A DNA stretch of 60,126 nucleotides, filler included, from Dirinaria sp. TL-2023a (Eukaryota), in the NCBI GenBank assembly GCA_051941275.1. It is 2 parts of 2 records of this genome, joined end to end, with 100 filler letters (N's around TTAATTAATTAA, not from the genome) between each part and the next. Parts side by side here need not be neighbours in the genome. Positions count along the whole stretch, not along the records: positions 30,133 to 60,126 come from JAVEBF010000106.1; 1 more part is not named here. The stretch is one strand, 5' to 3'. Every line of letters starts with the position of its first letter. Positions within the stretch are counted from its first letter, which is position 1. Of the stretch, positions 1 to 60,126 are shown in pieces. A program made the translations under genes and the position numbers. A model generated the notes under the pieces. It saw only the letters and a list, made by a program, of their open reading frames with translations. It did no database searches and was not told the DNA's origin.

Positions 1-234
1 GCTCGATGGAGAATTTCTTTTTCTCCTCCATCTCCTGCTTCTTATTTTTTCCCCAGTTGAGGCCAGCAGTTTAAGAACGCTTTTTTGATCTTGGTGCTAG
101 AGAAGCCTCTTTCGCACGAACTTGAACTTGTCATTGGGCTATTGGGGCGCTTGAACTACGTTGTTGCTCCTATCTGAATCAAGAGTCATCAAATCAACGC
201 TCGACGCAGATCTGTGTAAAGCAAGCTCGATTGG

Positions 235-960
235 TTGATGATGTCGAGAAAAAGACGATGGAATTGAAGGAACATCATAACAACGGTCGATTGTCAGTGG
301 CTCAAAACCATACTCTGCGCTGATTGATTCGACTAAAGAAGGTCGAGATTGAGTAGTAATTAGTCGGATACTGAAGTGACCTCCTGATTGAGTAGCTTAA
401 AGTTTCAAAACAGCGGATCTGGCTGTCGATCGTCATTGAATTTATCTCTGCAATGAGACGGATGTCGAGAAATAGACGATGAAAATGAAGAAACATTATT
501 GATGATGATCTAATCTCAGTCGTTCAAAAACACGTGAGACATGATAATTGTCTGCTCTCATGCCTTGGAACGGAGGCAGCTCGAGGCTGAATTGAGATCA
601 ATTGGACCTTGAAGTGACTCTTATTGATAATCTTGAATCTTGAAATTATTGAATTTTGCTGTCGATCGTTATTGAGTTTGTCTCTGCAATGATACGTTGA
701 TTGATGATGTCGAAAAAGAGATCATACAATTGAAAACATCATCGACAATGATCCGATGTCAACGGCTTAAAAAGATAGTTCGCACTGAGTGATTGCCCGC
801 ACTCAGATCTTGTGACGGAGGCATCTCGAGGCTGAAAGGAGACGAATTCAACATTGAAAGACTGCTCTCATTGATGAATTTCAATCTTGAAACTCTCAAA
901 TTTTCGTTTTTGTTCGTCATTTGATTTTCTCTCTGCGATGATCTGTCGATCAAACGGAGA
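235..960. repeat. Degenerate tandem repeat, ~220-250 bp period, about 3 copies
   Basis: Recurring anchors: GATGTCGA(G/A)AAA at 240, 461 and 706; TCTCTGC(A/G)ATGA at 445, 681 and 930; ACGGAGGCA(G/T)CTCGAGGCTGAA near 570 and 814. Confidence 0.7.
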
Positions 961-3900
961 AGCGTGAAGAAGATGTTGTCTTCACAAACACGGTATTTTG
1001 TTGAGTCTGTCATTTTGGTTTGAAATCTTTGATTTGCTCAATCAGCCCAGTTCACTCTGGACCCGAATATTAGAATATATGAGTACCATTCGGTTTGCCC
1101 AAGTTGATGTAAGTTTCGTCGCTGGACCGTTTCGAAATGCTCTGCGCTGAGGCAGATGTGAAATGCTCGTCTCTTCATCATCGATCATCGAGATCAAGGC
1201 CGAGACTGAGTGTTTAGTTGAATTGCTGGCGCCAGAAACTTTCCTTCTTTCAGTCTCGATGTTTCATCCAGAATTTCTGCCAGAATAAGCTTTAGTCTCC
1301 GCCCTAGCTCGAATAGCTCTGAATCCGGATATTGATATATTATGGATGATGTGGAGCAGCATTACTTTGTCATTTAGCGTGGTCTGATTATCTCCTCGCT
1401 GGAGCTAGAAAAGTATGCTCTCAAAATTCATCCCATCGACATATCCGCGGGAGAATTGCTGCTTTTGTGGTCTCTCGATCCATCAATCGTTCGATCTAAG
1501 TCCGCAAAAATCTCGAAACCCAATGCCACAACATTCAAATACTTCGTGCCTCAGTGTCTAATTTATCAGAGCGTTGAAAAATGCGGCTGAGTCACCAGAG
1601 ACTGCAGAAAGAGAGCGAGATTAAATCTGCAAGCATTCGGTCTCGCTGTATTTTGTGAGCGTTATGAAATCACTCTGCATGAGTATGATTTCAATTTCAT
1701 GATCATCAGCTTCTTCAAACCTTGAATATCGGTCAAGTCCAAGTATTTTCTCGTCGACCGATCGCTAAGATCTGCAACGATCCTCGAACGAGCAGCTTCA
1801 CATCAAGAGGACGCTTAGAATCGAATCTTGGACTTTGATCCAGGAGAAGTTTGATTTCATCATGCTTTCGGAGCGCATTGTTCTCTTAAGCATTGTTTAA
1901 AGAAGCTTTGTTCTTTCAATTTGAATCTGAATAAATAAGCAACTCGTCTTCTGTCGAAATTGGCGCTTTTCCTTTTGTTACGAAAATTGGAATGCTTGTA
2001 TTGATTAGCAGTGACTGACTTTTCACGATCTAATCTCATTTAATCGTATTCTTGGGGATCGTCAGATTATGGACACTGAGAATTGGAGTAGGATTGAGTG
2101 CGATGATTGACGTATCTTTTTTTAACAATGGAGCTCCTCAAATCTTGGTGTCGATTCTACGACGACACTTCTCATGTATAGAGTATATTACGCCTGATAG
2201 ACGTGATATATGGTCCAACTCGTTGGAGAGAACAGTGATCGATTTTTTTTCCTGACGCGTTTATCGTGGGCTCATTGTTGAAGACTTTGAGCTGCGAGAT
2301 AGGTTCTGGAAGCCATACAGATCATCCCCTATCAGCTTGGTGGGCTCGCGAGTGGTCGCTTGGATTACAAGAATTGAGAGCCCTCTAGTTCCGCGCTCAT
2401 TCTCAGGTATTTCTACGATTCGATTTCCATTAGGTGGCCCGAGTTGATGCTTCTAAGTACGGTTGAGACTTAGTTGTTCCCACTGGCTATACGTGACCTC
2501 GTTGAATCGATCAGGAGTTCCTAAATTCGATGAATGCCAGCCAGTCAGATGCAGCCAGTACATCGCGAGATAATCCAACTTCGTCACTGATCTTATCCAG
2601 ATCCAAGCATATTATGCTGTTGGGAACCACGAGAAGTCTCTTAATCACGAATTGGAGCGTCTTCTTTCTCTTATCGTTCTGAATTCGTACTATTATTCGA
2701 CCAGCTCGAAGTGTGCTGGATTGGAATATTTGTTATGCACGGATCCCGCTTCAGTAGGCTTGTCCTTGGACTTCTTTCTGATACTTGACTCAGACTATTT
2801 TCCATTGCTCGAATTCCAAGTGGCAGTACCTATGAATGCCGCGTAAAGGAAGAGAATAAGTTGTTAAGGGATCAAGCCTATGGCAAGATCTGTCGACTGT
2901 CAGCTTGCGTAGAAAGATCCGGGGTTGATTATACCCACTGGGTACCACACTGAGTACTGTCGCATCTTGGAACATTTCTCCATGTTTTGCACTTCAAGAT
3001 GCTCACTCAGTGCTCTAATATTCTGGTTATCGAAAGAGACAATGACCGAGCTGTATTGATAGATAGTATTGATCTTCTTGGAGTCCGACTCAATGGCCAG
3101 TAGGGAACATTCTGCGTCCCGAGCTGCTTCATACGCGGGAGTTCCCCAGGCTTTACGCATGGTGTCGTAAGGCGATAGTACAATACTGGCTTGGTGGATT
3201 ATTGACAAACGGGAGCTCTTTCACTTGGCTTCTGAATGAGAGTTCTTGTTGTAGGATCTGTATTCCTTGCAGCAGTAGCGATCATTTGTATAGATCTTGC
3301 TCGGATGCGCAAATAGTTGGCCAGCAGTAATCAACAGTGCGTCCAGCAATCTCCCTCTGAAGTTTTAGTGTGCCGACTGAGCTTTCTGGACCAGCGTCCA
3401 GTGATTTCGAAGCGGCAGTAAGGTCGACATCGTTGTTCGCCTATCACTCCGAGTCTTGAATTTTCTTCTCAGTACACCCAGCGCCATGAGTGATAGTGAG
3501 ACAGATATTCATGCGCTCCTGGGGTTTTGAGTGGCTGTGGAGCGATTTTTGTGCGGCAGCCATGGAATGCCATCATTGCCATACTCTATTGGATTTATAA
3601 AGGATGCGTCCAGTGGAGTGGAATTCAACAGGGCTGCGGATTGCTCCACTATAGAGTGTGAAGGAGCATGTGGGTGGAGAGCGATAAGCTGGCTTTGATC
3701 CTCAGCCCAGAGGCAGGCTAGGTAGGGGGTTATGAGAGCTTTCGTTCGGTCGGGAACCGGGTGGCTGCGTTCTTAGCAGCAGCAGCGAGTCACTATGCTA
3801 CCCTTTTGTATGTCTTTTACTTGTACGAGACGCGCGGTGGCTCTCGGAAATCGGAGTCCAGGTTCTAAGCTGTGCAGAGTCTCCGCTGTGGCCGGAAGTG

Positions 3901-6900
3901 AGTAAAAGACTTCAACACCATGTAAGATTCCAAGCGACAACTTACTGCTTGTATTGGAAGCCAAGCTTAACCGACTCCAGGGTCTTCCAGATGCAGATGG
4001 TTCAGTTTGAGATGGTAGAGGATCAACCATACCACCTACTCATAGGTTAGAACGATTCGCATTTGAGGGTAACTAGTTTCACGTGGCCCACGCAACAAGC
4101 GATCATTTGGTCTATCCTGGGAAAGTCAGCAACCATGTTCGAGGATGAGGACAAGTTCTCTGGTCAGATACCACAGCGGGCTGTGCCGCAGGGTGCTTGA
4201 CTCTAGGATCGATGTGATCGCTTTGACCTCACATGTAAGATATTGATGGGAGGATAGCAGGTGTTCACTTACGACAGTGCGTGCATCGTTATGCCAACGC
4301 TATCGGTGGTAAATTGCTGTATTGGTGATGCTAAGATCATCTACCCTCCATAACCCGAGCCAGTAATGATACTGCATGAGCCATATTCGGTAGGTTTCTT
4401 ACCATGAGAGGGATCAGAGATCTGGAGGAGGAGTAACTCGTTGTCTGCCGCGTTGAGACATGAGTTCTGGTATCAGATGTATGGATGGGAGGTAGAGAAC
4501 AAGATCTAGGAACATATTTTGAAAAGTCTGGGGGGATTACAAGTAAGTAAGCGGGTCCAAAGGAATCTATTGGGTCTAGCAGCTTCCGTCAGTTTCCACG
4601 CCGAGCCACTGAGCAATTTGCTCGGCGCTGCTGTTGCCATCCATTGGCCATATCATTTTCCGGAAGAGTTGCATGGGAGACAGTGTTGAGCATGACGGGA
4701 TGGAGTAATGCGATGCTTTGAGAGTCCAAGACCAAGCAGTGGTGGTTAAATTATTAATTCGTCTCGGCTCATTCTGAAGGAAGACAAATTAGATATGAAG
4801 GAGACAAATAAGAAGCATGCCTAAAAGACAATCCTAATAAGGTCCTTGTCTGTGAATGTCCTGAAACATTGCATCCTTGTCTATTGATTGACAGAAGATC
4901 CACTCCAATACATATAATCAATGATGAAATCAATTTGGGCTTGTCTTGAAGCTGATGCATGGTATATAACTCTGTTTTAAACTTGACACTGTCTTTGGAG
5001 ATAGACTTATTGTAGATGTCTTGTTGTGTGCAATGAAGTTTATGCTATCTTCAACGCAACTCTATTATTCCAACATTCTCAATCGCACATAAAAGGATTT
5101 CAATTTTGGGAGTTATGGAGTACAGTGATTTTTTGTTTGACCTTCATTAAGTACTCAAAAATTGACTTTTGAGAGCAACCCACCCTGGTTTTAACAAATA
5201 GTCCTGTATGGACATGAAGCTTTCAAAGTGAGTGTTGCCACCTTCTTCGGAGTGATATACAATGTTAGATTCCTCGGGGATATTAGTAGCATGGTGGCAG
5301 TGTCGGTCCAGTCGACATTTTCTTTGAAAGCTTTTTCTGAGGCTCGCTGAGCTAGCATCCACAAGCCTGCTGAAGTCATAGCTGTGACGGTTAGGCGGAA
5401 TTCCTGGTAATGACAAGCGTTTCAAGGGTGATACATTGCCCAAACTGCGAGACTTAGCTACACTGAGAAGCGATGATGTATGTAGTAAAGCATGATGTGA
5501 GCACTCCTGATGTTCTGCTGGCAAGACGAGAATGGTGGCGAGAAGAAAGAAGAGCATGTGGTGATGTATATAGTAAAAAACGATGTCAGGAGAACACGCA
5601 TCATCTCACTCTTACCGCATGATGCTGCCTTGATAATAAGGGGCGGTGTATGTAAATTTACAAGACGATTTTCGAGACGACGCGATCTCAGATATTTGCT
5701 GTGCTATTGCGACGTTCTTACTCGCTGACTCATCTGCTTGCACACCGGCGTCCTTGTAGCTGTGCTTCTCCTTATTGACAAATTTTCGTGGCTTGACGTC
5801 CTCGATTTGCACCCCCATTTCCTTGATGCGACGCTTGTTCGTGAACACGTTTTTAATGTCACTTTTGAAGGTCTTCTTGTCATCGGAGAGCTGAATTTCA
5901 AGACATATCTTCTTGAACGATACGAGCCACGAGAAGCCCAAAAGGGTGACAAGAAAGCTGTGTGCAATGCAGTGAGATTCATGAAGCATCTGCTTGAGTA
6001 GAACAACAGCAAGAAGCAGGCATGATGTCAAAAGCGACAAGCACACAATAGCGGCAAAGAAGTTGTCCCGGTGCAATGCTAACTTGAGATTCGGTTGAAA
6101 TAGTACAAGAGGCTTACGTTGTGCGACGAAGTTTGACAGATTGCCGGCCGCAGGTTCTATAGGCATAGGCAGCGTCAGTACACTGAGATTCTCCAGAGGA
6201 GCTGCCAGCTCCTTGACTTCAACCAGTGGCAGGACGTCGAACTGTTCAGACGATTTCTTAGATTAGTCACTGGCTCAGCATATAATGTTAAATAAGGGGA
6301 ATGGATACTTACGAGAATTAGCCACCCTTGATTTATGGGCATTATGGGAGTACTTCTTTGACGATAGAAGAGTCGCCAATCAAACTTCTGATGAAAAAGC
6401 TGATCACGCATGTAACGGGGACCGCAACTCAAGCATGCATGATAATGTCAATGATCGGTGACTCCGTGGACGGTGCAAAAGCACGAATGAGAGAGCGAGA
6501 TCCAAGTACTCAACTCGTGGGAATGGTTGCAGTAATGTCCAGCCGGCTCAGAGCAGGAAACTCAAAAAGTCGAACAGCTGTAGAGCCAGGTAAGAATGAT
6601 ATACTTTTGATTAGCACCATTTTTGCTGTGACGCATCCAAAGAGACCAAGGTTAAAGGCTGTCTATTGTCCATGTTGACCATTGCCAGGAGTAAGTGAGT
6701 TTCTAATCCTTGCCCTTATTGTACTGTGGATTGCAGGCTAAGCAAAGCTTAAAATCTCTATTGCTCAATCTCTGATCTGCTCAATCGCTTCACGATTGAC
6801 GTCGGTCTGGGAAGAAGCCTGCGTACCTTGTGGATTGATCCATGAGCTAAATATGCTCCGCAGGTAGGACTGGATACATGGGTATGCTGCTGAGATGCGT

Positions 6901-7053
6901 CAATGCAGCTTGTGCTGCGAAAGCGTAACAAGAAGTATATATTATAATGATTCTTCAACACGTCAGGTAGAATAAAGGAAGAGTTGTAAAATGTCAGAAA
7001 AAAAACCCAGAAATCTTAGTATCTGTGAGGGAGTTTAAATAGCAAACCCATCA

Positions 7054-7190
7054 GCAGGTGTTGCTCAGATTCTTCATCTCTGCTCTCGGTGTTAAGAAAT
7101 CACGAATAGGATCAATCGCATATTCATACATGATATTCGTCTGCAGGTGTTGCTCAGATCCTTCATCATTTCCTCTCGTGTTGAGCGATA
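7054..7190. repeat. Short degenerate direct repeat (89-bp offset)
   Basis: GCAGGTGTTGCTCAGAT(T/C)CTTCATC at 7054 and 7143, with similar downstream sequence. Confidence 0.65.
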
Positions 7191-7354
7191 GGAATCAAAA
7201 ATTCATGTTAAAGATATTTGAAAAATAAGTGAAAAATGATTGAAGACCTGGGGGTTAGAAGATGAAAGGGTTTCCTGAGAGACATAGTGCGTGTAGGTTT
7301 TCCTCCATCGAAAATCGGTAAGACAGTGACTCACAGTGACCAAGGCCATCTACT

Positions 7355-8386
7355 CTACAACATGGCCTTCTCCGCAAGTGCGTATCTCACGACCATGCCC
7401 TTGGCTTTACCCACTGCTGCCTTGCCCTTAATTACTTTTCTCAGAATTTTCCTATTGGCGCTCTTGGGTATCTCCTCGACGAATTCTTTCTCTTTGATCC
7501 ATTTATGCCTTACGTTGCGCTCTTGCACGAACCTGATCAACGCATTACCTATCATATCATCAGCCACTAAACAAGGCTTAAGTACGACGTAGGCTTTCGG
7601 TGATTCGCCTGAGTAATTATCATGAGTACCAAATACTGCAACGTCCTCGACGCGATGGTAGCCAAGTAAAGGATCTTCGAGCTCTGAGGGCGCTACACCA
7701 ATGCCATTGGCTTTGATCATGTCCTTGGTACGATCGACAATGGTGATACAGCCCTCCTCGTCCATATTACCTTGATCGCCGGTATGCAGCCAGCCGTCGC
7801 CATCAAAGGTCTCACGAGTCGCCTTTTCATTATCTAAGTAGCCATGAAACACTGTGGGCTTCTGGCGAGAATTTCGCCAGCTTCGCCAACCCCTGCCTCT
7901 GAGCCGTCTTCTTATCATCAAGAACTCAACCTTTGCAACCTTCAAGGCATAGGTCATCTCCTCAACTTTCTATGCTGGTGAAGCACCTGATAGGACTCCA
8001 CCTATTGACGCATTTATGAACGCCTGACGTCGACGACTGGGAGCGGCCTCAGATATACTAGCCCTCAAGGTGCCTAGCATTGCGACAGGATACCATATTG
8101 TATTTTCGCTGAACAGCGCTATTGTTCAATTTTCTTGCAGCCCATATTTTGATACTAGAGCAGTAGATACCCATGTAGTGCATTCCTTCACATTTCTCCA
8201 ATTGATGCGCTCTTTTGTAATGGCATTTTGGTAGCCACCAAGCTCACGATCAGGTATACCGCGGCATAGAGAGGAGTATTCAGAATCGAAAAGCCAGTCC
8301 CATATCATGAGTTCTGTAGGCACTGTAAACTCCTTATGTAAGCAGGAATTATTCTGACCAATTGGTACATAGAGGGTGGTATACAT
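7355..8386 (-). pseudogene. AMP-dependent acyl-CoA ligase (4-coumarate/phenylacetyl-CoA ligase-like) pseudogene
   Basis: C-terminal motifs GYLDNEKAT, GWLHTGD, IVDRTKDMIK, VAPSELE and IPKS.N.KILR. The N-terminal part has stops at 8126-8128 and 7970-7972. The central AMP-binding (SSGTTG) region is missing, with a junction near 7915 and a frameshift near 7855. Confidence 0.85.
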
Positions 8387-8955
8387 ACACTCGATATCGG
8401 GCAGCATAGACTTGAAGAGCATGATGCGGAGCTGCAGAGGACGTAACAAGGGGTTGAATCAGTGTGACAGAGAAATGCCGCTTGAAGGCTCCTTCTCGGA
8501 AGATGGCCCCTTCAGATCGCTGATGTCGCTCTTACCTGGTGCACGGCCAATGCCTCATGTCGTCTTCAGTTGGCAGGACAAGTCTCAAGATGCGGGGAAA
8601 GCACGCGACTGGGTAGGTCAAACAACCGACTGTGCGTCGCGAACATTCAGCACGATGCTTGCAGCGTGAAAATCCCAGGCTATCTCGACGAAAACGAAAA
8701 TTGTGATAGGATTATAGTAGATCTCAGTACAAAGCAATGCAGCGCGAATTTCGCATCCACGTCGTTCAGCTAGCGCCGGTTTTAAGAGAGTCTCCTAGCC
8801 GAGATAGGCCGCTCGGCCCCTACAGGCAAGCTAAATTCTGGTCACACACCTTAGCTTAACTGAAAGATATTAAGGTATCTGCTGTGTCGATTGCTTGTCA
8901 TTTATATCGACAACCTCAACGGATAGTGTCTCTACCCACCTTCATCGAAATTAAC

Positions 8956-10232
8956 TCAAAAGATGGCAATCGCTCCTGGCGGGCTTCCAACGCCGCCTTT
9001 GACATGCAATGGTGCACTTGTCAAGAAAAAGCTCCACCTCGAATTCTGCTCACATTTCTTACTCAGCGCTTCCAAATCCCACATTTCGCCAATCGGTGTG
9101 CCCCACTGTACAAGCAACCATTCATGCAAGCACCATCCACACTCCATGTCTGGTGGCCAAGCTTCAAACGTCATGCTATCACCACCGACTGCTGCGAAGT
9201 GTTGGTCATAAAGCCAGCGAACAGTGGCCTCACTCCCTTGGAGTCCGATGGTGTCTGATTTTTCTTGAGTACCTCGCCTCCGTTCGTCAGGGTTGGCGAA
9301 ATTGTGCCAGCGCACGTAGCCCGAACGGACGAGCATGATGTCGCCCACGCGCGTGGTTGTACCTTGGTATTTGAGCGTCTCCTCGATCTCAGAAATAGGT
9401 ATCTCATGGCGGCTTGCGGGTAATGGTGGGTTTCCGTGCGTATTTTCGTACCAGCGAAGCTGCAAGCAATCAGATTGGATCGTTTCTCGCACGCAATGTA
9501 CCAATTTGGCTCACCCAATCTACGAGAATACCGCGGCCGACGATGCCACCTCGCTCGCACAAGTCTATCACATGGTCAGTCGAGGAGTCTTTGCAGATTC
9601 TATTGATACGCAGCTCACTATGAATGCCATTGGTAGTAGATGTTGTGGCTTTTTCATGAGAGAGGCCATTGTAATACATGCCAGTTTTCTGGTGAGCGAA
9701 CTGTCCAAGATTTAAGCAAGTGCTTCAGAGAACGCGTTGACCACCTAGGTGCTTACATGCTTCAGACTGTCCCATTGGGAGCTTATTTGGGTGTTAAAGT
9801 GTAACTCGTCATCGAATGCTCGGAAGCCTAGTGGGGGCAAGAGATCCTTGAGATTCTGTTTGAATTCCTGTCGACCGAATCCGCCGAACTGAATATTGTC
9901 GAGCGACCAATCTAACTGTACATGCTCTCCAGTAGAGATTTCGCGGCTTGCTTCCTTGACTACTGCCGGCGTCAAGAGATTAATAGCTTCGATACTTAGT
10001 TATCCTCGATCAAGTGATGCATATAGGTATTCAATTACACACATCCGACTTCATCCTTCTTCTGTCCTTTGTCAAAGAATCCCCACAGACACCCTTGTGG
10101 CTGACCTTCGACCTTCGGTAGGTCGTCAAAGGAAGGTATGCCGGGAGAGGGGCGTCTGGTGATGGTATTAGCCATTGCAGCCAAACGGTCACTGGCGACT
10201 TGAAGTCGACTTTTGCTGTTACTCGCGGTCAT
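8956..10232 (-). CDS. Cyclase-family metal-dependent hydrolase (kynurenine formamidase-like), 5 exons, intact
   Basis: Splicing at four GT-AG introns gives WGFFD...DEVGSINLLTP, DDELHFNTQISSQWDSLKHFAHQ, GGIVGRGILVDW, GDIMLVRSG, AAVGGD, LHEWLL..WGTPIGEMWDLE and GGVGSPPGAIAIF*. The start codon is uncertain. Confidence 0.88.
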
Positions 10233-11955
10233 TGCGCTCACAACCACCAATGCAATGGATCGAGGAATTGATTATCGTGCTAGGCGATCAATGCTTCCTC
10301 GTGCGTACGTACATCCATCATAGGATGGTATCAATAATGCTAACGTCACTGATCATTGGCGGGGTAAATGGGGGTCCGTGCGATCTGCCGAAGTACATGG
10401 AACTGTCTTTTAATCAAAATGGTTTCGAGGTTGTAGTTGGACAGAGACGGGAACCTGCCTTAGTAGACCTTCCGGTAAGAGATGCCAGTCTCAAAAAATG
10501 CTCCACGATATACGTACCTAGGAAAGTACACCACCCTACTTTCCTCGTGTACTACCCCTCCTACTAAGAAAGTTCAGGTAGTCTCTCATTACTACAAGAC
10601 CAGAGATCATTAAATGGGTGCTTATACAAGCACTTGTTCAAGCCATAGTCGATGGCAGTAACATCGATCAAGTCGTCAAGCAATTCAAGGTAAGGTAGTC
10701 TTGTCTGCCGCTTTAGCGCGCAACCTGGGTGGGCAGAGATGAGACCGCACCTGGAGAAGGTGATCCACCTTCCACCCTCACCCTCCTATTGACCTTGCAT
10801 CCTTGTATAGCAACGAAGAGATGGCTCTAAAGATAGCTGCTACTATAACTCAGAAGAAGGATTGGCCATTTTATTTTGGTAACTGCCTTTTCTGTCAAGG
10901 TCTTAGATATTAAGGTGGTTAGAACGTACCAAATCTCCGTGGCGGCTCAACAGTGATCTTTTGACCTAGAGCAGCTCTTAGAGGAACCCTCACCGCTCTA
11001 ACCATGACAGGTGCAGAGCACCATTTTGAATAGTAAAGATGATAGCAAGGCCTGCGTTACACGGTTTAGGGAAATTTCGAGATGCTTTGTACGAAATAGG
11101 TATCCTGTCTTTGGTCACATGGATGCTCCCAACGAGGGCGCGGTATTTGTTACAATCTGCGATACAGCACTACACTTTTTCAACGACTCCCTTTACAATA
11201 CCTACGTGCCTTGGCACCTTATGATTCATGCCTCCGACTCAGATTGCAGATCTTTAATCCAATCGGTCTTGCAATTCCAGGCCTGTGCACGTTCATCCGG
11301 TGAACAGTCTGACACCGACGCATTAAATAAAGAAGACACTCTCGTCTCGAGAACTTGAGTTTTTCAGTAATTAGTTTTGACAAAAACCGAATTATTGTTT
11401 CTCGTACTGTTGCACATTGTCACATAACCTAGACTAGTACTTGAATTCTCCAACGAGCTCATTGTTAGCTTATAGTATCACTGTTACAATTCTCATGATT
11501 CGAAATTATGTCGAGGTTTTGTTATGACCGCTCATCTTAAATCGTTATAATCTTTCATAATGTATGTTGAATGAGTGATGGTAAATATCATGAACAACGA
11601 ACCATGTAACATTAAGAACGAGAGGCAAGACGGGTGTGGAGTTAGTCTGAAATACAGTTTCATATCACTTCCAAAATCCAAAACTATGACTAACTCTGAT
11701 GTTCAATCAACATCGACTCAAAACCGTTCTAAAACCAGGTTGAAGAATGACGTACTGCCCGCAAGGTAAGGCAGTCTCTTGGCTATCACATTGTATCCCT
11801 GTGGGTGTCCAGGCACTGCCACAAAGTGGCATTGTGCTAGCTTTGTCCGTTTCATCACTGTGTACCTTAATCTGAGTAGGCATATATAGTGAATCAGAAG
11901 CCTGAGGGAGGCTGGTATACTTTTTCTGGAATTGCTCAATTTCTCTTTGTTAACC

Positions 11956-14311
11956 ATGGCTTCGAGCAAGGGTGCTGCTCTAACTGTAGCCGGCATTTCA
12001 TACTACGCGCATCCGCAGGCCTTAGTACGTACTACCTGAGCCGCTGTTTTAGACGAGCTGCACTGACAGACTAAGGGGACAGTTTTGCATGGTAATAAGA
12101 GATCGACGGACACTAAGCCTGAACCTACTGTTGTCATCTCCGCTGACAATGTCACCCAAGCAGAGGACATTATCAGTAGGATTTGGAACTTCGCTAAGCA
12201 TGACGATGTCTATTCCGAGGAATTCGGAAAGTCGCTGGTTCTCCAAACGGTTGCTGGCTCAGGCAATTTGCGCATCATACAAGACTTACAGCTGTCCAAG
12301 AAGTTTACTGCAATACACACCTTAGAGGTGGATTCTTCGGAAGATCTTCTTCCATCCGGGCCTTACTTCCTGCAAAATGGTTGCATACATCAAGCTTGGA
12401 GGCTCTACGTAGATGAGCTGAATGCTTTCGTTCTGACGGTTATTCCAAATGATGTCAGATCATGTACAAGGTAATCAGGCCTGTTCTGGAACCTCAATGA
12501 TTGCTGATTACTGATAGTTTCTCGGTCCTAGACGCCATTGCTGCGGATGGCATACATAAGGTGGTGGCAGTGCCAAGTCGTCTGTACGCTACGAGATCCA
12601 AAATTCAGCCTTTGGCTGGCATGCGATTTGCCTTGAAGGACTGTTTTAATCTCGCAGGCGTCAAAACGACGATGTCTAGCAGAGCCTATACGCAGGTCTA
12701 CGGACCAGAGAAAGAAAGCGCTGCATTTGCTAGCAAACTTCTTTCACTCGGTGCCTCAATCGTAGGTAAAACGAAGATGACTAATTTTGCATCTTCAGAC
12801 GAACCCACCGATCAGTGGGTCGACGATATTTGTCCTATCAACCCCCGAGGCGATGGGTATCAGAGCCCATCTGGTAGTTCATCTGGTGCTGCGGCCGCGT
12901 TGGCTGGATACTCGTGGCTTGATCAGTCAATTGGTGCAGACAGTAGGTACGCCCACAATTCTCGCCATTAGACAATTTTTACATTGAGCGCAGCTGGTGG
13001 AAGTATCCGGGCTCCAGCAACTGCGAACGGAGTCTTCTCGCTACGACCGTCATGGAACATCACGTCCATGGATGGAATTGGAGCAATATACCCGTAAGAA
13101 TGTTCTTAAACAGAACCTGGTCACTAGCTAATACGCTATCTCTAGTGATTTTGATGTTGTTGGCATCCTTGCTCGGGACCTACAATCAATACACGACATT
13201 GTGTCTCTGACACACGATGTCGACGACGCAGCGAAGTTCCCATCCAAGATCCTGTATCCGGAAGACTTCTTCCCACACAGTAACAGGAAGCAACAAGCTA
13301 TGGTGGATACTTTCGTTACAGTGCTGGAGAAATTTCTCGGCGTCAAGGCAATTAGAACCAGTCTCGCCGAAAGATGGAGGCAGTGCCCACCTTTGGAGGC
13401 TGGTGATCATTCAATTACGGAGTATCTTGCACAGGTCAGACAACCATTTGCCAGATTCACCTTAGATAAGCTGATGGGAGCAGAGCGCATTCTGGCCGAT
13501 GTGTTATAGCTATTATCATACCTACAAAGATTTTCGGGATAGCTATAGGGATAAATATGGCAGTGAACCATACATAGGGCCTGTTACTCGCTTTAGATGA
13601 TAAAGCTTCCAGCAACTTGCCATTATCGTGCATCCCAGCTTATTCCTTTGCTAGGGGAATAGGCGAAGCTGTGTCTCAAGAGGACTTCTACAAAGGCAGA
13701 GCCGAGATCCAAGTCTTCCGCCAATGGTTTGACGCAAATGTACTTTCCTCGGATCCAGACACCAAATCCGATGCGATCATGATCATGCCCTACGGCATGG
13801 GTGGGCCGAAATACCGGGACGCTCCCAATAGGTAGGTATGGCATTTTGCCTCCAATAATGAAGATACTCTGAAAAAAAGCTGTTGACCCTCTCTCTAGCG
13901 CCCCTTCTACCTCTGGTACAATCAGCGAGAAATTCATGTCACCATCGCTCCAGATTCCACAACTGGTGATTCCCAGTAAAGATTCTTTTCCCTGACGCAG
14001 CTTTCCAGCCTAATAATAATGCCACACAGTCGGGCAGAATCCATACGAATCGAGGATCTCGGGCAGAACGGAGTACCGGCCAATAGGTACTACAATCCTT
14101 GGTGCAAAAGGTGCGTCGGACCGACAAGCGAAAATATATGACGATAAATGCATATGCTGACATTGTGCAAGGGAGCGATCTGATGTTGATCAACCTCGCG
14201 AAGGCAGCCTTGGAATCAGTCGGCTGGCCAACTGAGGTTCAAACAGGCCGTTTGATGTTCAAACTAGGCGACGGCATTCGGAATACGGCAAACGTAGGTA
14301 ATCAAAGATAA
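11956..14311 (+). pseudogene. Amidase-signature family enzyme (GatA-like), multi-exon; probably inactivated by a splice-donor mutation creating TGA at 13598-13600
   Basis: Motifs PLAGMRFALKD, IVGKTKM, NPRGDGYQSPSGSSSGAAAA and D-S/T-GGSIRAPA. The exon ...GPVTRFR ends in TG|ATAAAG, where TG|GTAAAG would splice to G-GGA-ATA (W-G-I). The family call is firm; pseudogene status is less so. Confidence 0.72.
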
Positions 14312-15280
14312 TTAATTCCATTGACAGCAAGCAGTTTGCACAAGGGAAAATTTAGATATAATTTTCGAGAATTTCGCGTGGTTCCCTCATCTCATGTCGC
14401 GCGATAATTCGAATGCATAGGCTTAAGACGATACTGAAGAAATCGACAACTTGTGTGAGCTATGCAAGCGAAGAGGAAAGAAAAACTTGTTACGACCTTA
14501 GATCCTGTGAAAAGAGGCTTGGCGAGAGATCATGTGAGTGGTTGGACGACTCGTCGTCTTGACAGTACGTCTAGCACTGCTAGCACGGTTAGACAGTCTC
14601 GACAGATTACCTTAGACGGTCGTCTAGCATGGCTAGCAGTACCTTAGGGGAAATCTTTGGACAAATAGATCCCTAACATGACACCCTTTTGGCATCCGTG
14701 TCCAACTTTAATTAACTTATCTACTACTACTACTACAAGTAAGTTTAACAAGTACCTTCCCTTATATAATCCTTACCATATCACAAAAGCCCCCCCCCCT
14801 CTCATTATTCCTCAACTCACCTTTCCAACAGATCAAAACCCTACCTTGCTAGGTTAATATCAGACCCTTATCCTATGTAGATAATAATACCAAACACAAC
14901 TCCCTCCAAAAAAGAACAAGGAAAATAGAAAATCATCAACGAAGAAGACCAGAACCACAAAGCAATGTATTTAATGAAGATCGATATTCGATCAATTTCC
15001 CTTAAATCGTCGGTTTTTTGAGTTAGAAATGCGCGAAGGCTCTGCGTCGAGTGATTTCGCTCGAATTCACGACGTGAGAAAGAAAGAGTCTGCGGATTTG
15101 ATCGCGGATAGAATGGCGAGCGGGTAGTAGCTTATTCTTAGAAAGAGGGCGCAGGCACTTAGGATCACTCGAGGTCCAATGAGGGGCGGATTTCAGTCTT
15201 CTTCATGGCGAAAATGATATCAGCAGCGGAGAGTATCTAGATAGAAGAGACTTGACACTAACTACACTCGCTTTCCACGA

Positions 15281-15303
15281 TTTTTTTTTTTTTTTTTTTT
15301 TTT
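15281..15303. repeat. Poly(T) tract
   Basis: About 23 consecutive T. Confidence 0.9.
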
Positions 15304-16807
15304 CTCTCCAGAAGGCCTTCGAATTTTGCTCAGATGAATGTGAGGAGATGAACACAAGATCTTTTCTTTGGCATGCACCCGTTGTCAAACATCAGAATCC
15401 CCAACCTGTACTCGTACATTTTTAGTATGAGCGGTGATGGTACTCGTACGAGTAAACCTATGGTGGTGTACTGGTAGTGTTTGAAATTGTTGGTTAAGTC
15501 TCCGGAATACCAGTCATTGCTGCAGATTGGCTACTTACCAAGTACAGGCGTCGATACGCAGCTATGTAGAGTACATTCCTTTTTTGCTTAAAGTGGTCAC
15601 CGGTCGTTCCGAATCAGAACACGCAGATTCTTGCAAACAACTTTACTCAAGGCGTTTTCACACCTAAAGCCCACCACCAAGCTCTTTATAGGCACTTCTT
15701 TCTAAGCATCAGTAGCCGCTCTGGGTGCACTCAGAGGCTGAATCTCGACTTGATGACTCGAGATGCACGGGTTCTGAAATTTGTCATTCTGATAGGTGAA
15801 ACCCTCCTAGATCTTCTGGTTGATACTTCTAGATCATAGGCGCGTCTCTCGAATCTCGTAGCCTGGCATTATGTTAGGGTTTCTGGAATCGAACGCTAGT
15901 TGGTCAATGGTAGTTGATCTCATATACGCCTATCGTCAAATTGTCAAAAATCGCTCCAGATTTGTCAGACTCGCGAAAAGAAATATTCAGTGCAGCAATG
16001 ACCGTCGCTACGGCATATGGCTAAGCGGGGAGTCCTAAGCGGCCGCAAAGCTCAAAACCAGAACAAGTTGATAGCGGGTATTGCGAGATTGAACTACTTT
16101 CAATGCAAATACGAGGAGGTGTAGAATATCGCAGAGCTACTAATCCTCCCTCACGAATGAATATAGGTGAACGACTGCTCCGGTCGTCAAGAGGTTGTGC
16201 GGATATTTTTGAACTTCCTTGAAGCATTGAAACAATAAGCAAGCCGGAGGGTTTCTCTGAATTCAGCCGAGGCCGGTAGTAATTCTTTATTTGATCGTAA
16301 AATTCATTAAGAATTGCATTATCTCAACTTTTTGTCGATAACGCGCTCGATCACTCGACGAGCCTTGGATACATACAAGCACTTTGCTATCTTATAGACG
16401 GGCTATTTTCGTATGATTTGTGTCTCGATGCTCAATGTCAAGTGACCATTCGGGTACTTTAGATCTCGGGTGGAGATATTTGACGAGCTGTGATGCCTAC
16501 AGACGAATCCGCCAGTCCCTCTGCACCTTCCTGAAAGAGACTGCAAAAGGTGTTGTATCTGCATCTGCGAACGATACGGCATACTGCTCTGCCAGCACGC
16601 TCATAACATTTCGACAATGGAAGATGTCAGAAGGTGACATCAATAACAAGAGACACAGGATTCTGCAAAGGTTATTATGGCGGCTAAGCTTGAACTCTTG
16701 TGTATTTTCACCGGAGCCTAAGGCATGAGAGGGGCTAGGGCTAGGAAATTGGCGCAAAAAGGAGTCAATCGCGGTGCAGATAGAAAAGGTTAGCTAAAAT
16801 CTCTGAT

Positions 16808-19800
16808 TCAGTCCTTCTTCCCTTTCTCGGCGTCGTTAGCCGAGTCCTGGTGAAACGAAAAATCAACCTCTCCTACTAAGGCGCGTACGTTCCTGCAGCA
16901 GGTCAATTAGCAATTCCCCACAGCGAGCTGCGCACCTACAATATAAGCTTTTCCATATCATCATTGATCATCGCACTTGCTATTTGCATGACAGCAAATG
17001 CTGCGTACCCAGGCTCGGCAATGTGGCTAGTACTTAATATGTCTGGATCGATTGCTTCAAGTGATGCACTCAGCTTATACGGCGCTGGGGCCTTCATGTA
17101 CGGTGGGAGAGCGTTTCCATTCGTAATTGAGGCTGAAAGTAGAACCAGCGTTGATGTAATGTCCTCTGAAGTGACGCTAATGGAGGAGATAAGATGGGTG
17201 AAATCCTTCAACCAACCCGCGCTGGTCGGGTCGTCCTTATCTCTGCCTGATAGGAGATTAGAGGCATATGATATCAAACTCATATAATCAAGAATACTGC
17301 CAAAGGGTTAAATCTTCATTGTCTGGTAGAAGTGAGAATATACCTACTTTTGAACCCCTTGTATAATGGTGTCGTATTGCTGCCGGGGGAATTTCCCTCC
17401 AAAACTTGGCTCCCAGGCTGTGAAGGCCGAGTGTTGTCGGAGTCCTGCTAGTAGTGCTAGTTCTTGTGTGAAAAGCTTATGACGAGCCTTTTCCAGCATT
17501 CTTCCCGGACTCGTTTTGACCTCCATGTCGCCCTCAGAGCCAGTAAGGCGCATATGGACAGTTGTATGCACACAGGAATAGAAGCTTGCCAGCACGTATA
17601 AAGACGCGCCGAGATCTTTTCTCAGTTGCGAACGAGCTGTGAGTGGATACGGGAAAAATGTCCAAATGAAAGCGACGAGCATCCCTCCCGCCACACAAGC
17701 TAGTCGGTACGGTGCCAACTCGTAGATCGGATAAGCAGGCTGGCCATTGCTCGTTGCAACCTGTTGCGGTTTGTAAAGGTACACTCGAAGGGCCGTGACT
17801 AGTATAACATACCTTTTCACCAACCTTCCGCACTTGAAGCTCGTAGCCAACGATCAAGACTTGGGTTACCATTGAAATAAGAGATATCACGACGAATCGA
17901 GGGTATTTCAGGACGAAATAAAATTCGAAAAAGGTGAAAACAAAAATCAAGACAATCACACCAGCTGTCTTCCCGTCCACAATATACCAAATGAGGAAGC
18001 TGGTACACATGGCAATGGCAGTGCCTGCAATACGGCCAATGAAACCAAATACGCCAGCGCCAGCTGTCATCGTCATGCCAATAGCAACCATGATCATTGC
18101 CCAGACGAGCCGCTGCTGACTGAAAAACTGTTGAGTGTCCCGAAGGTAAGCGACGATACCGATTGAGAGTGTAGCGCAGGCGACACGGAATCCAAAGGCC
18201 GATTCCTGACTTCCTAACATGTGACCGACACCCCGGATTCCGTTTCCAAATTTCTGCCAGGCATTCTTTGGTGGTAGATGTTCTGGGTCTCTTGTTTCCT
18301 GATACGCTTCCCCAATTCGAATATTAGCGCCGGCAGCCTCGGTGCTGTCAGGTGTATGCTCTGTACTTGAATCTTCAACTCCAACGGCGCTCCTGATCCA
18401 TTTCTTTATGCGCTTCATGCCCGGAACAATGACCCTACTCTTGGCTAGCGTACCTTGATCTACTTTGGCATCGGCAAACTGCACGAGAGCAAGTACTGCT
18501 TGCGCGGTTGAACATAGGAGGAACTCCATATAAAGGATTAGATATAGTTGCCGTTGCTGACTTGAATGATCGAAAGATACGTGCTCTCTTTTCGAGCTTG
18601 GGTGCGGATCATTCTTCAACCGATCATCACGTACGTCCAAACCTCGCTGCCTGCACCAAGCATCGAGCGTCTGCCGCCGCTGTTCGTAAAAATCATCGAT
18701 CCTTTTGGAAAGGGTACCAGCAAATTTCGGAGTTCCTGGCTCGACCATGTCGCCCTTTGCTTCAATATCAGCTGAATCTGGAGTTGTACGATTGACTTTC
18801 TGGTTAGCTTTGGTGTTCTTAGGTCGGTTTTCAAGCTCCAAGGTGAAAAGAGTATGCTGTAAGCCCTCACCGATCGCTTGCGTAAGGTTGTCGAAGGGTT
18901 CATGTAGTGTCCTCATGATTTCGCTCCATCGACTCTTCTCTTGATCTTTGATGTCATCCTCACCGGCAGTTCTCCACCCGCGCCTCTCAGCAACACGATC
19001 GAAGATATCAGCCACGGAGCCCATACCAATAACGGGAAGCATAATGAGCCTCATCAGTCTGCCAAGTTCCGAGATCTCTGAAGCGTCGAGTTTCCCAAAA
19101 GCAATTTCCCGCTTAGCGAAGGGAATTTCGCCATTGAGCTTGCCATGTATCTCACCCAAGCCCGCAAGCGCAGCCTTCATACTTTTGACTTTTGGACTGA
19201 GCTGGGATTTTGGTTCGGGAGTGCCGCCGTCAGACAAAGGACTGCTGTCATTTTTCTCGGCTTTGGCTGGTTGACTAAAGTTTTTCTTGTCCTCAAGACT
19301 CTGCAGATACGCTGACTGCGCCTTTAAAGCACCTCGAAGCGCTCCGATGTACCCAGCAGCGGTTTTAAACACTATGGTTCTGGATGTGATAGGAAAAACA
19401 CAGAACGAAACCCCAATCGCGATGGCAAATCCGGTCAGAAAGGCCTCCAAAAGGCGCTTAGTGAAAGCTATGCCCTGCGTCATGGTCCCGAATTGGGGCG
19501 CATAAGTCGAGGCAACATTGGTAAAGATGGAGTACACAATGACTGGAAACTGAAACTGCGGCCTTGCTGCCCTAAGCGCATTCGCTAAGTAAATATTGAA
19601 GAAGAGCCAGATCGCACACACTGCGGAGGCAGACGAGTTGTAAGGAACCACCGCGGCTCCTGGACTCGGGCCGTTAGATGCAGATTTTGGTCCATTTGGT
19701 TGAGCGGGTGTAGTATGGGCTCTCGCTTGAACACTACAATAGATAGACAGAAGTGCGATAGATGCTCCAATGCATATACCAATTATGTTGAACAACATTG

Positions 19801-20122
19801 TCTGGACGAACTTGGCCCGAGGCATGATTCCGAACGAGAGCAGCGACATAATTGCCACCAAGTAGCCCAAAGTGGAGTAAGTCTGTGCGACGCCATTCGA
19901 CTGGTATATCGCTATCGAGATCGTCGGTGGCAGAGCTCCCTTGAACATCATAAGGAGCATCCCTACATTTAATCCCGATGATTGCCATATCCGCTTCAAG
20001 ATTGGTAGCTTTGTGTGAGTTTCGGATGTCATTTCGCTCCGCCCATCGGACGCTTTGTGTGAAGAGCTCTCATGGCTCGGGGTTCTGGCCGGTTGCCCTT
20101 GTCGCGAATGGAACTCGGACAT
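16808..20122 (-). CDS. Multi-pass membrane protein, ArAE/FUSC-like (aromatic acid exporter-related) family, 4 exons
   Basis: Long first exon with two hydrophobic blocks (MFKGALPPTI...; DPEHLPPKNAWQ...SAFGFRVACATLSIGI...QRLVWAM). Later exons contain LAPYRLA, EPSFGGKFP, EPGYAAFAV and LVGEVDFS. Stop at 16808-16810. Confidence 0.85.
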
Positions 20123-20770
20123 GATCGTAATATATTTCTACCTCAAGCAGTGAAGCCAGCGTTGACGATGCAAAGTCTCATAGACTTAATGTATCCACGG
20201 AATCAATCATAGACCCATGGTGACCAATTGTTGAAAGTGGGGGAATATCTATCCATCTTGGCCACCGTCATGCCCACGAGAAGACATTATTTGAGTAATA
20301 GGTACCCCTCGTACCTAGGTAAGTACCGTATTTATCTTCTGCCAACATGGAATCGAATGAGTGGTCAACCTCTCCGGAGTATGACTAAGATCCATACGGC
20401 ATAAAGTAAGGTACGCAGATGGTCAGCCCAAAGGGCCGGAATATACCCGAGATGCCAAGGCGGCGCTCGGCGGCCCGAAGAAGTACAGCGGGATTCCCTC
20501 GATTCCTTCACACGTTTTCCCTGGGGTACCTCGGACTACTGCAAAGTACCACCAAATACGCAGTATCGCGAAAAACAAGTCCACATGAGATTTTACTGAT
20601 TGGGAATTTAAAAAGTTTGTAGCATTACTGTTCGCTTCAGAAACCTAACTCATGAGCCGTGATGGGTTGTCAAGCCTTGATTGAACTACGCCTCGCTGAT
20701 AATGAATCGAGCATTGGAGTCGAATGAAACCATTCGAGTTGCACACAGCATTCAACTCCTACCACTGTGA

Positions 20771-21639
20771 TTATTTTCGTGGTGGCCTGGGCGGAGGGTT
20801 GCCTTCGCCCCTTTCCAAGTCAGCTTCCTGCTGGCCACCAAACCAGCCACCACCCCCGCGAACGTGGGGCTTGCCTTTTGGGGGCACTGTGACTTTCGAA
20901 CCACCAGACTCGGGTTTAGGCCGATCGTCGGCCTCGTATGCTGGCGGCCCGTCCTCATCATCGCTGCTGACCTCCTGTATTCGACCACTCTCTCCATTTG
21001 CTCCTGCTCGCTTTGCAGCGGCCTTGACACGTTTGTTGAGCATCTTCTCGAGAGCAACGGCATTGCGCGTGTTACAACGGAAAAATGTGTCCGCGATGTC
21101 GCCGAGGAATGGAACCAAGCCAATAGCGAAGTCGATCATAATGTTCATGACCATGGTACTCTTGAGCTTATCGCGGTCCTTTCCGGGGGACACCTTCAAG
21201 GCCGTTTTCATGACCATCATCGCCATGAAAAGGTCGACAAAATCGCCGATGCTGGATATAAAATCAGTCACTGTTGAAAACCCTATCGCGCTAGCACTTA
21301 CGCAGGAATGATCCCTATTATGCTACTCCAGCCAAATCTAATACCGCAGATACTGATCGCATTATCCAGCCGGTACGCCCGACGCTTGACTTTCGTGAGG
21401 ACTTCTGCGTCTTCCTTCGGTATTTGCTCGTTGATGCGCTTTTTTATCTTCTTGGTCTTGCCGGGCTTTGGGCGGCCACTGAGATCGGTGGCGGGAACGT
21501 TCTCGAAGTACGGGTCCTGATTGCAAGGTCAGTACCCGTAGAGCAGAGTAAGGGCCCTACTCACCTCTCTTCCGAATTTATTGGCTGCGGACTCTTTTAA
21601 CACCCGCTTGCCAATGATCCTTGCGACAGAGCTCGCCAT
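20771..21639 (-). CDS. DUF4112-like small membrane protein, 3 exons
   Basis: Spliced product includes DPYFE, KVKRRAYRLDN...GIRFGWSSIIGIIP, IGDFVD and DFAIGLVPFLGDIAD..FRCNTRN, typical of this conserved fungal family. Confidence 0.8.
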
Positions 21640-22346
21640 GTTGCAGGTTATTGTTTTTCTTAGGCTGATTGATTTTCTTAGGTTGCAGAGGGAAAGTGTT
21701 ATGTAGTGTAGAAGGGGGTTTGAAGGCCAGCTTGAAAGTTGGAGGATCAGTTGCGAGGTGTGTAGAGTCTTAAATATCGGCTGCTCAAGGACAATGGGAT
21801 GTGAGTTGTGACGCTTTAGGCCATTGACTTCACCAGATTTGAAACAAAGATGACAGAAACACTGAGCGAAACGCCGTGGATCGTGTTATGCCAACGAATA
21901 GTGGTATGATTGCGCATGATGAAGCGCTCGAGGGTCAAAGGCTTTATTTAAGAATCATTGTATCGGTTTGAAATCTTGAATCCGGTTTGATACGTCAATA
22001 GATGAACAGATCATCTGCACTAGCAGGGGTTTCGGCGGCTAGCTTCAGCCACTGTGGCGTTACCAAAGTGTGGCTGTGTTCCCGTATACTCGGCTACTAT
22101 TGCTTCTTTCCAGCAACATTTCAGCCATGGAGTGTACATAAGCACCTTTCCGAGAAGCCGAGCTCTCTGGATTGTCATAACCCTGCTTCCGTCAACAATC
22201 TAGGCCCATCCAGCCAAAACTCGTTTGTCGGTAGAATTCTTCCGAAGGACAATCCGAGGGGCTGTGCGAGCGATCATTAGGTGCAGTTACTATTCTGCCG
22301 TAGCACCAGGGTTTGGAGGTGGAGATGCTCGAGCAGGAGGATCAGG

Positions 22347-25300
22347 ATGACAGAGACAAAGATGCAGCTAGTGGACTGTACGTGAGAACACTCAGACATC
22401 CTGAGCTATTGATAAATACAGCCGCGCACACATGGGTGAGAGTACTGACTTACCCTGATACGCTCTAGGGCTCGACGACCTATGCGTACGGTTCATCATC
22501 AATCTCCCTCAAGAAGAATTGCAGTCAGTGGAACGGATCTGTTTTCAGGTAGAAGAAGCACAATGGTTCTACGAAGACTTCATCCGTCCGCTGGATCCCG
22601 ATCTCCCTTCACTCAACCTCCGAAACTTTTGCCTTCGCATTTTCCAACACTGTCCTTTACTGTCCCAATTCTCATCGTATCACCATTCAACAGCATTTTC
22701 GGAGTTCCTGGCATATAAGACAAGGGTACCGGTCAGAGGCGCTATCATGCTCAACAACGACTTGGATGCTGTGATTCTGGTCAAAGGCTGGAAGAAAGGT
22801 GCCAATTGGAGTTTTCCGAGGGGCAAAATAAACAAGGCTGAGCCAGACTTGGATTGTGCTATCAGGGAGGTCTACGAAGAGACAGGTTTTGATCTTCGTG
22901 AAGCTGGCCTAGTCGCTGAAGAGGAGAATATGAAATATATCGAAATCACCATGAGGGAGCAACACATGCGCCTTTATGTCTTTCGAGACGTGCCTATGAA
23001 TACACAATTTGAGCCAAAAACAAGGAAAGAGATTAGCAAGATCCAGTGGTATAAGCTTTCTGAGTTGCCAACCCTCAAGAAAGGGAAGAATCAGCATGAA
23101 GGCAAAGGCGAGGATTTGGCGAATAATGCGAACAAGTTCTACATGGTTGCGCCTTTCTTGGTACCCTTGAAGAAGTGGATATCCCAACAGAGAAAGCTCG
23201 ACAGGCATAGGAACTCTGGACAGCCAGAGAGCATGATTCCCTCGGCCCACGAGATCCTGGACGAGGGATCCAACGACCATGATACGGCTGGAAGAAGTGA
23301 TATGGAAAGACTTCTTGCGGGCTTGAGACAATCTGGTCAGGCACAACGTGCAAGCGATCTACCTGAGTTGTCAGTACCCGTGCCGACGATATCGGAGACC
23401 ACAGCCCCAGAGAATGTTCGCTTGCAGCCAACATCAGATATCTTGGGTGTGCGATCTGCGGCTCATCGACTTGACGCACCTAAGTCTTCTGATGTTGATC
23501 GACAAAAGTCCAATGCCCTTCTTGCGTTACTAAAGGGAAATGGTGCGGACAGAGCTCCGCCTCAGACACCCGCGGAACAGATTATCGTGAATCCTCAAAT
23601 GCCCCCTTCGCCAAAACGTCAGCCAGCAGACTCAGAACAACGTCAAGGCTCCTCAAATGCGTCCCCCTATCTAAATCCAACCCAGGATGCTACCCGCTTA
23701 CTGCAACCCAAGGTTGCTAGCGTCGCTAATGCAGCCTTGCAGCCGCAAGTAATACATCAACCGCTGAGAGCGCTGCAGAACCAGGGCCGTAATCCATTGG
23801 ATATAGGTGTGCTCAAAGCTCAACAAGCTGCCCGTTTTCAGGCCATGGATGGTCAAATCGCCAGCCCAACTCGTATTGGCCCTGCTCCCTATCAGCGTAC
23901 AGGTGACCCGTCCTTCACGCAAACTTCGCAGCCGACCGGGTTCCCATCATCGATTCCTCCAGCGAGCAAGCTTCCACCGCCCAAACTTAACCCACACTCT
24001 TCTGCGCTCTTGACTCTTTTCAAAGCCGGCGCAAACGCTCCCTCTGAAATGTCGATAGCTCGACCGATAGCGCCGCGGCCGGAGGTTGCCGCAGTTGAAG
24101 GGAAACCTAGCTTCGTAGATGGAAACAGGCAGATCACAACGAAAGGAAATGGCGCCTATAGAGCCGACCAACCGTTGCAGCCGACGCCTGCGGACGTTGT
24201 GTCTGAAATGTCTGGGGTGGAGAGCGGGAATGAACCAAATTCTCATCATGGCATCACTAAGCCAACCTCTTCCTCCTTAGAGGCCACAGTCTCGAGTCCA
24301 GACAATCCTTATGCGAATGATCCTAAGGTACAAGCAGCGATGGTTGCTCTACACTTAGTGCCACCTGCAACTGGGGAAAAGCCCAGTGCGCCTATCAAGC
24401 CCCAAAATGAGCACCAAGACGCGCTTCTCGGTCTGTTCCGAGCGCCGCCAGTCAAACCGGTCGAATCCAAGGAAACAACAAAGGCCTCACTTGACCTTCC
24501 GCACACTTCCTTCGAACTATCTGCCTTACCGAGCCCAGGCCATTCGAGAGAGCCATCGCGAGACAACGAAAGCGCACGCAATCAAACCGCGGGGCCTTCA
24601 ACTCGACATCTGACCGGCCATCACAAGCAAACGAGAGCAGTCCTTGCACCTCGAAAGCCAACCGTATCTGCAACGGTAGACGGTCCACTCAACGTTCCGC
24701 AGTTCGACAAGCTACTCACAAAACCGAAAGCAGACTCTTCGAAAGTAAACAACCGCTCTAATAAAGAGACTGTTAAAATTCTCCAGAGACCCCTTCAGTC
24801 TGGGTCAATTATGGCCGCAAGTGATCCTAATGGTCTGGTAGTTAGTGAAGAATCGACACTCGCCCCCCCAAATACGATGGTATCTACCCCAAATTTACCT
24901 GCTCAAAGCGTGCCTCCTGAAAATCCACTGTTCACACCCGTCAAATCTAATCCGACACCTCAAGGCCAACCAGAAATGCTCCGCCGCCCACGTCCGCCTA
25001 TCCCAAAACCCTCTCAGAATGACACGATTCTCTCGCCGATCGATCCCCTTCCGTCACCGAGACACATGGTGCCCGTTGATCGCCGTGCCAATCAAACACA
25101 GGAGCATAAGACGTCTTTACTTGCACTTTTCAGCCGGCCTTCGCAATCGCCCGCTGAGACGCCAACACGAGCCGGCTCAGCATTAGTAAGTCCGCTAGTT
25201 ATGACTGCGCAGCGAGATGGAGGTTTTGGTGGGAATGACATGGAGGGAGTTGGTAGTCTAGCCTCTCTAGTGAGTGGCGGTGAGAAGGATGTGAATGCGC

Positions 25301-25398
25301 AAATGAGTAGTGGGCGCCAATCCTCGCGGACGACCCTAACGGACCGGACCTTTTTGTTGGGTTATTTGGATTCTGTAGCGAGAGGGGAGAAGAAGTGA
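22347..25398 (+). CDS. DCP2: mRNA decapping enzyme catalytic subunit Dcp2
   Basis: Short exon 1 (MTETKMQLVDW) and one intron. BoxA LDDLCVRFIINLP...ERICFQVEEAQWFYEDF, Nudix box WSFPRGKINKAEPDLDCAIREVYEETG, and a long disordered C-terminus. Confidence 0.96.
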
Positions 25399-25837
25399 AT
25401 GCAGTCTAGCAGTGAGAACGCAGGCATACCTGCGTCTCCTCTTCATTTACTGCTATTGTGAATAGTTTTGGCTGTATTCTGGAGTGGACGAATCTAAGAT
25501 GTCCACATCAGATCCTCGAAGCACTACCTATTGATTTCTCAGCAAGCTTTCGCCCCACGCAAAACGACTATGAATGCCCATTGAGAACCGAACCATTCCT
25601 TAGTAAGCACTATAGGATTAAGGATCAGACGAGTCATTGCTGCTAATAGGTTATGCCATAAGGATGTTATATGTTATAGTAGAATGTTCAATATAGTGTA
25701 GAGCGTACCTTAGGTATCGGCAAATCACCATATCCACTACCGAAGGTCACGTGGTTTCGCTGCCGTGAGCCGCTCAAAGCGCGTCGTTCTACCACTCACT
25801 CTAAGCAACTTCGCAAAATTTCATCACACAGCCAGCA

Positions 25838-28800
25838 ATGAGCTCTGCAGAGGTCGGCGAGAGACCCAGGAAGAAGAGGCGTTTCTTTGCGGAGGACCCG
25901 CCGGAGGAAGAAGCTCTTGGGACTTTGCCTCCCTTGGCCACCGACGCGTACCCGTATCGATTGCCCAAGCCAGATGGGAATACCCCGTCGACGAGAGATG
26001 TCGCAGAAGGAGAAGAGCGCAATGATACCAGTGGAGTGAACCACGGTACTGACTCGACTTCAAGCGATCATGATGGCTTCGATAAGCAGCTCTTTGCAAG
26101 CTTCGTTGGTCAAGATGTGTCAGACGACATTATACAGAGACTGCGGGAGGCTGCTGGAGGCAATATGGAGCGAGCTATCAATATGTTCTTAGATGGGTCT
26201 TGGAAAACACGAATAGTGGCTAAATCGCCGCTCCCGGCCGAGACTCACAATCGCATCACCGACGCCTTCAAAGTCGTACCATCAACTGGAGAGCGGTCCG
26301 AGCCAGTTCAAAACAAGGCCGCAACACCATCTCCGCGCCAAGCCACCGAAATCCTTGAATCCATGCCGCAGTGTCGATACCTGGGAGCATTTGGCGTTGG
26401 TGCATGGGCAACTCGCAGTGGGCCAAATCTACTTAAGCATGGTGAAGCCGTGAAGATAGAACGAACAAAGATTAGGCCGACTACCAAACTGGGCAGAGGC
26501 GGAAAACAGGTTCAGACGACTGCTGCGAAGATGAGAACAGATATAATCGTACGTTTTACCAATGCGAAAGGGGAAGAAGTCGGCCGATTACCCAAAGAGA
26601 CTTCTGCTTGGGTATCGCCTCTTATAGATCAGAAGGTTTGTCGATTTGATGGTATATGTGTCTTCGCGCCCGATAGAATTCGGGTCAATGATACAGTGTA
26701 TTTGCAGCTTCGATGCTCACTGCTGAGACAAGCCTTCGAAGCTGGAAGCTTTGTTAAGCCAGAAAACAACAATCGTACGACTGGTATTTTCGAGGAGAAA
26801 GAGACTTCGGAGGAAATGGAGCTGCGGTTGAGGCAAATTTCACTGGTCAAGTTGTTCGATGAGATTAATTTAGAGCCGATAACGGTAAACGACACTACTG
26901 CGAAGCACAAGCGTAAAGGTATACTACAAGCAGCAGAGATTGCAGAAAAATACGAGACGGATAAGGAAACCGAATCAAAGACAACACTGGACGGAACATC
27001 ATCGCCACCTTCTGAAGAGGAAGCAGAAGAGGGAAAGGAACTGGAACAAGATCAGCTGGACAGTCTGTATAAGAAGGCACAGTCATTCGACTTCGACACG
27101 CCTTGTATGGACCCTTCGGAAACTTTCATCATGGATCTCCGCAAATATCAAATGCAAGCGTTGCATTGGATGGTCAGCAAGGAGAAGGACGAAAGATCAG
27201 AAAAGCCTGAGCGTTCAATGCACCCTTTGTGGGAAGAGTATATATGGCCAACCGAGGACATGGATGATAAGCAACTTCCAACAGTCACTGGGCAGGAGAG
27301 TTTCTATGTCAATCCGTACTCCGGCGAGCTTTCGCTTGATTTCCCGGCGCAGGAACAGCACTGTTTAGGCGGCATTCTTGCAGACGGTTAGTCCCTTGAC
27401 TCACTCTTAGAGAACGCAGAGAGCTAATTTGACGTTACCAGAGATGGGTCTCGGCAAGACTATTGAGATGCTAAGCTTGATGCACACACACAGGTCTGAG
27501 CTGGCTTTGCAAGCAGCAGAAAATGCTCCGACCTCTGTCAACACTCTTCCGAGACTGCCAAAGAACGCGTCCTCGGTTGAGGCTGCACCATGCACAACCT
27601 TGGTTGTGGCCCCTATGTCATTGTTAGCGCAATGGGAGAGCGAGGCGATCAAAGCGTCCGAGCCAGGATCACTAAAGACCTTGGTTTACTATGGCACTGA
27701 GAAGGTTGCTAGTTTGCGAAATCTTTGCTGCGAGGCGAACGCCTCATCGGCGCCTAATCTAATAATTACTAGCTACGGGATTGTGCTCTCTGAGTTCAAT
27801 CAAGTTGTGAGCCGTGGAGGCGATCGCGGCTCTCATGGCGGTCTTTTCTCGCTCGAGTACTTCCGAGTTATTCTCGATGAAGCACACTTGATAAAGAACA
27901 GGCAGTCTAAGACAGCAAAAGCCTGCTACGAAATCAATGCCCAGCATCGTTGGGTGCTTACAGGTACGCCGCTAACGTACTCAACTGCTGCTTGCCGGTA
28001 AGAACTCACTGACATGCGCCAGGTACGCCAATCGTAAATCGCCTTGAGGATCTTTTCAGCCTTGTCCGCTTCCTGCGTGTGGAACCATGGTCGAACTTTT
28101 CGTTCTGGAAAACTTTCATCACTGTGCCTTTTGAATCGAAAGATTTCATCCGCGCGCTCGACGTCGTGCAGACGGTGCTCGAGCCTCTTGTGCTTCGGCG
28201 CACCAAGGACATGAAGACGCCAGACGGAACTGCACTCGTTCCTTTACCGCCAAGGACGATTCAGGTGGAAGAGCTTCAACTCTCAAAGCAAGAGCGCGAA
28301 GTTTATGACTACATCTTCACCCGTGCCAAGCGGACCTTCAACGCTACGATGGAAGCCGGAACGCTCTTGAAATCTTACACTACTATCTTCGCCCAGATCC
28401 TTCGCCTACGACAATCCTGCTGCCATCCTACTTTGACGTGCAACAAAGCCATCGCTGCAGAAGAAGAAGACGCTGCTGCTGCTGCAGACGTTGCTAACGG
28501 CTTGGCAGACGACATGGACCTCCAGGAACTGATAGAACGTTTCACGACCGACTCGAGCGAGCAAGACATAGCTAATAAGTACGGCGCTCATGTGTTGCAG
28601 CAGATTCAAGCAGAGACCAATAACGAATGTCCAATCTGTTCTGAAGAGCCTATGGTCGAACCCGCCGTGACTGGCTGCTGGCATAGCGCTTGCAAAAACT
28701 GCCTCCTTGACTATATCGAACATCAGAAGGACAAGCACACTCTTCCCTTGTGTTTCAATTGCAGAGAGCCGATCAACCAGCGCGATATCTTCGAGATTGT

Positions 28801-29469
28801 CCGCCACACCGATGATGACCATGACGAGCTATATTCTGATACGCTACCAAACAGCAGCTCAACGCCCCGGTTTTCACTTTCGCGCATCGGCAACGCCTCT
28901 TCCGCTAAGATTGCTGCTCTAACCACGCATCTGAAAGCTCTCCGCCACGATCACCCAACCGTCAAATCTGTGGTCTTCTCCCAATTTACTTCTTTCCTTG
29001 ATCTGATAGCCCCTGCCCTCACCCGTGCCTCGATCCCGACTCTCCGCTTTGACGGTGCCATGACCCAAAAGGCGCGTGCGGCTACCATCAACGAGTTCAC
29101 GAACCATAAAAAGGGCGTGGTATTACTGCTAAGTTTGAGAGCAGGGGGCGTGGGTTTGAACCTGACGGCTGCGAAAAGGGTCTTCATGATGGACCCCTGG
29201 TGGAGCTTTGCTGTTGAGGCGCAGGCAATCGATCGCGTGCATAGGATGGGGCAAGAGGAGGAGGTAAAGGTTGTAAGATTCATTGTGGAAGGGAGCATTG
29301 AAGGTAGGATGTTGAAAATTCAAGAGCGGAAGAAATTTATGTAAGTGTACTCTGTTTATGGAAGGTAGAGCATGCTGATACATAGCGTAGTGCGACTTCA
29401 CTCGGCATGATGAGCGAAGAAGAGAAGAAGATGCAGAGGATCGAGGATATCAAGGAGTTATTGAGCTGA
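25838..29469 (+). CDS. RAD5: DNA repair helicase / RING E3 ligase Rad5, 4 exons
   Basis: HIRAN region (IIVRFTN..GEEVGRLP); SNF2 motifs GGILADEMGLGKT, VILDEAH, LTGTPIVN, VFSQFT, SLRAGGVGLNLT and QAIDRVHRMGQ; RING CPIC...CWHSAC..C...CFNC. Confidence 0.96.
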
Positions 29470-30032
29470 AGAAGGTCGAGCCTGTTTCTGTGTCTTACCG
29501 CCCTTCCTGCCTCATTGCTGATAAACCACATTTGAAGGCATTAAATGGTCCGCTGCGAGCGAGCTTGCTAGGCAGCGCTTTTTGGAAGGCATATCGCACT
29601 CCTATTACCATACCATTACCAGACATACATAGATCAAAGTAGACGCATTTGATAGAGATCCACATTTGGGCTTTCAAATTCATCATTATTACAAAATAAA
29701 AGAATGCAAAACTTAAGGAATCGAGTTTCACTCAGCATTCCGCACATGCTAGGTCCTGCAGAGCATTCATTCTCCTGCCCTTCGAAATCTAGGCCTTCAG
29801 ACCTGAAGAGAACACAGAGTAAAGAGTAGGGTAATGAAACATCCAACCACGGCATGTTCAAAGCTAGCACCAATCGTCTCAAGTCCCGCATCAAATTCAT
29901 AGCAAATAGAAAACTAAAAATACACGAAGCCATAATCCCCATTCCCTTCCCCTTCCCAAAGGTATCCTTGGATATCCTCACCACCCCCACTGCAACCCAT
30001 CATCCCATCATGCTGCCTTCCCTTCCTTCCCC

Positions 30033-30132
30033 NNNNNNNNNNNNNNNNNNNNNNNNNNNNNNNNNNNNNNNNNNNNTTAATTAATTAANNNNNNNNNNNN
30101 NNNNNNNNNNNNNNNNNNNNNNNNNNNNNNNN
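30033..30132. other. Artificial assembly linker / contig join
   Basis: 44 N + TTAATTAATTAA (30077-30088, stops in all six frames) + 44 N = 100 bp. Confidence 0.95.
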
Positions 30133-30231
30133 CCTTGACTTGGTTTAGTTAGTCTTTTGGCGCTGCCGGGACTTTTACCATTGGGAAACCTATCTAACCA
30201 AGGTTGGGTCTTTGACATATTTGACATTTAC

Positions 30232-30735
30232 ATTGTCAAAGTAATGTTGAAAATGCTTCGAATTATCTGCTACATGTCTTGAATGATCAATATTACGCAT
30301 ATAGCGACTGCGCAGTTTGCTATCATGACGTTTTCGAAAGCGTTTCACTCATCGCTCTTCTATCGAGCGTTCTATGATCTCTCTAGCGAGATTTTCGATC
30401 GTTTGAATAACTGGATGCAGATTACGAGCTGAAAGCTTGTTAATATGCTCTATAAGAACCTCTTTTTGAGCGTTTGTGAGTAGCATATTGTTTCTAGACT
30501 GATCTTCGCTGCGAGAGACTGTCTTGTCTTCGAAGCGGCGCTACAGCGTGGATCTAACGACATTGTATTTTTTAGCAGTAGTAGCAAGATTTGGTATCTT
30601 CTGCGATTTCAAATCATCAATTGCTACTAAGATAGCTTTATTATTGGACATTGTAGAGCTTTGCAAAGCTGGGGAGAGCAAAATATTGGAAGTGCGCATT
30701 AGGTGTCGGTGCGCATAAGGTGTCGGATTACGTTA
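30232..30735 (-). mobile_element. Fot1/pogo-family (Tc1/mariner superfamily) DNA transposon 5' remnant with TIR and degenerate transposase N-terminus
   Basis: The minus strand reads TA|ACGTAATCCGACACCTTATGCGCACCGACACCTAATGCGCAC: TA target, ACGTAATC terminus and two 17-bp internal repeats (30692-30735). The frame 30651-30232 reads MSNNKAILVAIDDLKSQKIPNLATTAKKYNVVRSTL*RRF...LLTNAQKEVLIEHINKLS...ER*VKRFRKRH...NIDHSRHVADN, a psq/CENP-B-type HTH. It is not in the ORF track because of the stops. Confidence 0.88.
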
Positions 30736-31852
30736 TACCTTTTTATCTGTTAGGTACAAAGTTTTTCCTGATGCGAAGCATCCATGTCGATTGATGCTTC
30801 GGGAATAATATGAAACATGTAGATTCATTCTTCGTTTTAAAGGTAATGCCGTCCTAAGCACCCGCATAGACTGTTCCGCCAATTATTCAAATGAATATAA
30901 TAGCTCTTATGGCGACGAATTCTTCGATTTTGGACTTCGCATAAGTGACACGAACATAGAAGAAGAAGAAAAAGTCATGATCTCAAGCAAGATTCGACAC
31001 TGAAGAAGACTCGGCAATGGTCAGTGTTGTCGAGCACTAGCGAAACTAATAACACAGACAGTCTTGAGAATTGAATCAGCAGATATTTCCTAAATCATTT
31101 TTTCCAAGGGGAATCCATTCCTAGAGACTAGAGTGCGACAGTAGGGTAGACCATGTGGAAGAGCTATGGATGGTAGCCGAATGCTTGCTTCTAAGCGTGT
31201 CCGTATGACCATGGGTTCAAACAATCAAAACCATCCTACTTTCGTATACAACATGCTGTGGAGTACGGCACTTCCATTTTCCTTGTTGGAATTTCGCTTA
31301 TACCTAGCGTCTTGGCAAGTTTATGTATATTTAAAGGGCCAAATCTATCCTCATTGTCATCAAAAATCTCGATTTCCAACACTCCTGGTACGATTGTCTC
31401 GTCGTCTTTATGAGTTGCTCCTCTAAGACCTTGCTTAAAACCTTGTCAGCAAATCAGGACCGACAGTGAGGCTGATGTACCAGGCTAGCGTGTTGTGCAT
31501 CTTCTACTCGCGCACGATTTTATGACCGCCTATGCGGTTGGGTAGGGTGCTGTCGAGGAACAGGGTTTCGGAGCTCGAGGAAAAGTTAAAACGAATATTA
31601 TATTTCGGAAATAGCCTGATACTGCTGTCGGAAAGACTCCGCACAAAGTAGGGAAGATCGGGCCATCGTATAACATCGATGTCAGCTTCTTGATGGTAAA
31701 AGCGGTTTCCTTATGCCGGAAGACAATGGCTGCGTTCGAAAACAAACTCTTTCATACGCCTGCGACGTCCATGGACCAGAACTGAGCGGAAGACCATCCT
31801 CGGTCACTGTCTCCAACGTGTCTCCGCCGAATTCTTTTCAAGTTGTACAAAG

Positions 31853-32887
31853 TTATTCTCGCCCAGACACACGAATACGTCTCACTGGTGTCCCTTTCGA
31901 GAATAAAACTGGACTGTACAAGGAAAAAGGATTTCGACGGGTTCGAATACTGTGGACGAGACACTGAGTCGCCTGAACGTGCTGGTCAACTTCAAACTTG
32001 ATACTTCGCTCTTGCCAGATCCTTGGCTCCAGTGGAGAAGGTTTTTGAGGATGCCGAATTCCGTTCAAGTCCCGAATCTCAAGTTTGTAATCGTGCTCCG
32101 CTTGTCTCACAAATCTGATGTTTGAATATGTCTCCAAGGGTCGCTGCGGTCCGTGTCTTTCGAGAATCGGGAGGTCCCAAATTCCGCATACCTCACATAC
32201 CTTTTTGCAATTTCGACAGTCGTTTTCGTCACGGACTAACCGGTTACCACAGTGACAGCAAACCCCTCGAAACACCCATAGCCATTTATCTTGCTGGAAC
32301 TGTTGACCACGGTCATTCTTCACCTCGTCGGTCCCAGCTGTGTAGTCCAACATTTTGGGTACCCATCGCCAACAAAAACGTTCACCTGGATCACAAACCT
32401 CGAGCAAATAGAGACCTTCAACCCCATATCCGACGTTGCCATTGTGTGCTCCAAAATCTTCCCGCGAATGCGCTCTTTTGCAATACATGCAAGCCAATCG
32501 ATTGGGCAAGGACATGCCTCTGTCCACTAGATCTTGTTCTAAGAGGGAGAGAGCTTTCTATCTGGCGCATTGTGAGATCTGAGCTTCGTCTACTAAGTTG
32601 ATCCGTCGAAACTGACTGCTCGTATTCTTTAGACATAACAGTGAGACATCATCAAGTTCTTTCGCAATGCGCAGTATCAAATCTTCCGCAAGATGCGACA
32701 ATGAAGCATATGGAGGGAGAGCGTCTTGCGTTGTTGGTATAAAATCCTTCTCTTTGACTTGATTAGTCGATAGTAGGCGATTTTGTGATGTTTGAGATGC
32801 AGCGTCTGTGGGTGTTGCCCCGATTTTCTCTTTGCTCCGACCGAAAAGTTGTCGAATCCGATTGCTGAGTCTGGATAAGATCTCCAT
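31853..32887 (-). pseudogene. F-box protein with Cys-rich C-terminus, interrupted by one in-frame TAG
   Basis: F-box-like LSHLAEDLILRIAKELDDVSLLCLKNTSSQFR. ORFs 32558-33058 and 31853-32527 are in the same frame, separated by TAG at 32558-32560 (CAR*KALSLLEQD). Downstream CxxC pairs. Confidence 0.7.
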
Positions 32888-35640
32888 ATTATTCTGAAGC
32901 GGAAAGTGATTAATATTTCGATAATTATGGATGTATGCGAACGATTTTCGAAACGAATGTCCGCGACTAGAGTGTCCTTGAAGTAGCCGTTGAGGAACAA
33001 ATTTGTTGAAACGCCACCGGAGCGGGACGGAACGCGATGAACATGACCATTCAAACATATCCGTCTCTATAGGGGATTGAGTATGTACTCACCTCAGTAA
33101 GATGTATCCTTTTCAATATAGGTAGGTGACTCTAGTATTGGAGAATCGTATCATAAGAAACACAGAACCTCATTAACAAGGGTTTCTTTCTTCGGCTTCT
33201 ACAGCAGAAAGTCCATGGTCAAGTCTATCAATCTACTCGCGATAGCATACAATCAAAATTCACATTCTAAATGGTTGGAAAGCTGTGGAGACGAGGCTTG
33301 GACAAGGATCTCGTGAATCCGATCTGACCTTACGCAGGTTCTCCGATGCTAAACATCTTTAAGAAGCTAAGTTGCACAGAGAAAAGTCCTAAACCTGGAG
33401 CTGAAAGTGACGGATAGTCCCGAAACTGTTGTTATCTCCGAGACTCCCTTAGGCAAACAACTGGGTGAGGCTTGCCCTTGTTTTCAATCAGCACAAAGTT
33501 TGCTTAAACCTGAGTATTCGGCTCATTCGTAGGGCTGAATCACCCAAGCTAGTTGAGATTGGGGGGCAGTTCTTGTAGACTCGCATGGCTCAAGGTAAGG
33601 TTGCTAAAGTCATCCGATGGCGTTTTCATGAAGACTTGATGCATCGTCACTTCGTTAAACCAACTTTAGTCTTGCTAAAATGTGATAGGAAGAATGCATT
33701 AAGAAGCACAGGCAAAAGGGTTACAAAGACTATATAAATGTCAATGGTAAAGCATTGAACAGTATAATAATGAGCAAAGAGGTCTTTTAGAGAAGACATG
33801 TACGAGCTCTTTCACGAGCGACGCCGCGGCGCAGGGAACATCGACATGGGCAAGCTCTGTGCCCTATCCCTCTCTCCTCGTCTTTCCTCCCCCCTCTCTC
33901 AACCTTCCTCCTCATCCCCGGTTCGCGATCGCTCGTGCCGCCAAAACGCTCCGGGCCCCTTCCATCCACTCATCCGCCATTGTGCCACCACCCTCGCTGC
34001 CGTCACCACCGTCTTCGCCTCCCCCTTCAGCCATCCGTATAGTAATTCGAACCGGCTGAAAATCCAGCCGGCTCCTCCTTTTACCCAACCCAGCATCTGC
34101 TCGCCACCCATCATCAATCTCGCCCCTAGTGCACGCCTAAGTCCCCCCACCAACCCCCTACATCGGTCAACCACCCGTTCCACCCCCCCTCCTCCCTCCG
34201 CTCCCATTCCCTGGCCAGCGCCAGAGCGCGACGGCGCTATTTTGTTGCAGCGCCTCTCGGAGCCTGTGGCCTTGCCGATATTCTGGCTTCTTCGGCCAGA
34301 TGAGCCCACTTTATAGCTGCTTCTAGAGTCTCATCCTGGCTCGCTCGGACCAGCCCGATGAACCGACAACATGATAGGATGGTCGGCACAAAAACGATCA
34401 TTGCAAGCCCTAGAGATCGAGTATTTGTTTATCCTTTCATAAACCGTTGCGAAAATGAAACACTTGCGCAGCACAGTTGATGCTTAAGGATCTAGGCAGG
34501 GGAGATGGTCATAAGAGGTAAGTGATTCCTGGAGGTCCCGAAATTTGAGGCGATGCACGAACAAAGAGCTACTGAACCTACCAATCGCCCAGATGGACCC
34601 AAGACCTAATAGCGCCGTCCAGACATTCACATATGCCCCAGCTGGGGTTGTGTCTGGAGATGGCGTCGCCGAAGCAATAAGCGAAGAGACAGGAGAAGCA
34701 GAAGAGGTGATGGTGGCCATAGCTGTCCTGAATTATACTTGTTGCCGATGGAGAAGAGAGACTAGACTGCTCTTGATTGATCGACGTCTTCGAAGAGAAC
34801 AAAACTCTGGAACTGTAGAAGCAGCAAGGCTAATTCGAGACGAAAACCGGCCAATGTGACGAGCGATGCCAATAGGGCACGAGAAATGTTTCAGAAAAAA
34901 GAAGAGAGATCCGATCACCAACCGCAGGAGCTATTACATGATGGGAAGATTGTAGCCCGGGTTCAGCAAGGAAGAGACGTGGAAGGTGCCATTCAGACAG
35001 AGAAGAAAGGCACAAACCTACGGACCGCAGTCGCAGAAATGATTCGCGGAAGGGGCAAGAATTCTCATCATTTTTCATCCAGGCAGTAACGATGCTGATT
35101 GATCCCCGGCACATTCTTCATGATCGATGCAACAAGTCATAGTAAGCGTTGATGAATGCGCGCAGCCTCGACATGATCTTCAATGGGTGGCTTTAAGTGC
35201 GACACCCAGTAGTTACTATGCAAAGTACTACTTTGCAGGGTTGTAGATAGTCAGCTATAGAACAATTTTCGTCAAAGTAGCTCTCTGACTGAGGTTTAGT
35301 TGGATACGAGGCCGAAATTTTATTGCCAATATCTTCTGTCAGCCCTGTTGACGATACGAGCATTTATAGAAGAAGCTTCGATGACCGCTGAATGATTCAG
35401 TGAGAACGTTCTCAACAATTCAAGATATATAGCCCTTCTTTTGTAATTGTGTTTGACCATCTGTTCTGAATTTTCAATGTAAAGATGACATGTCAGCAAT
35501 TAGTCACATATATAGTATTAACGCAAAAATCTACCTTTGACCACTCTTTTCGAGCAGAGCTATCTATGATTGGATACCACAAGTTTCAGAATATAAATAC
35601 ATGAACTAAATTTCCGTGCTGGAACAAGTGCGTCAGATCT

Positions 35641-35711
35641 GCCGTGGGTTCTGCTGCACGTACACACACATGCTGTGTCGCGCGACGTGTGTGTGTGTGT
35701 GCAGCCACGGC
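35641..35711. repeat. Imperfect hairpin with (CA)n/(TG)n arms
   Basis: GCCGTGG..GCTGCAC..ACACACACA pairs with TGTGTGTGT-GCAGC-CACGGC. Central perfect palindrome GTCGCGCGAC at 35677-35686. Confidence 0.7.
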
Positions 35712-36066
35712 TCCGAAAGCGTGTCGATTTCTGAATCGTGTCTGTTCATATTATGGAGAACATAAAAACTTCGACAGAGATAAAAATTTAACGTGAAAAG
35801 AAGCTCCTCTCATCTAACTACTTACATCAGTCCGCAGATAGATAAAGTCCGACTATTGATAAACGATAACATAAGTGTAACATAATGCCTTCCAAACGCA
35901 CTAATCTACAAGAAAACCAACTAGCCTTACCTAACACCGCATTCGAGCGTACTAATATACAGATATCATGACCAATCCAGCCTACCTTCACCCCATGCTC
36001 ACTGAGCTTCCATACTACTCCTAAGACTCTGCCCCCCTCCCCCCTTCACCTCCTCCCCAAGTCATT

Positions 36067-38205
36067 CTACCAAAGCTTCACATAGCTCAAGAATCGTCGC
36101 CAGCCGGGCTGTCGGTAATACTCATCCAATTGCTGGATATCTTCCGTGGTGAGCTTTCTCCGGCCCGTCAAACAATCAGCCGTCTCTGGGTTGCGCCAGG
36201 GGGTCCGGAATACGAGCTTGTAAGCAATGGTTAACGAGACGATTAAGATGATACCGATGGTGTACTGGAAAAAGTTTGACGCCGTGGTGCCGGACTTGCC
36301 CTATTCGTGTCCCTACGTCAGTTGATAAAACAAAGGAGATAATTGTTCAGCATTGGTCAAGACCGAGGAACCCGTAGTGAGCCGCAATAAGAGGTATGTG
36401 GTTCATAAGCATTCGGGACTCACCGGAGGCTTGGCGCCCACGTAGATGCAGGAAACCAAGAGAAGCGTGGATATAGTCATGAGCCATGCAGGCGCAAGAG
36501 GCCAATAACTAGACTTCCAAGCATACAGATTCGAAAACAGCTTGTCGTTTTGCGCCGCAAGAACCTTGTGGAAACGCCAAGAAGTGAACGCAACGATCAT
36601 CCAGTTGACAAAGAACGAGGCACTCGTAATCGAGACGAACCACGACAGTGCAGTCGTGCCACCGGCTGAAGCGCAGTGTCAGTGCTACCAAACTCCACAG
36701 GGTTTTGAGGCTGGCGAGAAGATATTGGGCTACTCACCAGACAAATTGATATATGTCAGAACAATCGCCGTGAAGCAAGTTACAAGCAGTGACCGTACCG
36801 GCCGTCCTCTACGATCGACCTGCGCGACCCATTGCGGAACAAGCTTTTGGTTGCCCATGGTCCTCAGAATCCTGGAAGCCAGATAGATCGATTCCGCGGA
36901 AATTGCGAGAATACCGCACATGATGCCGGCATTCAAGATGCTGGATACGTAGGGAATGCTGACCGACTGGATGGATAAGACGAAAGGGGAAGCCGTTACT
37001 CCGGAGCCGCCTAGTAATTGGTCGTTGTTCGAAGGGATGAGTACGGTAATGAAAATGACGCATGTCATGTAAACAAAGATCACTCGATAAGGAACGAGTT
37101 TGGTGGCATGGCCCATCGAAAAACGAGGGTTCTGAGCTTCTCCGCCCATGATTCCGATGAAGATCTGGTCGCCGACTGCCCAAGTCGCGAGTAGGGCTGA
37201 GTTCGCAAAGCCCTTGGAAAGGTCAGCTGCAGGTCGTCGAGCGCAAGTCGGGGCATATCTACGTACTGAAAATCCATTTTTAAAGGCTGGAAAGTCCCTC
37301 CAAGTCGATCCATCATGCACATAGCCCTTTGGCCCTGCGCCGCAAACAATAGCGAGAGAGAGGAGAATGATGAGCATAAAGATGATGATCTTAATCAAGG
37401 AGGTGAAATACTCGAACCACGCAAAAACCGTGTTGGGCATAGTGAACAGAGTACATGTTGTGACCAGAAATATAGTGACTTTTCCCATCGTCAGCATTTC
37501 TTTGACTTCAAGGAACGTCCGCTGGACGAGGAAGTGGCTGCAGGAGTCCAGCCAGACCTCCACCATCGATGCTCAGAACTCGCAAACTTACGAGAAGCAG
37601 CCTTAGGAAAATCTCCATTTGCCCAGAACTGGATGAGAATGTTGAAAAAGGCCGCTTCGGATGCAACTATAGAAGTCCAACCTTGATCAAAGTTAATTAC
37701 AAACCATGGATAGTACGGACGGGCTTCTTACCCAGCCATTCGGCAAAGCCAGCGCCAAATGCCAATGCGGGATCAACCCATCGGTCTGCATAGTCGATAT
37801 AGTTACCAGAGGTTGGAAAGGCAATGGTCATTTCGGAGAGAGACTGCAGAACAGCCCAGACGCATGTGCAGACCAGGAAGTAAGCAATGACCATGTTGCC
37901 TGGACCACCAGACGCTAATGCGGCACCAGTTCCAATAAACAGCCCTGAGCCTATGTTGGAACCAAGTGAGATAATCTGTCATTGACCCTGTCAGTAGGCA
38001 GTCGTACTTGGGAAAAGCGGCCTCATTCATCGCATACGTGGACTTGATGTGGGGTGAAGGAGCGATGGAACTGTCCATTCGTCGTGTCTACCATTTCGAT
38101 CACATCTCCTATGCTAGCACTTCTAATAGCGTTGAGATCGAGCTCCCCTTTCTCGCCATCTTTGGACACGCTGGTGTCGGAACCGGCGAACTGTTTCTCT
38201 GCCAT
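36067..38205 (-). CDS. Amino acid permease (APC superfamily, YAT family), multi-exon
   Basis: FHRSFTPHQVHIISLGSNIGSGLFIGTG...GGPG, LSEMTIAFPTSGNYIDYADRWVDPALAFGAG, GEAQNPR, ASPFV, VDRRGRP. Last exon ends RFLSYVKLW* at 36067. Confidence 0.92.
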
Positions 38206-39083
38206 GATAATGGTGATGATTTCTGAGGCAAGTAAAACTCGTTGATTGATAACGTATGTGAGGCTGGCCGAATAGATCAAAGCATGAGATTGAACTTTGG
38301 CTCAGGGAGCAACGTGGCAGTGGAGCAAGACGAGTAGGGACCACGGCACATGATAAATACGCGCGAGGTCGAGAGACAGTCGGTGCCGGTGATAAGGTAG
38401 TAAGGTATCGAACAGGCCCATGCCGCCATTCAAATCTTGACGAGCCCAGATAGCGGCGAAGATCAATGGCAACCGGAGTCACTGGTTGGTCCATCGCGCG
38501 GATGTTCTCCAAATTCTCGAAGAACAACTTCGGAGATCGGCGTCAAAGATACTAATCCGTGCGGGACTAGTAGTATCCCCCCCCCCTTCTTGGCAATATG
38601 GACAAATCAAAATGTCACGGCTTGCATAGATCATGGGCCAGATCGTGCATAGAATGACCTCAGAAATGCCAATTTTTACTGCAGTAACGATCTGCCGATT
38701 TGACGGTTTTACCGGGACTAGTCAGGGGTCTTCTCGCTTGTTGTTCTATATGTCTTCGACGAGAGATTGTGGAGATAGAGCATATGTAATGCTAGCACTG
38801 ATAAGAAGCTATAGCAGAACGTCCAAAAGCACGGACAAAAAGCGTGACAGACAGAAAGCTTGCCACGAGAGTTCGTACGATTGTCCGTTCAGAGCCTTGT
38901 GACCAGACAGTCACGTGGTGTACAAGTAGTGGCTGTCTTGATTGTGGCCATCGGTTACGCTGAATTAGCAATGATTGCTCACTGGTCCTCGGGTCAAATC
39001 GATGTTCGCCAAAAGACGAGGGAACACAGCGTGCCTTCCGAAGCAAAACCTCGTACTTGCCTTCCCAATGACTTGACTAGTGC

Positions 39084-39151
39084 CGGTTACATTGCCGACA
39101 CCCCGCACCGGAACACGACCAGACGGTCTATGGGTTTCGGCAAGCGTCCCG
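39084..39151. promoter_or_regulatory. Two CGG-N8-CCG putative Zn2Cys6 sites in the permease/P5CDH divergent promoter
   Basis: CGGttacattgCCG at 39084-39097 and CGGcaagcgtcCCG at 39138-39151. Confidence 0.65.
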
Positions 39152-39324
39152 AGGCTCAACCGATCCATATTCCGAATCAAAGTCTGCCACGCGTTGTAGA
39201 GTTTTCTCTCTCATAATGCTCCTCTGATAGCGCGTCAAGATGCTGCTCTCCGCCGATTTTCTTCAGCAGATAAAACCAAAGCACACACTCCGCCGACGTA
39301 CAGCCAGTGTGGAAGGAGGAAGGC

Positions 39325-41129
39325 ATGAAACCGTTCACTGGCCTTTACGCGTCTGCGATTCCGCGCAACGTCCATGTTCAGTCGCCAGTTCGCAACTTCA
39401 GAGCACTTGATGTCCCACGGCGTAGAATTGCAACGGGCGGGCACTTTGTAGTGCCAAAACCATTCAATGAGCCGAATGTAAGCATTCGTCTAGCAAAAAT
39501 GAGTACGGATCGCTTATTCGTATCCAGTTTGATTATGTGAAGGATTCACCGGAGCGACTGAAACTGGTCACGGCACTGAAGGATCTGAGGTCAAGATTAC
39601 CTGTGCAGGTTCCAGCCAGGGGTGGAGTTCCCAAGTCAGAGAAACAGGACAATGCACAGACCGTCTCCATGTCAATGCCTTCCGAACACGGCAGCACTTT
39701 CGCTCAGTACGGCGACGCCTCAGAGAGCGACGTTTCAGCCGCCATTGAATCCGCACTGAGCGCCAGGTCAGCATGGCAGGACATGCCCTTTACCGACCGC
39801 GCCGCCATCTTCCTCCGAGCCGCCGAGTTGGTCTCCGGCAAGTATCGCTACGAGCTCATGGCAGCGACGATGCTTGGTCAGGGCAAAAACGCATGGCAGG
39901 CTGAGATCGATGCCGCGGCGGAGCTGGCGGACTTCTTCCGCTTCAACGTCGGTTTCGCCCAAGAGATCTACGATAAGCAGCCTGCCATCAACTCTCCAGG
40001 GCACCACGGTCGAACCGACTGGCGGCCACTGGAAGGGTTTGTGTACGCAGTCTCGCCCTTCAATTTCACGGCGATCGGTGGCAACCTGATATCTGCTCCT
40101 GCACTGATGGGCAACGTGGTCGTGTGGAAACCATCGGCCATGTCCGTCTATCCCAGTTACTTGGTGCATAAGATCCTGCTCGAGGCCGGGCTTCCGCCAG
40201 GCGTTATTCAGCTGGTCAATGGCGATCCCGAGCTTGTCACGAGGAAGGTGTTTGAGCACAGGGAATTCTCGGCTCTCAACTTCATCGGATCCTCCGACGT
40301 ATTTCGATCACTCTTCGGGAAAATAGCCGAAGGCGTTGTCAGCAAAAAGTATCGCGACTTCCCCAGAATGGTGGGTGAGACGTCCGGGAAGAACTTCCAC
40401 TTGGTTCATCCCTCTGCCGATATCGGAAACGCGGCAAGACATACCATTCGCGCTTCCTTCGAGTACTCAGGGCAGAAATGCTCCGCTTGCTCGAGAATAT
40501 ACATCCCACAGAGTCAGGCGACTGCTTTCCTTGAGGCCATGAAGCATGAACTCCGTGCTGTCAAGGTCGGCCCCCCCGAAGACTTTGAGAACTTTCTTGG
40601 ACCGGTCATCAACCGTGCAGCTTTCGATAAGATCACCAAGGCAATCGACTCTGCCAACCAAGACAAACAACTTGAGAGGGTGATTGGGGGCACATATGAC
40701 GGGAGCAAAGGCCATTTCATCGACCCTACCATTTACGTCTCCAAAACACCCAACCACGAGCTATTTGACCGAGAACTCTTTGGGCCCGTACTCGTAGCAC
40801 ATGTTTATGCCGACACCGAGTTCGACAATGTCCTAGAAGTCATCGACAGGCAAGGGGGTAACTTCGCTCTCACGGGAGCGATATTTGCCAACGACCAGAT
40901 CGCCATCCGCAAGGCCGAGAATCGACTTCGCTGGGCCGCCGGCAACTTTTATGTCAATTGCAAGACAACAGGGGCTGTTATCGGGCAGCAATCCTTCGGG
41001 GGTTCTCGGGCAAGCGGCACCAATGATAAAGCTGGTAGCGTCAATTTGTTGATGCGTTTTACGGCACCAAGGACTTTGAAGGAGGAATACAACAAATTGG
41101 ACGATGTCATGTATCCTAGCAATCTTTGA
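39325..41129 (+). CDS. PUT2: Delta-1-pyrroline-5-carboxylate dehydrogenase (ALDH4 / Put2 / PrnC family)
   Basis: Arg/Ser-rich presequence-like exon 1, intron about 39478-39527. Motifs NEP, ATMLGQGKNAWQAEIDAAAE, RPLEGFVYAVSPFNFTAIG, GETSGKNFH, FEYSGQKCSA and QQSFGGSRASGTNDK. May be a paralogue of the housekeeping gene. Confidence 0.95.
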
Positions 41130-42146
41130 GCGAATATCATCCGTGGTGCTCGGAGAAAAGTAGCCGTCAGTGAGTGGTTTATACAGAAATACCGAGAATA
41201 CCCAGTCATATCTGCTTTAGGAGAAATTGCTTTATCTTAGACCAGGGGGATATAACAAACACTATCGTACTTGTCTATGTTCGGCGTGGTACTTCGAGAC
41301 GTAGCTGACGAAGCTCAGATGCCTTCCCCTTTTTTTTTGTGTCTATTATTGTGAAAGATGAATTGCAGCGTCAAGCGTGCAATGGCTGTGACATGTCGAG
41401 AAAATGCATCGCTGCAAAGCGATTGCAAATTGAAAGCTCATTGCTTCAAGAAGTCGGACTGAATGATTGACCGAATGTTGCTACTAAAGTATTCGTGCAT
41501 CTCTAAACATCAACCTTGACGAGTATTCTAAACCCCCCCGGATCATCTTCGAGCGCTTGAGAAACGATCGCTATGAGACAATGTCCTACGTGGATCAAGA
41601 CGAAGGACCGAGTCGTGCTAATGCCGAATCTTGAATCGGCGCGCCTTCCAGTTCAAGGAGCAACACACAACCGCAAAGACTCGTAAGGAGACCCCGTAGA
41701 AACTTCACCGTCAACGCTGCGATCCAGGAGGGAAGGAACTCGGAAAAGACGAGGCCACTCGGACTTCGAAGCAAGGAGGAGCTTTCAAGCCTGACGTGAT
41801 GCAAAGTCTGTGTCCAAGCAGATTGTCAAGTACCGCCGTCCTATTCTTCGTAGCCAACGAGCACATCTCAGCTCAAAGCATTCACCTTTGTAGAAGATAT
41901 TTCTCGAATGCATTTGCAGCACACAATTTACAGTAGTCATACCTTATACAAGGCTGAGCAGTTATGACTTAGGACTGATGGCCGCGCGCTAAGCCGCTAA
42001 TAGAATTCATCTTGTCCCGAGGTTATGCCGGAAACGCGACCAGCACGTATCTTACGTAAGATTACCCGATCAGGTGACATCAACACAGACACAAAGTCCT
42101 TCCAGATGTATCTTACCTTAGCTAAGGCAGGCGAGGACTCCTTAGC

Positions 42147-42163
42147 TTTCGGCAAGCTTCCCG
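42147..42163. promoter_or_regulatory. CGG-N8-CCG site upstream of P5C reductase
   Basis: TTTCGGCAAGCTTCCCG, 16/17 identical to TTTCGGCAAGCGTCCCG at 39135-39151. Confidence 0.7.
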
Positions 42164-42302
42164 GTGATACATACAGTACCTTAAGGTAGTAGTGGTGGCG
42201 GTCTCAATTTCGAATTCGTCTCAATAATAATAATGAGCAGGAACTTGTCCATACCCAACTACAGCCTCCTCGTGTTGGCAGCATAAATCAGTCTTTGGTC
42301 AG

Positions 42303-43222
42303 ATGGAGTGTCCGTGGCAGAAAATTCATATCGCTGTCCTGGGATGCGGTGAAGATCCTGTGCAAATCGACATAGGCAAGGCGCTGATGTTGGCCCAGGT
42401 TTCATGGGAACCGCCATCCTGAAGGGACTTTTGACGAAGACCAAAAACGGTAGTACACCCTCGGTCGAATACACAGCTTGGGTTCGGTCTCGAACATCAT
42501 TAGAGCGACTTCACAACGCGCTGGACGACGATCGAAATCAGGTCAACTGTGTGGGTGGGGGAGATGTCGTGGAGAGTATCAGGCCGGCAGATATCGTTAT
42601 CCTCGGCGTTCCTCCGGGAGAACTCAATGATGTCTTCGGAACTGTAGGATTGGCTGATGCGCTGCGGGGGAAAGTCATCGTTAGCCTCCTAGCAGGTGTT
42701 TCCTACCAACAGTTGGCGACCGTCTTGCAAGCCGACACGAAGGTCGATTCAGATTATCACGTGTTGCGGGTCATCCCAAGCATCGGGGCGAAGATCAACG
42801 ATTCGGTGACGCTGATCGCAGAGACGGTAAATGCAGGTCAGGAGCAACAGAAGGTTGTGACTTGGATGTTTGAGCAATTGGGCCAACTGCACTGGCTCCC
42901 TGAGTCACTCATGGACACGGCAACTGCTGCCGGGGCAGCATGTAATGCGCTGACCATGGTAGCTGTCGACGCCATAGTCGATGCCAGCGTTGCTGAAGGA
43001 ATGCCACGTTGGGCAGCTATGAAGCTGGCTGCCGCCTCCTTGCGCAGCTCCTCAGGGCTACTGCTGACCGGCGGCATGTCACCAGAATCTCTAAAGGAGT
43101 CTATGTCCGTGCCTAAGGGTATAACCATCAATTCGGTGCTGGAGCTTGAGCGGGGACATGCGCGATCGACTATTTCCGACGCTGTCCGGCACGCTATACA
43201 GTACGCTAGAAAGATGGCCTAA
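42303..43222 (+). CDS. Pyrroline-5-carboxylate reductase-like protein (divergent ProC/Pro3 family)
   Basis: Exon 1 MECPWQKIHIAVLGC spliced to GFMGTAIL gives the Rossmann GxGxxG. Also ADIVILGVPP, VSLLAGV, ESLMDTATA, DASVAEGMPR and PESLKESMSVPKGIT. Confidence 0.88.
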
Positions 43223-43682
43223 GTACCTTATCACTGATATATGAGCTTATACGGTTTGAATACTCCTGACACTTCTGTTATGTATGTTGACGTATTCCCG
43301 CAGCATGGATCGAGATACAGATATGATTTAGACACCGAGTAAGGTTCCCCAAAGCTTACATATTCGCTACTCTTGTCTAGCCGGAGATCATTAGACTACC
43401 CCGCAAGCCTACGATCGAGATGATAAGCCGCCCTCCACCACGGCAGAGCTGGAAAGCTATGCGTAACGGGAATGGCAGCTCTTCATAACTATCTTTGAAG
43501 CGACTCCGTCATTGATCACCCATATTTCCGACAACTGCAAACGGATGAGATTATCTGAGTGCTCATCATGTTGCCTTGCGAGGTGGCCAATAAATATAAT
43601 TGGAAGGTCTCAAAGATAGCCTGTTCGCGTCAGAGATGTCGGAAAATCGCTTCAGCGCTGAGTTCAAGCCTGTAGTAGTATT

Positions 43683-43696
43683 CGGCTTCCTTTCCG
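43683..43696. promoter_or_regulatory. CGG-N8-CCG site upstream of proline dehydrogenase
   Basis: tCGGcttcctttCCGa. Confidence 0.6.
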
Positions 43697-44089
43697 ACAC
43701 ATCTAAGCCGTCATTGGTATTAGCCCTAATACCATGAGAGAGCCAGACGTTTGGGTTAGAAAGCCTTCACGGTAATGAGAATGCCTCAGAATTGGGTTGC
43801 CCGAAAGTCCACAACCATCTTCCTTATCCAAACAATCCATCCCCTTTCTGGGTTACGGGGCTGAGGCCGTAATGCGGGGCTGGATGACCAGCTACCCCTT
43901 TTGACGCAATACAGTGCTGGAACCATCGCCGAGCGCTGTACTGCACCGCTAGCAGCTGTAGGCACGTGTGGCTGTTGCAGCTTCCAGCTAAAAGCTTGCA
44001 TTGAAAACTTCGATGATAAAGTATCATGCTCGGTTGGCAGCTACCCTCGAGTGAATATCTCATATGATATATCGAGCCTTCCCGAACCC

Positions 44090-45641
44090 ATGAAGCATCT
44101 CGTTGCTAAACATTCTCTTGCGACCTCAATGCCTGTCACTCCGCCGGCAAGGTGCCCCCAGTATCTGCAATCCCGCTTTTCATTTCATCTCGCACATTCT
44201 CCTACGAGGTGGCATTCTACGTTTGCAAGAGACTCCTCCAATGATGCATCGTTGACAAAAAAGAGATTTGCAGTCTTTCCAGACCGCTCCGAGTTGAGGG
44301 CAGCAGAGCCTCTAGCATTGGCTCGTCTTCCTACGGCAAGCGTCTTTAGAAGCTTGTTACTCGGTGCTTTCTTTTCGTCATCCCTCCTGTTCACTCCCGG
44401 ATTTGCGTTTTTGAAGAAGATCTCCAACTCCCCCTCGCGCATGCTGAACCCGGACAAGAACCCGATTTTGAGAGCTATCGTCAAGCCACTGGTGTATGAT
44501 CAATTTTGCGCTGGGCGAAACCGGTCGGAAATCCAAGAGAAGATTTCGCAAATTAAGTCTCTGGGCTTTTCGGGGGTCATTCTTTGCTACGGTAAGGAGA
44601 TCCAGATTCAGAAGTACTATCAGCCCGAAGTAGATTGGCTCAGCGAGTCGCACCAAGGCTTTGATCAGGGGCTAGATTTATGGAAACAAGGTAACCTGGA
44701 AACGCTGGATATGATCGGTGATGGGGACTACTTAGGTATCAAGTACGATGCTCCAACGTTCTCTCGAAGGGACCTCACTGATCTCTGTGAGCAGATATAC
44801 TGGAGCCGGGAAGTCAATAACAGATGACCTTCTACGCGGCAACGCTCCACCCAGGGCCTTCGTGGATGCTATGGACGCCATCTTACAGAGAGCGATGGCC
44901 CAGAACTGTAGGATCTGGATCGACGCCGAACAGCAAGTGCTTCAGCATTCCATCGATCGCTGGACGATCGATCTCATGCGCAAGTACAACCGAAGTGGGA
45001 AAGTCGTACTATACAACACTCTCCAGGCCTACCTGAAATCGTCGCGAAAAAAGCTTGAGCAGCAGCTTCAACTCGCTCACGAAGAAGGCTGGACACTGGC
45101 GATCAAGCTTGTTCGGGGAGCCTACATCGAGAACGATGTTCGAGAACGCATACACGACACCAAAGCACAGACGGACGAGTGCTACAACAGCATCGTGCAG
45201 GACCTCCTCAGTGGCAATGTGAAAGGCATTGCGGAGCAAGATTTCCCCAAGATGCAGCTGTTCCTCGCTGGCCACAATCCGATCAGCATCTCGAAGGCAA
45301 GTGATCTGGTACGTGAACTTCAATTGCAGGGCAAGTTGAAAACGCTGCCTGAGTTCGGTCAGCTTCAGGGGATGGCGGATCAGCTTGGCTGCGAATTGTT
45401 GCAACATGGTGAAGACACAGCACGGGTCTTTGCGTCGAAGGGGCTCCCGGTCGCGATCCCGCGAGTGTACAAGTGTTTGACTTGGGGAAGCATACAAGAA
45501 TGCATGCAGTATCTCGTGAGAAGGGCTGTGGAGAACCGTGGCGGCACAGGTGCGATCAAGGATGGTATGCCTGCACTCGCAAGGGAGTTGAGACGAAGAA
45601 CGATCGACGCGTTAATGGGACGGCGCCGAACGTTGGGCTGA
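44090..45641 (+). CDS. PUT1: Proline dehydrogenase family flavoenzyme (Put1/PrnD-like; possible hydroxyproline dehydrogenase)
   Basis: YDQFCAG, GVILCYGKE, IKYTGAG (across an intron at about 44743-44794), IWIDAEQ, NTLQAYLK, KLVRGAY, AGHN, FGQLQGMAD, VYKCLTWG and YLVRRAVEN. The N-terminus resembles a mitochondrial presequence. Confidence 0.93.
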
Positions 45642-45886
45642 TTACTGTTACTACTCTGGCGATCAGGGGGGACTACAATATAGCGCGCTGCAGGACTGCT
45701 TATTTCTTTACACATACTTCGAACCTCCAGATCTACTGCTTGCTCTGTTTTTCCGTTTCGAGGATAATTTACGCACCCGTCCTCTGCGAGGAATCAGCTA
45801 GGCAGGGCTGAGTGCGAGAACACAGAGCATTGGAAATCTCAATCGAGCAAAGTTTTCCTCATCCGCTCCGACATCAGAAGCGGTCT

Positions 45887-45932
45887 CGGGAAGGTCGCCG
45901 AGCCCTCCCTTGAACTATCGGTTGTGCCTCCG
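45887..45932. promoter_or_regulatory. Two CGG-N8-CCG sites upstream of the aldolase
   Basis: tCGGgaaggtcgCCGa at 45887-45900 and tCGGttgtgcctCCGa at 45919-45932. Confidence 0.7.
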
Positions 45933-46065
45933 AGAGGACATCTCTGAAGGCACTGACTAAAGACTGACTAATCCATGCTCTCAGAGACCATTTTACTTCT
46001 ATCGTCATCAAACCTCCGAAGGCAATTTAGAGAACACGGATCAGCGGACGAAATCTGCATTCGCG

Positions 46066-47088
46066 ATGGTCTCAGAGATCGAATCCAACGACAATGCTTC
46101 TGCGAAGCCACAGAAACACAACTACCCAGTCCCAGAGCCAGGCTGTTACGTCCCCGCCGTCACCTTCTTCGACCCAGAAACAGATCAGCTAGAACTCGCA
46201 TCACAGAAAAAATACTACGCGTACCTCGCCAGCACAGGCCTCAAAGGCCTAGTAATCCTAGGCACCAACGCGGAAACCTTCCTCTTAAATCGAGAAGAGC
46301 GCAAAACGCTGCTAGAAGCCGCCCGGCAGGCCGTGCCAACGGGATATCCCATCATAGCGGGTGTAAGCGGGCACTCGACCTCTCAAGCACTGGAATACAT
46401 CTCGGACGCGTACTCCGCAGGCGCCAACTACGTGCTCCTCCTCCCCTGCGCCTACTTCGGGAAACAAACCACGCCCTCAGTCGTAAAGCGGTTCTACGCC
46501 CAAGTAGCAACCCAATCCCCCCTCCCAATCATAATCTACAACTTCCCGGCCGTGTGCAACGGGCTCGATCTCGACTCGGGGATAATCACGGAACTGGCGA
46601 CGCAGCATCCGAACATCGTCGGCGTGAAACTCACCTGCGGGTCCGTGGCCAAGGTCGCGCGGCTGGCGGCCGTGTTTTCGCCCGCGCGCTTCGCTGTCTT
46701 CGGCGGCCAGGCCGATTTCTTGCTCGGCGCCCTCGCGGTCGGTGGGGGCGGCTGCATCGCTGCGTTCGCTAATGTGTTCCCTAATGCCGTGGCGAGAGTG
46801 TTTGAGCTCTGGAGTGAAGGTAGACAGCAAGAGGCGCTTGCGCTGCAGAGGGTTCTTTCCTTGGCGGAAGCGCCGACTAAGGCTGGCATTGCGAGTACTA
46901 AGTATGCGGCTGCTTTGATGACGGCGCCGAGGGCGGGAATTGGGGATGCGGCGCGGTTGCTGAGGCCACGCAGGCCGTATGAGGAGCCGGATGAGGGGGC
47001 GAAGGCGAAGATCGAAGAGACTATGGCTCCGTTGAAGGGGCTTGAGGATGGTGGACTTGCGAAAGGAGAGGTTGTGAATGGTCACTAA
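46066..47088 (+). CDS. DapA/NanA-family class I aldolase (4-hydroxy-2-oxoglutarate aldolase / GaaC-like), intronless
   Basis: GCYVPAVTFF, GLVILGTNAE, EER, PIIAGVSGHST, IIIYNFP (catalytic Tyr) and NIVGVKLTCG (Schiff-base Lys). Confidence 0.92.
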   Translation: MVSEIESNDNASAKPQKHNYPVPEPGCYVPAVTFFDPETDQLELASQKKYYAYLASTGLKGLVILGTNAETFLLNREERKTLLEAARQAVPTGYPIIAGVSGHSTSQALEYISDAYSAGANYVLLLPCAYFGKQTTPSVVKRFYAQVATQSPLPIIIYNFPAVCNGLDLDSGIITELATQHPNIVGVKLTCGSVAKVARLAAVFSPARFAVFGGQADFLLGALAVGGGGCIAAFANVFPNAVARVFELWSEGRQQEALALQRVLSLAEAPTKAGIASTKYAAALMTAPRAGIGDAARLLRPRRPYEEPDEGAKAKIEETMAPLKGLEDGGLAKGEVVNGH

Positions 47089-48517
47089 CTTCGCATATCG
47101 AAAGCATATTTTGAGGGAAATGGGGGATAGATGGTCTTTTTTTTTTTTTTAATAGATCTGATTGGGATCAGATCTTGAACATATATTGAGCAATGACGTG
47201 ATACTCGAGGCCGCCGTAAAAGAAACGTCTCTTGACAAGAGCAAATCCAGCTTTACCTCGAAATTTCTCACTGAATAGTTCAGATCTAAGAGTCTAACAC
47301 GTCTTTCCTTCCTATTTAAGTATTGTAGATTGCGCACAGCATGTGTATATCACACAAAGAAAACATAGCATTTTATAATTAATATATCTAACTCAATCCA
47401 ATCATGCACTCGAAATAAAACTTATCGTCTCCCTTTCGCAAGGTCTTTTTTTGTACCGACTTCTACAGACGGACGATTCTAAACCGCGATTAGAGTGTCA
47501 ATGAGCTGGATATGAATCGAGTCTTGCGTGAATGGTGAAAGTTAACTAAGATGAAAATATGAAGTCGATTTTTGGATCAGTATGATACGAGCTGGGCTGG
47601 CGTGATGTTCGCGATAAATGGGTTGTAGACTCTTGGGGTAGCTGGTAGGGGATATGTTGGCTCGTGGGCATGTGTGTTGCGAGATGTTGGGGTGTTGAAA
47701 TTTTTTGATTTGCTATGTACGCAGTCATCAGGTAAACTTTTTTTTTTGTCTTTTTTTTCTTTTTGGAGAATCTTACTGCAGTTATACTACCCTTGTCAGT
47801 GCCAACAATTCATTTTCATCTATTGAACTAGGTAACCCAATTGGAGTCGCATATCGATCTATTCTTCATACTTCTATGTGTGTGTTTGGTTATTTACATG
47901 GCAACCTTTATGTGCGGAGGTCTATACCCCGATTGGGCCTAGCGCCCTCTCTGCCGGGTATGCCCTATGCCGCTCACTTTCCAACATCATCTATCAATAT
48001 CTTCTGATCTTTGTCTGCCTCAGAATTAAATGGATTCGTTTCTTCCTAGCGAAAGAAAGAAGTTCAAGCCAATAACGCCCTGACGAAAGGACGATGAACT
48101 AAATATTTATTAAAAGTCTCACTGTCAAATTAATAATCCGTTGAGTGATTGAAAGACGCTAGAAAAGAAATATGACTGCAGTCTTGATTCTGAAGCATTG
48201 ATTTGAGGAAGAAGACATTGATAGACGATAGTAGATTTTGGTGAACTGCGCATGAAGAGGAGGGAAGAATTTTGAAATGTCAAGTTTTCGCAACACATGC
48301 ACACGCCAAATTCTAGCCCGCTGGCAGTGTAGCATATGCGCATACTTCCGATCCATATTTTTCGAGTGAAACCGCCTTGCGAGTCGCAAGCCATCACATC
48401 AATCTTACACAATGCGGGATGAGAAGAGTCGGTATTTCCTCGAGCAGGTCGCGACGGCTCTATGAACAGAACAGGAATAAAAGAGCTTTGACATAGAGCA
48501 GTCATTCGACGGTAGGC

Positions 48518-49490
48518 TCAGGTGTTCTGGTCGATACTTGCAGTGCGTGCTCGGTCGAAGTCGTTCATCATATTTGCTCTCATTTTATGGTTGACCGTAG
48601 CCCCTAACCCGAACGCCGGAAGGACCCTGCACATCCTCGCAAGACTTGTGGCTGGCCAGTCCAGCCGCACTTTCCTCAGACGGTCCCTGGCCGGTGTAGG
48701 GCTGTTTCGGTTGTACAAATCCAAGCCAAGCAAATGTAGCGGCGTATTCAGAATCTGGATCAGGGCAGGAGTGGCAAACTGGGCCACCGAACGGCGGCTG
48801 AAATGATCTTCCACGGACTGTGGGAGCATTGACGCCACTTTTGGTGGCAGGTTAAACGACGCGAAAATGGTGAGCGAGTCGCGTAGCGCTAGCAATGCGT
48901 AGCTGGCTGGCGGGAGAGGGCGAGGGGCGATCGTTCCGAACATTTTGGTGAACTGGCTGTCCTTGTACAAAGCCAGATTCAAATTGACGAAACTGATCGC
49001 GCCGAATTTGGCGAGGCCACTGGTCGTTGTGCTTGCCGGCTGATTCTGCGCAGTGGAGCTCATCGTGTCTATGGCGTTCGCAGTAAGATATGTGCTGCTG
49101 TAGAGTAGCATCATGATAGCCGACGGACGAGCAAAGAGGAAATGGTGTGGGCGGAGAAGCAGACTTTGAAGCGAGCTTTTTACTGAGCCCATGAATGAAG
49201 TGCGACCGGAGACTCTTTCAACGACTGCCCTTTAGCATGAATCAGTAAGATTTTTCCGCCTCATATCCTTTCTCGTGAGTCGTGACGGATTGCTCTCAAT
49301 AGAAAGCATACTTATCTATCACTGTGACAATGGGTGCCACCAGGCCGGCTGCTATGGCTGCGCTGCTGGCATCTATCGTCAATCTAGCTCCAACATCTCC
49401 CAAGTACCAACAGCTATCTCGTTCTTTCCCTCTTGTCACATGGCTCGCATACTCAGGAACTTGTATCGAGTTGCCGGAGTCTGCCGCCAT
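48518..49490 (-). CDS. Uncharacterised fungal membrane protein, 2 exons (possible mitochondrial transporter-like)
   Basis: Exon 1 ...DASSAAIAAGLVAPIVTVIDK splices in frame (GT-AG) to AVVERVSG...YSSTYLTANAID...YKDSQF...RDSLTIFASFNLP...TPLHLLGLDLYNR...ARMCRVLPAFGLG. Several amphipathic/hydrophobic helices. Confidence 0.8.
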
Positions 49491-49761
49491 AGAAAGCGTC
49501 AACGTCTTGTTTCCAACGCCTCAATCAAGTGCCATAAAGGAATTGTTTTGGTTCGAACGGCCAAGCATACAACTTCGACGTCGTGACTCGCTTGCTAGGC
49601 GATACAAAGTTGCTCAATGGCCGAGACATGTCTGTCCTCGATAGTTCGGACACTGCCGCAGTACGTTGCCGCGTGGTGCGAGGCTGCGTCAAGAGAAAAG
49701 TTCGAATCTGAAAGGAGAGAAGACCAGTCCCGATACCTTAGGCTTGCAGTGTTGGTGCTTT

Positions 49762-49916
49762 CGGATGAAATCCCGATGCATCCGATAGCCCGATAATCAT
49801 ACAGTGATTGGAGCCGGCGGACGATCCGACGTCGGATTTCCCGCCGTCCGACTATGATTCGGACCGACCAAACCCTATTTCAACCCTAAATACCAATTCC
49901 CCCGGAACTTCTGCCG
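49762..49916. promoter_or_regulatory. Four CGG-N8-CCG sites in the divergent promoter of the membrane protein and the FAD oxidase
   Basis: Sites at 49762-49775, 49815-49828, 49833-49846 and 49903-49916. Confidence 0.7.
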
Positions 49917-50245
49917 AGCCTTATCGCCGCTGACTGCCGACCTGCATCCCGATGAATCTTCTTTCTCACCAACTTTTCGTATCAAAGTTCGTAGTCGAGT
50001 CGGGGTGCAATATTATCCTGTCATGTGCGTGAATCTAGCTCCTTTGCACACGGGAGTCGCCGCCGGTCGTTGCGCGGTGAGCAATGCGAAGAAAGCTAAG
50101 CTCCCACAAGCTTTGCCAGTAGGTGAAGATGAAGGCAAATTCGATCCGAGTTCTGCGTGACAGCGCGTAAGACCTAAGCTTTTTTCCACTCTAGTATACT
50201 TCATATAGATCGGCATTGAGCACTGGAAGACGTCAATTCATCAAG

Positions 50246-51748
50246 ATGGCCCGTAATGATTCTCCTGTGCTCATTCTTGGTGGCGGCGCTTGGGGCCTAT
50301 CCACCGCTTTACACATGCTCAATGCAGGCTACAATGATATTAGGGTCGTTGAGCGTGCTGAACAAATACCTTCGAGATACTCTGGTGCCTGGGATCTCAA
50401 CAAGATCGTTCGCGCTGAATACGAGGATCCCTTTTACACAGAATTAGCTCTGGTAAGGTCACTGTTGGCAGTTTTGGTGGAATGGCGCCCGAAGAGGTCT
50501 TTACTTCAGCTCTCCTGTTCATGTGTCAGAGAAAAGTCTCCAATTCAGAAGTTTCATGGACCCACCACTGACGGCATGCTTGAGCGAGAATAGGACGCCA
50601 TGGAAGGCTGGAAGACTCCTCTCTTCGGGCCGTATTTTCATCAGACCGGCTACGTGGTCGCTGTAACCGACAGGGCTCCTGAAAAGGCAGTCCATCACCT
50701 AGAGGAAGCTCTTTCCTCGATATCCTCGCATCCCAGGTTCGCTTCTGAAATCAGACGGCTGCACGGCGGCAAAGACTTCAAGGACTATACGTGGCAGTAT
50801 AGCGGGCCCTTGACCGGGTTCAAAGGGTACATCAATCGAATTGCAGGCTATGCGCATTCTGCAGATACGCTTAGGGGTATCTGGGAGCATTGTGCAAGCA
50901 GGGGCGTGAGGTTTATCATGGGGGAGTCAGCTGGCAAGGCTGTCGAGCTTCTCTATGCTGACGCGAAAGTCTTGGCTTCGTCTTCTACCGGCACGGGCCC
51001 TCAGAGAAGCACTGGGGAAGGTCGATGCATTGGTGTCAAGACAGCCGATGGCAAGCGTCACTTGGCGGATTTGACGATTTGCGCTTTGGGCGCCTATGCT
51101 GCCTCACTGATTCCAAGCCTAGGGAATTTTAGTGTGGCGCGATGTTGGTCTGTAGCACACGTGCAGCTGACTCAGGCAGAGACAAATTTCCTCCGTGGCA
51201 TCCCTACAACCAGCGTTCGAGACCTAGGATTCTTCTTTGAGCCAGATCCCAAAACCCAGCTGTTCAAGTTATGTCCACTTGGCGCCGGATTCACCAACAC
51301 CAACAATGATGGCATATCTTTGCCGCCTGGGGATCTCCTCCCACCTCCGCAAGATTACATTCCCCTTGAGGACGAGCAAAAGCTTAGGCAGCTATTGCGC
51401 GAGACGTTTCCGTGGATGGCCGAAAGACCCTTCGTGGAACAGAAGCTCTGTTGGTTCGCAGACACAGCAGACTCGGAATACTGCATCGATTTTGTTCCGA
51501 ACACGAACAACTCGCTTGTCGTGCTTTCTGGCGACTCGGGGCATGGCTTCAAGATGATGCCGAGCTTTGGAAAGTGGGTGGTGGAACTATTGAAAAATAA
51601 CGAGCAAAGGCTGCCGAGATGGCAATGGCGCAATACAGATCTAAGGGGGCAAGACTGGAGCACGTCTGTCAGTTGGAGGATCGGAGAGTCGCGCGAGATC
51701 CGTGACATGATTGATGAAAAGTCGAAAATCATCAAAGCCAGACTGTGA
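50246..51748 (+). CDS. FAD-dependent amine oxidase, sarcosine / L-pipecolate / fructosyl-amino-acid oxidase family, with PTS1
   Basis: VLILGGGAWGLSTA, DLNKIVRAEY, intron 50453-50593, FHQTGY, GFFFEP, KLCWFADT (covalent-FAD Cys region), SGDSGHGFK; C-terminal -ARL. Confidence 0.92.
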
Positions 51749-52375
51749 TTTTGAGGGGAAAAGTGGACTTAAAATGACCAGTGGTCGCTAAATCCTTTGA
51801 TAAGCCTTCTCTTACGTGAATTGATGTTCGGTATCAATTCTAATAGAAAAGTACTGATAGTCATCGTGGCTTTTCTTGAAGGAGTGTTGAGTGGTATCGT
51901 CCGCGTTATATCTAACGGAGTCCGTTTTAGACCACGCTCCAAACTGTGCTTCCCCGAGCCTTCTTGTCATTCTTCACCAAGAAGCCGGCTAGCCAAGGGA
52001 CACGGGTGTGTGTAAATAAACTTGGTTCTCCCAAGCAATATGAGCAGCATCACCACAGACAGTCTATCCCTCATTTTCATTGATGACAGACTTTCTTTGC
52101 GGTAAGTCGAGAACCATAGTTGATCAGGGGGATCAGTTCTTGCTGGCCTCGAGGATGGATGTAGAACTGTAACGTTTAATCCTCACCTGCAACGGCTTTC
52201 GGAACCATAATTACGTACTCCGGCATTTCGTATCCTCACTCGCCAGAGACATTTCTCAGAAGCGTCGGGAAAGACTGCTGGGCCATTCCCTACATGTAAT
52301 TGAAAATCCTGTAGAAGTTGTCGTTTTACCTCCTAAAAAGCTTCGCTCGCGGCGTCTTTACCATCATTCACTTAT

Positions 52376-52432
52376 CTTAGGTAAATACTTAGGTAAGAAC
52401 TTAGGTAAGAGCTTAGGTAATTACTTAGGTAA
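52376..52432. repeat. 12-bp period tandem repeat, 5 x CTTAGGTAA(N3), in the regulator promoter
   Basis: CTTAGGTAA starts at 52376, 52388, 52400, 52412 and 52424. Confidence 0.85.
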
Positions 52433-52670
52433 TGAGTATCGGCCGGAAATCTGCCAAAGCGCTAACCCTAAAAGGATGCGATGCGGGGGTTCCATCGGCC
52501 TTTAATCGATGCGATCCATCACTATCTTTCGTATCATACATTACTTCTCATACTGGCTGCAGCCGAAAACGACTCTCAGACTAGTATACACGTCCAAAAG
52601 GGTCGAGTAATGGCTCAAATCTCCCGTATGTCGGCAGTGCAGTAGAAAACTGAACCCTATCAGACGCCGC

Positions 52671-55292
52671 ATGGACAACCTGGGCTCGCAGCAGGACCGA
52701 ATCAGGAAGCGGGCATCCAACGCGTACGCAGGCAGATCCTGTATGCCCGTGCCATTATTACTCACATTACTCATCTGCTTGTTCGTCTAGTTGCAGCCGT
52801 TGCCGCCAACAGAAGATCAAATGCTCTGGCGCCGCGCCATGTGGATCGTGTATCAAAAAGAACTTGCCTTGCAATTTCGACAACGAGCATCAAAAGGTCC
52901 TCGTCACAAAAGGGTGAGTAAGCAGACTCTTGAAGCTATGCATTGACGAAATACTGTTCTAAACCCCGCCGTGAAGATTCCTTGATTCTCTCGAAAGACA
53001 AGCCGGGGTCTCCCACCATAATAATAATAGTAGCCGCGGCTCTAGACAAGACCGCATTGACCCCGCGCTCTCTACAGACGAGAATCCAGACCCTTACGTA
53101 CAAGGAGGCAAGTTTTCAAAAGATCCGAAATTGCAATTCCCACTGACCATCTGAAAGAGTTTGATGTCGGACAGCCTCATAGACTACCGACACCCGCGAA
53201 TGGATTGGGCTCTAATGAATACGCACACTCAGACTCCGAGATTGATTCTCGTAGAGAAAGCACTGCAATAGACGAAGATCTCACGAATCCCTTGGTATCC
53301 GGGAAATCCGTTTATGTAGCCGACAGTACGGGCCAGCCAAGTGAGTCCTGCTGTGATCAGTTACTGCAGATGCCATCAGGGCCTGACAAAAAGCCTTGTA
53401 CAGCTTACCTTGGGACATCTTCGAATTGGTCTTTTGGCAGGCGGATACTGAGTAATGCCCATGAGCGGCTGTACGGCGTTCCGCTGCCCGCAGCGAGCCA
53501 TCTCTTCCAGGGACCAGCGTACGAGCTTGGTTGGGATGGCCGACGAGGCACAGCGGAGCTCGACGACGCCATCCTGCCGACTGCAGATTTTGCTTTGTTT
53601 CTGATAAATGCGGTGAAATTTCATTGCGGCCAACTGTTCCATTTGTTCGACGAACAGGAATTCATGCGCAATTTCAGCACTTACCACGATCAAGGACATA
53701 GAGACAACTGTTCGGAGCTATGGCACATCCACTACCTTCTAATCCTTGCCCTGGGCAAAGCTTTCATTGTTCGAGTGGGCCAAAACCGTCGACCGCCAGG
53801 CGCCAATCTATTTGTTCAAGCGATGCGATTACTTCCAGACACCACCTACCTTTGCAACGACCCGATTCCATCAATTGAGATACTGTGCTGCGCAGCGCTC
53901 TATTTCCAGTGCTCAGATATGCGTGATCCCGCGTATAGTCTTGTGAGCTCTGTGATCGCTGGCACCATGACTCGCTGATCGCTCACTTCTGCGGCAGATT
54001 GGACAAGCCTTACGAATGGCGGTAGTGCATGGCATGCACACGGACATTCAAAGTCGTCATCATTCGGATTCTGTGACTGAGAGGTGCCGCGAGATCTGGT
54101 GGACCGTTTATTTGCTGGACTGTCATCTGTCGTCGTTGATGGGCGTGCCGCTCGCCCTGGCGGAACAGGACATTAGTGCGCAGCTTCCATCCTTTGCCGG
54201 TTTCTCATCAAAATCTCTGGCTTTGTCAATCCATGTCAGGCTTGCAAAGACTATGACGATGATACTTCGAAGTAAGTCCTGGATTCCCTGTTGCTTCTAG
54301 CGTGATATTCTGACGATACCCGATCCAAGCCGTCTACGGTGAAGAGGGTCGTACGAATAATAAATTTTTAGCCAGCATCAAAAACGCGCTAAAATCCCTG
54401 GCGAGCATTAATGATGAGCGAAACAGCGGTTTCCCTCTAAGCCTGAAGAACCCCTCAAGTAGTATTTCGAGGCTCTCGGCCTATCTCCACTTGTTCCACC
54501 ATCAAGTTCGTGATTCACTGCGATTGCGTTCATCTCGAGCCTGACGCACTAATGTGGGCCCTGTAGTGTATCATCCTCACCGTCAGACCCTTGTTGTATG
54601 CACTGTGGCAAAAGAAGACCGAGACCTCAGCTCCCATGCGCGTTAGCTCAGCAGGAAGTGTGCGATCCCTATTACGAGTTTGCGTCGCTTCGGCACACGA
54701 AACATTGAAAATCCTCGATGCCCTCCAAGCTCAAAGCCTTCTTGGTAAGTATCAGTGAATTAGGGCTGCATGTATTCTTGCATAAGCCTTTCTGGTTCCC
54801 TTTCGTTAACTTCCATGGTCAGAAAGCTTCATACCTTTTGATCTCGACTCTACATGGTTCTGCGCGGTGGTGCTTCTGGTCACCAAGATGGTCGACGATA
54901 CTCTGCTGCGGAAACATGGGTCGTGGCTGCAAAAAACACATGCGATCCTGGATGAAATGGTGTCTAGGGGTAATCTGGTTGCAAGACTTCGCAAAGCAGA
55001 GCTGGAAAAGCTCGAGGAGACATTGACAAGACTGCACACCACTGGTACCACTTCAATCATTACCCATAGCTCGGTCATGCAGACCTTCGACCAAGACCCC
55101 GCGAGCGAAGAGAGCGTTCGGGATGTCGGTTCCAGTCATTCTCAAATGCAGTATGAACCCTTGCACGATTGGAACTCTGAGGAAGGCTTGAGCGGGGATC
55201 AACTGATCGCTGTCGCGGACTCCTTGGACTTTGCCAGCTTGGACTGGATGTCGGCTGCTCCCCTGGGTCAGCTGGACGGCTGTTTGTATTAA
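52671..55292 (+). CDS. Zn(II)2Cys6 transcription factor, Put3/PrnA-like, multi-exon
   Basis: RKRASNA|CSRCRQQKIKCSGAAPCGSCIKKNLPC binuclear cluster. Middle region YLGTSSNWSF, LPTADFALFLINAVKFHCGQLFHLFDE, RRPPG, IGQALRMA..GMHT, ERCREIWWTVYLLD..LSSLMGVP and FIPFDL. Some exon boundaries are uncertain. Confidence 0.92.
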
Positions 55293-55432
55293 ACACCTCG
55301 AACCGACTCAGGGAGAATCATCATCCCTATTGAAACACTACAAGGAGATACATCGAAACAAAGACGCGTTCGGCCGGACACTTGAATTGGAAATTGATGA
55401 TCTTTAACGAGTTTTCAATTGCTAGAAGAGTA

Positions 55433-56743
55433 TCAAAAGGGAATTAGAGGCGTCCCTTTGTCTCTGGCCATGGCTGGATAGATCCAGATTGGCGACGTCC
55501 AACTCAACCAGGTCACCACCCACAAAAAGCCAGCCGCCCTTGTCGCTGTTGGGGCCTTATTAGTCATCTCTCCTCCTCGATATCTCTTGAACAGAGCTTG
55601 GGCGGCATCCTCAAACATGATTCCCAGCGCCTGGATGCAAAAGAAGCGCGTGGCCCCGCTTTCCCCAAGCGGGATCCCTTGCGAGATATCGCTCAGAGCG
55701 TGAAATACTCCCGATACAGTAAAGACTAACGTTGTGAATGCATATCTCGTTACCAACCCGCCTTGCTTCGTGCGCAGGCAGTGGTAAAGGATGAAGTGCG
55801 CAATGCTGCCACAACCTCGACGAATGAGCTGGTGGTAGAAACGCCTGCAATGCGGTGGAGGGTGTTGTTAGCTTGAAAATGGTCTCACTGATTAGAACGA
55901 AAGCATAAGTGCGTCGGCTTACCCCCAATATTGGCGGATGCTCCAGGCTTCCATAACCGAACCAAAGACTGGAGGCCACGCATCAACATCCGTGATTCGT
56001 AGAGCGACAGCGGAAACCGCAAGGAAACTATATAGGACTTCGATGACCATGTACTGGACGACCCAATAACCCAGAACGCTTAAGACCCTGGTGATGATTT
56101 CTGACGTGGAGACTTCCCACAGACGCGACAAGAAGGGAATCCGACTGGGGGAAAACAAAACAGGATTCTCTTTTGGATTTCCCAAGCTACTGCTTAGGCG
56201 CAGAATAAAGACGTACACTGAGCTTTTGAGCGTATTGCGAAGGATGAACTCGACCCTGCCAGGAACGTAATTCGGATCCCTCGGAGAAAACAAGGGGACG
56301 TTCTTGACTGGCCATTTCGTACCAGTAAAGCGGCCCTGTAAACTCACGCTGAAACCGAATCGAAGCCGATCTAGAATCGTTCCGATGGCCTCTGGTGCTG
56401 ATTGCTCTTTGCTCGCGACCCATTCTGTTTTTGACGGGCTGGACTGGACCGGGACTAGTCCACCCGTGCGAGCGGTAGGACCTTTTGCGTCGTACGCCCA
56501 TCGATTTAACAACGCAACATCGACGTACAAAAAGACTAAAAATATGCTTGCGGCTCCTAGAAAAGCTCGACCCGCGGGGTGCTGGATCTGCCCGACACAA
56601 GATTGTTGGGAATATGCATAGAGCACCATAGGGACAAGAGCTGCAGGACGAAGTAACGACTCTTTGCTCGTGAAGCCTACAACCGTGCTTGTGGTCGTGA
56701 GCTGGACGGTGATGATGCCCAAAGCAACCGTTGGCAAGGACAT
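55433..56743 (-). CDS. MBOAT / wax-synthase-like O-acyltransferase (Tri7-like), 3 exons
   Basis: Hydrophobic N-terminus, GTKWPVKNVP, WPPVFGSVMEAWSIRQYWG, F(Y)HQ, FTVSGVFH, FFCIQALGIMFED and GFLWV..WLSWT.P. Confidence 0.88.
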
Positions 56744-58907
56744 ATTGTGTCGACATAGAGAAAGAAATGTTCGAGCGAAGAGGACGTGAATGTTTGTGAT
56801 GAAGACAAGAGCGCTTGCGGGGACGTCGTCGTCAGTCAAAACAGATGATAGATCACTTATGCGGTCTTACCGTGCTTGCTCGACTACTTGGTTAGATGAG
56901 AGCCCCATCATCAGCCGCCAGATCCAATCATCAAACTGAAGCCTAAGCGACAGGACACATGCTGCAAGCCGTTAATTTGCGAGCAGAAGTCGTACTGATA
57001 GCATGACGTCGAACAAGAGAGCAGGGAAATAAAGTATATACGTTGAGAGTTCTCTTCCAGAGCAGCCAATCGCAGTCATGCAATGGCAAACGTTGGGGTT
57101 CAACCCCGTGGAGAGGCTAAAGCATGTCCATCCATCTAGTCAAGCGGTTCGGTCAGAACAGAAACAACGTGAGCTGGCTTTCACTTTCTCTCTCCATCCC
57201 AACCCGAGAGATCTACGTACGACGCCAATCTGTTGACAGGAAGATAGGCAACAATACTGTACGGTATCAGCTCCATTGCTGACTACCTGGCTTGATTCGA
57301 ACGGCTGCAGAGGGCGTCGATCCAAAAAACGCAGATAGGTGATAATGGCGCGAAGGGCTGATTCAGTTGTAGTCGCCTTCAATCAATTCGGGTGATCCTG
57401 CAGGATGTTCTGACTCAGTTGCTATCGCTTTAACTTGGTCCGTGGAATCCCACAAGATGTTTATCTAACACTTCCGATGACAGTCTAGATCATTTGCAGA
57501 CTCAGCAAGCATGCGAAACAGAAGATCAATGCCGTTTGTGTCCGTATTTCGGTGCAACGCTGAGATGGCAATGGAAGCCGCGCTGTGTCAGATTGCTGCA
57601 GCGCGTATGCAGTCTAGTATGGACGATGTTGGAACAGACGTGCTAGCAGTGCACGATTGCGCAGCAATGACGATCCCAGAATGATAGCATTTTGAACAAG
57701 CTTCAGAGAGGGCGCGATGATGCTCAGCGTTTTAGCGGTCACGAAGAACCTAATGAAACGCCGTAATCTTTCGATCTCACGATTTCCAATGCAACGTAAT
57801 GTTACGATACAATGCCAACGAATGATTGATGGAAAGTCCTGCACATCAGCCCAGAATTGATTCCGAATTCCGAGTTCCCTGCATCTTCAACTGTTAGGCT
57901 CCGATAAGTAGGCAGAGGACTCTCGCCGGATGAGGCTATCAAACCGTTGAGGTATTTTAGTCAGCAGATACCAGCAGCACTAATCGAACATGCAGAGCTG
58001 TGCCGTGACGCTCTCCATCTCGATCGCGCTGTATGAACAACCTGCCAACCCGCTTCACGTTCCCAACCACATGGGTATTGGGACCACCCGACAGTGCGCC
58101 TACCCTGGTCATCATCTCAGGACTCGCTGATCATGGCTATAGCGAGGTCGAGACCTTCTTGTGGCCCTATTGACGCGTATGCAGCTACGTGATGCTGACC
58201 CATCATGCACACACATACGCATTGTGATATGAACACCCAGGCCATGATCGGGCTCACCTGTAAGCCTTGTCATCATCCCGAAATCGAAAAGCATTACCTT
58301 GGCATTTGCATTTACAGCATCAGGATTTCATGACACTAGTAATGATAATTCATAAGTACAACAGAGACACCAGATTCCAACCGCTTCCATAGAATGCTCG
58401 CTGACTTTAGTGTTCTTGCTAGTTTCGGGTCTACTCCTAGCGCTTAGCACAAGGCGAAAGTCCGATTAAGGTTGATTACTCGACACCCGACGTTAGCTTG
58501 AAGGAATGAAGGATTCTCCCGTCTCGGCAGTGTGTCAGAGGCTATCATGGCTGTCAGCCCCTCATGCAGTCAGCCACGCGTTCAGGTCGACAGGATCAGC
58601 ATCGCATCATGCGGTCAGCTGCAAGACCAACGGTGCTTCCAACCTAGGTACTCCCGGGCTTTCTTTTATGTCACACCGATGAGCTTAGCGCGGGTACGAG
58701 TACTCCCCTGTTGCTGGTCGGCGTGCTACCAAAAGCAGTATGGAGAACGATGATTGACACCAATCCGACGAGATCAACCACCCAACTAAAGGAGAGGTAA
58801 AATATATTCGGCAAATCGACCTGACGAGGTTGAAGTCCACTTCTTCTGCCCTGAATTGAGTAGCAAGCAGCACCTTGGCTTCTCTCACCAACAGAGTATT
58901 GCCCGCC

Positions 58908-60126
58908 ATGACGCTGCTCGACGATATGATCCGCCTGGACTGGCATCCCAGAGCAGCAAGCTCTCTGATACTGGCAGTCGCTCTCCCGTTCATTGTAACT
59001 TGGCTCATCAGCTCGTTCCAGTCATGGCGTGCGATGACTGCTGCCGCGAAAGCCTCTCCAGGGGACAAACGTCCGCCCACACTTCCCTCGTCCATCCCCA
59101 TGGTTGGGCATGTCGTCAATTTTATGCGAGACGGACACGGATTTCTGTCCAGTGCAGTGTAAGTCCAGGAGGACGACTGGTTCTCCTTAAGGCGCAGAGA
59201 ACAGCGGCTCTGACAAGCTTCGCAGAAAATACTTTGGTCGCGAAATCCCCGTCCGCGTGAATTTGGCCACATTCCCCACGTGCATTGTTTCCGGTCCGGA
59301 GTCGGTCGCGGCGTTTCTCAAAGACCCCACCCGCGGGCTTATCCAGACGAACCGAAGCCTCAAGATCATGGAACATGCGTTTGGCTGTCCACACGAATTT
59401 GTGGACGAATTCCGGCCGCGCCCCGATGGTGAACTGGAGCAACAAATCCACCACGCCCTCCAGTCTATGCTTTCCGGTGCCCGCCTGGAGATCCTTGCGG
59501 GGCGGTACCAAGAAGCTGTAGTCAATCAGGTTTTCGAGGGCGACGCCAAAATGGGTGACGAGTGGACCGTGCTGCCGGATCTGTGTGCTTTCGTGGAAAA
59601 GAACATCTTCGAAGCGGCGACTCGCGCCGTATTCGGACCGTATGTCGTCGAGCTGAACCCCACCGTCTCGGCTGATTTCTGGAACTTCAACCGGCACGTC
59701 AAGTCGATGTTCATGGGCGTTCCTCAGTGGTTGAACCCGGCCGCACGGCGTGCGAGGGACAAGATGACCGGGAACGTCAAGCGGTGGCAACGCCATGCGC
59801 AGGAGCATTGCAACATCGACGACATCCCGGACGATGTCGAGTGGGAGCCGTACTACGGAAGCAAATCGACCCGTGTTCGACAGAAGCTCCTGACGAAACG
59901 AGGGATCATGGATGAATCGGCTCGTGCGGCGGAGAACCTCGCATTTATGTGGGCGTGAGTGACCCTAGCGAACTGAAACTGGAGAAACCAAACTAACACC
60001 CAGCCCAGAACAAACGCCAACTCCGTGCCCGCAGCATGCTGGTTCCTGCTCGAAACGCTGCACGACCGCACCCTCTTCCCCCGCGTCCGCGAACGTCTTC
60101 AAGCAGCCTCAATCCCCACCACCACC
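58908..60126 (+). CDS. Cytochrome P450 (CYP7-like fungal type), 5' part; runs off the window
   Basis: N-terminal anchor followed by RPPTLPSSIPMVGH, FEAATRAVFG, DFWNFN, WEPYYGS and an I-helix AFMWA|TNANSVPAACW. GT-AG introns. The heme-Cys motif lies beyond the window. Confidence 0.85.

Follow-up and report, generated by a model that had tools for sequence, protein, structure and literature searches.

Eight adjacent genes of Dirinaria sp. TL-2023a (assembly GCA_051941275.1), a lichen-type ascomycete, are best explained as a co-regulated cluster for the catabolism of 4-hydroxyproline by what is essentially the animal route, a tentative reading to which we give a little less than an even chance. 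The cluster probably handles related ring imino acids as well. The animal route consists of PRODH, P5CDH, transamination and HOG aldolase; we infer the substrate and the order of the steps in the fungus. The same reading had been proposed in a first-pass annotation, and gene content, a PRODH outside the prn type, a HOGA1-like aldolase and co-location speak for it. Its "Put3/PrnA-like" label for the regulator fared less well, its role for the oxidase as an entry enzyme for N-substituted substrates is speculative, and nowhere outside this window did we see the complete set of eight genes. We found no paper describing a fungal cluster of this kind.

Gene content and flanks

By window we mean the whole stretch of 60,126 nucleotides that was analysed, of which positions 30,133 to 60,126 come from JAVEBF010000106.1. 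Translation and Pfam searches recovered all eight of the fungal genes previously claimed, intron-bearing as a set and side by side at 36067-55292 (Table 1). The ends given for the cluster are stop codons, at 36067-36069 for the permease and 55290-55292 for the regulator, and matches to Pfam, PDB and NCBIfam returned the gene content as first described. The flanks carry the housekeeping genes Dcp2 and Rad5, and none of the 88 open reading frames of at least 55 aa adjoining the cluster had a Pfam match. The Pfam search of the window revealed no aminotransferase, which counts against the animal route, and no gene of the proline-racemase/epimerase family.

Table 1. Genes of the cluster and intergenic motif sites (positions along the window)
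Feature	Position	Strand	Details
Amino-acid permease (YAT/AA_permease family)	36067..38205	-	several introns; Pfam AA_permease E 7e-38, largest exon; start MAEKQF...
P5CDH (glutamate semialdehyde dehydrogenase, ALDH4 type)	39325..41129	+	exons 39325-39477, 39528-41129; Pfam Aldedh 6e-94
P5C-reductase-like NAD(P)H imine reductase, divergent	42303..43222	+	short exon 1, exon 2 from ~42399; Pfam P5CR_dimer 3e-21 and F420_oxidored
PRODH-family flavoenzyme, clade-A paralogue	44090..45641	+	exon 1 to ~44742, exon 2 from ~44795; Pfam Pro_dh 2e-48
DapA/DHDPS-family Schiff-base enzyme, HOGA1-like	46066..47088	+	single exon; Pfam DHDPS 5e-38
Orphan membrane protein, mitochondrial-carrier-like six-helix fold (model)	48518..49490	-	exon 1 49490-49311, exon 2 ~49230-48518; no Pfam family
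FAD oxidase, fructosyl-amine/sarcosine oxidase (DAO) family	50246..51748	+	exons 50246-50452, 50594-51748; Pfam DAO in both
Zn2Cys6 transcription factor, fungal-specific TF domain	52671..55292	+	several introns; Zn_clus 6e-10, Fungal_trans 4e-10
Intergenic CGG-N8-CCG sites (n=11)	span 39084..49916	.	39084, 39138, 42150, 43683, 43856, 45887, 45919, 49762, 49815, 49833, 49903

A shared promoter motif

A shared promoter motif had been noted without its sequence, and we identified it as the inverted site CGG-N8-CCG, mostly TCGG-N8-CCGA. The window holds 21 copies, against 8.95 +/- 2.61 in 100 shuffles, none of which reached 21. The enrichment is sharper in the five intergenic regions of the cluster (4338 bp), where 11 sites compare with 0.75 +/- 0.86 expected from 2000 dinucleotide shuffles of the same regions (maximum 4; none reached 11). 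Other spacings from 0 to 15 yield 0-3 sites in these regions, and the remaining three orientations 0-2. All seven structural genes adjoin a motif-bearing region: two sites lie in the divergent promoter of the permease and P5CDH genes, one is 153 bp upstream of the ATG of the P5CR-like gene, two precede the PRODH gene, two the DapA gene, and four occupy the divergent promoter of the membrane protein and oxidase genes. No copy lies upstream of the regulator gene itself. This pattern suggests that the seven structural genes form one regulon, with the eleven intergenic sites as putative binding sites of the cluster regulator, presumably the Zn2Cys6 factor. The best PDB match of its Zn cluster is Put3 (E 1.9e-5), but Leu3 is close (7e-5), and the N8 spacing differs from that of Put3 and PrnA sites, which counts against naming the regulator after them.

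The proline enzymes and the prn comparison

The aldehyde dehydrogenase passes a curated equivalog cut-off (NCBIfam TIGR01236, 705.5 bits against 613.6) and by this measure is a bona fide P5C dehydrogenase, with yeast Put2 (E 5e-167) and human ALDH4A1 (E 4e-142) among its PDB matches. Its N-terminus is rich in basic and poor in acidic residues (8 R/K and 2 D/E in 51 aa), and that of the PRODH is also basic (9 R/K and 2 D/E in 60 aa). The P5CR-like protein scores below the NCBIfam proC cut-off (161.8 bits against 196.75, scored on exon 2 only and so without the first 16 residues). When aligned with human PYCR1, it has VPKGIT in place of the SPGGAT loop and AGAACNAL in place of the SGSGPAY stretch.

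A tree of PRODH sequences (124 rows, with locus L020 left out) places the window gene in a clade A of 40 rows (SH-aLRT 91), together with genes of lichen fungi, Chaetothyriales, Dothideomycetes and a P5CR-linked A. fumigatus gene. Most Sordariomycetes fall in clade B (76 rows), as does the P5CDH-linked locus L017, and both clades are represented in Xylariales, Hypocreales, Ophiostomatales and Leotiomycetes. The window PRODH thus belongs to a paralogous fungal clade distinct from clade B and is a candidate hydroxyproline dehydrogenase; we read the other clade as the canonical prnD/PUT1 type. This placement agrees with the original contention that the locus is not simply a classical prn cluster.

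We consider it improbable that the locus is an ordinary prn/PUT cluster composed of permease, PRODH, P5CDH, regulator and a prnX-like extra, with the reductase, aldolase and oxidase as loosely related or unrelated passengers. The locus does have four of the five prn functions, Put3 is the best structural match of the Zn cluster, and A. nidulans prnX, described in PMC5983819 as an uncharacterised, proline-induced gene within the prn cluster, is a precedent for the extra gene. Yet the PRODH falls in clade A and not with L017, and at L020, the second locus with a linked P5CDH, the PRODH shares only 37% identity with the window protein. All three supposed passengers adjoin a motif-carrying region, and each adjoins a clade-A PRODH in other lineages. 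Finally, prnX is given as ~40 kDa in PMC5983819, against ~295 aa for the membrane protein, and none of the 120 homologues listed for the latter is named PrnX.

The aldolase, the oxidase and competing routes

The DapA-family enzyme is a candidate 4-hydroxy-2-oxoglutarate aldolase. It scores below the NCBIfam dapA cut-off (112.7 against 206) and matches in the PDB a Coccidioides protein of unknown function (3qfe, E 2e-124), human HOGA1 (9e-30) and YagE (1e-27); a search with an orthologue profile gives HOGA1 128.5 bits, YagE 118 and the best DHDPS 111.6. HOGA1 is therefore the best characterised match with single sequence and profile alike, and key residues are kept, as expected of the HOGA1-like aldolase first proposed, although its lead over YagE in the profile search is only ~10 bits, which counts against the animal route. 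The window protein is identical to HOGA1 at Lys196, Tyr168, Tyr140, Asn78 and Gly222, and has Thr in place of Ser77 and Ser198 (residue roles from PMC3188589). All 17 aligned DapA orthologues keep the Asn special to HOGA1, whereas E. coli YagE has Gly in its place.

The oxidase matches fungal fructosyl amine oxidases (E 6e-40) far better than monomeric sarcosine oxidase (only 1e-5) and ends in ...IIKARL, whose -ARL we take to be a PTS1 signal. A strict PTS1-type tripeptide also ends 40 of 120 DapA orthologues, but 0 of 100 PRODH and 0 of 120 membrane-family proteins. HOGA1 is mitochondrial, whereas the window DapA protein, with an acidic N-terminus, has neither a PTS1 nor a mitochondrial-type N-terminus, another point against the animal route.

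A bacterial-type or mixed imino-acid route, relying on oxidase, DapA-type deaminase and imine reductase, is a serious rival, though we judge it unlikely. A peroxisomal oxidase would attack the alpha carbon of hydroxyproline, or of D-proline/D-hydroxyproline, to give pyrroline-4-hydroxy-2-carboxylate or pyrroline-2-carboxylate; the DapA protein, as a deaminase/dehydratase, would yield alpha-ketoglutarate semialdehyde, to be oxidised by the aldehyde dehydrogenase; and the P5CR-like protein would reduce pyrroline-2-carboxylate to L-proline for PRODH and P5CDH. Such a layout is found in the hyp genes of Pseudomonas and Sinorhizobium. For oxidase, DapA protein and reductase it is about as good an explanation, and it employs all five enzymes; the animal route requires neither oxidase nor reductase and leaves both idle, and that both adjoin the motif, in the same regulon, counts against that route. 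Given the -ARL end and the PTS1 of many DapA orthologues, oxidase and DapA protein could act in succession in peroxisomes, and the altered substrate loop and low proC score of the P5CR-like protein are as expected for a different imine. However, the window lacks a racemase/epimerase-family gene, and the aldehyde dehydrogenase is a clear P5CDH equivalog, reaching only 160.7 bits with the alpha-ketoglutarate-semialdehyde dehydrogenase model, whose cut-off is 770. The closest relatives of the oxidase are not D-amino-acid dehydrogenases but fructosyl amine oxidases, which act on derivatives of L-amino acids at the bond distal to the carboxylate. DapA-family dehydratases score below HOGA1 (L-KDA dehydratase 1.6e-18 against 9e-30), and the most conserved neighbours, PRODH, DapA and P5CDH, do not form one chain in such a route.

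It is more doubtful still that the oxidase is the key first enzyme for another secondary amine, such as pipecolate/saccharopine, N-methyl(hydroxy)proline/proline betaines or fructosyl/opine-type amino acids, with the proline enzymes processing the released product. In fungi the family includes pipecolate and saccharopine oxidases, P5C reductases also accept P6C, fructosyl amine oxidases are the oxidase's closest relatives of solved structure, and the -ARL end is consistent with a peroxisomal H2O2-producing enzyme. But the aldolase would be left without a role, the aldehyde dehydrogenase is of P5CDH type (155 bits with the P6C dehydrogenase model, cut-off 730), and the oxidase adjoins a clade-A PRODH in just one other lineage seen, Fonsecaea erecta.

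Conserved neighbourhoods

The association of aldolase and oxidase with PRODH, part of the original proposal, recurs elsewhere. Metagenome locus L038 (2.35 kb), an unrelated contig with a gene order unlike that of the window, carries a PRODH 3' end (58% identity), a DapA gene (66%) and, in convergent orientation, the C-terminal end of a P5CDH (identical at 19 of 24 residues). These are exactly the dedicated enzymes of the animal route, which the trio would support, but CGG-N8-CCG is not present there, which counts against it. PRODH and DapA are fused in a Flavoplaca gene model (75% identity) and have consecutive locus tags in Gallowayella (Q9223_002356/57) and Bathelium (M1821_008344/45). Five PRODH/DapA match pairs have identical longest-contig sizes (14556, 12410, 28604, 54332 and 37951, the last being the Bathelium pair again) and so presumably lie on the same contigs. 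The oxidase (57-72% identity) is fused to PRODH in a gene model of one black yeast, F. erecta, orthologues of the transcription factor (38-49%) in two Chaetothyriales models, and the P5CR-like gene in Caloplaca, A. fumigatus/A. lentulus, Purpureocillium and Talaromyces. These adjacent pairs of the other cluster genes include cases from lichen fungi, from black yeasts and from Aspergillus.

Content is nevertheless variable, which weakens the animal-route reading: in Caloplaca the P5CR-like gene is preceded by a DUF7029/DUF7223 gene, not by P5CDH. At two metagenome loci of clade A, L001 and L004 (46-51% identity), no partners lie within 10 kb upstream, nor does any within 10 kb downstream at L001, whereas L004 holds only ~0.5 kb on that side; in L005 and L029 the transcription factor is the only partner. 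Such partnerless loci, and a full set seen once, are what chance neighbours without a common pathway would produce. We regard this as very improbable, since the motif is enriched in one spacing and one orientation only, and the adjacencies recur across lineages in varied orders.

The only expression data found concern distant A. fumigatus homologues with no aldolase alongside, Afu3g02300 (proline oxidase) and its neighbour Afu3g02310 (P5CR), presumably the fused clade-A models P0024-P0032. Neither gene was induced by hydroxyproline at 5 h relative to YPD (log2 0.41 and 0.32), which counts against the animal route, whereas both went up in mouse lung (5.8 and 1.1). The values come from PMC2526178 (supplement files 3, 4 and 6, with the hydroxyproline ones in file 6).

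The membrane protein and a proposed pathway

The membrane protein was rightly called an orphan in having no Pfam family even at E<=1, yet its family is real: 942 representative clusters matched at E<=1e-3, and the sources annotate it as "Sequence orphan". AF2 models (pLDDT 93.5 and 87.2) point to a fold of mitochondrial-carrier type: the best VIA-align match is UCP1 (Z 13.9 over 236 residues), followed by a Tetrahymena respiratory-supercomplex chain (10.7), which we take to be carrier-like although the title of its entry is silent on this, and the ADP/ATP carrier (8.9). Foldseek returned nothing significant. The family occurs on 12 contigs of relatives equal in size to PRODH and/or DapA contigs, and gene model P0335 fuses it to a clade-B-like PRODH; it occurred in none of 80 PRODH loci, which counts against the animal route.

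In the animal-type pathway that we favour, the permease would take up the imino acid, and the carrier-fold protein would move it, or a pathway intermediate, over the inner mitochondrial membrane. The clade-A PRODH would convert hydroxyproline to 3-hydroxy-P5C and the P5C dehydrogenase would form 4-hydroxyglutamate, from which a housekeeping aminotransferase, or possibly the cluster oxidase, would make 4-hydroxy-2-oxoglutarate. The HOGA1-like enzyme, probably peroxisomal in many relatives, beside the glyoxylate cycle, would split this into pyruvate and glyoxylate, and the Zn2Cys6 factor would turn on all seven structural genes through the TCGG-N8-CCGA sites. We infer the compartments of these enzymes, and also what the oxidase, the P5CR-like protein and the membrane protein do. 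This last protein is the newest element of the cluster, and may carry hydroxyproline-like ring amino acids into mitochondria.

Results

Gene content of the cluster

The window is eukaryotic, fungal DNA in which genes carry short GT-AG introns, and the nearest database proteins come from lichen-forming ascomycetes. One homologue, P0101, is identical to the aldolase of the cluster, and its source names a lichen-fungus MAG. The first-pass annotation had seen eight genes at 36067-55292; all of them could be placed, and Pfam families were assigned to seven of the eight. Protein searches used single exons instead of spliced full-length sequences, leaving the N-terminal parts of some proteins unscored. 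The zinc cluster of the regulator has Put3 as its best match in the PDB (E 1.9e-5), with Leu3 close to it (7e-5).

Genes of the cluster, their positions in the window and the support for each assignment
Gene	Position	Strand	Support
YAT-type permease	36067-38205	minus	Pfam AA_permease family membership
P5C dehydrogenase (P5CDH)	39325-41129		Pfam and TIGR01236
P5C-reductase-like gene (P5CR-like)	42303-43222		Pfam
Proline-dehydrogenase-family gene (PRODH)	44090-45641		Pfam Pro_dh
DapA-family gene (aldolase)	46066-47088		Pfam
Membrane protein	48518-49490	minus	No Pfam family
DAO-family flavin oxidase	50246-51748		Pfam DAO
Zn2Cys6 transcription factor (regulator)	52671-55292		Pfam Zn_clus and Fungal_trans, both present

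Dcp2 and Rad5 lie on the left flank, and the next 6.7 kb or so have no recognisable domain. Between Rad5 and the permease (29400-36066), none of the 54 ORFs of at least 55 aa had a Pfam match, and the ORFs reach 234 aa; this region could consist of lineage-specific genes or degenerate sequence. Farther away, between 7358 and 13000, lie close together three ORF pieces, two on the minus strand that match AMP-binding_C (7358-7969) and Cyclase (8959-9510) and one on the plus strand that matches Amidase (12501-12968); they may belong to another small metabolic cluster.

P5C dehydrogenase, proline dehydrogenase and aldolase

The aldehyde dehydrogenase passes the TIGR01236 model (705.5 bits for a cut-off of 613.6) and matches yeast Put2 (E 5e-167) and human ALDH4A1 (E 4e-142) in the PDB. 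Against the model of alpha-ketoglutarate semialdehyde dehydrogenase (NF042993) it scores 160.7 bits, far under the cut-off of 770. Judged by its sequence, it is a true ALDH4-type P5C dehydrogenase.

The PRODH had no sequence match in the PDB at 1e-5 when searched with exon 2. We describe its affinities from a tree of 124 sequences, which leaves out seven near-identical A. fumigatus rows, one short row, the metagenome loci beyond L037 and those with stops or a match shorter than 240 residues. Two clades emerge among the ascomycete sequences: A, with 40 rows, and B, with 76. The first contains the window, lichen fungi, Chaetothyriales and Dothideomycetes, together with the Aspergillus, Purpureocillium and Talaromyces PRODH genes that adjoin a P5CR-like gene. 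The second contains most Sordariomycetes and Leotiomycetes, including most single-copy Sordariomycete genes, and a metagenome locus where PRODH is linked to P5CDH (L017). Several orders occur in both A and B, and the two clades are thus paralogues. From the P5CDH-linked L017 and the A. fumigatus annotation, we infer that clade B is the canonical prnD/PUT1 type, a group that does not include the PRODH of the window. The two-clade paralogy agrees with the gene pairs of A. fumigatus, where one proline oxidase adjoins P5CDH (Afu6g08760/50) and a second adjoins P5C reductase (Afu3g02300/10) (PMC2526178). Both clades lie together within the fungal group, opposite the non-ascomycete rows on which we chose to place the root. 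Under this root, clade A looks like an independent fungal duplicate and not like an orthologue of PRODH2, in a tree whose rows include no named PRODH2.

The aldolase is closest to 3qfe, a Coccidioides protein of unknown function solved by structural genomics (E 2e-124 over 308 aligned residues, identity of about two-thirds as judged by eye). Its best characterised match in single-sequence searches is human HOGA1 (9e-30), followed by YagE (1e-27); a profile of 17 orthologues also ranked HOGA1 first, at 128.5 vs 118 bits, a lead of only about 10 bits. Dehydratases of the DapA family score lower than HOGA1, and the protein falls under the curated DapA equivalog cut-off. The HOGA1 residues described in PMC3188589 include Lys196 (the Schiff-base lysine), Tyr168 and Ser77 as catalytic and Asn78 and Ser198, which serve the HOG tail, as special to that enzyme. 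The window aldolase agrees with HOGA1 at Lys196, Tyr168 and Asn78 and carries Thr in place of Ser77 and Ser198; it also keeps Tyr140 and Gly222. The equivalent of the HOGA1 Asn is present without exception across the aligned fungal orthologues, which automatic pipelines already name '4-hydroxy-2-oxoglutarate aldolase'. No close relative turned up when the aldolase alignment was run against bacterial and archaeal genomes. One metagenome locus with PRODH beside a DapA-family gene, L059, was rejected as support: it is a bacterial contig whose protein is truly DapA-like, at 272 bits to DHDPS.

The N-termini of PRODH and P5CDH are basic and acid-poor, whereas that of the aldolase is not. At the other end, a strict PTS1-type tripeptide occurs in 40 of 120 aldolase orthologues, and the 100 PRODH and 120 membrane-family proteins examined have none. 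In this set (P0101-P0220) the 40 end in SRL, ARL, SKL or similar, and eight more end in HKL. The window aldolase lacks a PTS1, and several lichen copies likewise end differently. These varied C-termini make the compartment of the enzyme seem to differ between lineages, and glyoxylate release would be peroxisomal in many fungi.

Conservation of the neighbourhood

Three sources were used to judge whether these genes stay together: gene models that fuse neighbours, locus tags with contig sizes, and 80 metagenome loci around PRODH relatives, 43 of which span at least 8 kb. Among gene models, that of Flavoplaca wrongly fuses PRODH and aldolase; the P5CR-like gene and PRODH are fused in Caloplaca, A. 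fumigatus/A. lentulus, Purpureocillium and Talaromyces; and the regulator and PRODH are fused in two Chaetothyriales. Caloplaca has an unrelated gene in place of the P5CDH of the window. Locus tags of PRODH and aldolase are consecutive in Gallowayella and Bathelium. Co-location on one contig, inferred from equal contig sizes, gives PRODH, aldolase and membrane protein together on two contigs (14556 and 54332), PRODH with aldolase on three more, PRODH with membrane protein on one more, and aldolase with membrane protein on a further seven from relatives (19191, 14081, 16170, 15975, 7916, 7608 and 15128), the last pair also being found on the window's own contig of 29994 bp.

Among the metagenome loci, L038 (2.35 kb) carries the 3' end of PRODH and the aldolase as well as, in convergent orientation, the C-terminal 24 residues of P5CDH (19 identical). 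All three enzymes dedicated to the animal route thus recur together, in an order differing from that of the window. L005 and L029 have the regulator as sole partner. Of two clade-A loci, neither L001 nor L004 has a partner within 10 kb upstream; downstream, L001 has none within 10 kb and L004 has only about 0.5 kb of sequence. The membrane family, P5CR-like gene, oxidase and permease were found at none of the 80 loci (E<=1e-3). The oxidase is fused to PRODH in the gene model of Fonsecaea erecta. The full set of eight genes is so far unique to the window and, probably, to close relatives of it.

The conserved core of clade-A PRODH, P5CDH and HOGA1-like aldolase matches the animal hydroxyproline route. 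The cluster would then convert hydroxyproline to 3-hydroxy-P5C, 4-hydroxyglutamate and 4-hydroxy-2-oxoglutarate, and the latter to pyruvate and glyoxylate. In animals, transamination is done by a housekeeping enzyme; the Pfam scan of ORFs revealed no aminotransferase gene in the window. We tentatively favor this animal-type catabolic route, with hydroxyproline as candidate substrate, at a probability somewhat under one half.

The reductase-like protein and the oxidase

The P5CR-like protein scores 161.8 bits with the proC equivalog model, vs a cut-off of 196.75, for exon 2 only and without the first 16 residues. Its substrate loop is altered relative to PYCR1, with VPKGIT for SPGGAT and AGAACNAL for SGSGPAY. 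The nearest relatives of the oxidase are fungal fructosyl amine oxidases (amadoriase structures; E 6e-40, exon 2 residues 2-365), and monomeric sarcosine oxidase is far from it (1e-5). The protein ends in -ARL, and an Atlas look-up labels it only 'FAD oxidoreductase'. It is a DAO-fold flavoprotein closest to the fructosyl amine/sarcosine oxidase branch, with a putative part in the pathway.

The bacterial way of degrading hydroxyproline uses an epimerase, an FAD-dependent D-hydroxyproline dehydrogenase, a DapA-family pyrroline-4-hydroxy-2-carboxylate deaminase, a semialdehyde dehydrogenase and a pyrroline-2-carboxylate reductase. In a bacterial-type or mixed route, the main rival to the animal one, the oxidase would produce a 2-carboxylate imine, the DapA-family protein would be the deaminase, and the P5CR-like protein would reduce pyrroline-2-carboxylate to proline. 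Such a route employs all five enzymes, and the cluster does resemble the bacterial hydroxyproline/D-proline clusters described in PMC5144071 in combining a DAO flavoenzyme, a DapA-family protein, an aldehyde dehydrogenase, an imine reductase, a transporter and a regulator. Yet, its aldehyde dehydrogenase is of P5CDH type and would have to act as a different semialdehyde dehydrogenase, its reductase belongs to the P5CR family and not to those employed by bacteria, and its oxidase to the fructosyl-amine/sarcosine branch. No epimerase (Pro_racemase) matched the ORFs scanned in the window, but one could be encoded elsewhere in the genome. The route also leaves the conserved trio of PRODH, aldolase and P5CDH unexplained, and we consider it unlikely.

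A shared promoter motif

The first-pass annotation mentioned a shared promoter motif without specifying its sequence. We counted CGG-Nx-CCG with spacings between 0 and 15, of which 8 is the conspicuous one. The whole window has 21 CGG-N8-CCG sites, vs 8.95 +/- 2.61 in 100 shuffles, none of which reached 21. Eleven of the 21 sites fall in intergenic DNA next to the seven structural genes, i.e. all cluster genes except the regulator; this DNA comprises five regions totalling 4338 bp, every one of which has at least one site. The same regions are expected to have 0.75 +/- 0.86 sites (maximum of 4 in 2000 dinucleotide-preserving shuffles), and they have 0-3 sites with other spacings and 0-2 in other orientations. 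A shared motif is thereby recovered, most commonly as TCGG-N8-CCGA. The upstream region of the regulator itself has no site. Five further sites lie inside coding exons of cluster genes (40316, 44451, 45448, 46701 and 50803), and the remaining 41 kb outside the cluster have only five.

This is the distribution expected of the targets of a pathway-specific Zn2Cys6 activator, of which CGG-N8-CCG would be the candidate site. It speaks for one unit in which PRODH, P5CDH and aldolase are joined by the orphan membrane protein, the reductase-like gene and the oxidase. The spacing differs from that of the sites of Put3 (CGG-N10-CCG) and PrnA (CCGG-N-CCGG). Directly downstream of the regulator lies a gene for an MBOAT_2-family membrane acyltransferase (55433-56866, minus strand); it has no CGG-N8-CCG nearby and is therefore probably outside the regulon. 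The motif is absent from the PRODH-DapA spacer of L038 and not enriched in 13 other PRODH loci.

The orphan membrane protein

The sources of homologues call this protein 'Sequence orphan' and the Atlas look-up 'orphan family', but the family is real and large, with 942 representative clusters at E<=1e-3. The protein has about 300 aa and an N-terminus that is not presequence-like. It matches no Pfam family at E<=1, Mito_carr included, and neither do 12 scanned homologues, except for their fused neighbours. AlphaFold models were made for the large exon of the window gene (pLDDT 93.5) and for a full-length lichen homologue 75% identical to it, P0378 (pLDDT 87.2). The annotation of P0378 seems to read through the intron placed at window 49310-49231, and residues 47-70 of the P0378 model form an insert of low confidence.

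Both models were compared with 48,161 PDB representatives by VIA-align. For each, UCP1 and the bovine ADP/ATP carrier are among the top four rows, and the other two rows are Tetrahymena respiratory-complex chains, carrier-like in our reading. The full-length model superposes on UCP1 with a Z of 13.9 (rmsd 4.9, 236 residues), where the caution level of the tool for helical bundles is about 13; it has a Z of 10.7 with a Tetrahymena chain and 8.9 over 218 residues with the ADP/ATP carrier, the next unrelated structure being at 7.2. Foldseek found no match to the model in the PDB at E<=0.001, and the carrier match thus comes from VIA-align alone. The modelled six-helix bundle, a putative carrier fold, superposes on UCP1 and the ADP/ATP carrier, but the protein differs from SLC25 proteins in having neither a Mito_carr match nor a significant Foldseek match, and a sequence identity to carriers of only 8-12%. 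What we take to be the carrier signature motif is not recognisable in it.

The models suggest a diverged protein of mitochondrial-carrier fold and a candidate imino-acid importer. The importer reading draws on the regulon shared with the presumably mitochondrial PRODH and P5CDH, and on a fusion to a canonical-type PRODH elsewhere (gene model P0335, where a clade-B-like PRODH is joined to a family member). In another gene model, P0345, a family member is fused to an amidase; the family thus also adjoins other nitrogen-catabolic genes.

Discussion

Our results point to a fungal gene cluster that may serve an animal-type breakdown of hydroxyproline. As in the mammalian route (PRODH2/HYPDH, ALDH4A1, aspartate aminotransferase and HOGA1), the cluster has an ALDH4-type P5CDH and a PRODH-family enzyme other than the main proline dehydrogenase, and its DapA-family protein keeps the Lys, both Tyr, the Asn and the Gly of HOGA1. 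In contrast to the dispersed animal genes, the fungal ones are clustered and have a common promoter motif. The fungal aldolase also differs from mammalian HOGA1 in lacking a mitochondrial-type N-terminus and in having a PTS1 in a third of the orthologues. The oxidase, reductase, carrier-like protein, permease and regulator found here go beyond the mammalian route.

The cluster also recalls the prn genes of A. nidulans (prnA, prnX, prnD, prnB and prnC) and the PUT genes of yeast, which in the account of PMC5983819 comprise a permease, PRODH, P5CDH, a Zn2Cys6 activator and one unknown gene; as described there for prn, induction would presumably act via activator sites in divergent promoters that neighbouring genes share. 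Unlike prn/PUT, it has the PRODH of the other paralogue and three extra enzymes. The same source gives about 40 kDa for PrnX and relates the specificity of PrnB to five named residue positions. Among the 120 homologues listed for the membrane protein, not one is called PrnX. In C. albicans, a study reports that Put3-dependent induction is proline-specific and that hydroxyprolines are no trigger (10.1101/2023.01.17.524449).

Expression data from A. fumigatus speak against hydroxyproline as inducer. Hydroxyproline did not induce the pair Afu3g02300/Afu3g02310 (log2 0.41 and 0.32), which was strongly induced in mouse lung (PMC2526178). Like the cluster, the pair has a clade-A PRODH (about 49% identity) directly beside a P5CR-like gene (27-30% identity). 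However, it is a distant two-gene unit without aldolase, oxidase, P5CDH or regulator nearby, and hydroxyproline was compared with peptone-rich YPD.

The constituent genes are of known kinds. Four features appear new: that these genes are clustered, that they share the CGG-N8-CCG site, that there is a PRODH clade of its own in which a P5CR-like neighbour recurs, and the orphan with its putative carrier fold. The first-pass annotation knew of no such fungal cluster, in line with our search of open-access full text, which found no description of one and no paper describing fungal hydroxyproline breakdown.

The mitochondrial proline transporter has been called 'a major outstanding question' in the C. 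albicans study (10.1101/2023.01.17.524449), and a 2025 preprint, on human cells only, implicates the sideroflexin SFXN1 in mitochondrial proline transport (PMC12236812). The cluster nominates another candidate for the transport of proline or hydroxyproline into mitochondria. In its fullest form, the proposal would be that of an Ascomycota-wide carrier-fold family, acting here as mitochondrial proline/hydroxyproline importer and forming, with a PTS1-bearing HOG aldolase, a route split between mitochondria and peroxisomes; taken as a whole, we hold this to be quite improbable. If true, the split route would feed glyoxylate to the glyoxylate cycle, which would be of advantage to fungi that grow on the walls of algae or plants, where hydroxyproline is plentiful.

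More generally, the cluster provides a testable set, with a dehydrogenase paralogue, an aldolase with a solved orthologue (3qfe) and a regulator with a predicted site. Hydroxyproline is abundant in the cell-wall glycoproteins of plants and green algae, and in collagen. In lichen and rock-dwelling black fungi, these genes may bear on the nitrogen and carbon drawn from the algal partner.

Follow-up and report, generated by a model that had tools for sequence, protein, structure and literature searches.

The gene cluster

The window, that is, the whole stretch of DNA that was analysed (60,126 nucleotides, filler included), holds a cluster of amino acid catabolic genes together with a gene for a Zn2Cys6 transcription factor. 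The genes and domains are as follows.

36067..38205 (both ends approximate), minus strand: amino-acid permease (PF00324, from Pfam), with introns; ATG at about 38205
39325..41129, plus strand: P5C dehydrogenase, P5CDH (Pfam Aldedh); closest solved relative 4oe4, a mitochondrial P5CDH, E 4.7e-167
42303..43222, plus strand: P5C-reductase-like protein, with P5CR_dimer and F420_oxidored NADP domain
44090..45641 (start approximate), plus strand: proline dehydrogenase, PRODH (PF01619, Pro_dh)
46066..47088, plus strand: DHDPS-family aldolase, HOGA-like, in one exon; closest solved relative 3qfe, E 2.8e-124
48518..49487, minus strand: the 'orphan' gene, of a conserved family, in two exons (about 49487-49311 and 49231-48521)
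50246..51748, plus strand: FAD oxidase of the sarcosine/fructosyl-amine oxidase family (PF01266); closest solved relatives fructosyl-amine oxidases, E 5.6e-40
52671..55292 (3' end approximate), plus strand: Zn2Cys6 transcription factor; ATG at about 52671, intron at about 52724-52790
52792-52872 and about 53971-54297, plus strand: zinc cluster and Fungal_trans domain, respectively, of the Zn2Cys6 factor

The P5CDH gene has one short intron near its 5' end, and the P5C-reductase-like protein is distant kin of the solved P5C reductases (E 4.5e-19). The second-best solved relative of the aldolase is the human mitochondrial 4-hydroxy-2-oxoglutarate aldolase (HOGA; E 1.1e-29). The start of PRODH is approximate, since the first ~75 residues of the protein are not shared by L005, one of the orthologous loci discussed below. 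The N-terminus of the Zn2Cys6 factor agrees with the full-length homologues P0001 and P0003; the protein has a short linker and a helix after the zinc cluster, and 30 homologues share a conserved DNA-binding region with it. A pattern search found exactly one Zn2Cys6 protein encoded in the window. The closest named homologues belong to Usnea, Teloschistes, Caloplaca and Heterodermia, and by these the fungus appears to be lichen-forming.

The minus-strand gene at 48518..49487 had been described as an orphan, a status that is revised here. Its exon 2 matched no Pfam family at E <= 0.01, Mito_carr (PF00153) included, and its homologues have no precomputed Pfam domain. An AF2 model of the homologue P0185, which shares 61% identity with the protein of the window (pLDDT 85.2, pTM 0.79, 25 sequences), gave carriers as all of its top 12 Foldseek matches (best E 2.2e-3, TM ~0.5). 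In VIA-align, where helical models often score Z ~13, the same model reached Z 14.1 with UCP1 (240 aligned, rmsd 5.0), Z 8.4 with bovine AAC and Z 6.7 with the best non-carrier. By fold, the protein models as a divergent SLC25-like carrier, not as a sequence-level member of that family, and we refer to it as carrier-like.

CGG-N8-CCG sites in the promoter regions

The five promoter regions of the structural genes contain eleven inverted repeats of the form CGG-N8-CCG, listed here by position.

39084..39097: site 1, cCGGttacattgCCGa; permease/P5CDH divergent promoter, ~234 bp to the P5CDH ATG
39138..39151: site 2, perfect TCGG-N8-CCGA; ~180 bp 5' of the P5CDH ATG
42150..42163: site 3, TCGGcaagcttcCCGg; ~146 bp 5' of the P5C-reductase-like ATG
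43683..43696: site 4, perfect TCGG-N8-CCGA; ~400 bp 5' of the PRODH ATG
43856..43869: site 5, aCGGggctgaggCCGt; ~227 bp 5' of the PRODH ATG, absent from the preliminary description
45887..45900: site 6, perfect TCGG-N8-CCGA; ~172 bp 5' of the aldolase ATG
45919..45932: site 7, perfect TCGG-N8-CCGA; ~140 bp 5' of the aldolase ATG
49762..49775: site 8, perfect TCGG-N8-CCGA; carrier-like/oxidase divergent promoter
49815..49828: site 9, cCGGcggacgatCCGa; carrier-like/oxidase divergent promoter
49833..49846: site 10, TCGGatttcccgCCGt; starts 4 bp past site 9
49903..49916: site 11, cCGGaacttctgCCGa; ~336 bp 5' of the oxidase ATG

The preliminary description had reported ten sites covering all five promoter regions. 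All ten lie where it placed them and each region (5/5) carries at least one, but the intergenic total is eleven, the extra site being that at 43856. Recounting the ten gave the same flanks as before, T preceding seven and A following eight, and sites 39138 and 42150 do have 16 of 17 nucleotides in common (TTTCGGCAAGC[G/T]TCCCG). Likeness between individual sites ends beyond ~18 nt. Across half-sites the flanking base is T in 27 of 48 and G in 2 of 48, and the extended consensus is TCGG-N8-CCGA.

Each site is 140-480 bp from the ATG that it faces, which is the usual place of fungal UAS elements; the permease start is ~900 bp from the nearest one. No CGG-N8-CCG was found in the 3'-3' spacer at 47089-48124. 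The region upstream of the regulator (51749-52670) likewise has neither a CGG-N8-CCG nor a TCGG-N8-CCGA with one mismatch, as had been noted earlier for the former.

Five further sites fall in coding sequence of the cluster (40316, 44451, 45448, 46701 and 50803). The whole window has 21, and since only five of these lie in the 40.8 kb outside the cluster, four of them inside long Pfam-supported ORFs, the motif is not in wide use across this sample. The perfect 8-base palindrome TCGG-N8-CCGA occurs seven times in the 60 kb, each time within the cluster.

Enrichment and choice of spacer

The promoter regions amount to 4,341-4,636 bp, depending on the boundary set; their boundaries are approximate because gene starts were placed by eye from ORFs and homologues, and the same holds for intergenic boundaries at all loci compared. 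The start of the carrier-like gene was set at about 49487 with the first exon counted in (49192 before). At equal base frequencies about one site is expected, as calculated earlier (4,341 x 4^-6 = 1.06). Dinucleotide shuffles of the 4,636-bp set gave a mean of 0.75 and a maximum of 4 CGG-N8-CCG sites versus the 11 observed; over 42 spacings, inverted or everted, the largest count in 2,000 shuffles was 7, short of 11. Per kilobase there are 2.53 sites in the promoters, 0.33 elsewhere in the cluster and 0.12 beyond the cluster.

The enrichment is specific to the spacer, which was the first of the checks suggested with the motif: N8 occurs 11 times in the five promoter regions and every other spacer from N0 to N20 occurs 0-4 times, with one N10, no N11 and two or three N6 by boundary set. 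An unbiased scan of the five promoters for dyads (3-mer-N0..20-3-mer; 86,016 combinations, scored if seen at least five times) ranked CGG-N8-CCG first, and the second-ranked dyad, CGG-N9-CGA, is an extension of CGG-N8-CCG itself (CCGA). The CGG and CCG triplets are not over-represented (148 in 4,636 bp, ~1 per 63 bp per triplet).

Recurrence in other fungi

A replication set was made of 13 intergenic regions (8,775 bp) from seven metagenome loci of the orthologous cluster type, in which gene order is rearranged. This set has 14 CGG-N8-CCG sites where shuffles average 1.32; a count of 14 was not reached at any spacing in 2,000 shuffles, and CGG-N8-CCG is again the top dyad. Locus L005 has one site per promoter in five of five cluster promoters and none in the ~8 kb outside its cluster. 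In L001, where the Zn2Cys6 orthologue stands directly upstream of the aldolase, a TCGG-N8-CCGA lies between the two genes, and the regulator orthologue has two sites at most 141 bp from its own ATG.

Conservation of the sites, another check proposed with the motif, was borne out in 10 of the 13 orthologous promoter regions, but at three orthologous cluster loci the regions covered are free of N8 sites (L008, 523 bp; L015, 701 bp; L002, 292 bp). The PRODH to aldolase region of L008 has TCGG-N7-CCGA in place of N8. For unclustered aldolase orthologues, N9 is seen in eight sites in 4,200 bp compared with three for N8, and in the related pair L007/L014 an N9 site is kept and N8 sites are not. In the homologous promoter of L012 and L019, 81% identical overall, both sites keep all triplet bases (12/12) and 9 of 16 spacer bases. 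Promoters of different loci otherwise do not align, so conservation here means presence, not position. The coding site at 46701 recurs in four orthologues and is accounted for by conserved F-G-G-Q-A-D codons.

A putative regulon and its probable regulator

Since the motif is present in every promoter of the cluster and recurs where other fungi have this cluster, the regulator encoded in the cluster itself most likely docks on it. Reading from sequence, we consider it probable that the CGG-N8-CCG repeats are upstream activating sites and that a homodimer of the linked Zn2Cys6 factor is their most likely reader. One zinc cluster would sit on each CGG half-site, with the linker setting the 8-bp gap. 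Each of the five promoter regions would offer the factor one to four sites, and in this way seven genes would be controlled together. The identity of the binder, its binding as a dimer, activation, the inducer and the substrate are what we infer.

The preliminary description had tied the aldolase, the reductase, the 'orphan' and the oxidase together. Because the motif is spacer-specific, limited to cluster promoters and recurrent in orthologous, rearranged clusters, this grouping holds as one putative regulon and extends to PRODH and P5CDH. Membership of the permease is less certain, as the sites are so far from its ATG.

The factor keeps company with these genes beyond the window too: in other classes of fungi its orthologues adjoin the same enzymes. 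In mis-fused public gene models from Caloplaca, Hortaea and Aureobasidium (4 of the 120 matches listed) they are joined to cluster enzymes, namely the oxidase (62% identity), the reductase-like protein (45%) and PRODH (42%). Automatic names of the homologues, among the matches listed, include 'Proline utilization trans-activator' and not ClrB.

The sites could also be genuine Zn2Cys6 sites that are read by an unlinked factor, for instance a broader nitrogen- or carbon-responsive reader of CGG-N8-CCG, with the linked factor binding elsewhere or only co-regulating. Fungi encode many Zn2Cys6 proteins, no site precedes the gene of the linked factor in the window, and L005 bears the motif in all five promoters with no factor homologue within 20.9 kb. 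The N8 spacing is, moreover, on record for ClrB, which controls a quite different set of genes (PMC13267753, in excerpt), so that spacing alone cannot name the binder. Against such a reader stand the conserved linkage between factor and genes, in L001 and in the fused models, and the near absence of the motif from the other ~41 kb of the window; we regard it as unlikely.

That the clustering reflects chance, the composition of CG-rich promoters or the remnant of duplicated promoter segments is very improbable. The spacer was picked by the earlier reader after inspection, two sites are nearly identical over 17 nt and the coding site at 46701 has another cause, but the triplets are not in excess, the likeness between sites is short and promoters of different loci cannot be aligned. 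The shuffles, together with the top rank of the dyad in two independent sequence sets, already contradict this reading. It is equally hard to credit that the palindromes work as RNA or DNA structure (small hairpins in 5' leaders): the TCGG/CCGA arms could form a 4-bp stem and some sites, such as 43856, may fall in 5' untranslated regions, but a stem of 3-4 bp closed by an 8-nt loop is marginal, sites stand in divergent promoters serving both strands, and the constraint is only on the triplets and the flanking T/A, which fits the known half-site logic of Zn2Cys6 proteins.

The cis-element itself is solid and the linked factor its probable reader; that spaced CGG triplets are read by a Zn2Cys6 factor whose gene is linked to the cluster is, as a principle, already textbook.

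A possible route for hydroxyproline and proline

Vertebrate mitochondrial 4-hydroxyproline catabolism proceeds through PRODH2/HYPDH, ALDH4A1, GOT2 and HOGA1, followed by glyoxylate handling. The gene set here looks like a vertebrate-type hydroxyproline/proline degradation route, with these as putative substrates: PRODH, P5CDH and a HOGA-like DHDPS-family aldolase occur together in the window, as in the vertebrate route, whereas nothing in that route corresponds to the oxidase or to the P5C-reductase-like enzyme. The order would be uptake, PRODH, P5C dehydrogenase, a transaminase and the HOGA-like aldolase, in the mitochondrion, and the regulon would also take in the carrier-fold membrane protein, the amine oxidase and the P5C-reductase-like enzyme. 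A tblastn search of the whole window with the L005 aminotransferase (E 1e-4) gave no match, and no aminotransferase was seen among the scanned cluster ORFs; a housekeeping enzyme could serve this step. The L005 and L002 clusters have a class I/II aminotransferase, L005 also a canonical mitochondrial carrier and L002 also a D-2-hydroxyacid dehydrogenase.

A literature search found no description of such a fungal cluster. We tentatively propose, as a possibility that we hold somewhat more doubtful than not, that the linked family of ~700-residue Zn2Cys6 proteins, widespread in Pezizomycotina and apparently uncharacterised, is the dedicated regulator of vertebrate-type fungal mitochondrial hydroxyproline degradation (PRODH, P5CDH, aminotransferase and HOGA-like aldolase), a pathway that would have a divergent SLC25-like carrier of its own and an oxidase/reductase pair, and that TCGG-N8-CCGA is the family's conserved recognition code. 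If so, the whole regulon could be recognised in the sequence of ascomycetes, lichen-forming and others. If the reading of the sites as a regulon motif holds, one 14-bp rule would join eight genes, among them the oxidase, the carrier-fold protein and the reductase-like enzyme, into a testable regulon. The rule supplies binding probes and a search pattern for unlinked regulon members; in lichen-forming fungi genetics is hard. It also offers a handle on fungal use of hydroxyproline and proline, which is relevant to growth on hydroxyproline-rich plant and animal proteins; a study of Aspergillus fumigatus used hydroxyproline as a poor source of nitrogen, according to an excerpt of PMC2526178.

Comparison with known regulatory systems

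Homodimers of Zn2Cys6 proteins read inverted CGG triplets with a spacer specific to each factor, 11 for Gal4, 10 for Put3 and 6 for Ppr1. The sites described here resemble this type of UAS in having two inverted CGG half-sites at fixed spacing with free spacer sequence, and in standing in several copies 5' of co-regulated catabolic genes with a Zn2Cys6 gene nearby. They differ in the spacer of 8 and in the preference for T before CGG. Enrichment at a fixed spacing, a coherent gene set and conservation in orthologous promoters, three marks of a Gal4-type UAS, were found. A Put3-type UAS (CGG-N10-CCG) was considered and rejected, N10 occurring once in the five promoter regions.

The spacing is not without precedent: ClrB of Aspergillus nidulans binds CGGN8CCG, and loss of either triplet abolishes binding (PMC13267753, in excerpt). 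The ClrB/CLR-2 element of A. nidulans and A. niger is identical in core and spacing to the sites here; by targets, the other term of this comparison, ClrB controls cellulase and mannanase genes and the present cluster is amino acid catabolic.

The prn cluster of A. nidulans comprises prnA, prnX, prnD, prnB and prnC, its Zn2Cys6 activator PrnA acts at several sites in bidirectional promoters, and an additional inducible gene of unknown role is present (PMC5983819, in excerpt). PrnA sites are given there as CCGG-N-CCGG and CCGG-6/7N-CCGG, the latter necessarily containing CGG-N6/7-CCG. PrnA-type sites were sought and discarded as candidates, with no CCGG-N-CCGG or CCGG-N6/7-CCGG in the cluster and the sole CCGG-N1-CCGG of the window at 59291, outside it; the flanks here are T/A, not C/G. 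As far as the excerpt describes it, prn shares with the present cluster a permease, a proline oxidase and a P5C dehydrogenase clustered with a pathway-specific Zn2Cys6 activator, to which the cluster described here adds the HOGA-like aldolase, the oxidase, the reductase-like protein and the carrier-fold protein.

Gene content of the cluster

The gene map was based on open reading frames, Pfam and solved-structure searches, and comprises the following genes (window positions, strand):

ATG ~38205, -, amino-acid permease (PF00324)
39325-41129, +, P5C dehydrogenase (best solved relative 4oe4, E 4.7e-167)
42303-43222, +, P5C-reductase-like protein (P5CR_dimer, F420_oxidored)
~44090-45641, +, proline dehydrogenase, PRODH (PF01619)
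46066-47088, +, DHDPS-family aldolase (3qfe, E 2.8e-124; then human mitochondrial 4-hydroxy-2-oxoglutarate aldolase, E 1.1e-29)
48518-49487, -, 'orphan' gene, no Pfam family
50246-51748, +, FAD oxidase of the fructosyl-amine/sarcosine oxidase family (PF01266)
~52671-55292, +, Zn2Cys6 factor (zinc cluster at 52792-52872), the sole Zn2Cys6 pattern in the window

PRODH had no match among solved structures at E <= 1e-5. The cluster is flanked by unrelated genes, Dcp2 and a Rad5-like gene upstream and an MBOAT_2 protein downstream; two 44-N runs (30033-30076 and 30089-30132), which are masked sequence or gaps in the assembly, separate the Rad5-like gene from the region upstream of the cluster.

CGG-N8-CCG sites in the window

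Across the 60,126 bp of the window, the inverted repeat CGG-N8-CCG (N8 site) occurs 21 times, a count that none of 100 shuffles attained (8.95 +/- 2.61), and 16 of these sites lie between 39084 and 50816. The preliminary description had listed ten intergenic sites, and a pattern search recovered all of them (starting at 39084, 39138, 42150, 43683, 45887, 45919, 49762, 49815, 49833 and 49903), together with the reported T before seven and A after eight of them and the 16 of 17 nt shared by sites 39138 and 42150. The list was nevertheless incomplete, as it missed an eleventh intergenic site at 43856-43869 (aCGGggctgaggCCGt), ~227 bp upstream of the PRODH ATG. Five further sites are located within cluster coding sequence (40316, 44451, 45448, 46701 and 50803). 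No N8 site is present in either of two control regions: the spacer at 47089-48124, where two genes converge 3'-3', and the 0.9 kb in front of the regulator, for which the earlier reading had also seen none.

The window contains seven copies of the perfect 8-base palindrome TCGG-N8-CCGA, all of them within the cluster. One copy (46701-46714) falls in the aldolase coding sequence over conserved F-G-G-Q-A-D codons and recurs in four orthologues from the metagenome loci examined below (L009, 706; L012, 2466; L015, 560; L019, 104). Because the conserved codons account for this site, it requires no regulatory explanation, and the aldolase coding copies are a coding coincidence that inflates raw genome-wide motif counts.

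Additionally, 8 of the 16 window copies of the heptamer TAAGGTA/TACCTTA lie in cluster intergenic regions (38393, 38401, 41940, 42114, 42177-42188, 43224 and 49734), one of them as the palindrome TACCTTAAGGTA, 13 bp past site 42150. Among the metagenome loci, L008 and L015 hold one copy each, and none is present in L001, L002, L005, L012 or L019; the heptamer may be a second element specific to this lineage, or a product of chance.

Enrichment of the N8 spacing

To compare spacings, we used the five promoter regions of the cluster, which cover 4,636 bp with the first boundaries and 4,341 bp after exon 1 of the orphan was added, with the same counts. The 4,636 bp contain 11 N8 inverted repeats, against 0-4 for each of the other spacings, inverted or everted, across N0-N20, which bears out the preference for N8 over other spacers on which the preliminary description depended. 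In 2,000 dinucleotide-preserving shuffles of the promoters the N8 mean was 0.75 and the maximum 4, and across 42 spacing/orientation combinations 11 was never reached, the top value being 7. With the remainder of the window as background, the density of N8 sites is 2.53 per kb in the promoter regions, 0.33 in the remaining cluster and 0.12 outside it. CGG/CCG triplets by themselves are not enriched in the promoters (148 in 4,636 bp). The spacer had been chosen post hoc, and to offset this we scored every dyad of two 3-mers and a spacer by comparison with the 3-mer frequencies of the promoters themselves; CGG-N8-CCG came first and its CCGA extension second, the ranking being what matters, since palindromes count on both strands and the p-values of the dyad table are overstated.

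Orthologous clusters

A metagenome scan with the aldolase as query retrieved 19 loci (L001-L019) at 53-74% protein identity; L017 is identical to L005, and L003 has the same matches and sites as L002, so that each pair was counted once. Mapping of gene content by tblastn and Pfam showed that the genes of the window recur in other orders among seven cluster-type loci:

L001: regulator -> aldolase -> reductase-like (-)
L005: aminotransferase (-) <-> oxidase, PRODH, aldolase, P5C dehydrogenase (-) <-> reductase-like, canonical mitochondrial carrier
L008: PRODH -> aldolase -> P5C dehydrogenase (-)
L012: P5C dehydrogenase (-) <-> aldolase
L015: aldolase -> PRODH
L019: aldolase -> permease
L002, 8409-19108, variant cluster: aminotransferase (-) <-> aldolase -> D-2-hydroxyacid dehydrogenase -> DAO-type oxidase; beyond these, MFS transporter (-) and oxoprolinase

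The 13 intergenic regions of the seven loci (8,775 bp, boundaries approximate) contain 14 N8 sites, other inverted spacers giving 0-4. Shuffles of this set gave an N8 mean of 1.32, none of 2,000 reached 14 at any spacing, and the top dyad was again CGG-N8-CCG. L005 has exactly one N8 site in each of its cluster promoters (5/5) and none across ~8 kb outside the cluster. The site recurs in 10 of the 13 regions; L008, L015 and L002 have none in the intergenic regions examined, CGG-N8-CCG being absent from the whole of L002 8409-19108, and L008 displays TCGG-N7-CCGA (625) in place of N8. We did not retain the everted CCG-N17-CGG, seen 8 times in the orthologous set, as a motif of its own, since it derives partly from the paired sites of L012 and L019 and otherwise has no consistent context.

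Positional footprinting, also proposed earlier, could be followed in one related pair. Aldolase promoters of eight loci are unalignable (mean column identity 36%), with the exception of L012 and L019, whose region is 81% identical overall; over both of their sites the triplet bases are kept at 12 of 12 positions and the spacer bases at 9 of 16, a pattern that fits half-site constraint but is weak on its own. In the pooled logo of 24 sites, the base before CGG is T in 27 of the 48 half-sites and G in 2, and the spacer is otherwise free.

Other spacers at stand-alone aldolases

Seven loci with a lone aldolase have 3 N8 sites vs 8 N9 sites in 4,200 bp (up to 600 bp upstream; L009, L010 and L013, with <150 bp upstream, were left out). 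Several of the N9 sites are of the GTCGG-N9-CCGA type, and sites resembling (G)TCGG-N9-CCGA are located at L007 9778, L014 7141, L011 8842 and 8919, L018 3440 and L004 1123; in the related pair L007/L014 the conserved site is N9. Together with the lack of N8 in L008, L015 and L002, these N9 sites count against reading the repeat as the site of the linked regulator. The N9 sites at unclustered aldolases and the N7 site of L008 could reflect a paralogous regulator or spacing tolerance.

The Zn2Cys6 regulator

Exon 1 and the intron of the factor were read by eye, and the resulting N-terminus matches the full-length homologues P0001 and P0003. Among the matches listed, the named proteins most similar to it come from Usnea, Teloschistes and Caloplaca, with 58-71% identity across the exon used as query. 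Proteins of this family have ~700 residues with PF00172 and PF04082, and they extend at 40-60% into Dothideomycetes, Eurotiomycetes, Sordariomycetes and Leotiomycetes. The window therefore probably stems from a lichen-forming Lecanoromycete. Automatic annotation calls some homologues 'Proline utilization trans-activator', and only generic names were obtained when 8 homologues, from Aspergillus and elsewhere, were looked up by cluster. Four of 120 listed matches are mis-fused gene models with an added DAO, P5CR_dimer or Pro_dh domain; since the fused parts are orthologues of the window's oxidase, reductase-like protein and PRODH (62%, 45% and 42% pairwise identity), the factor adjoins these genes in other classes too. 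In Aureobasidium and Hortaea, which are tractable relatives, its neighbour is PRODH or the reductase-like gene.

The factor of L001 immediately precedes the aldolase and is separated from it by an interval with a perfect TCGG-N8-CCGA; two N8 sites (3-16 and 103-116) are found 135 and 35 bp ahead of the factor's ATG (144). These two have no counterpart before the regulator ATG in the window, and they suggest autoregulation or a divergent promoter cut by the contig end. Five tandem 12-bp units, each beginning CTTAGGTAA, occupy 52376-52435 in the window, ~240-300 bp upstream of the regulator ATG.

The orphan gene

The orphan belongs to a family with no Pfam domain that is well conserved in ascomycetes (949 matches at E <= 1e-5; 55-87% identity among the matches listed). 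Homologues with 79-87% identity come from close relatives represented in public data. Alignment revealed an exon 1 at ~49311-49487 (-; MAADSG...VTVIDK), missed by simple ORF reading, and the divergent promoter shared with the oxidase therefore shrinks to ~758 bp. We modelled a full-length homologue, 61% identical to the orphan, with AlphaFold (25 sequences; pLDDT 85.2, pTM 0.79). The top 12 Foldseek hits of the model were all carriers, with marginal E-values (2e-3 or worse), and a Foldseek-independent search gave UCP1 (Z 14.1, 240 aligned residues, rmsd 5.0), two ciliate carrier proteins (11.2 and 9.3) and the bovine ADP/ATP carrier (8.4), the best unrelated chain scoring 6.7. Helical models can reach such Z values, and for this reason the orphan is described as having a predicted carrier-like fold, resembling mitochondrial carriers, and not as a member of that family. 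The canonical Mito_carr gene of the L005 cluster supports a mitochondrial transport step.

Proposed regulon and comparison with known systems

The genes match those of the mitochondrial hydroxyproline route of vertebrates, which runs through a PRODH-type dehydrogenase, P5C dehydrogenase, an aminotransferase and HOGA, and the 2-hydroxyacid dehydrogenase of L002 suggests glyoxylate handling. The outline of this route combines general background with a vertebrate review (PMC8779045), in whose text 'fung' and 'yeast' are absent. A search of the open-access literature brought up no account of a fungal cluster of the hydroxyproline type, nor of this factor family, which is no proof of absence.

The textbook Zn2Cys6 site consists of CGG triplets in inverted orientation, with a spacer that is specific to the factor. 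In the best reading, which follows the classical scheme, a homodimer of the linked factor would bind the TCGG-N8-CCGA elements, which lie 140-480 bp ahead of the genes, and co-induce the cluster; we infer binding, dimerisation, activation and inducer alike. The computational evidence makes a conserved cis-element for an uncharacterised regulator and its regulon well supported. For PrnA, which regulates the proline cluster of A. nidulans, PMC5983819 describes binding to CCGG-N-CCGG and CCGG-6/7N-CCGG; the cluster of the window differs in that it has neither. The N8 spacing is mentioned once more in a GliZ context, in a passage of PMC4006717, and passages of PMC13267753 already report it for ClrB, with which the present element shares the CGG-N8-CCG spacing.

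Follow-up and report, generated by a model that had tools for sequence, protein, structure and literature searches.

Proline dehydrogenases (PRODHs) that are specific for proline carry a tyrosine that disfavours a 4-hydroxyl group (VYKYVPYG in human PRODH; Tyr540 in E. coli PutA), and the animal hydroxyproline dehydrogenase PRODH2 has a serine at this gating position (VYKSIPYG). In Aspergillus, the ordinary proline cluster, prn, consists of a permease, a P5C dehydrogenase (P5CDH) and a PRODH. A small residue at the gating position is also found in PDB entry 3E2Q, which is titled PutA86-630 Y540S complexed with trans-4-hydroxy-L-proline. The mammalian 4-hydroxyproline pathway has been described (PMC8779045, PMC12523316), and the bacterial hydroxyproline pathway comprises an epimerase, a D-hydroxyproline dehydrogenase, a DHDPS-family deaminase and a KGSA dehydrogenase (PMC5144071).

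The stretch of DNA analysed here (the window; 60,126 nucleotides, filler included, from Dirinaria sp. TL-2023a) contains a PRODH-like gene with a cysteine codon at the gating position. An initial annotation had read this gene as a fungal hydroxyproline dehydrogenase, a reading that is supported at the sequence level and was contradicted by none of the refutation tests run in silico. With a rough probability of 60%, the gene encodes an independently evolved fungal hydroxyproline dehydrogenase within a catabolic cluster, with 4-hydroxyproline as putative substrate. The locus has the following features:

36733..37572, minus strand: largest exon of an amino-acid permease gene (Pfam AA_permease, 7.2e-38)
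39325..41129, plus strand: P5C dehydrogenase of the ALDH4 type (exon 1 39325-39477, intron 39478-39527, exon 2 39528-41126 plus stop)
42303..43222, plus strand: P5C-reductase-like gene (exon 1 42303-42348, intron 42349-42398, exon 2 42399-43219 plus stop)
44090..44742, plus strand: PRODH-like gene, exon 1 (ATG at 44090; from the ORF frame)
44743..44794, plus strand: PRODH-like gene, intron, GT..AG, 52 nt (from the sequence, the flanking frames and the absence of the insert from ortholog P0013)
44795..45641, plus strand: PRODH-like gene, exon 2 with stop (Pfam Pro_dh; coding 44795-45638, stop 45639-45641)
45474..45476, plus strand: cysteine codon TGT, residue 227 of the exon-2 translation (P0002), equivalent of E. 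coli PutA Tyr540
46066..47088, plus strand: DHDPS-family aldolase, HOGA1-like (Pfam DHDPS, 3.6e-38; PDB matches)
46267-46269, plus strand: aldolase N68, equivalent of HOGA1 Asn78 (PDB alignment)
46537-46539, plus strand: aldolase Y158, equivalent of HOGA1 Tyr168 (PDB alignment)
46627-46629, plus strand: aldolase K188, equivalent of the Schiff-base Lys196 of HOGA1 (PDB alignment)
46633-46635, plus strand: aldolase T190, equivalent of HOGA1 Ser198 (Ser to Thr, hydroxyl retained; PDB alignment)
48518..49231, minus strand: ORF of an Ascomycota orphan family (Atlas orphan clusters, 0.96)
50247..51748, plus strand: FAD oxidase of the fructosyl-amine/sarcosine-oxidase family (Pfam DAO; PDB fructosyl amine oxidases, 5.6e-40)

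The PRODH-like gene belongs to the proline dehydrogenase family (Pfam PF01619); Pro_dh matches exon 2 at 3.8e-48 with 164.9 bits, the cut-off being 27. Exon 1 shares 55-80% identity with the N-terminal halves of orthologs, and its basic N-terminus would resemble a mitochondrial presequence. Splicing of the 52-nt intron is supported because P0013 reads ...GDWLGMKLTGAGE... across the splice site without the insert; three gene models (P0006, P0007, P0012) read through the intron. The cysteine is present in each of the 11 closest orthologs (P0006-P0016). The predicted structure of P0013, which is 72% identical to the window protein, has a pLDDT of 86.6 and a pTM of 0.85, and its best Foldseek matches are PutA PRODH domains (E 3.6e-16). 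This ortholog model points to a PutA-like PRODH barrel of the FAD (beta/alpha)8 family.

Plus-strand positions 45462-45540 translate to RVYKCLTWGSIQECMQYLVRRAVENR with TGT at 45474-45476, both as the initial annotation had claimed. Its alignment by eye of this cysteine with PutA Tyr540 was borne out by a profile search of the PDB, in which the column coincides with the tyrosine (Y) of the CRIYAPVG motif of E. coli PutA. A search with the single sequence had reached only Geobacter PutA and ended before the motif, which made the profile necessary. The cysteine column corresponds to chain index 455 in 1tj2 (86-669 construct) and to index 540 in 4o8a; 1tj2 has 584 residues, so its index 1 is residue 86, and the matched range in 4o8a is offset from that in 1tj2 by exactly 85. 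In the exon-2 translation, D43, L190, Y239 and R242/R243 are the equivalents of PutA Asp370, Leu513, Tyr552 and Arg555/556 (chain indices 285, 428, 467 and 470/471 of the 1tj2 construct, to which 85 is added for PutA numbering). D43, L190, R242 and R243 are invariant in alignment A1 and Y239 is present in the window protein, so the substrate-binding residues Asp370, Leu513, Tyr552 and Arg555/Arg556 of PutA are retained. The tyrosine that marks canonical proline-specific PRODHs is replaced by Cys227, a small residue as would be expected of a hydroxyproline dehydrogenase. Covalent flavinylation via this cysteine was considered and set aside, because the alignment places it at the substrate-side Tyr540 site.

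Within the clade of the window protein, the Tyr540 column holds 79 C, 8 Y, 1 L, 1 F and 1 A (n=90). Cysteine is not common in fungal enzymes of the ordinary Put1/PrnD type, as the initial annotation presupposed: the canonical fungal clade has 68 Y and 1 C (n=69), and tyrosine is found in 113/113 further Tyr-type fungal proteins. Motif-matched PRODH1 sequences of animals and oomycetes have it in 112/112. With a Tyr-type Microsporum protein as query, Aspergillus nidulans PrnD and yeast Put1 were absent from the best 120 matches; the clade is therefore called canonical on the strength of source annotations and of its universal tyrosine. The separate clade of the window protein received a local support of 99 with FastTree (90 rows) and an SH-aLRT of 98 with IQ-TREE after removal of the Cys/Tyr column (23 rows). 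The window protein thus lies outside the canonical fungal PRODH clade, and the cysteine, as judged from these sequences, is the mark of a separate Pezizomycotina paralog clade and not of the ordinary fungal proline dehydrogenase. The trees argue against orthology to animal PRODH2, as the clade is placed among fungal PRODHs with animal and plant sequences as outgroup; this nesting agrees with the earlier proposal that the substitution arose independently of animals. Only six columns separate the two clades, most sharply the Cys/Tyr column (0.88 vs 0.99). Of the other five (W41, N74, W99, F156, G188), two are at a distance of two residues from the equivalents of Asp370 and Leu513. A Cys-type protein is accompanied by a Tyr-type one in Sporothrix eucalyptigena, Ciborinia camelliae and Botrytis deweyae (one of each per species), and both types occur in the lichen-forming Teloschistaceae (Cys-type P0013 and P0016; Tyr-type P0275 and P0524). 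Other fungal PRODH paralogs have Leu, Asn, Ala or Gly at the Tyr540 position. A Leu-type paralog adjoins genes for a P5CDH and an OCD/mu-crystallin protein. The only Ser-bearing sequence in the set, P0125, was tried as a PRODH2 anchor and rejected; it grouped on a long branch with the animal/plant outgroup, outside any PRODH2 group, and when used as a search query it yielded PRODH1-type proteins, all with tyrosine, and no named hydroxyproline dehydrogenase.

PDB matches of the aldolase encoded downstream include 3qfe (1.9e-124) and human HOGA1 (3s5o, 9e-30), its nearest characterised relative by a slight margin over YagE (1.1e-27) and DHDPS (2.3e-26). In HOGA1, Asn78 and Ser198 are the unique HOG-binding residues, and the S198T variant retains kcat (PMC3188589). 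Equivalents of Lys196, Tyr168, Asn78 and Ser198 suggest that the window aldolase is of the HOGA1 type, at a modest overall similarity; HOGA1 Ser77 corresponds to Thr67. The window contains the linked aldolase that had been looked for, HOGA1-like and with the HOG-binding residues retained. The N-terminus of the aldolase is acidic and would be unlike a mitochondrial presequence, which counts against the hydroxyproline reading.

The P5CDH, which lies within 6 kb of the PRODH-like locus as does the aldolase, matches Pfam Aldedh (6.4e-94), yeast Put2 (4oe4, 5.3e-167) and human/mouse ALDH4A1 (about 1e-142). The P5C-reductase-like gene product matches Pfam P5CR_dimer (2.6e-21) and F420_oxidored (1.9e-07) as well as P5C reductases in the PDB (from 4.5e-19). 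Further minus-strand ORFs suggest that the permease gene spans about 36067-38301. The FAD oxidase gene has an intron at about 50453-50593 with an in-frame stop inside it at 50591-50593. The orphan ORF is possibly part of the cluster; it matched no Pfam family at a threshold relaxed to E = 1, and a homolog with 32% identity is fused to a PRODH in P0252. Its best named Atlas cluster, mitochondrial carrier, was rejected as too weak (0.77). The predicted content of the cluster is that of the mammalian 4-hydroxyproline route minus the transaminase.

Parts of this arrangement recur in other fungi. PRODH and aldolase (75% identity) occur together in Flavoplaca (P0015), P5C reductase (P5CR, 56%) and PRODH in Caloplaca (P0014), and the Cys-type locus L042 has an aldolase (66%) with an adjoining P5CDH fragment. 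In a Fonsecaea gene model (P0024), a homolog of the oxidase (57% identical) is fused to a Cys-type PRODH, and fusions of P5CR with PRODHs of the Cys clade are found in gene models named for Aspergillus, Periconia, Ophiobolus and Talaromyces; one fusion model, P0106, lacks the Cys/Tyr column. None of 15 Tyr-type fungal loci of at least 7 kb has an aldolase, reductase or oxidase neighbour. The suggested co-occurrence of cysteine and aldolase held in the subclade of the window protein (3/3 assessable loci) and failed in six distant Cys-type metagenome loci of 7-21 kb (L001, L004, L006, L027, L033, L036), where aldolase, P5CR and P5CDH were found in 0/6; linkage of cysteine and aldolase is therefore confined to the subclade of the window.

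In the proposed route, an early duplication in the Pezizomycotina would have given rise to the paralog clade, whose members would be mitochondrial, FAD-dependent enzymes of the PRODH family. In PutA, Tyr540 is packed against the C4 atom of the substrate ring; a cysteine in its place would make space for a 4-hydroxyl group. After import of the substrate by the permease, the Cys-type enzyme would most likely convert trans-4-hydroxy-L-proline into 3-hydroxy-P5C, which the clustered P5CDH would oxidize to 4-hydroxyglutamate. Following transamination by an unclustered enzyme, the HOGA1-like aldolase would cleave 4-hydroxy-2-oxoglutarate into pyruvate and glyoxylate; the direction of flux is presumed to be catabolic. 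This route does not account for the P5C-reductase-like partner or for the fructosyl-amine-oxidase-like one. At face value, the P5C-reductase-like partner would reverse the PRODH step, which counts against the hydroxyproline reading.

An assembly or sequencing error behind the cysteine, or decay of the gene into a pseudogene, is extremely improbable: both exons are open around a canonical 52-nt intron, the motif is identical or near-identical in 11 orthologs from separate assemblies, the structure model of ortholog P0013 is confident and 79/90 clade members share the cysteine. It is also unlikely that the enzyme is a proline dehydrogenase of a second or lineage-specific proline-utilisation cluster, with a tolerated cysteine and with aldolase and oxidase genes that are nearby but unrelated. 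Every other substrate-binding residue is unchanged, 8/90 clade members have tyrosine, permease, PRODH and P5CDH together form the classical prn-type make-up, and the aldolase is found in 0/6 distant Cys-type loci, all of which would fit a proline substrate. However, related lichen fungi carry a canonical Tyr-type enzyme as well, and the proportions of tyrosine in proline-type sequences (68/69, 113/113 and 112/112) imply that its clade-wide loss, set against near-universal presence elsewhere, is not neutral drift. The adjacency of aldolase, reductase and oxidase recurs in other genera, and the aldolase retains the HOG-specific Asn and hydroxyl residue.

Another cyclic or N-substituted substrate, such as L-pipecolate, 3-hydroxyproline, a cis or D isomer, thioproline or 4-methylproline, has a low probability. 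The P5CR-like and fructosyl-amine-oxidase-like partners would then belong to that other pathway, which suits the P5CR-like protein as the most widely conserved neighbour in the Cys clade, since a simple hydroxyproline route has no need of P5CR. The family of the linked oxidase acts on secondary amines, and the Leu, Asn, Ala and Gly variants among fungal paralogs at the Tyr540 position occur in differing clusters. On the other hand, the P5CDH is of the ALDH4 type for five-membered rings, a six-membered ring would probably require enlargement at more than a single position, and of the candidates considered only 4-hydroxyproline gives a 2-oxo acid that an aldolase of the HOGA type can cleave (PMC8779045, PMC12523316). 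A broader proposal, which we regard as possible but tentative, is that the PutA-Tyr540 position is a general specificity switch in filamentous fungi, with at least three Pezizomycotina PRODH lineages that each have their own cluster and serve undescribed imino-acid catabolic pathways. These lineages may be the canonical Tyr type, the Cys type and a mixed Leu/Asn/Ala/Cys group. The Cys-type cluster may comprise P5C-reductase-like, HOGA-like aldolase and fructosyl-amine-oxidase-like proteins, and the Leu-type cluster a P5CDH, an OCD/mu-crystallin enzyme and a transcription factor. Substrates may include 4-hydroxyproline and perhaps 3-hydroxyproline or pipecolate. The conserved pair of Cys-PRODH and P5CR-like protein may form a dedicated hydroxyproline/3-hydroxy-P5C redox module that goes beyond a mere catabolic step.

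Hydroxyproline is abundant in collagen and in the cell-wall glycoproteins of plants and algae, which are substrates of dermatophyte-like, plant-pathogenic and lichen-forming fungi. Keyword searches of the paper library used here found no description of a hydroxyproline dehydrogenase from fungi or of a fungal hydroxyproline route of the animal type. If the hydroxyproline reading is true, specificity for hydroxyproline would have arisen in the PRODH family a second time and independently, at the same active-site position with a different residue, and a large family that currently carries the label 'proline dehydrogenase/oxidase' would gain a function. The cluster would end in glyoxylate, a precursor of oxalate, which many such fungi probably deposit. 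The enzyme might also serve as a microbial surrogate for human HYPDH, which is a target for drugs against primary hyperoxaluria but, according to a 2026 review (PMC13155685), has proved refractory to expression and structure determination.

With the mammalian PRODH2/HYPDH route (HYPDH, ALDH4A1, GOT2, HOGA1), the window shares the enzyme family, the exchange of the gating tyrosine for a smaller residue, an ALDH4-type dehydrogenase and a HOGA1-like aldolase (Lys196, Tyr168, Asn78). It differs in that its genes are physically clustered without a clustered transaminase and are accompanied by the P5C-reductase-like gene, the fructosyl-amine-oxidase-like gene and the orphan ORF. The window enzyme itself is not orthologous to animal PRODH2 but falls into a fungus-only clade, with Cys where PRODH2 has Ser. 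The E. coli PutA variants Y540S and Y540A (1TIW; 3E2Q with trans-4-hydroxy-L-proline) resemble it in fold and substrate residues, and the site of these small laboratory substitutions is that of the natural cysteine. Compared with PutA, the window enzyme is monofunctional and eukaryotic, at about 18-20% identity, and the change in its clade is natural, clade-wide and accompanied by five other clade-specific columns. The canonical fungal Put1/PrnD type is a sister family within fungi with a similar clustering of permease and P5CDH, as in prn, but it keeps the tyrosine and has no aldolase, reductase or oxidase neighbours in the 15 loci of at least 7 kb. The bacterial pathway is alike in being a clustered route with a DHDPS-family enzyme and a DAO-family flavoenzyme (PMC5144071). 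In contrast, the window has no epimerase, and it combines a PRODH-type first enzyme and an ALDH4-type dehydrogenase with HOGA residues in its DHDPS-family member, which argues for the chemistry of the animal route and not of the bacterial one.

The PRODH paralog lies within a group of genes that spans ~16 kb and comprises the following features:

36733-37572 plus flanking exons, minus strand: amino-acid permease (Pfam AA_permease)
39325-41129, plus strand: P5C dehydrogenase (P5CDH; yeast Put2 4oe4, 5.3e-167; ALDH4A1, ~1e-142)
42303-43222, plus strand: P5C-reductase-like (P5CR-like) gene
44090-45641, plus strand: PRODH paralog
44090-44742, plus strand: PRODH-like gene, exon 1
44743-44794, plus strand: PRODH-like gene, GT..AG intron of 52 nt
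44795-45638, plus strand: PRODH-like gene, exon 2 (P0002, 281 aa), stop codon at 45639-45641
46066-47088, plus strand: DHDPS-family aldolase
48518-49231, minus strand: orphan ORF without Pfam match
50247-51748, plus strand: fructosyl-amine/sarcosine-oxidase-type flavoenzyme

The two PRODH exons were handled separately and not joined; Pfam Pro_dh matches exon 2 with 3.8e-48. Translation of 45462-45540 (plus strand) yields RVYKCLTWGSIQECMQYLVRRAVENR and bears out the Cys codon TGT at 45474-45476 proposed in the initial annotation. Splicing out 44743-44794 restores ...DYLGIK/YTGAGK..., and the ortholog P0013 reads GDWLGMKLTGAGE at this junction without an insert. The equivalent intron is read through in the public gene models of the orthologs P0006, P0007, and P0012 (78-88% identical), which therefore contain about 17 spurious residues (…KYDAPRSLKRTPLISMSRYTGAG…). 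The orphan ORF belongs to an Ascomycota-only orphan family (Atlas 0.96). The gene model P0252 from Paramyrothecium foliicola joins a homolog with 32% identity to a PRODH of the Tyr type (named, like the Cys and Leu types, by the residue aligned with the window Cys), and members of this family may therefore recur next to PRODH genes. The flavoenzyme is similar to fructosyl-amine oxidases (PDB 4wct, 5.6e-40), and the in-frame stop of its gene at 50591-50593 lies inside an intron. Upstream of the cluster, unrelated housekeeping genes encode a FUSC/ArAE-type membrane protein (17537-20137, minus strand), a Dcp2-like decapping NUDIX protein (22459-25395, plus strand), and a Rad5-like HIRAN/SNF2/RING helicase in three ORFs (25805-29341, plus strand). 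Fragments at 7358-12968 matching an AMP-binding C-terminal domain, a putative cyclase, and an amidase may represent multi-exon genes.

The Cys had been placed by eye on Tyr540 of E. coli PutA. In a PDB search with the single sequence, the match ends before the motif, and a profile built from 25 homologs of fungi, animals, and plants (alignment A1) aligns to PutA chains end to end. In this profile alignment, CRIYAPVG of the PutA constructs pairs with the consensus vyKylpwG. The paired Tyr has chain index 455 in 1tj2, an 86-669 construct in which index 1 is residue 86 because the chain has 584 residues; in 4o8a, where the matched range is offset from that of 1tj2 by exactly 85, its index is 540. 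Asp370, Leu513, Tyr552, and Arg555/556 of PutA correspond to D43, L190, Y239, and R242/R243 of P0002. Since the column falls on Tyr540 and the other substrate residues are in register, the placement by eye was correct. A predicted model of P0013 (72% identical; alignment A3; pLDDT 86.6, pTM 0.85) places the KVYKC strand at residues 430-437 and, after it, the helix bearing the two substrate-site arginines. PutA PRODH domains are the top structural matches of this model, and its matches include 3E2Q, entitled 'PutA86-630 Mutant Y540S Complexed with trans-4-hydroxy-L-proline'. The functional role of Tyr540 is covered in the section of PMC3718742 that summarises Ostrander et al. 2009.

Among 266 homologs aligned to P0002, the column is filled in 238, with Y in 118, C in 100, A in 7, L in 6, N in 3, and F, S, G, and V in 1 each. 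Outside fungi, other residues than Tyr are occasional in the column: Ser in P0125, on a 1.8-Mb contig and a long branch, Val in P0260 of the green alga [Myrmecia] bisecta, and Cys in the metagenome protein P0261. A FastTree phylogeny was calculated without the column from the 214 rows that fill 220 or more of the 281 columns; the 52 dropped rows were too short or lacked the column. The window's clade (local support 99) comprises 90 rows (79 C, 8 Y, 1 L, 1 F, 1 A), the canonical clade of Put1/PrnD-type enzymes 69 rows (68 Y, 1 C), and a third, mixed group 22 rows (10 C, 4 L, 3 Y, 2 N, 2 A, 1 G). Nine near-identical rows of Aspergillus section Fumigati (seven A. fumigatus, one A. lentulus, and one A. 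fumigatiaffinis) are part of the C count. IQ-TREE (LG+C20+F+G4; 64 chosen rows, column removed) recovered the Cys clade with SH-aLRT 98 (23 rows: 19 C, 4 Y), the mixed group as its sister, and the canonical clade as sister to both, with animals, plants, and an oomycete as outgroup; at least 5 changes between Tyr and non-Tyr are required on this tree. When a conservation of at least 70% is required on both sides, no more than six columns distinguish the Cys clade from the Tyr clade. The Cys/Tyr column gives the clearest separation (0.88 vs 0.99); the remaining five are W41, N74, W99, F156, and G188, of which W41 and G188 lie two residues before the Asp370 and Leu513 equivalents, respectively. 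Of 118 proteins examined, six (close relatives of P0125) fall outside the motif pattern; the 112 that match it, animal and oomycete proteins of the PRODH1 type, all have Tyr. Tyr is also present in 113 of 113 further Tyr-type fungal proteins, 11 of which were scored V or A by script through register slips although their strings read K-Y. Together with the canonical clade, these counts indicate that Cys is not common in ordinary fungal Put1-type enzymes, and the Cys is not an ordinary residue of fungal enzymes at the PutA-Tyr540 column.

Some fungi carry both paralog types, namely Sporothrix eucalyptigena (P0042 with C, P0068 with Y), Ciborinia camelliae (P0047, P0081), and Botrytis deweyae (P0054, P0096). 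The best named relatives of the window PRODH are from the Teloschistaceae lichen fungi Teloschistes, Caloplaca, Flavoplaca, and Gallowayella (65-72% identity). Tyr-type enzymes also occur in this family (Gallowayella cf. fulva P0275, Loekoesia P0524) and in Usnea, Psora, Bacidia, Heterodermia, and others.

Fused gene models, compared with the window proteins by blastp, served as records of adjacency. PRODH is joined to the aldolase (75% identity) in Flavoplaca P0015 and to P5CR (56%) in Caloplaca P0014, and in P0024 of Fonsecaea erecta the oxidase (57%) is joined to a PRODH of the Cys type. A P5CR-like domain (27-32%) is joined to a Cys-clade PRODH in A. lentulus P0032, A. fumigatiaffinis P0033, A. 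fumigatus P0038, and in P0099, P0104, P0106, and P0190. Among 80 metagenome loci screened for neighbours, the closest is the Cys-type L042 (58% identity), which has a P5CDH fragment and, immediately downstream, the aldolase (66%); locus L012 has a P5CR-like gene. At six more distant Cys-type loci of 7-21 kb (L001, L004, L006, L027, L033, L036), these genes were found neither by tblastn nor by Pfam searches of ORFs of at least 130 aa. They were also absent at 15 of 15 Tyr-type fungal loci of at least 7 kb. Thus, the suggested co-occurrence of Cys with a linked aldolase holds within the window's subclade, in 3 of the 3 members that could be assessed, and fails at the more distant Cys-type loci (0 of 6); linkage of the P5CR-like partner is wider, and the full cluster is not common to the whole Cys clade.

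A distinct paralog in which Leu occupies the Tyr540 position (NVFKLLTWG...) is encoded at L021:5784-16097 and L024:5327-15777. It is flanked on one side by a divergently transcribed P5CDH, which shares 53-54% identity with that of the window, and on the other by a gene of the OCD/mu-crystallin family; genes for a fungal transcription factor and a xylose-isomerase-like TIM-barrel protein are close by. The gene model P0098 (Aspergillus unguis) fuses this PRODH to an OCD domain. These loci seem to hold a second imino-acid cluster, distinct from that of the window.

The top PDB match of the aldolase is the uncharacterised family member 3qfe (1.9e-124), followed by human HOGA1 (9e-30), YagE (1.1e-27), and DHDPSs. 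Lys196 (K188), Tyr168 (Y158), and Asn78 (N68) of HOGA1 are retained, and Thr replaces Ser198 (T190) and Ser77. According to Riedel et al. 2011 (PMC3188589), the residues unique to binding of 4-hydroxy-2-oxoglutarate are Asn78 and Ser198, whose counterparts in E. coli DHDPS are Thr45 and Ala163, and the S198T variant of HOGA1 retains kcat. The permease, PRODH-type enzyme, ALDH4-type dehydrogenase, and HOGA-type aldolase of the cluster, together with a general transaminase, correspond to the mammalian 4-hydroxyproline route, as outlined in PMC8779045 and PMC12523316.

The best reading, with a probability of about 0.6, is that the gene encodes an independently evolved fungal hydroxyproline dehydrogenase feeding a clustered animal-type catabolic route. 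Cys in place of the C4-facing Tyr would provide space for the 4-hydroxyl, and the product would enter the clustered route. The eight Tyr reversions inside the Cys clade are a weak point of this reading. Others are that the HOGA1 match is only modestly ahead of other DHDPS-family enzymes and that a hydroxyproline dehydrogenase accounts for neither the reductase-like nor the oxidase partner. Two rival readings, a proline enzyme that tolerates the substitution and an enzyme for a different imino-acid substrate, are both unlikely. An artefact is hardly credible. In the literature searched, which covered only a minority of subscription journals, neither a fungal hydroxyproline dehydrogenase nor such a cluster was described, a negative that does not prove absence.

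Animal PRODH2 has Ser at the Tyr540 position. The putative fungal hydroxyproline dehydrogenase resembles PRODH2 in belonging to the same family and in the use of the same specificity position, but it differs in its separate origin, in the residue, and in its clustered pathway.
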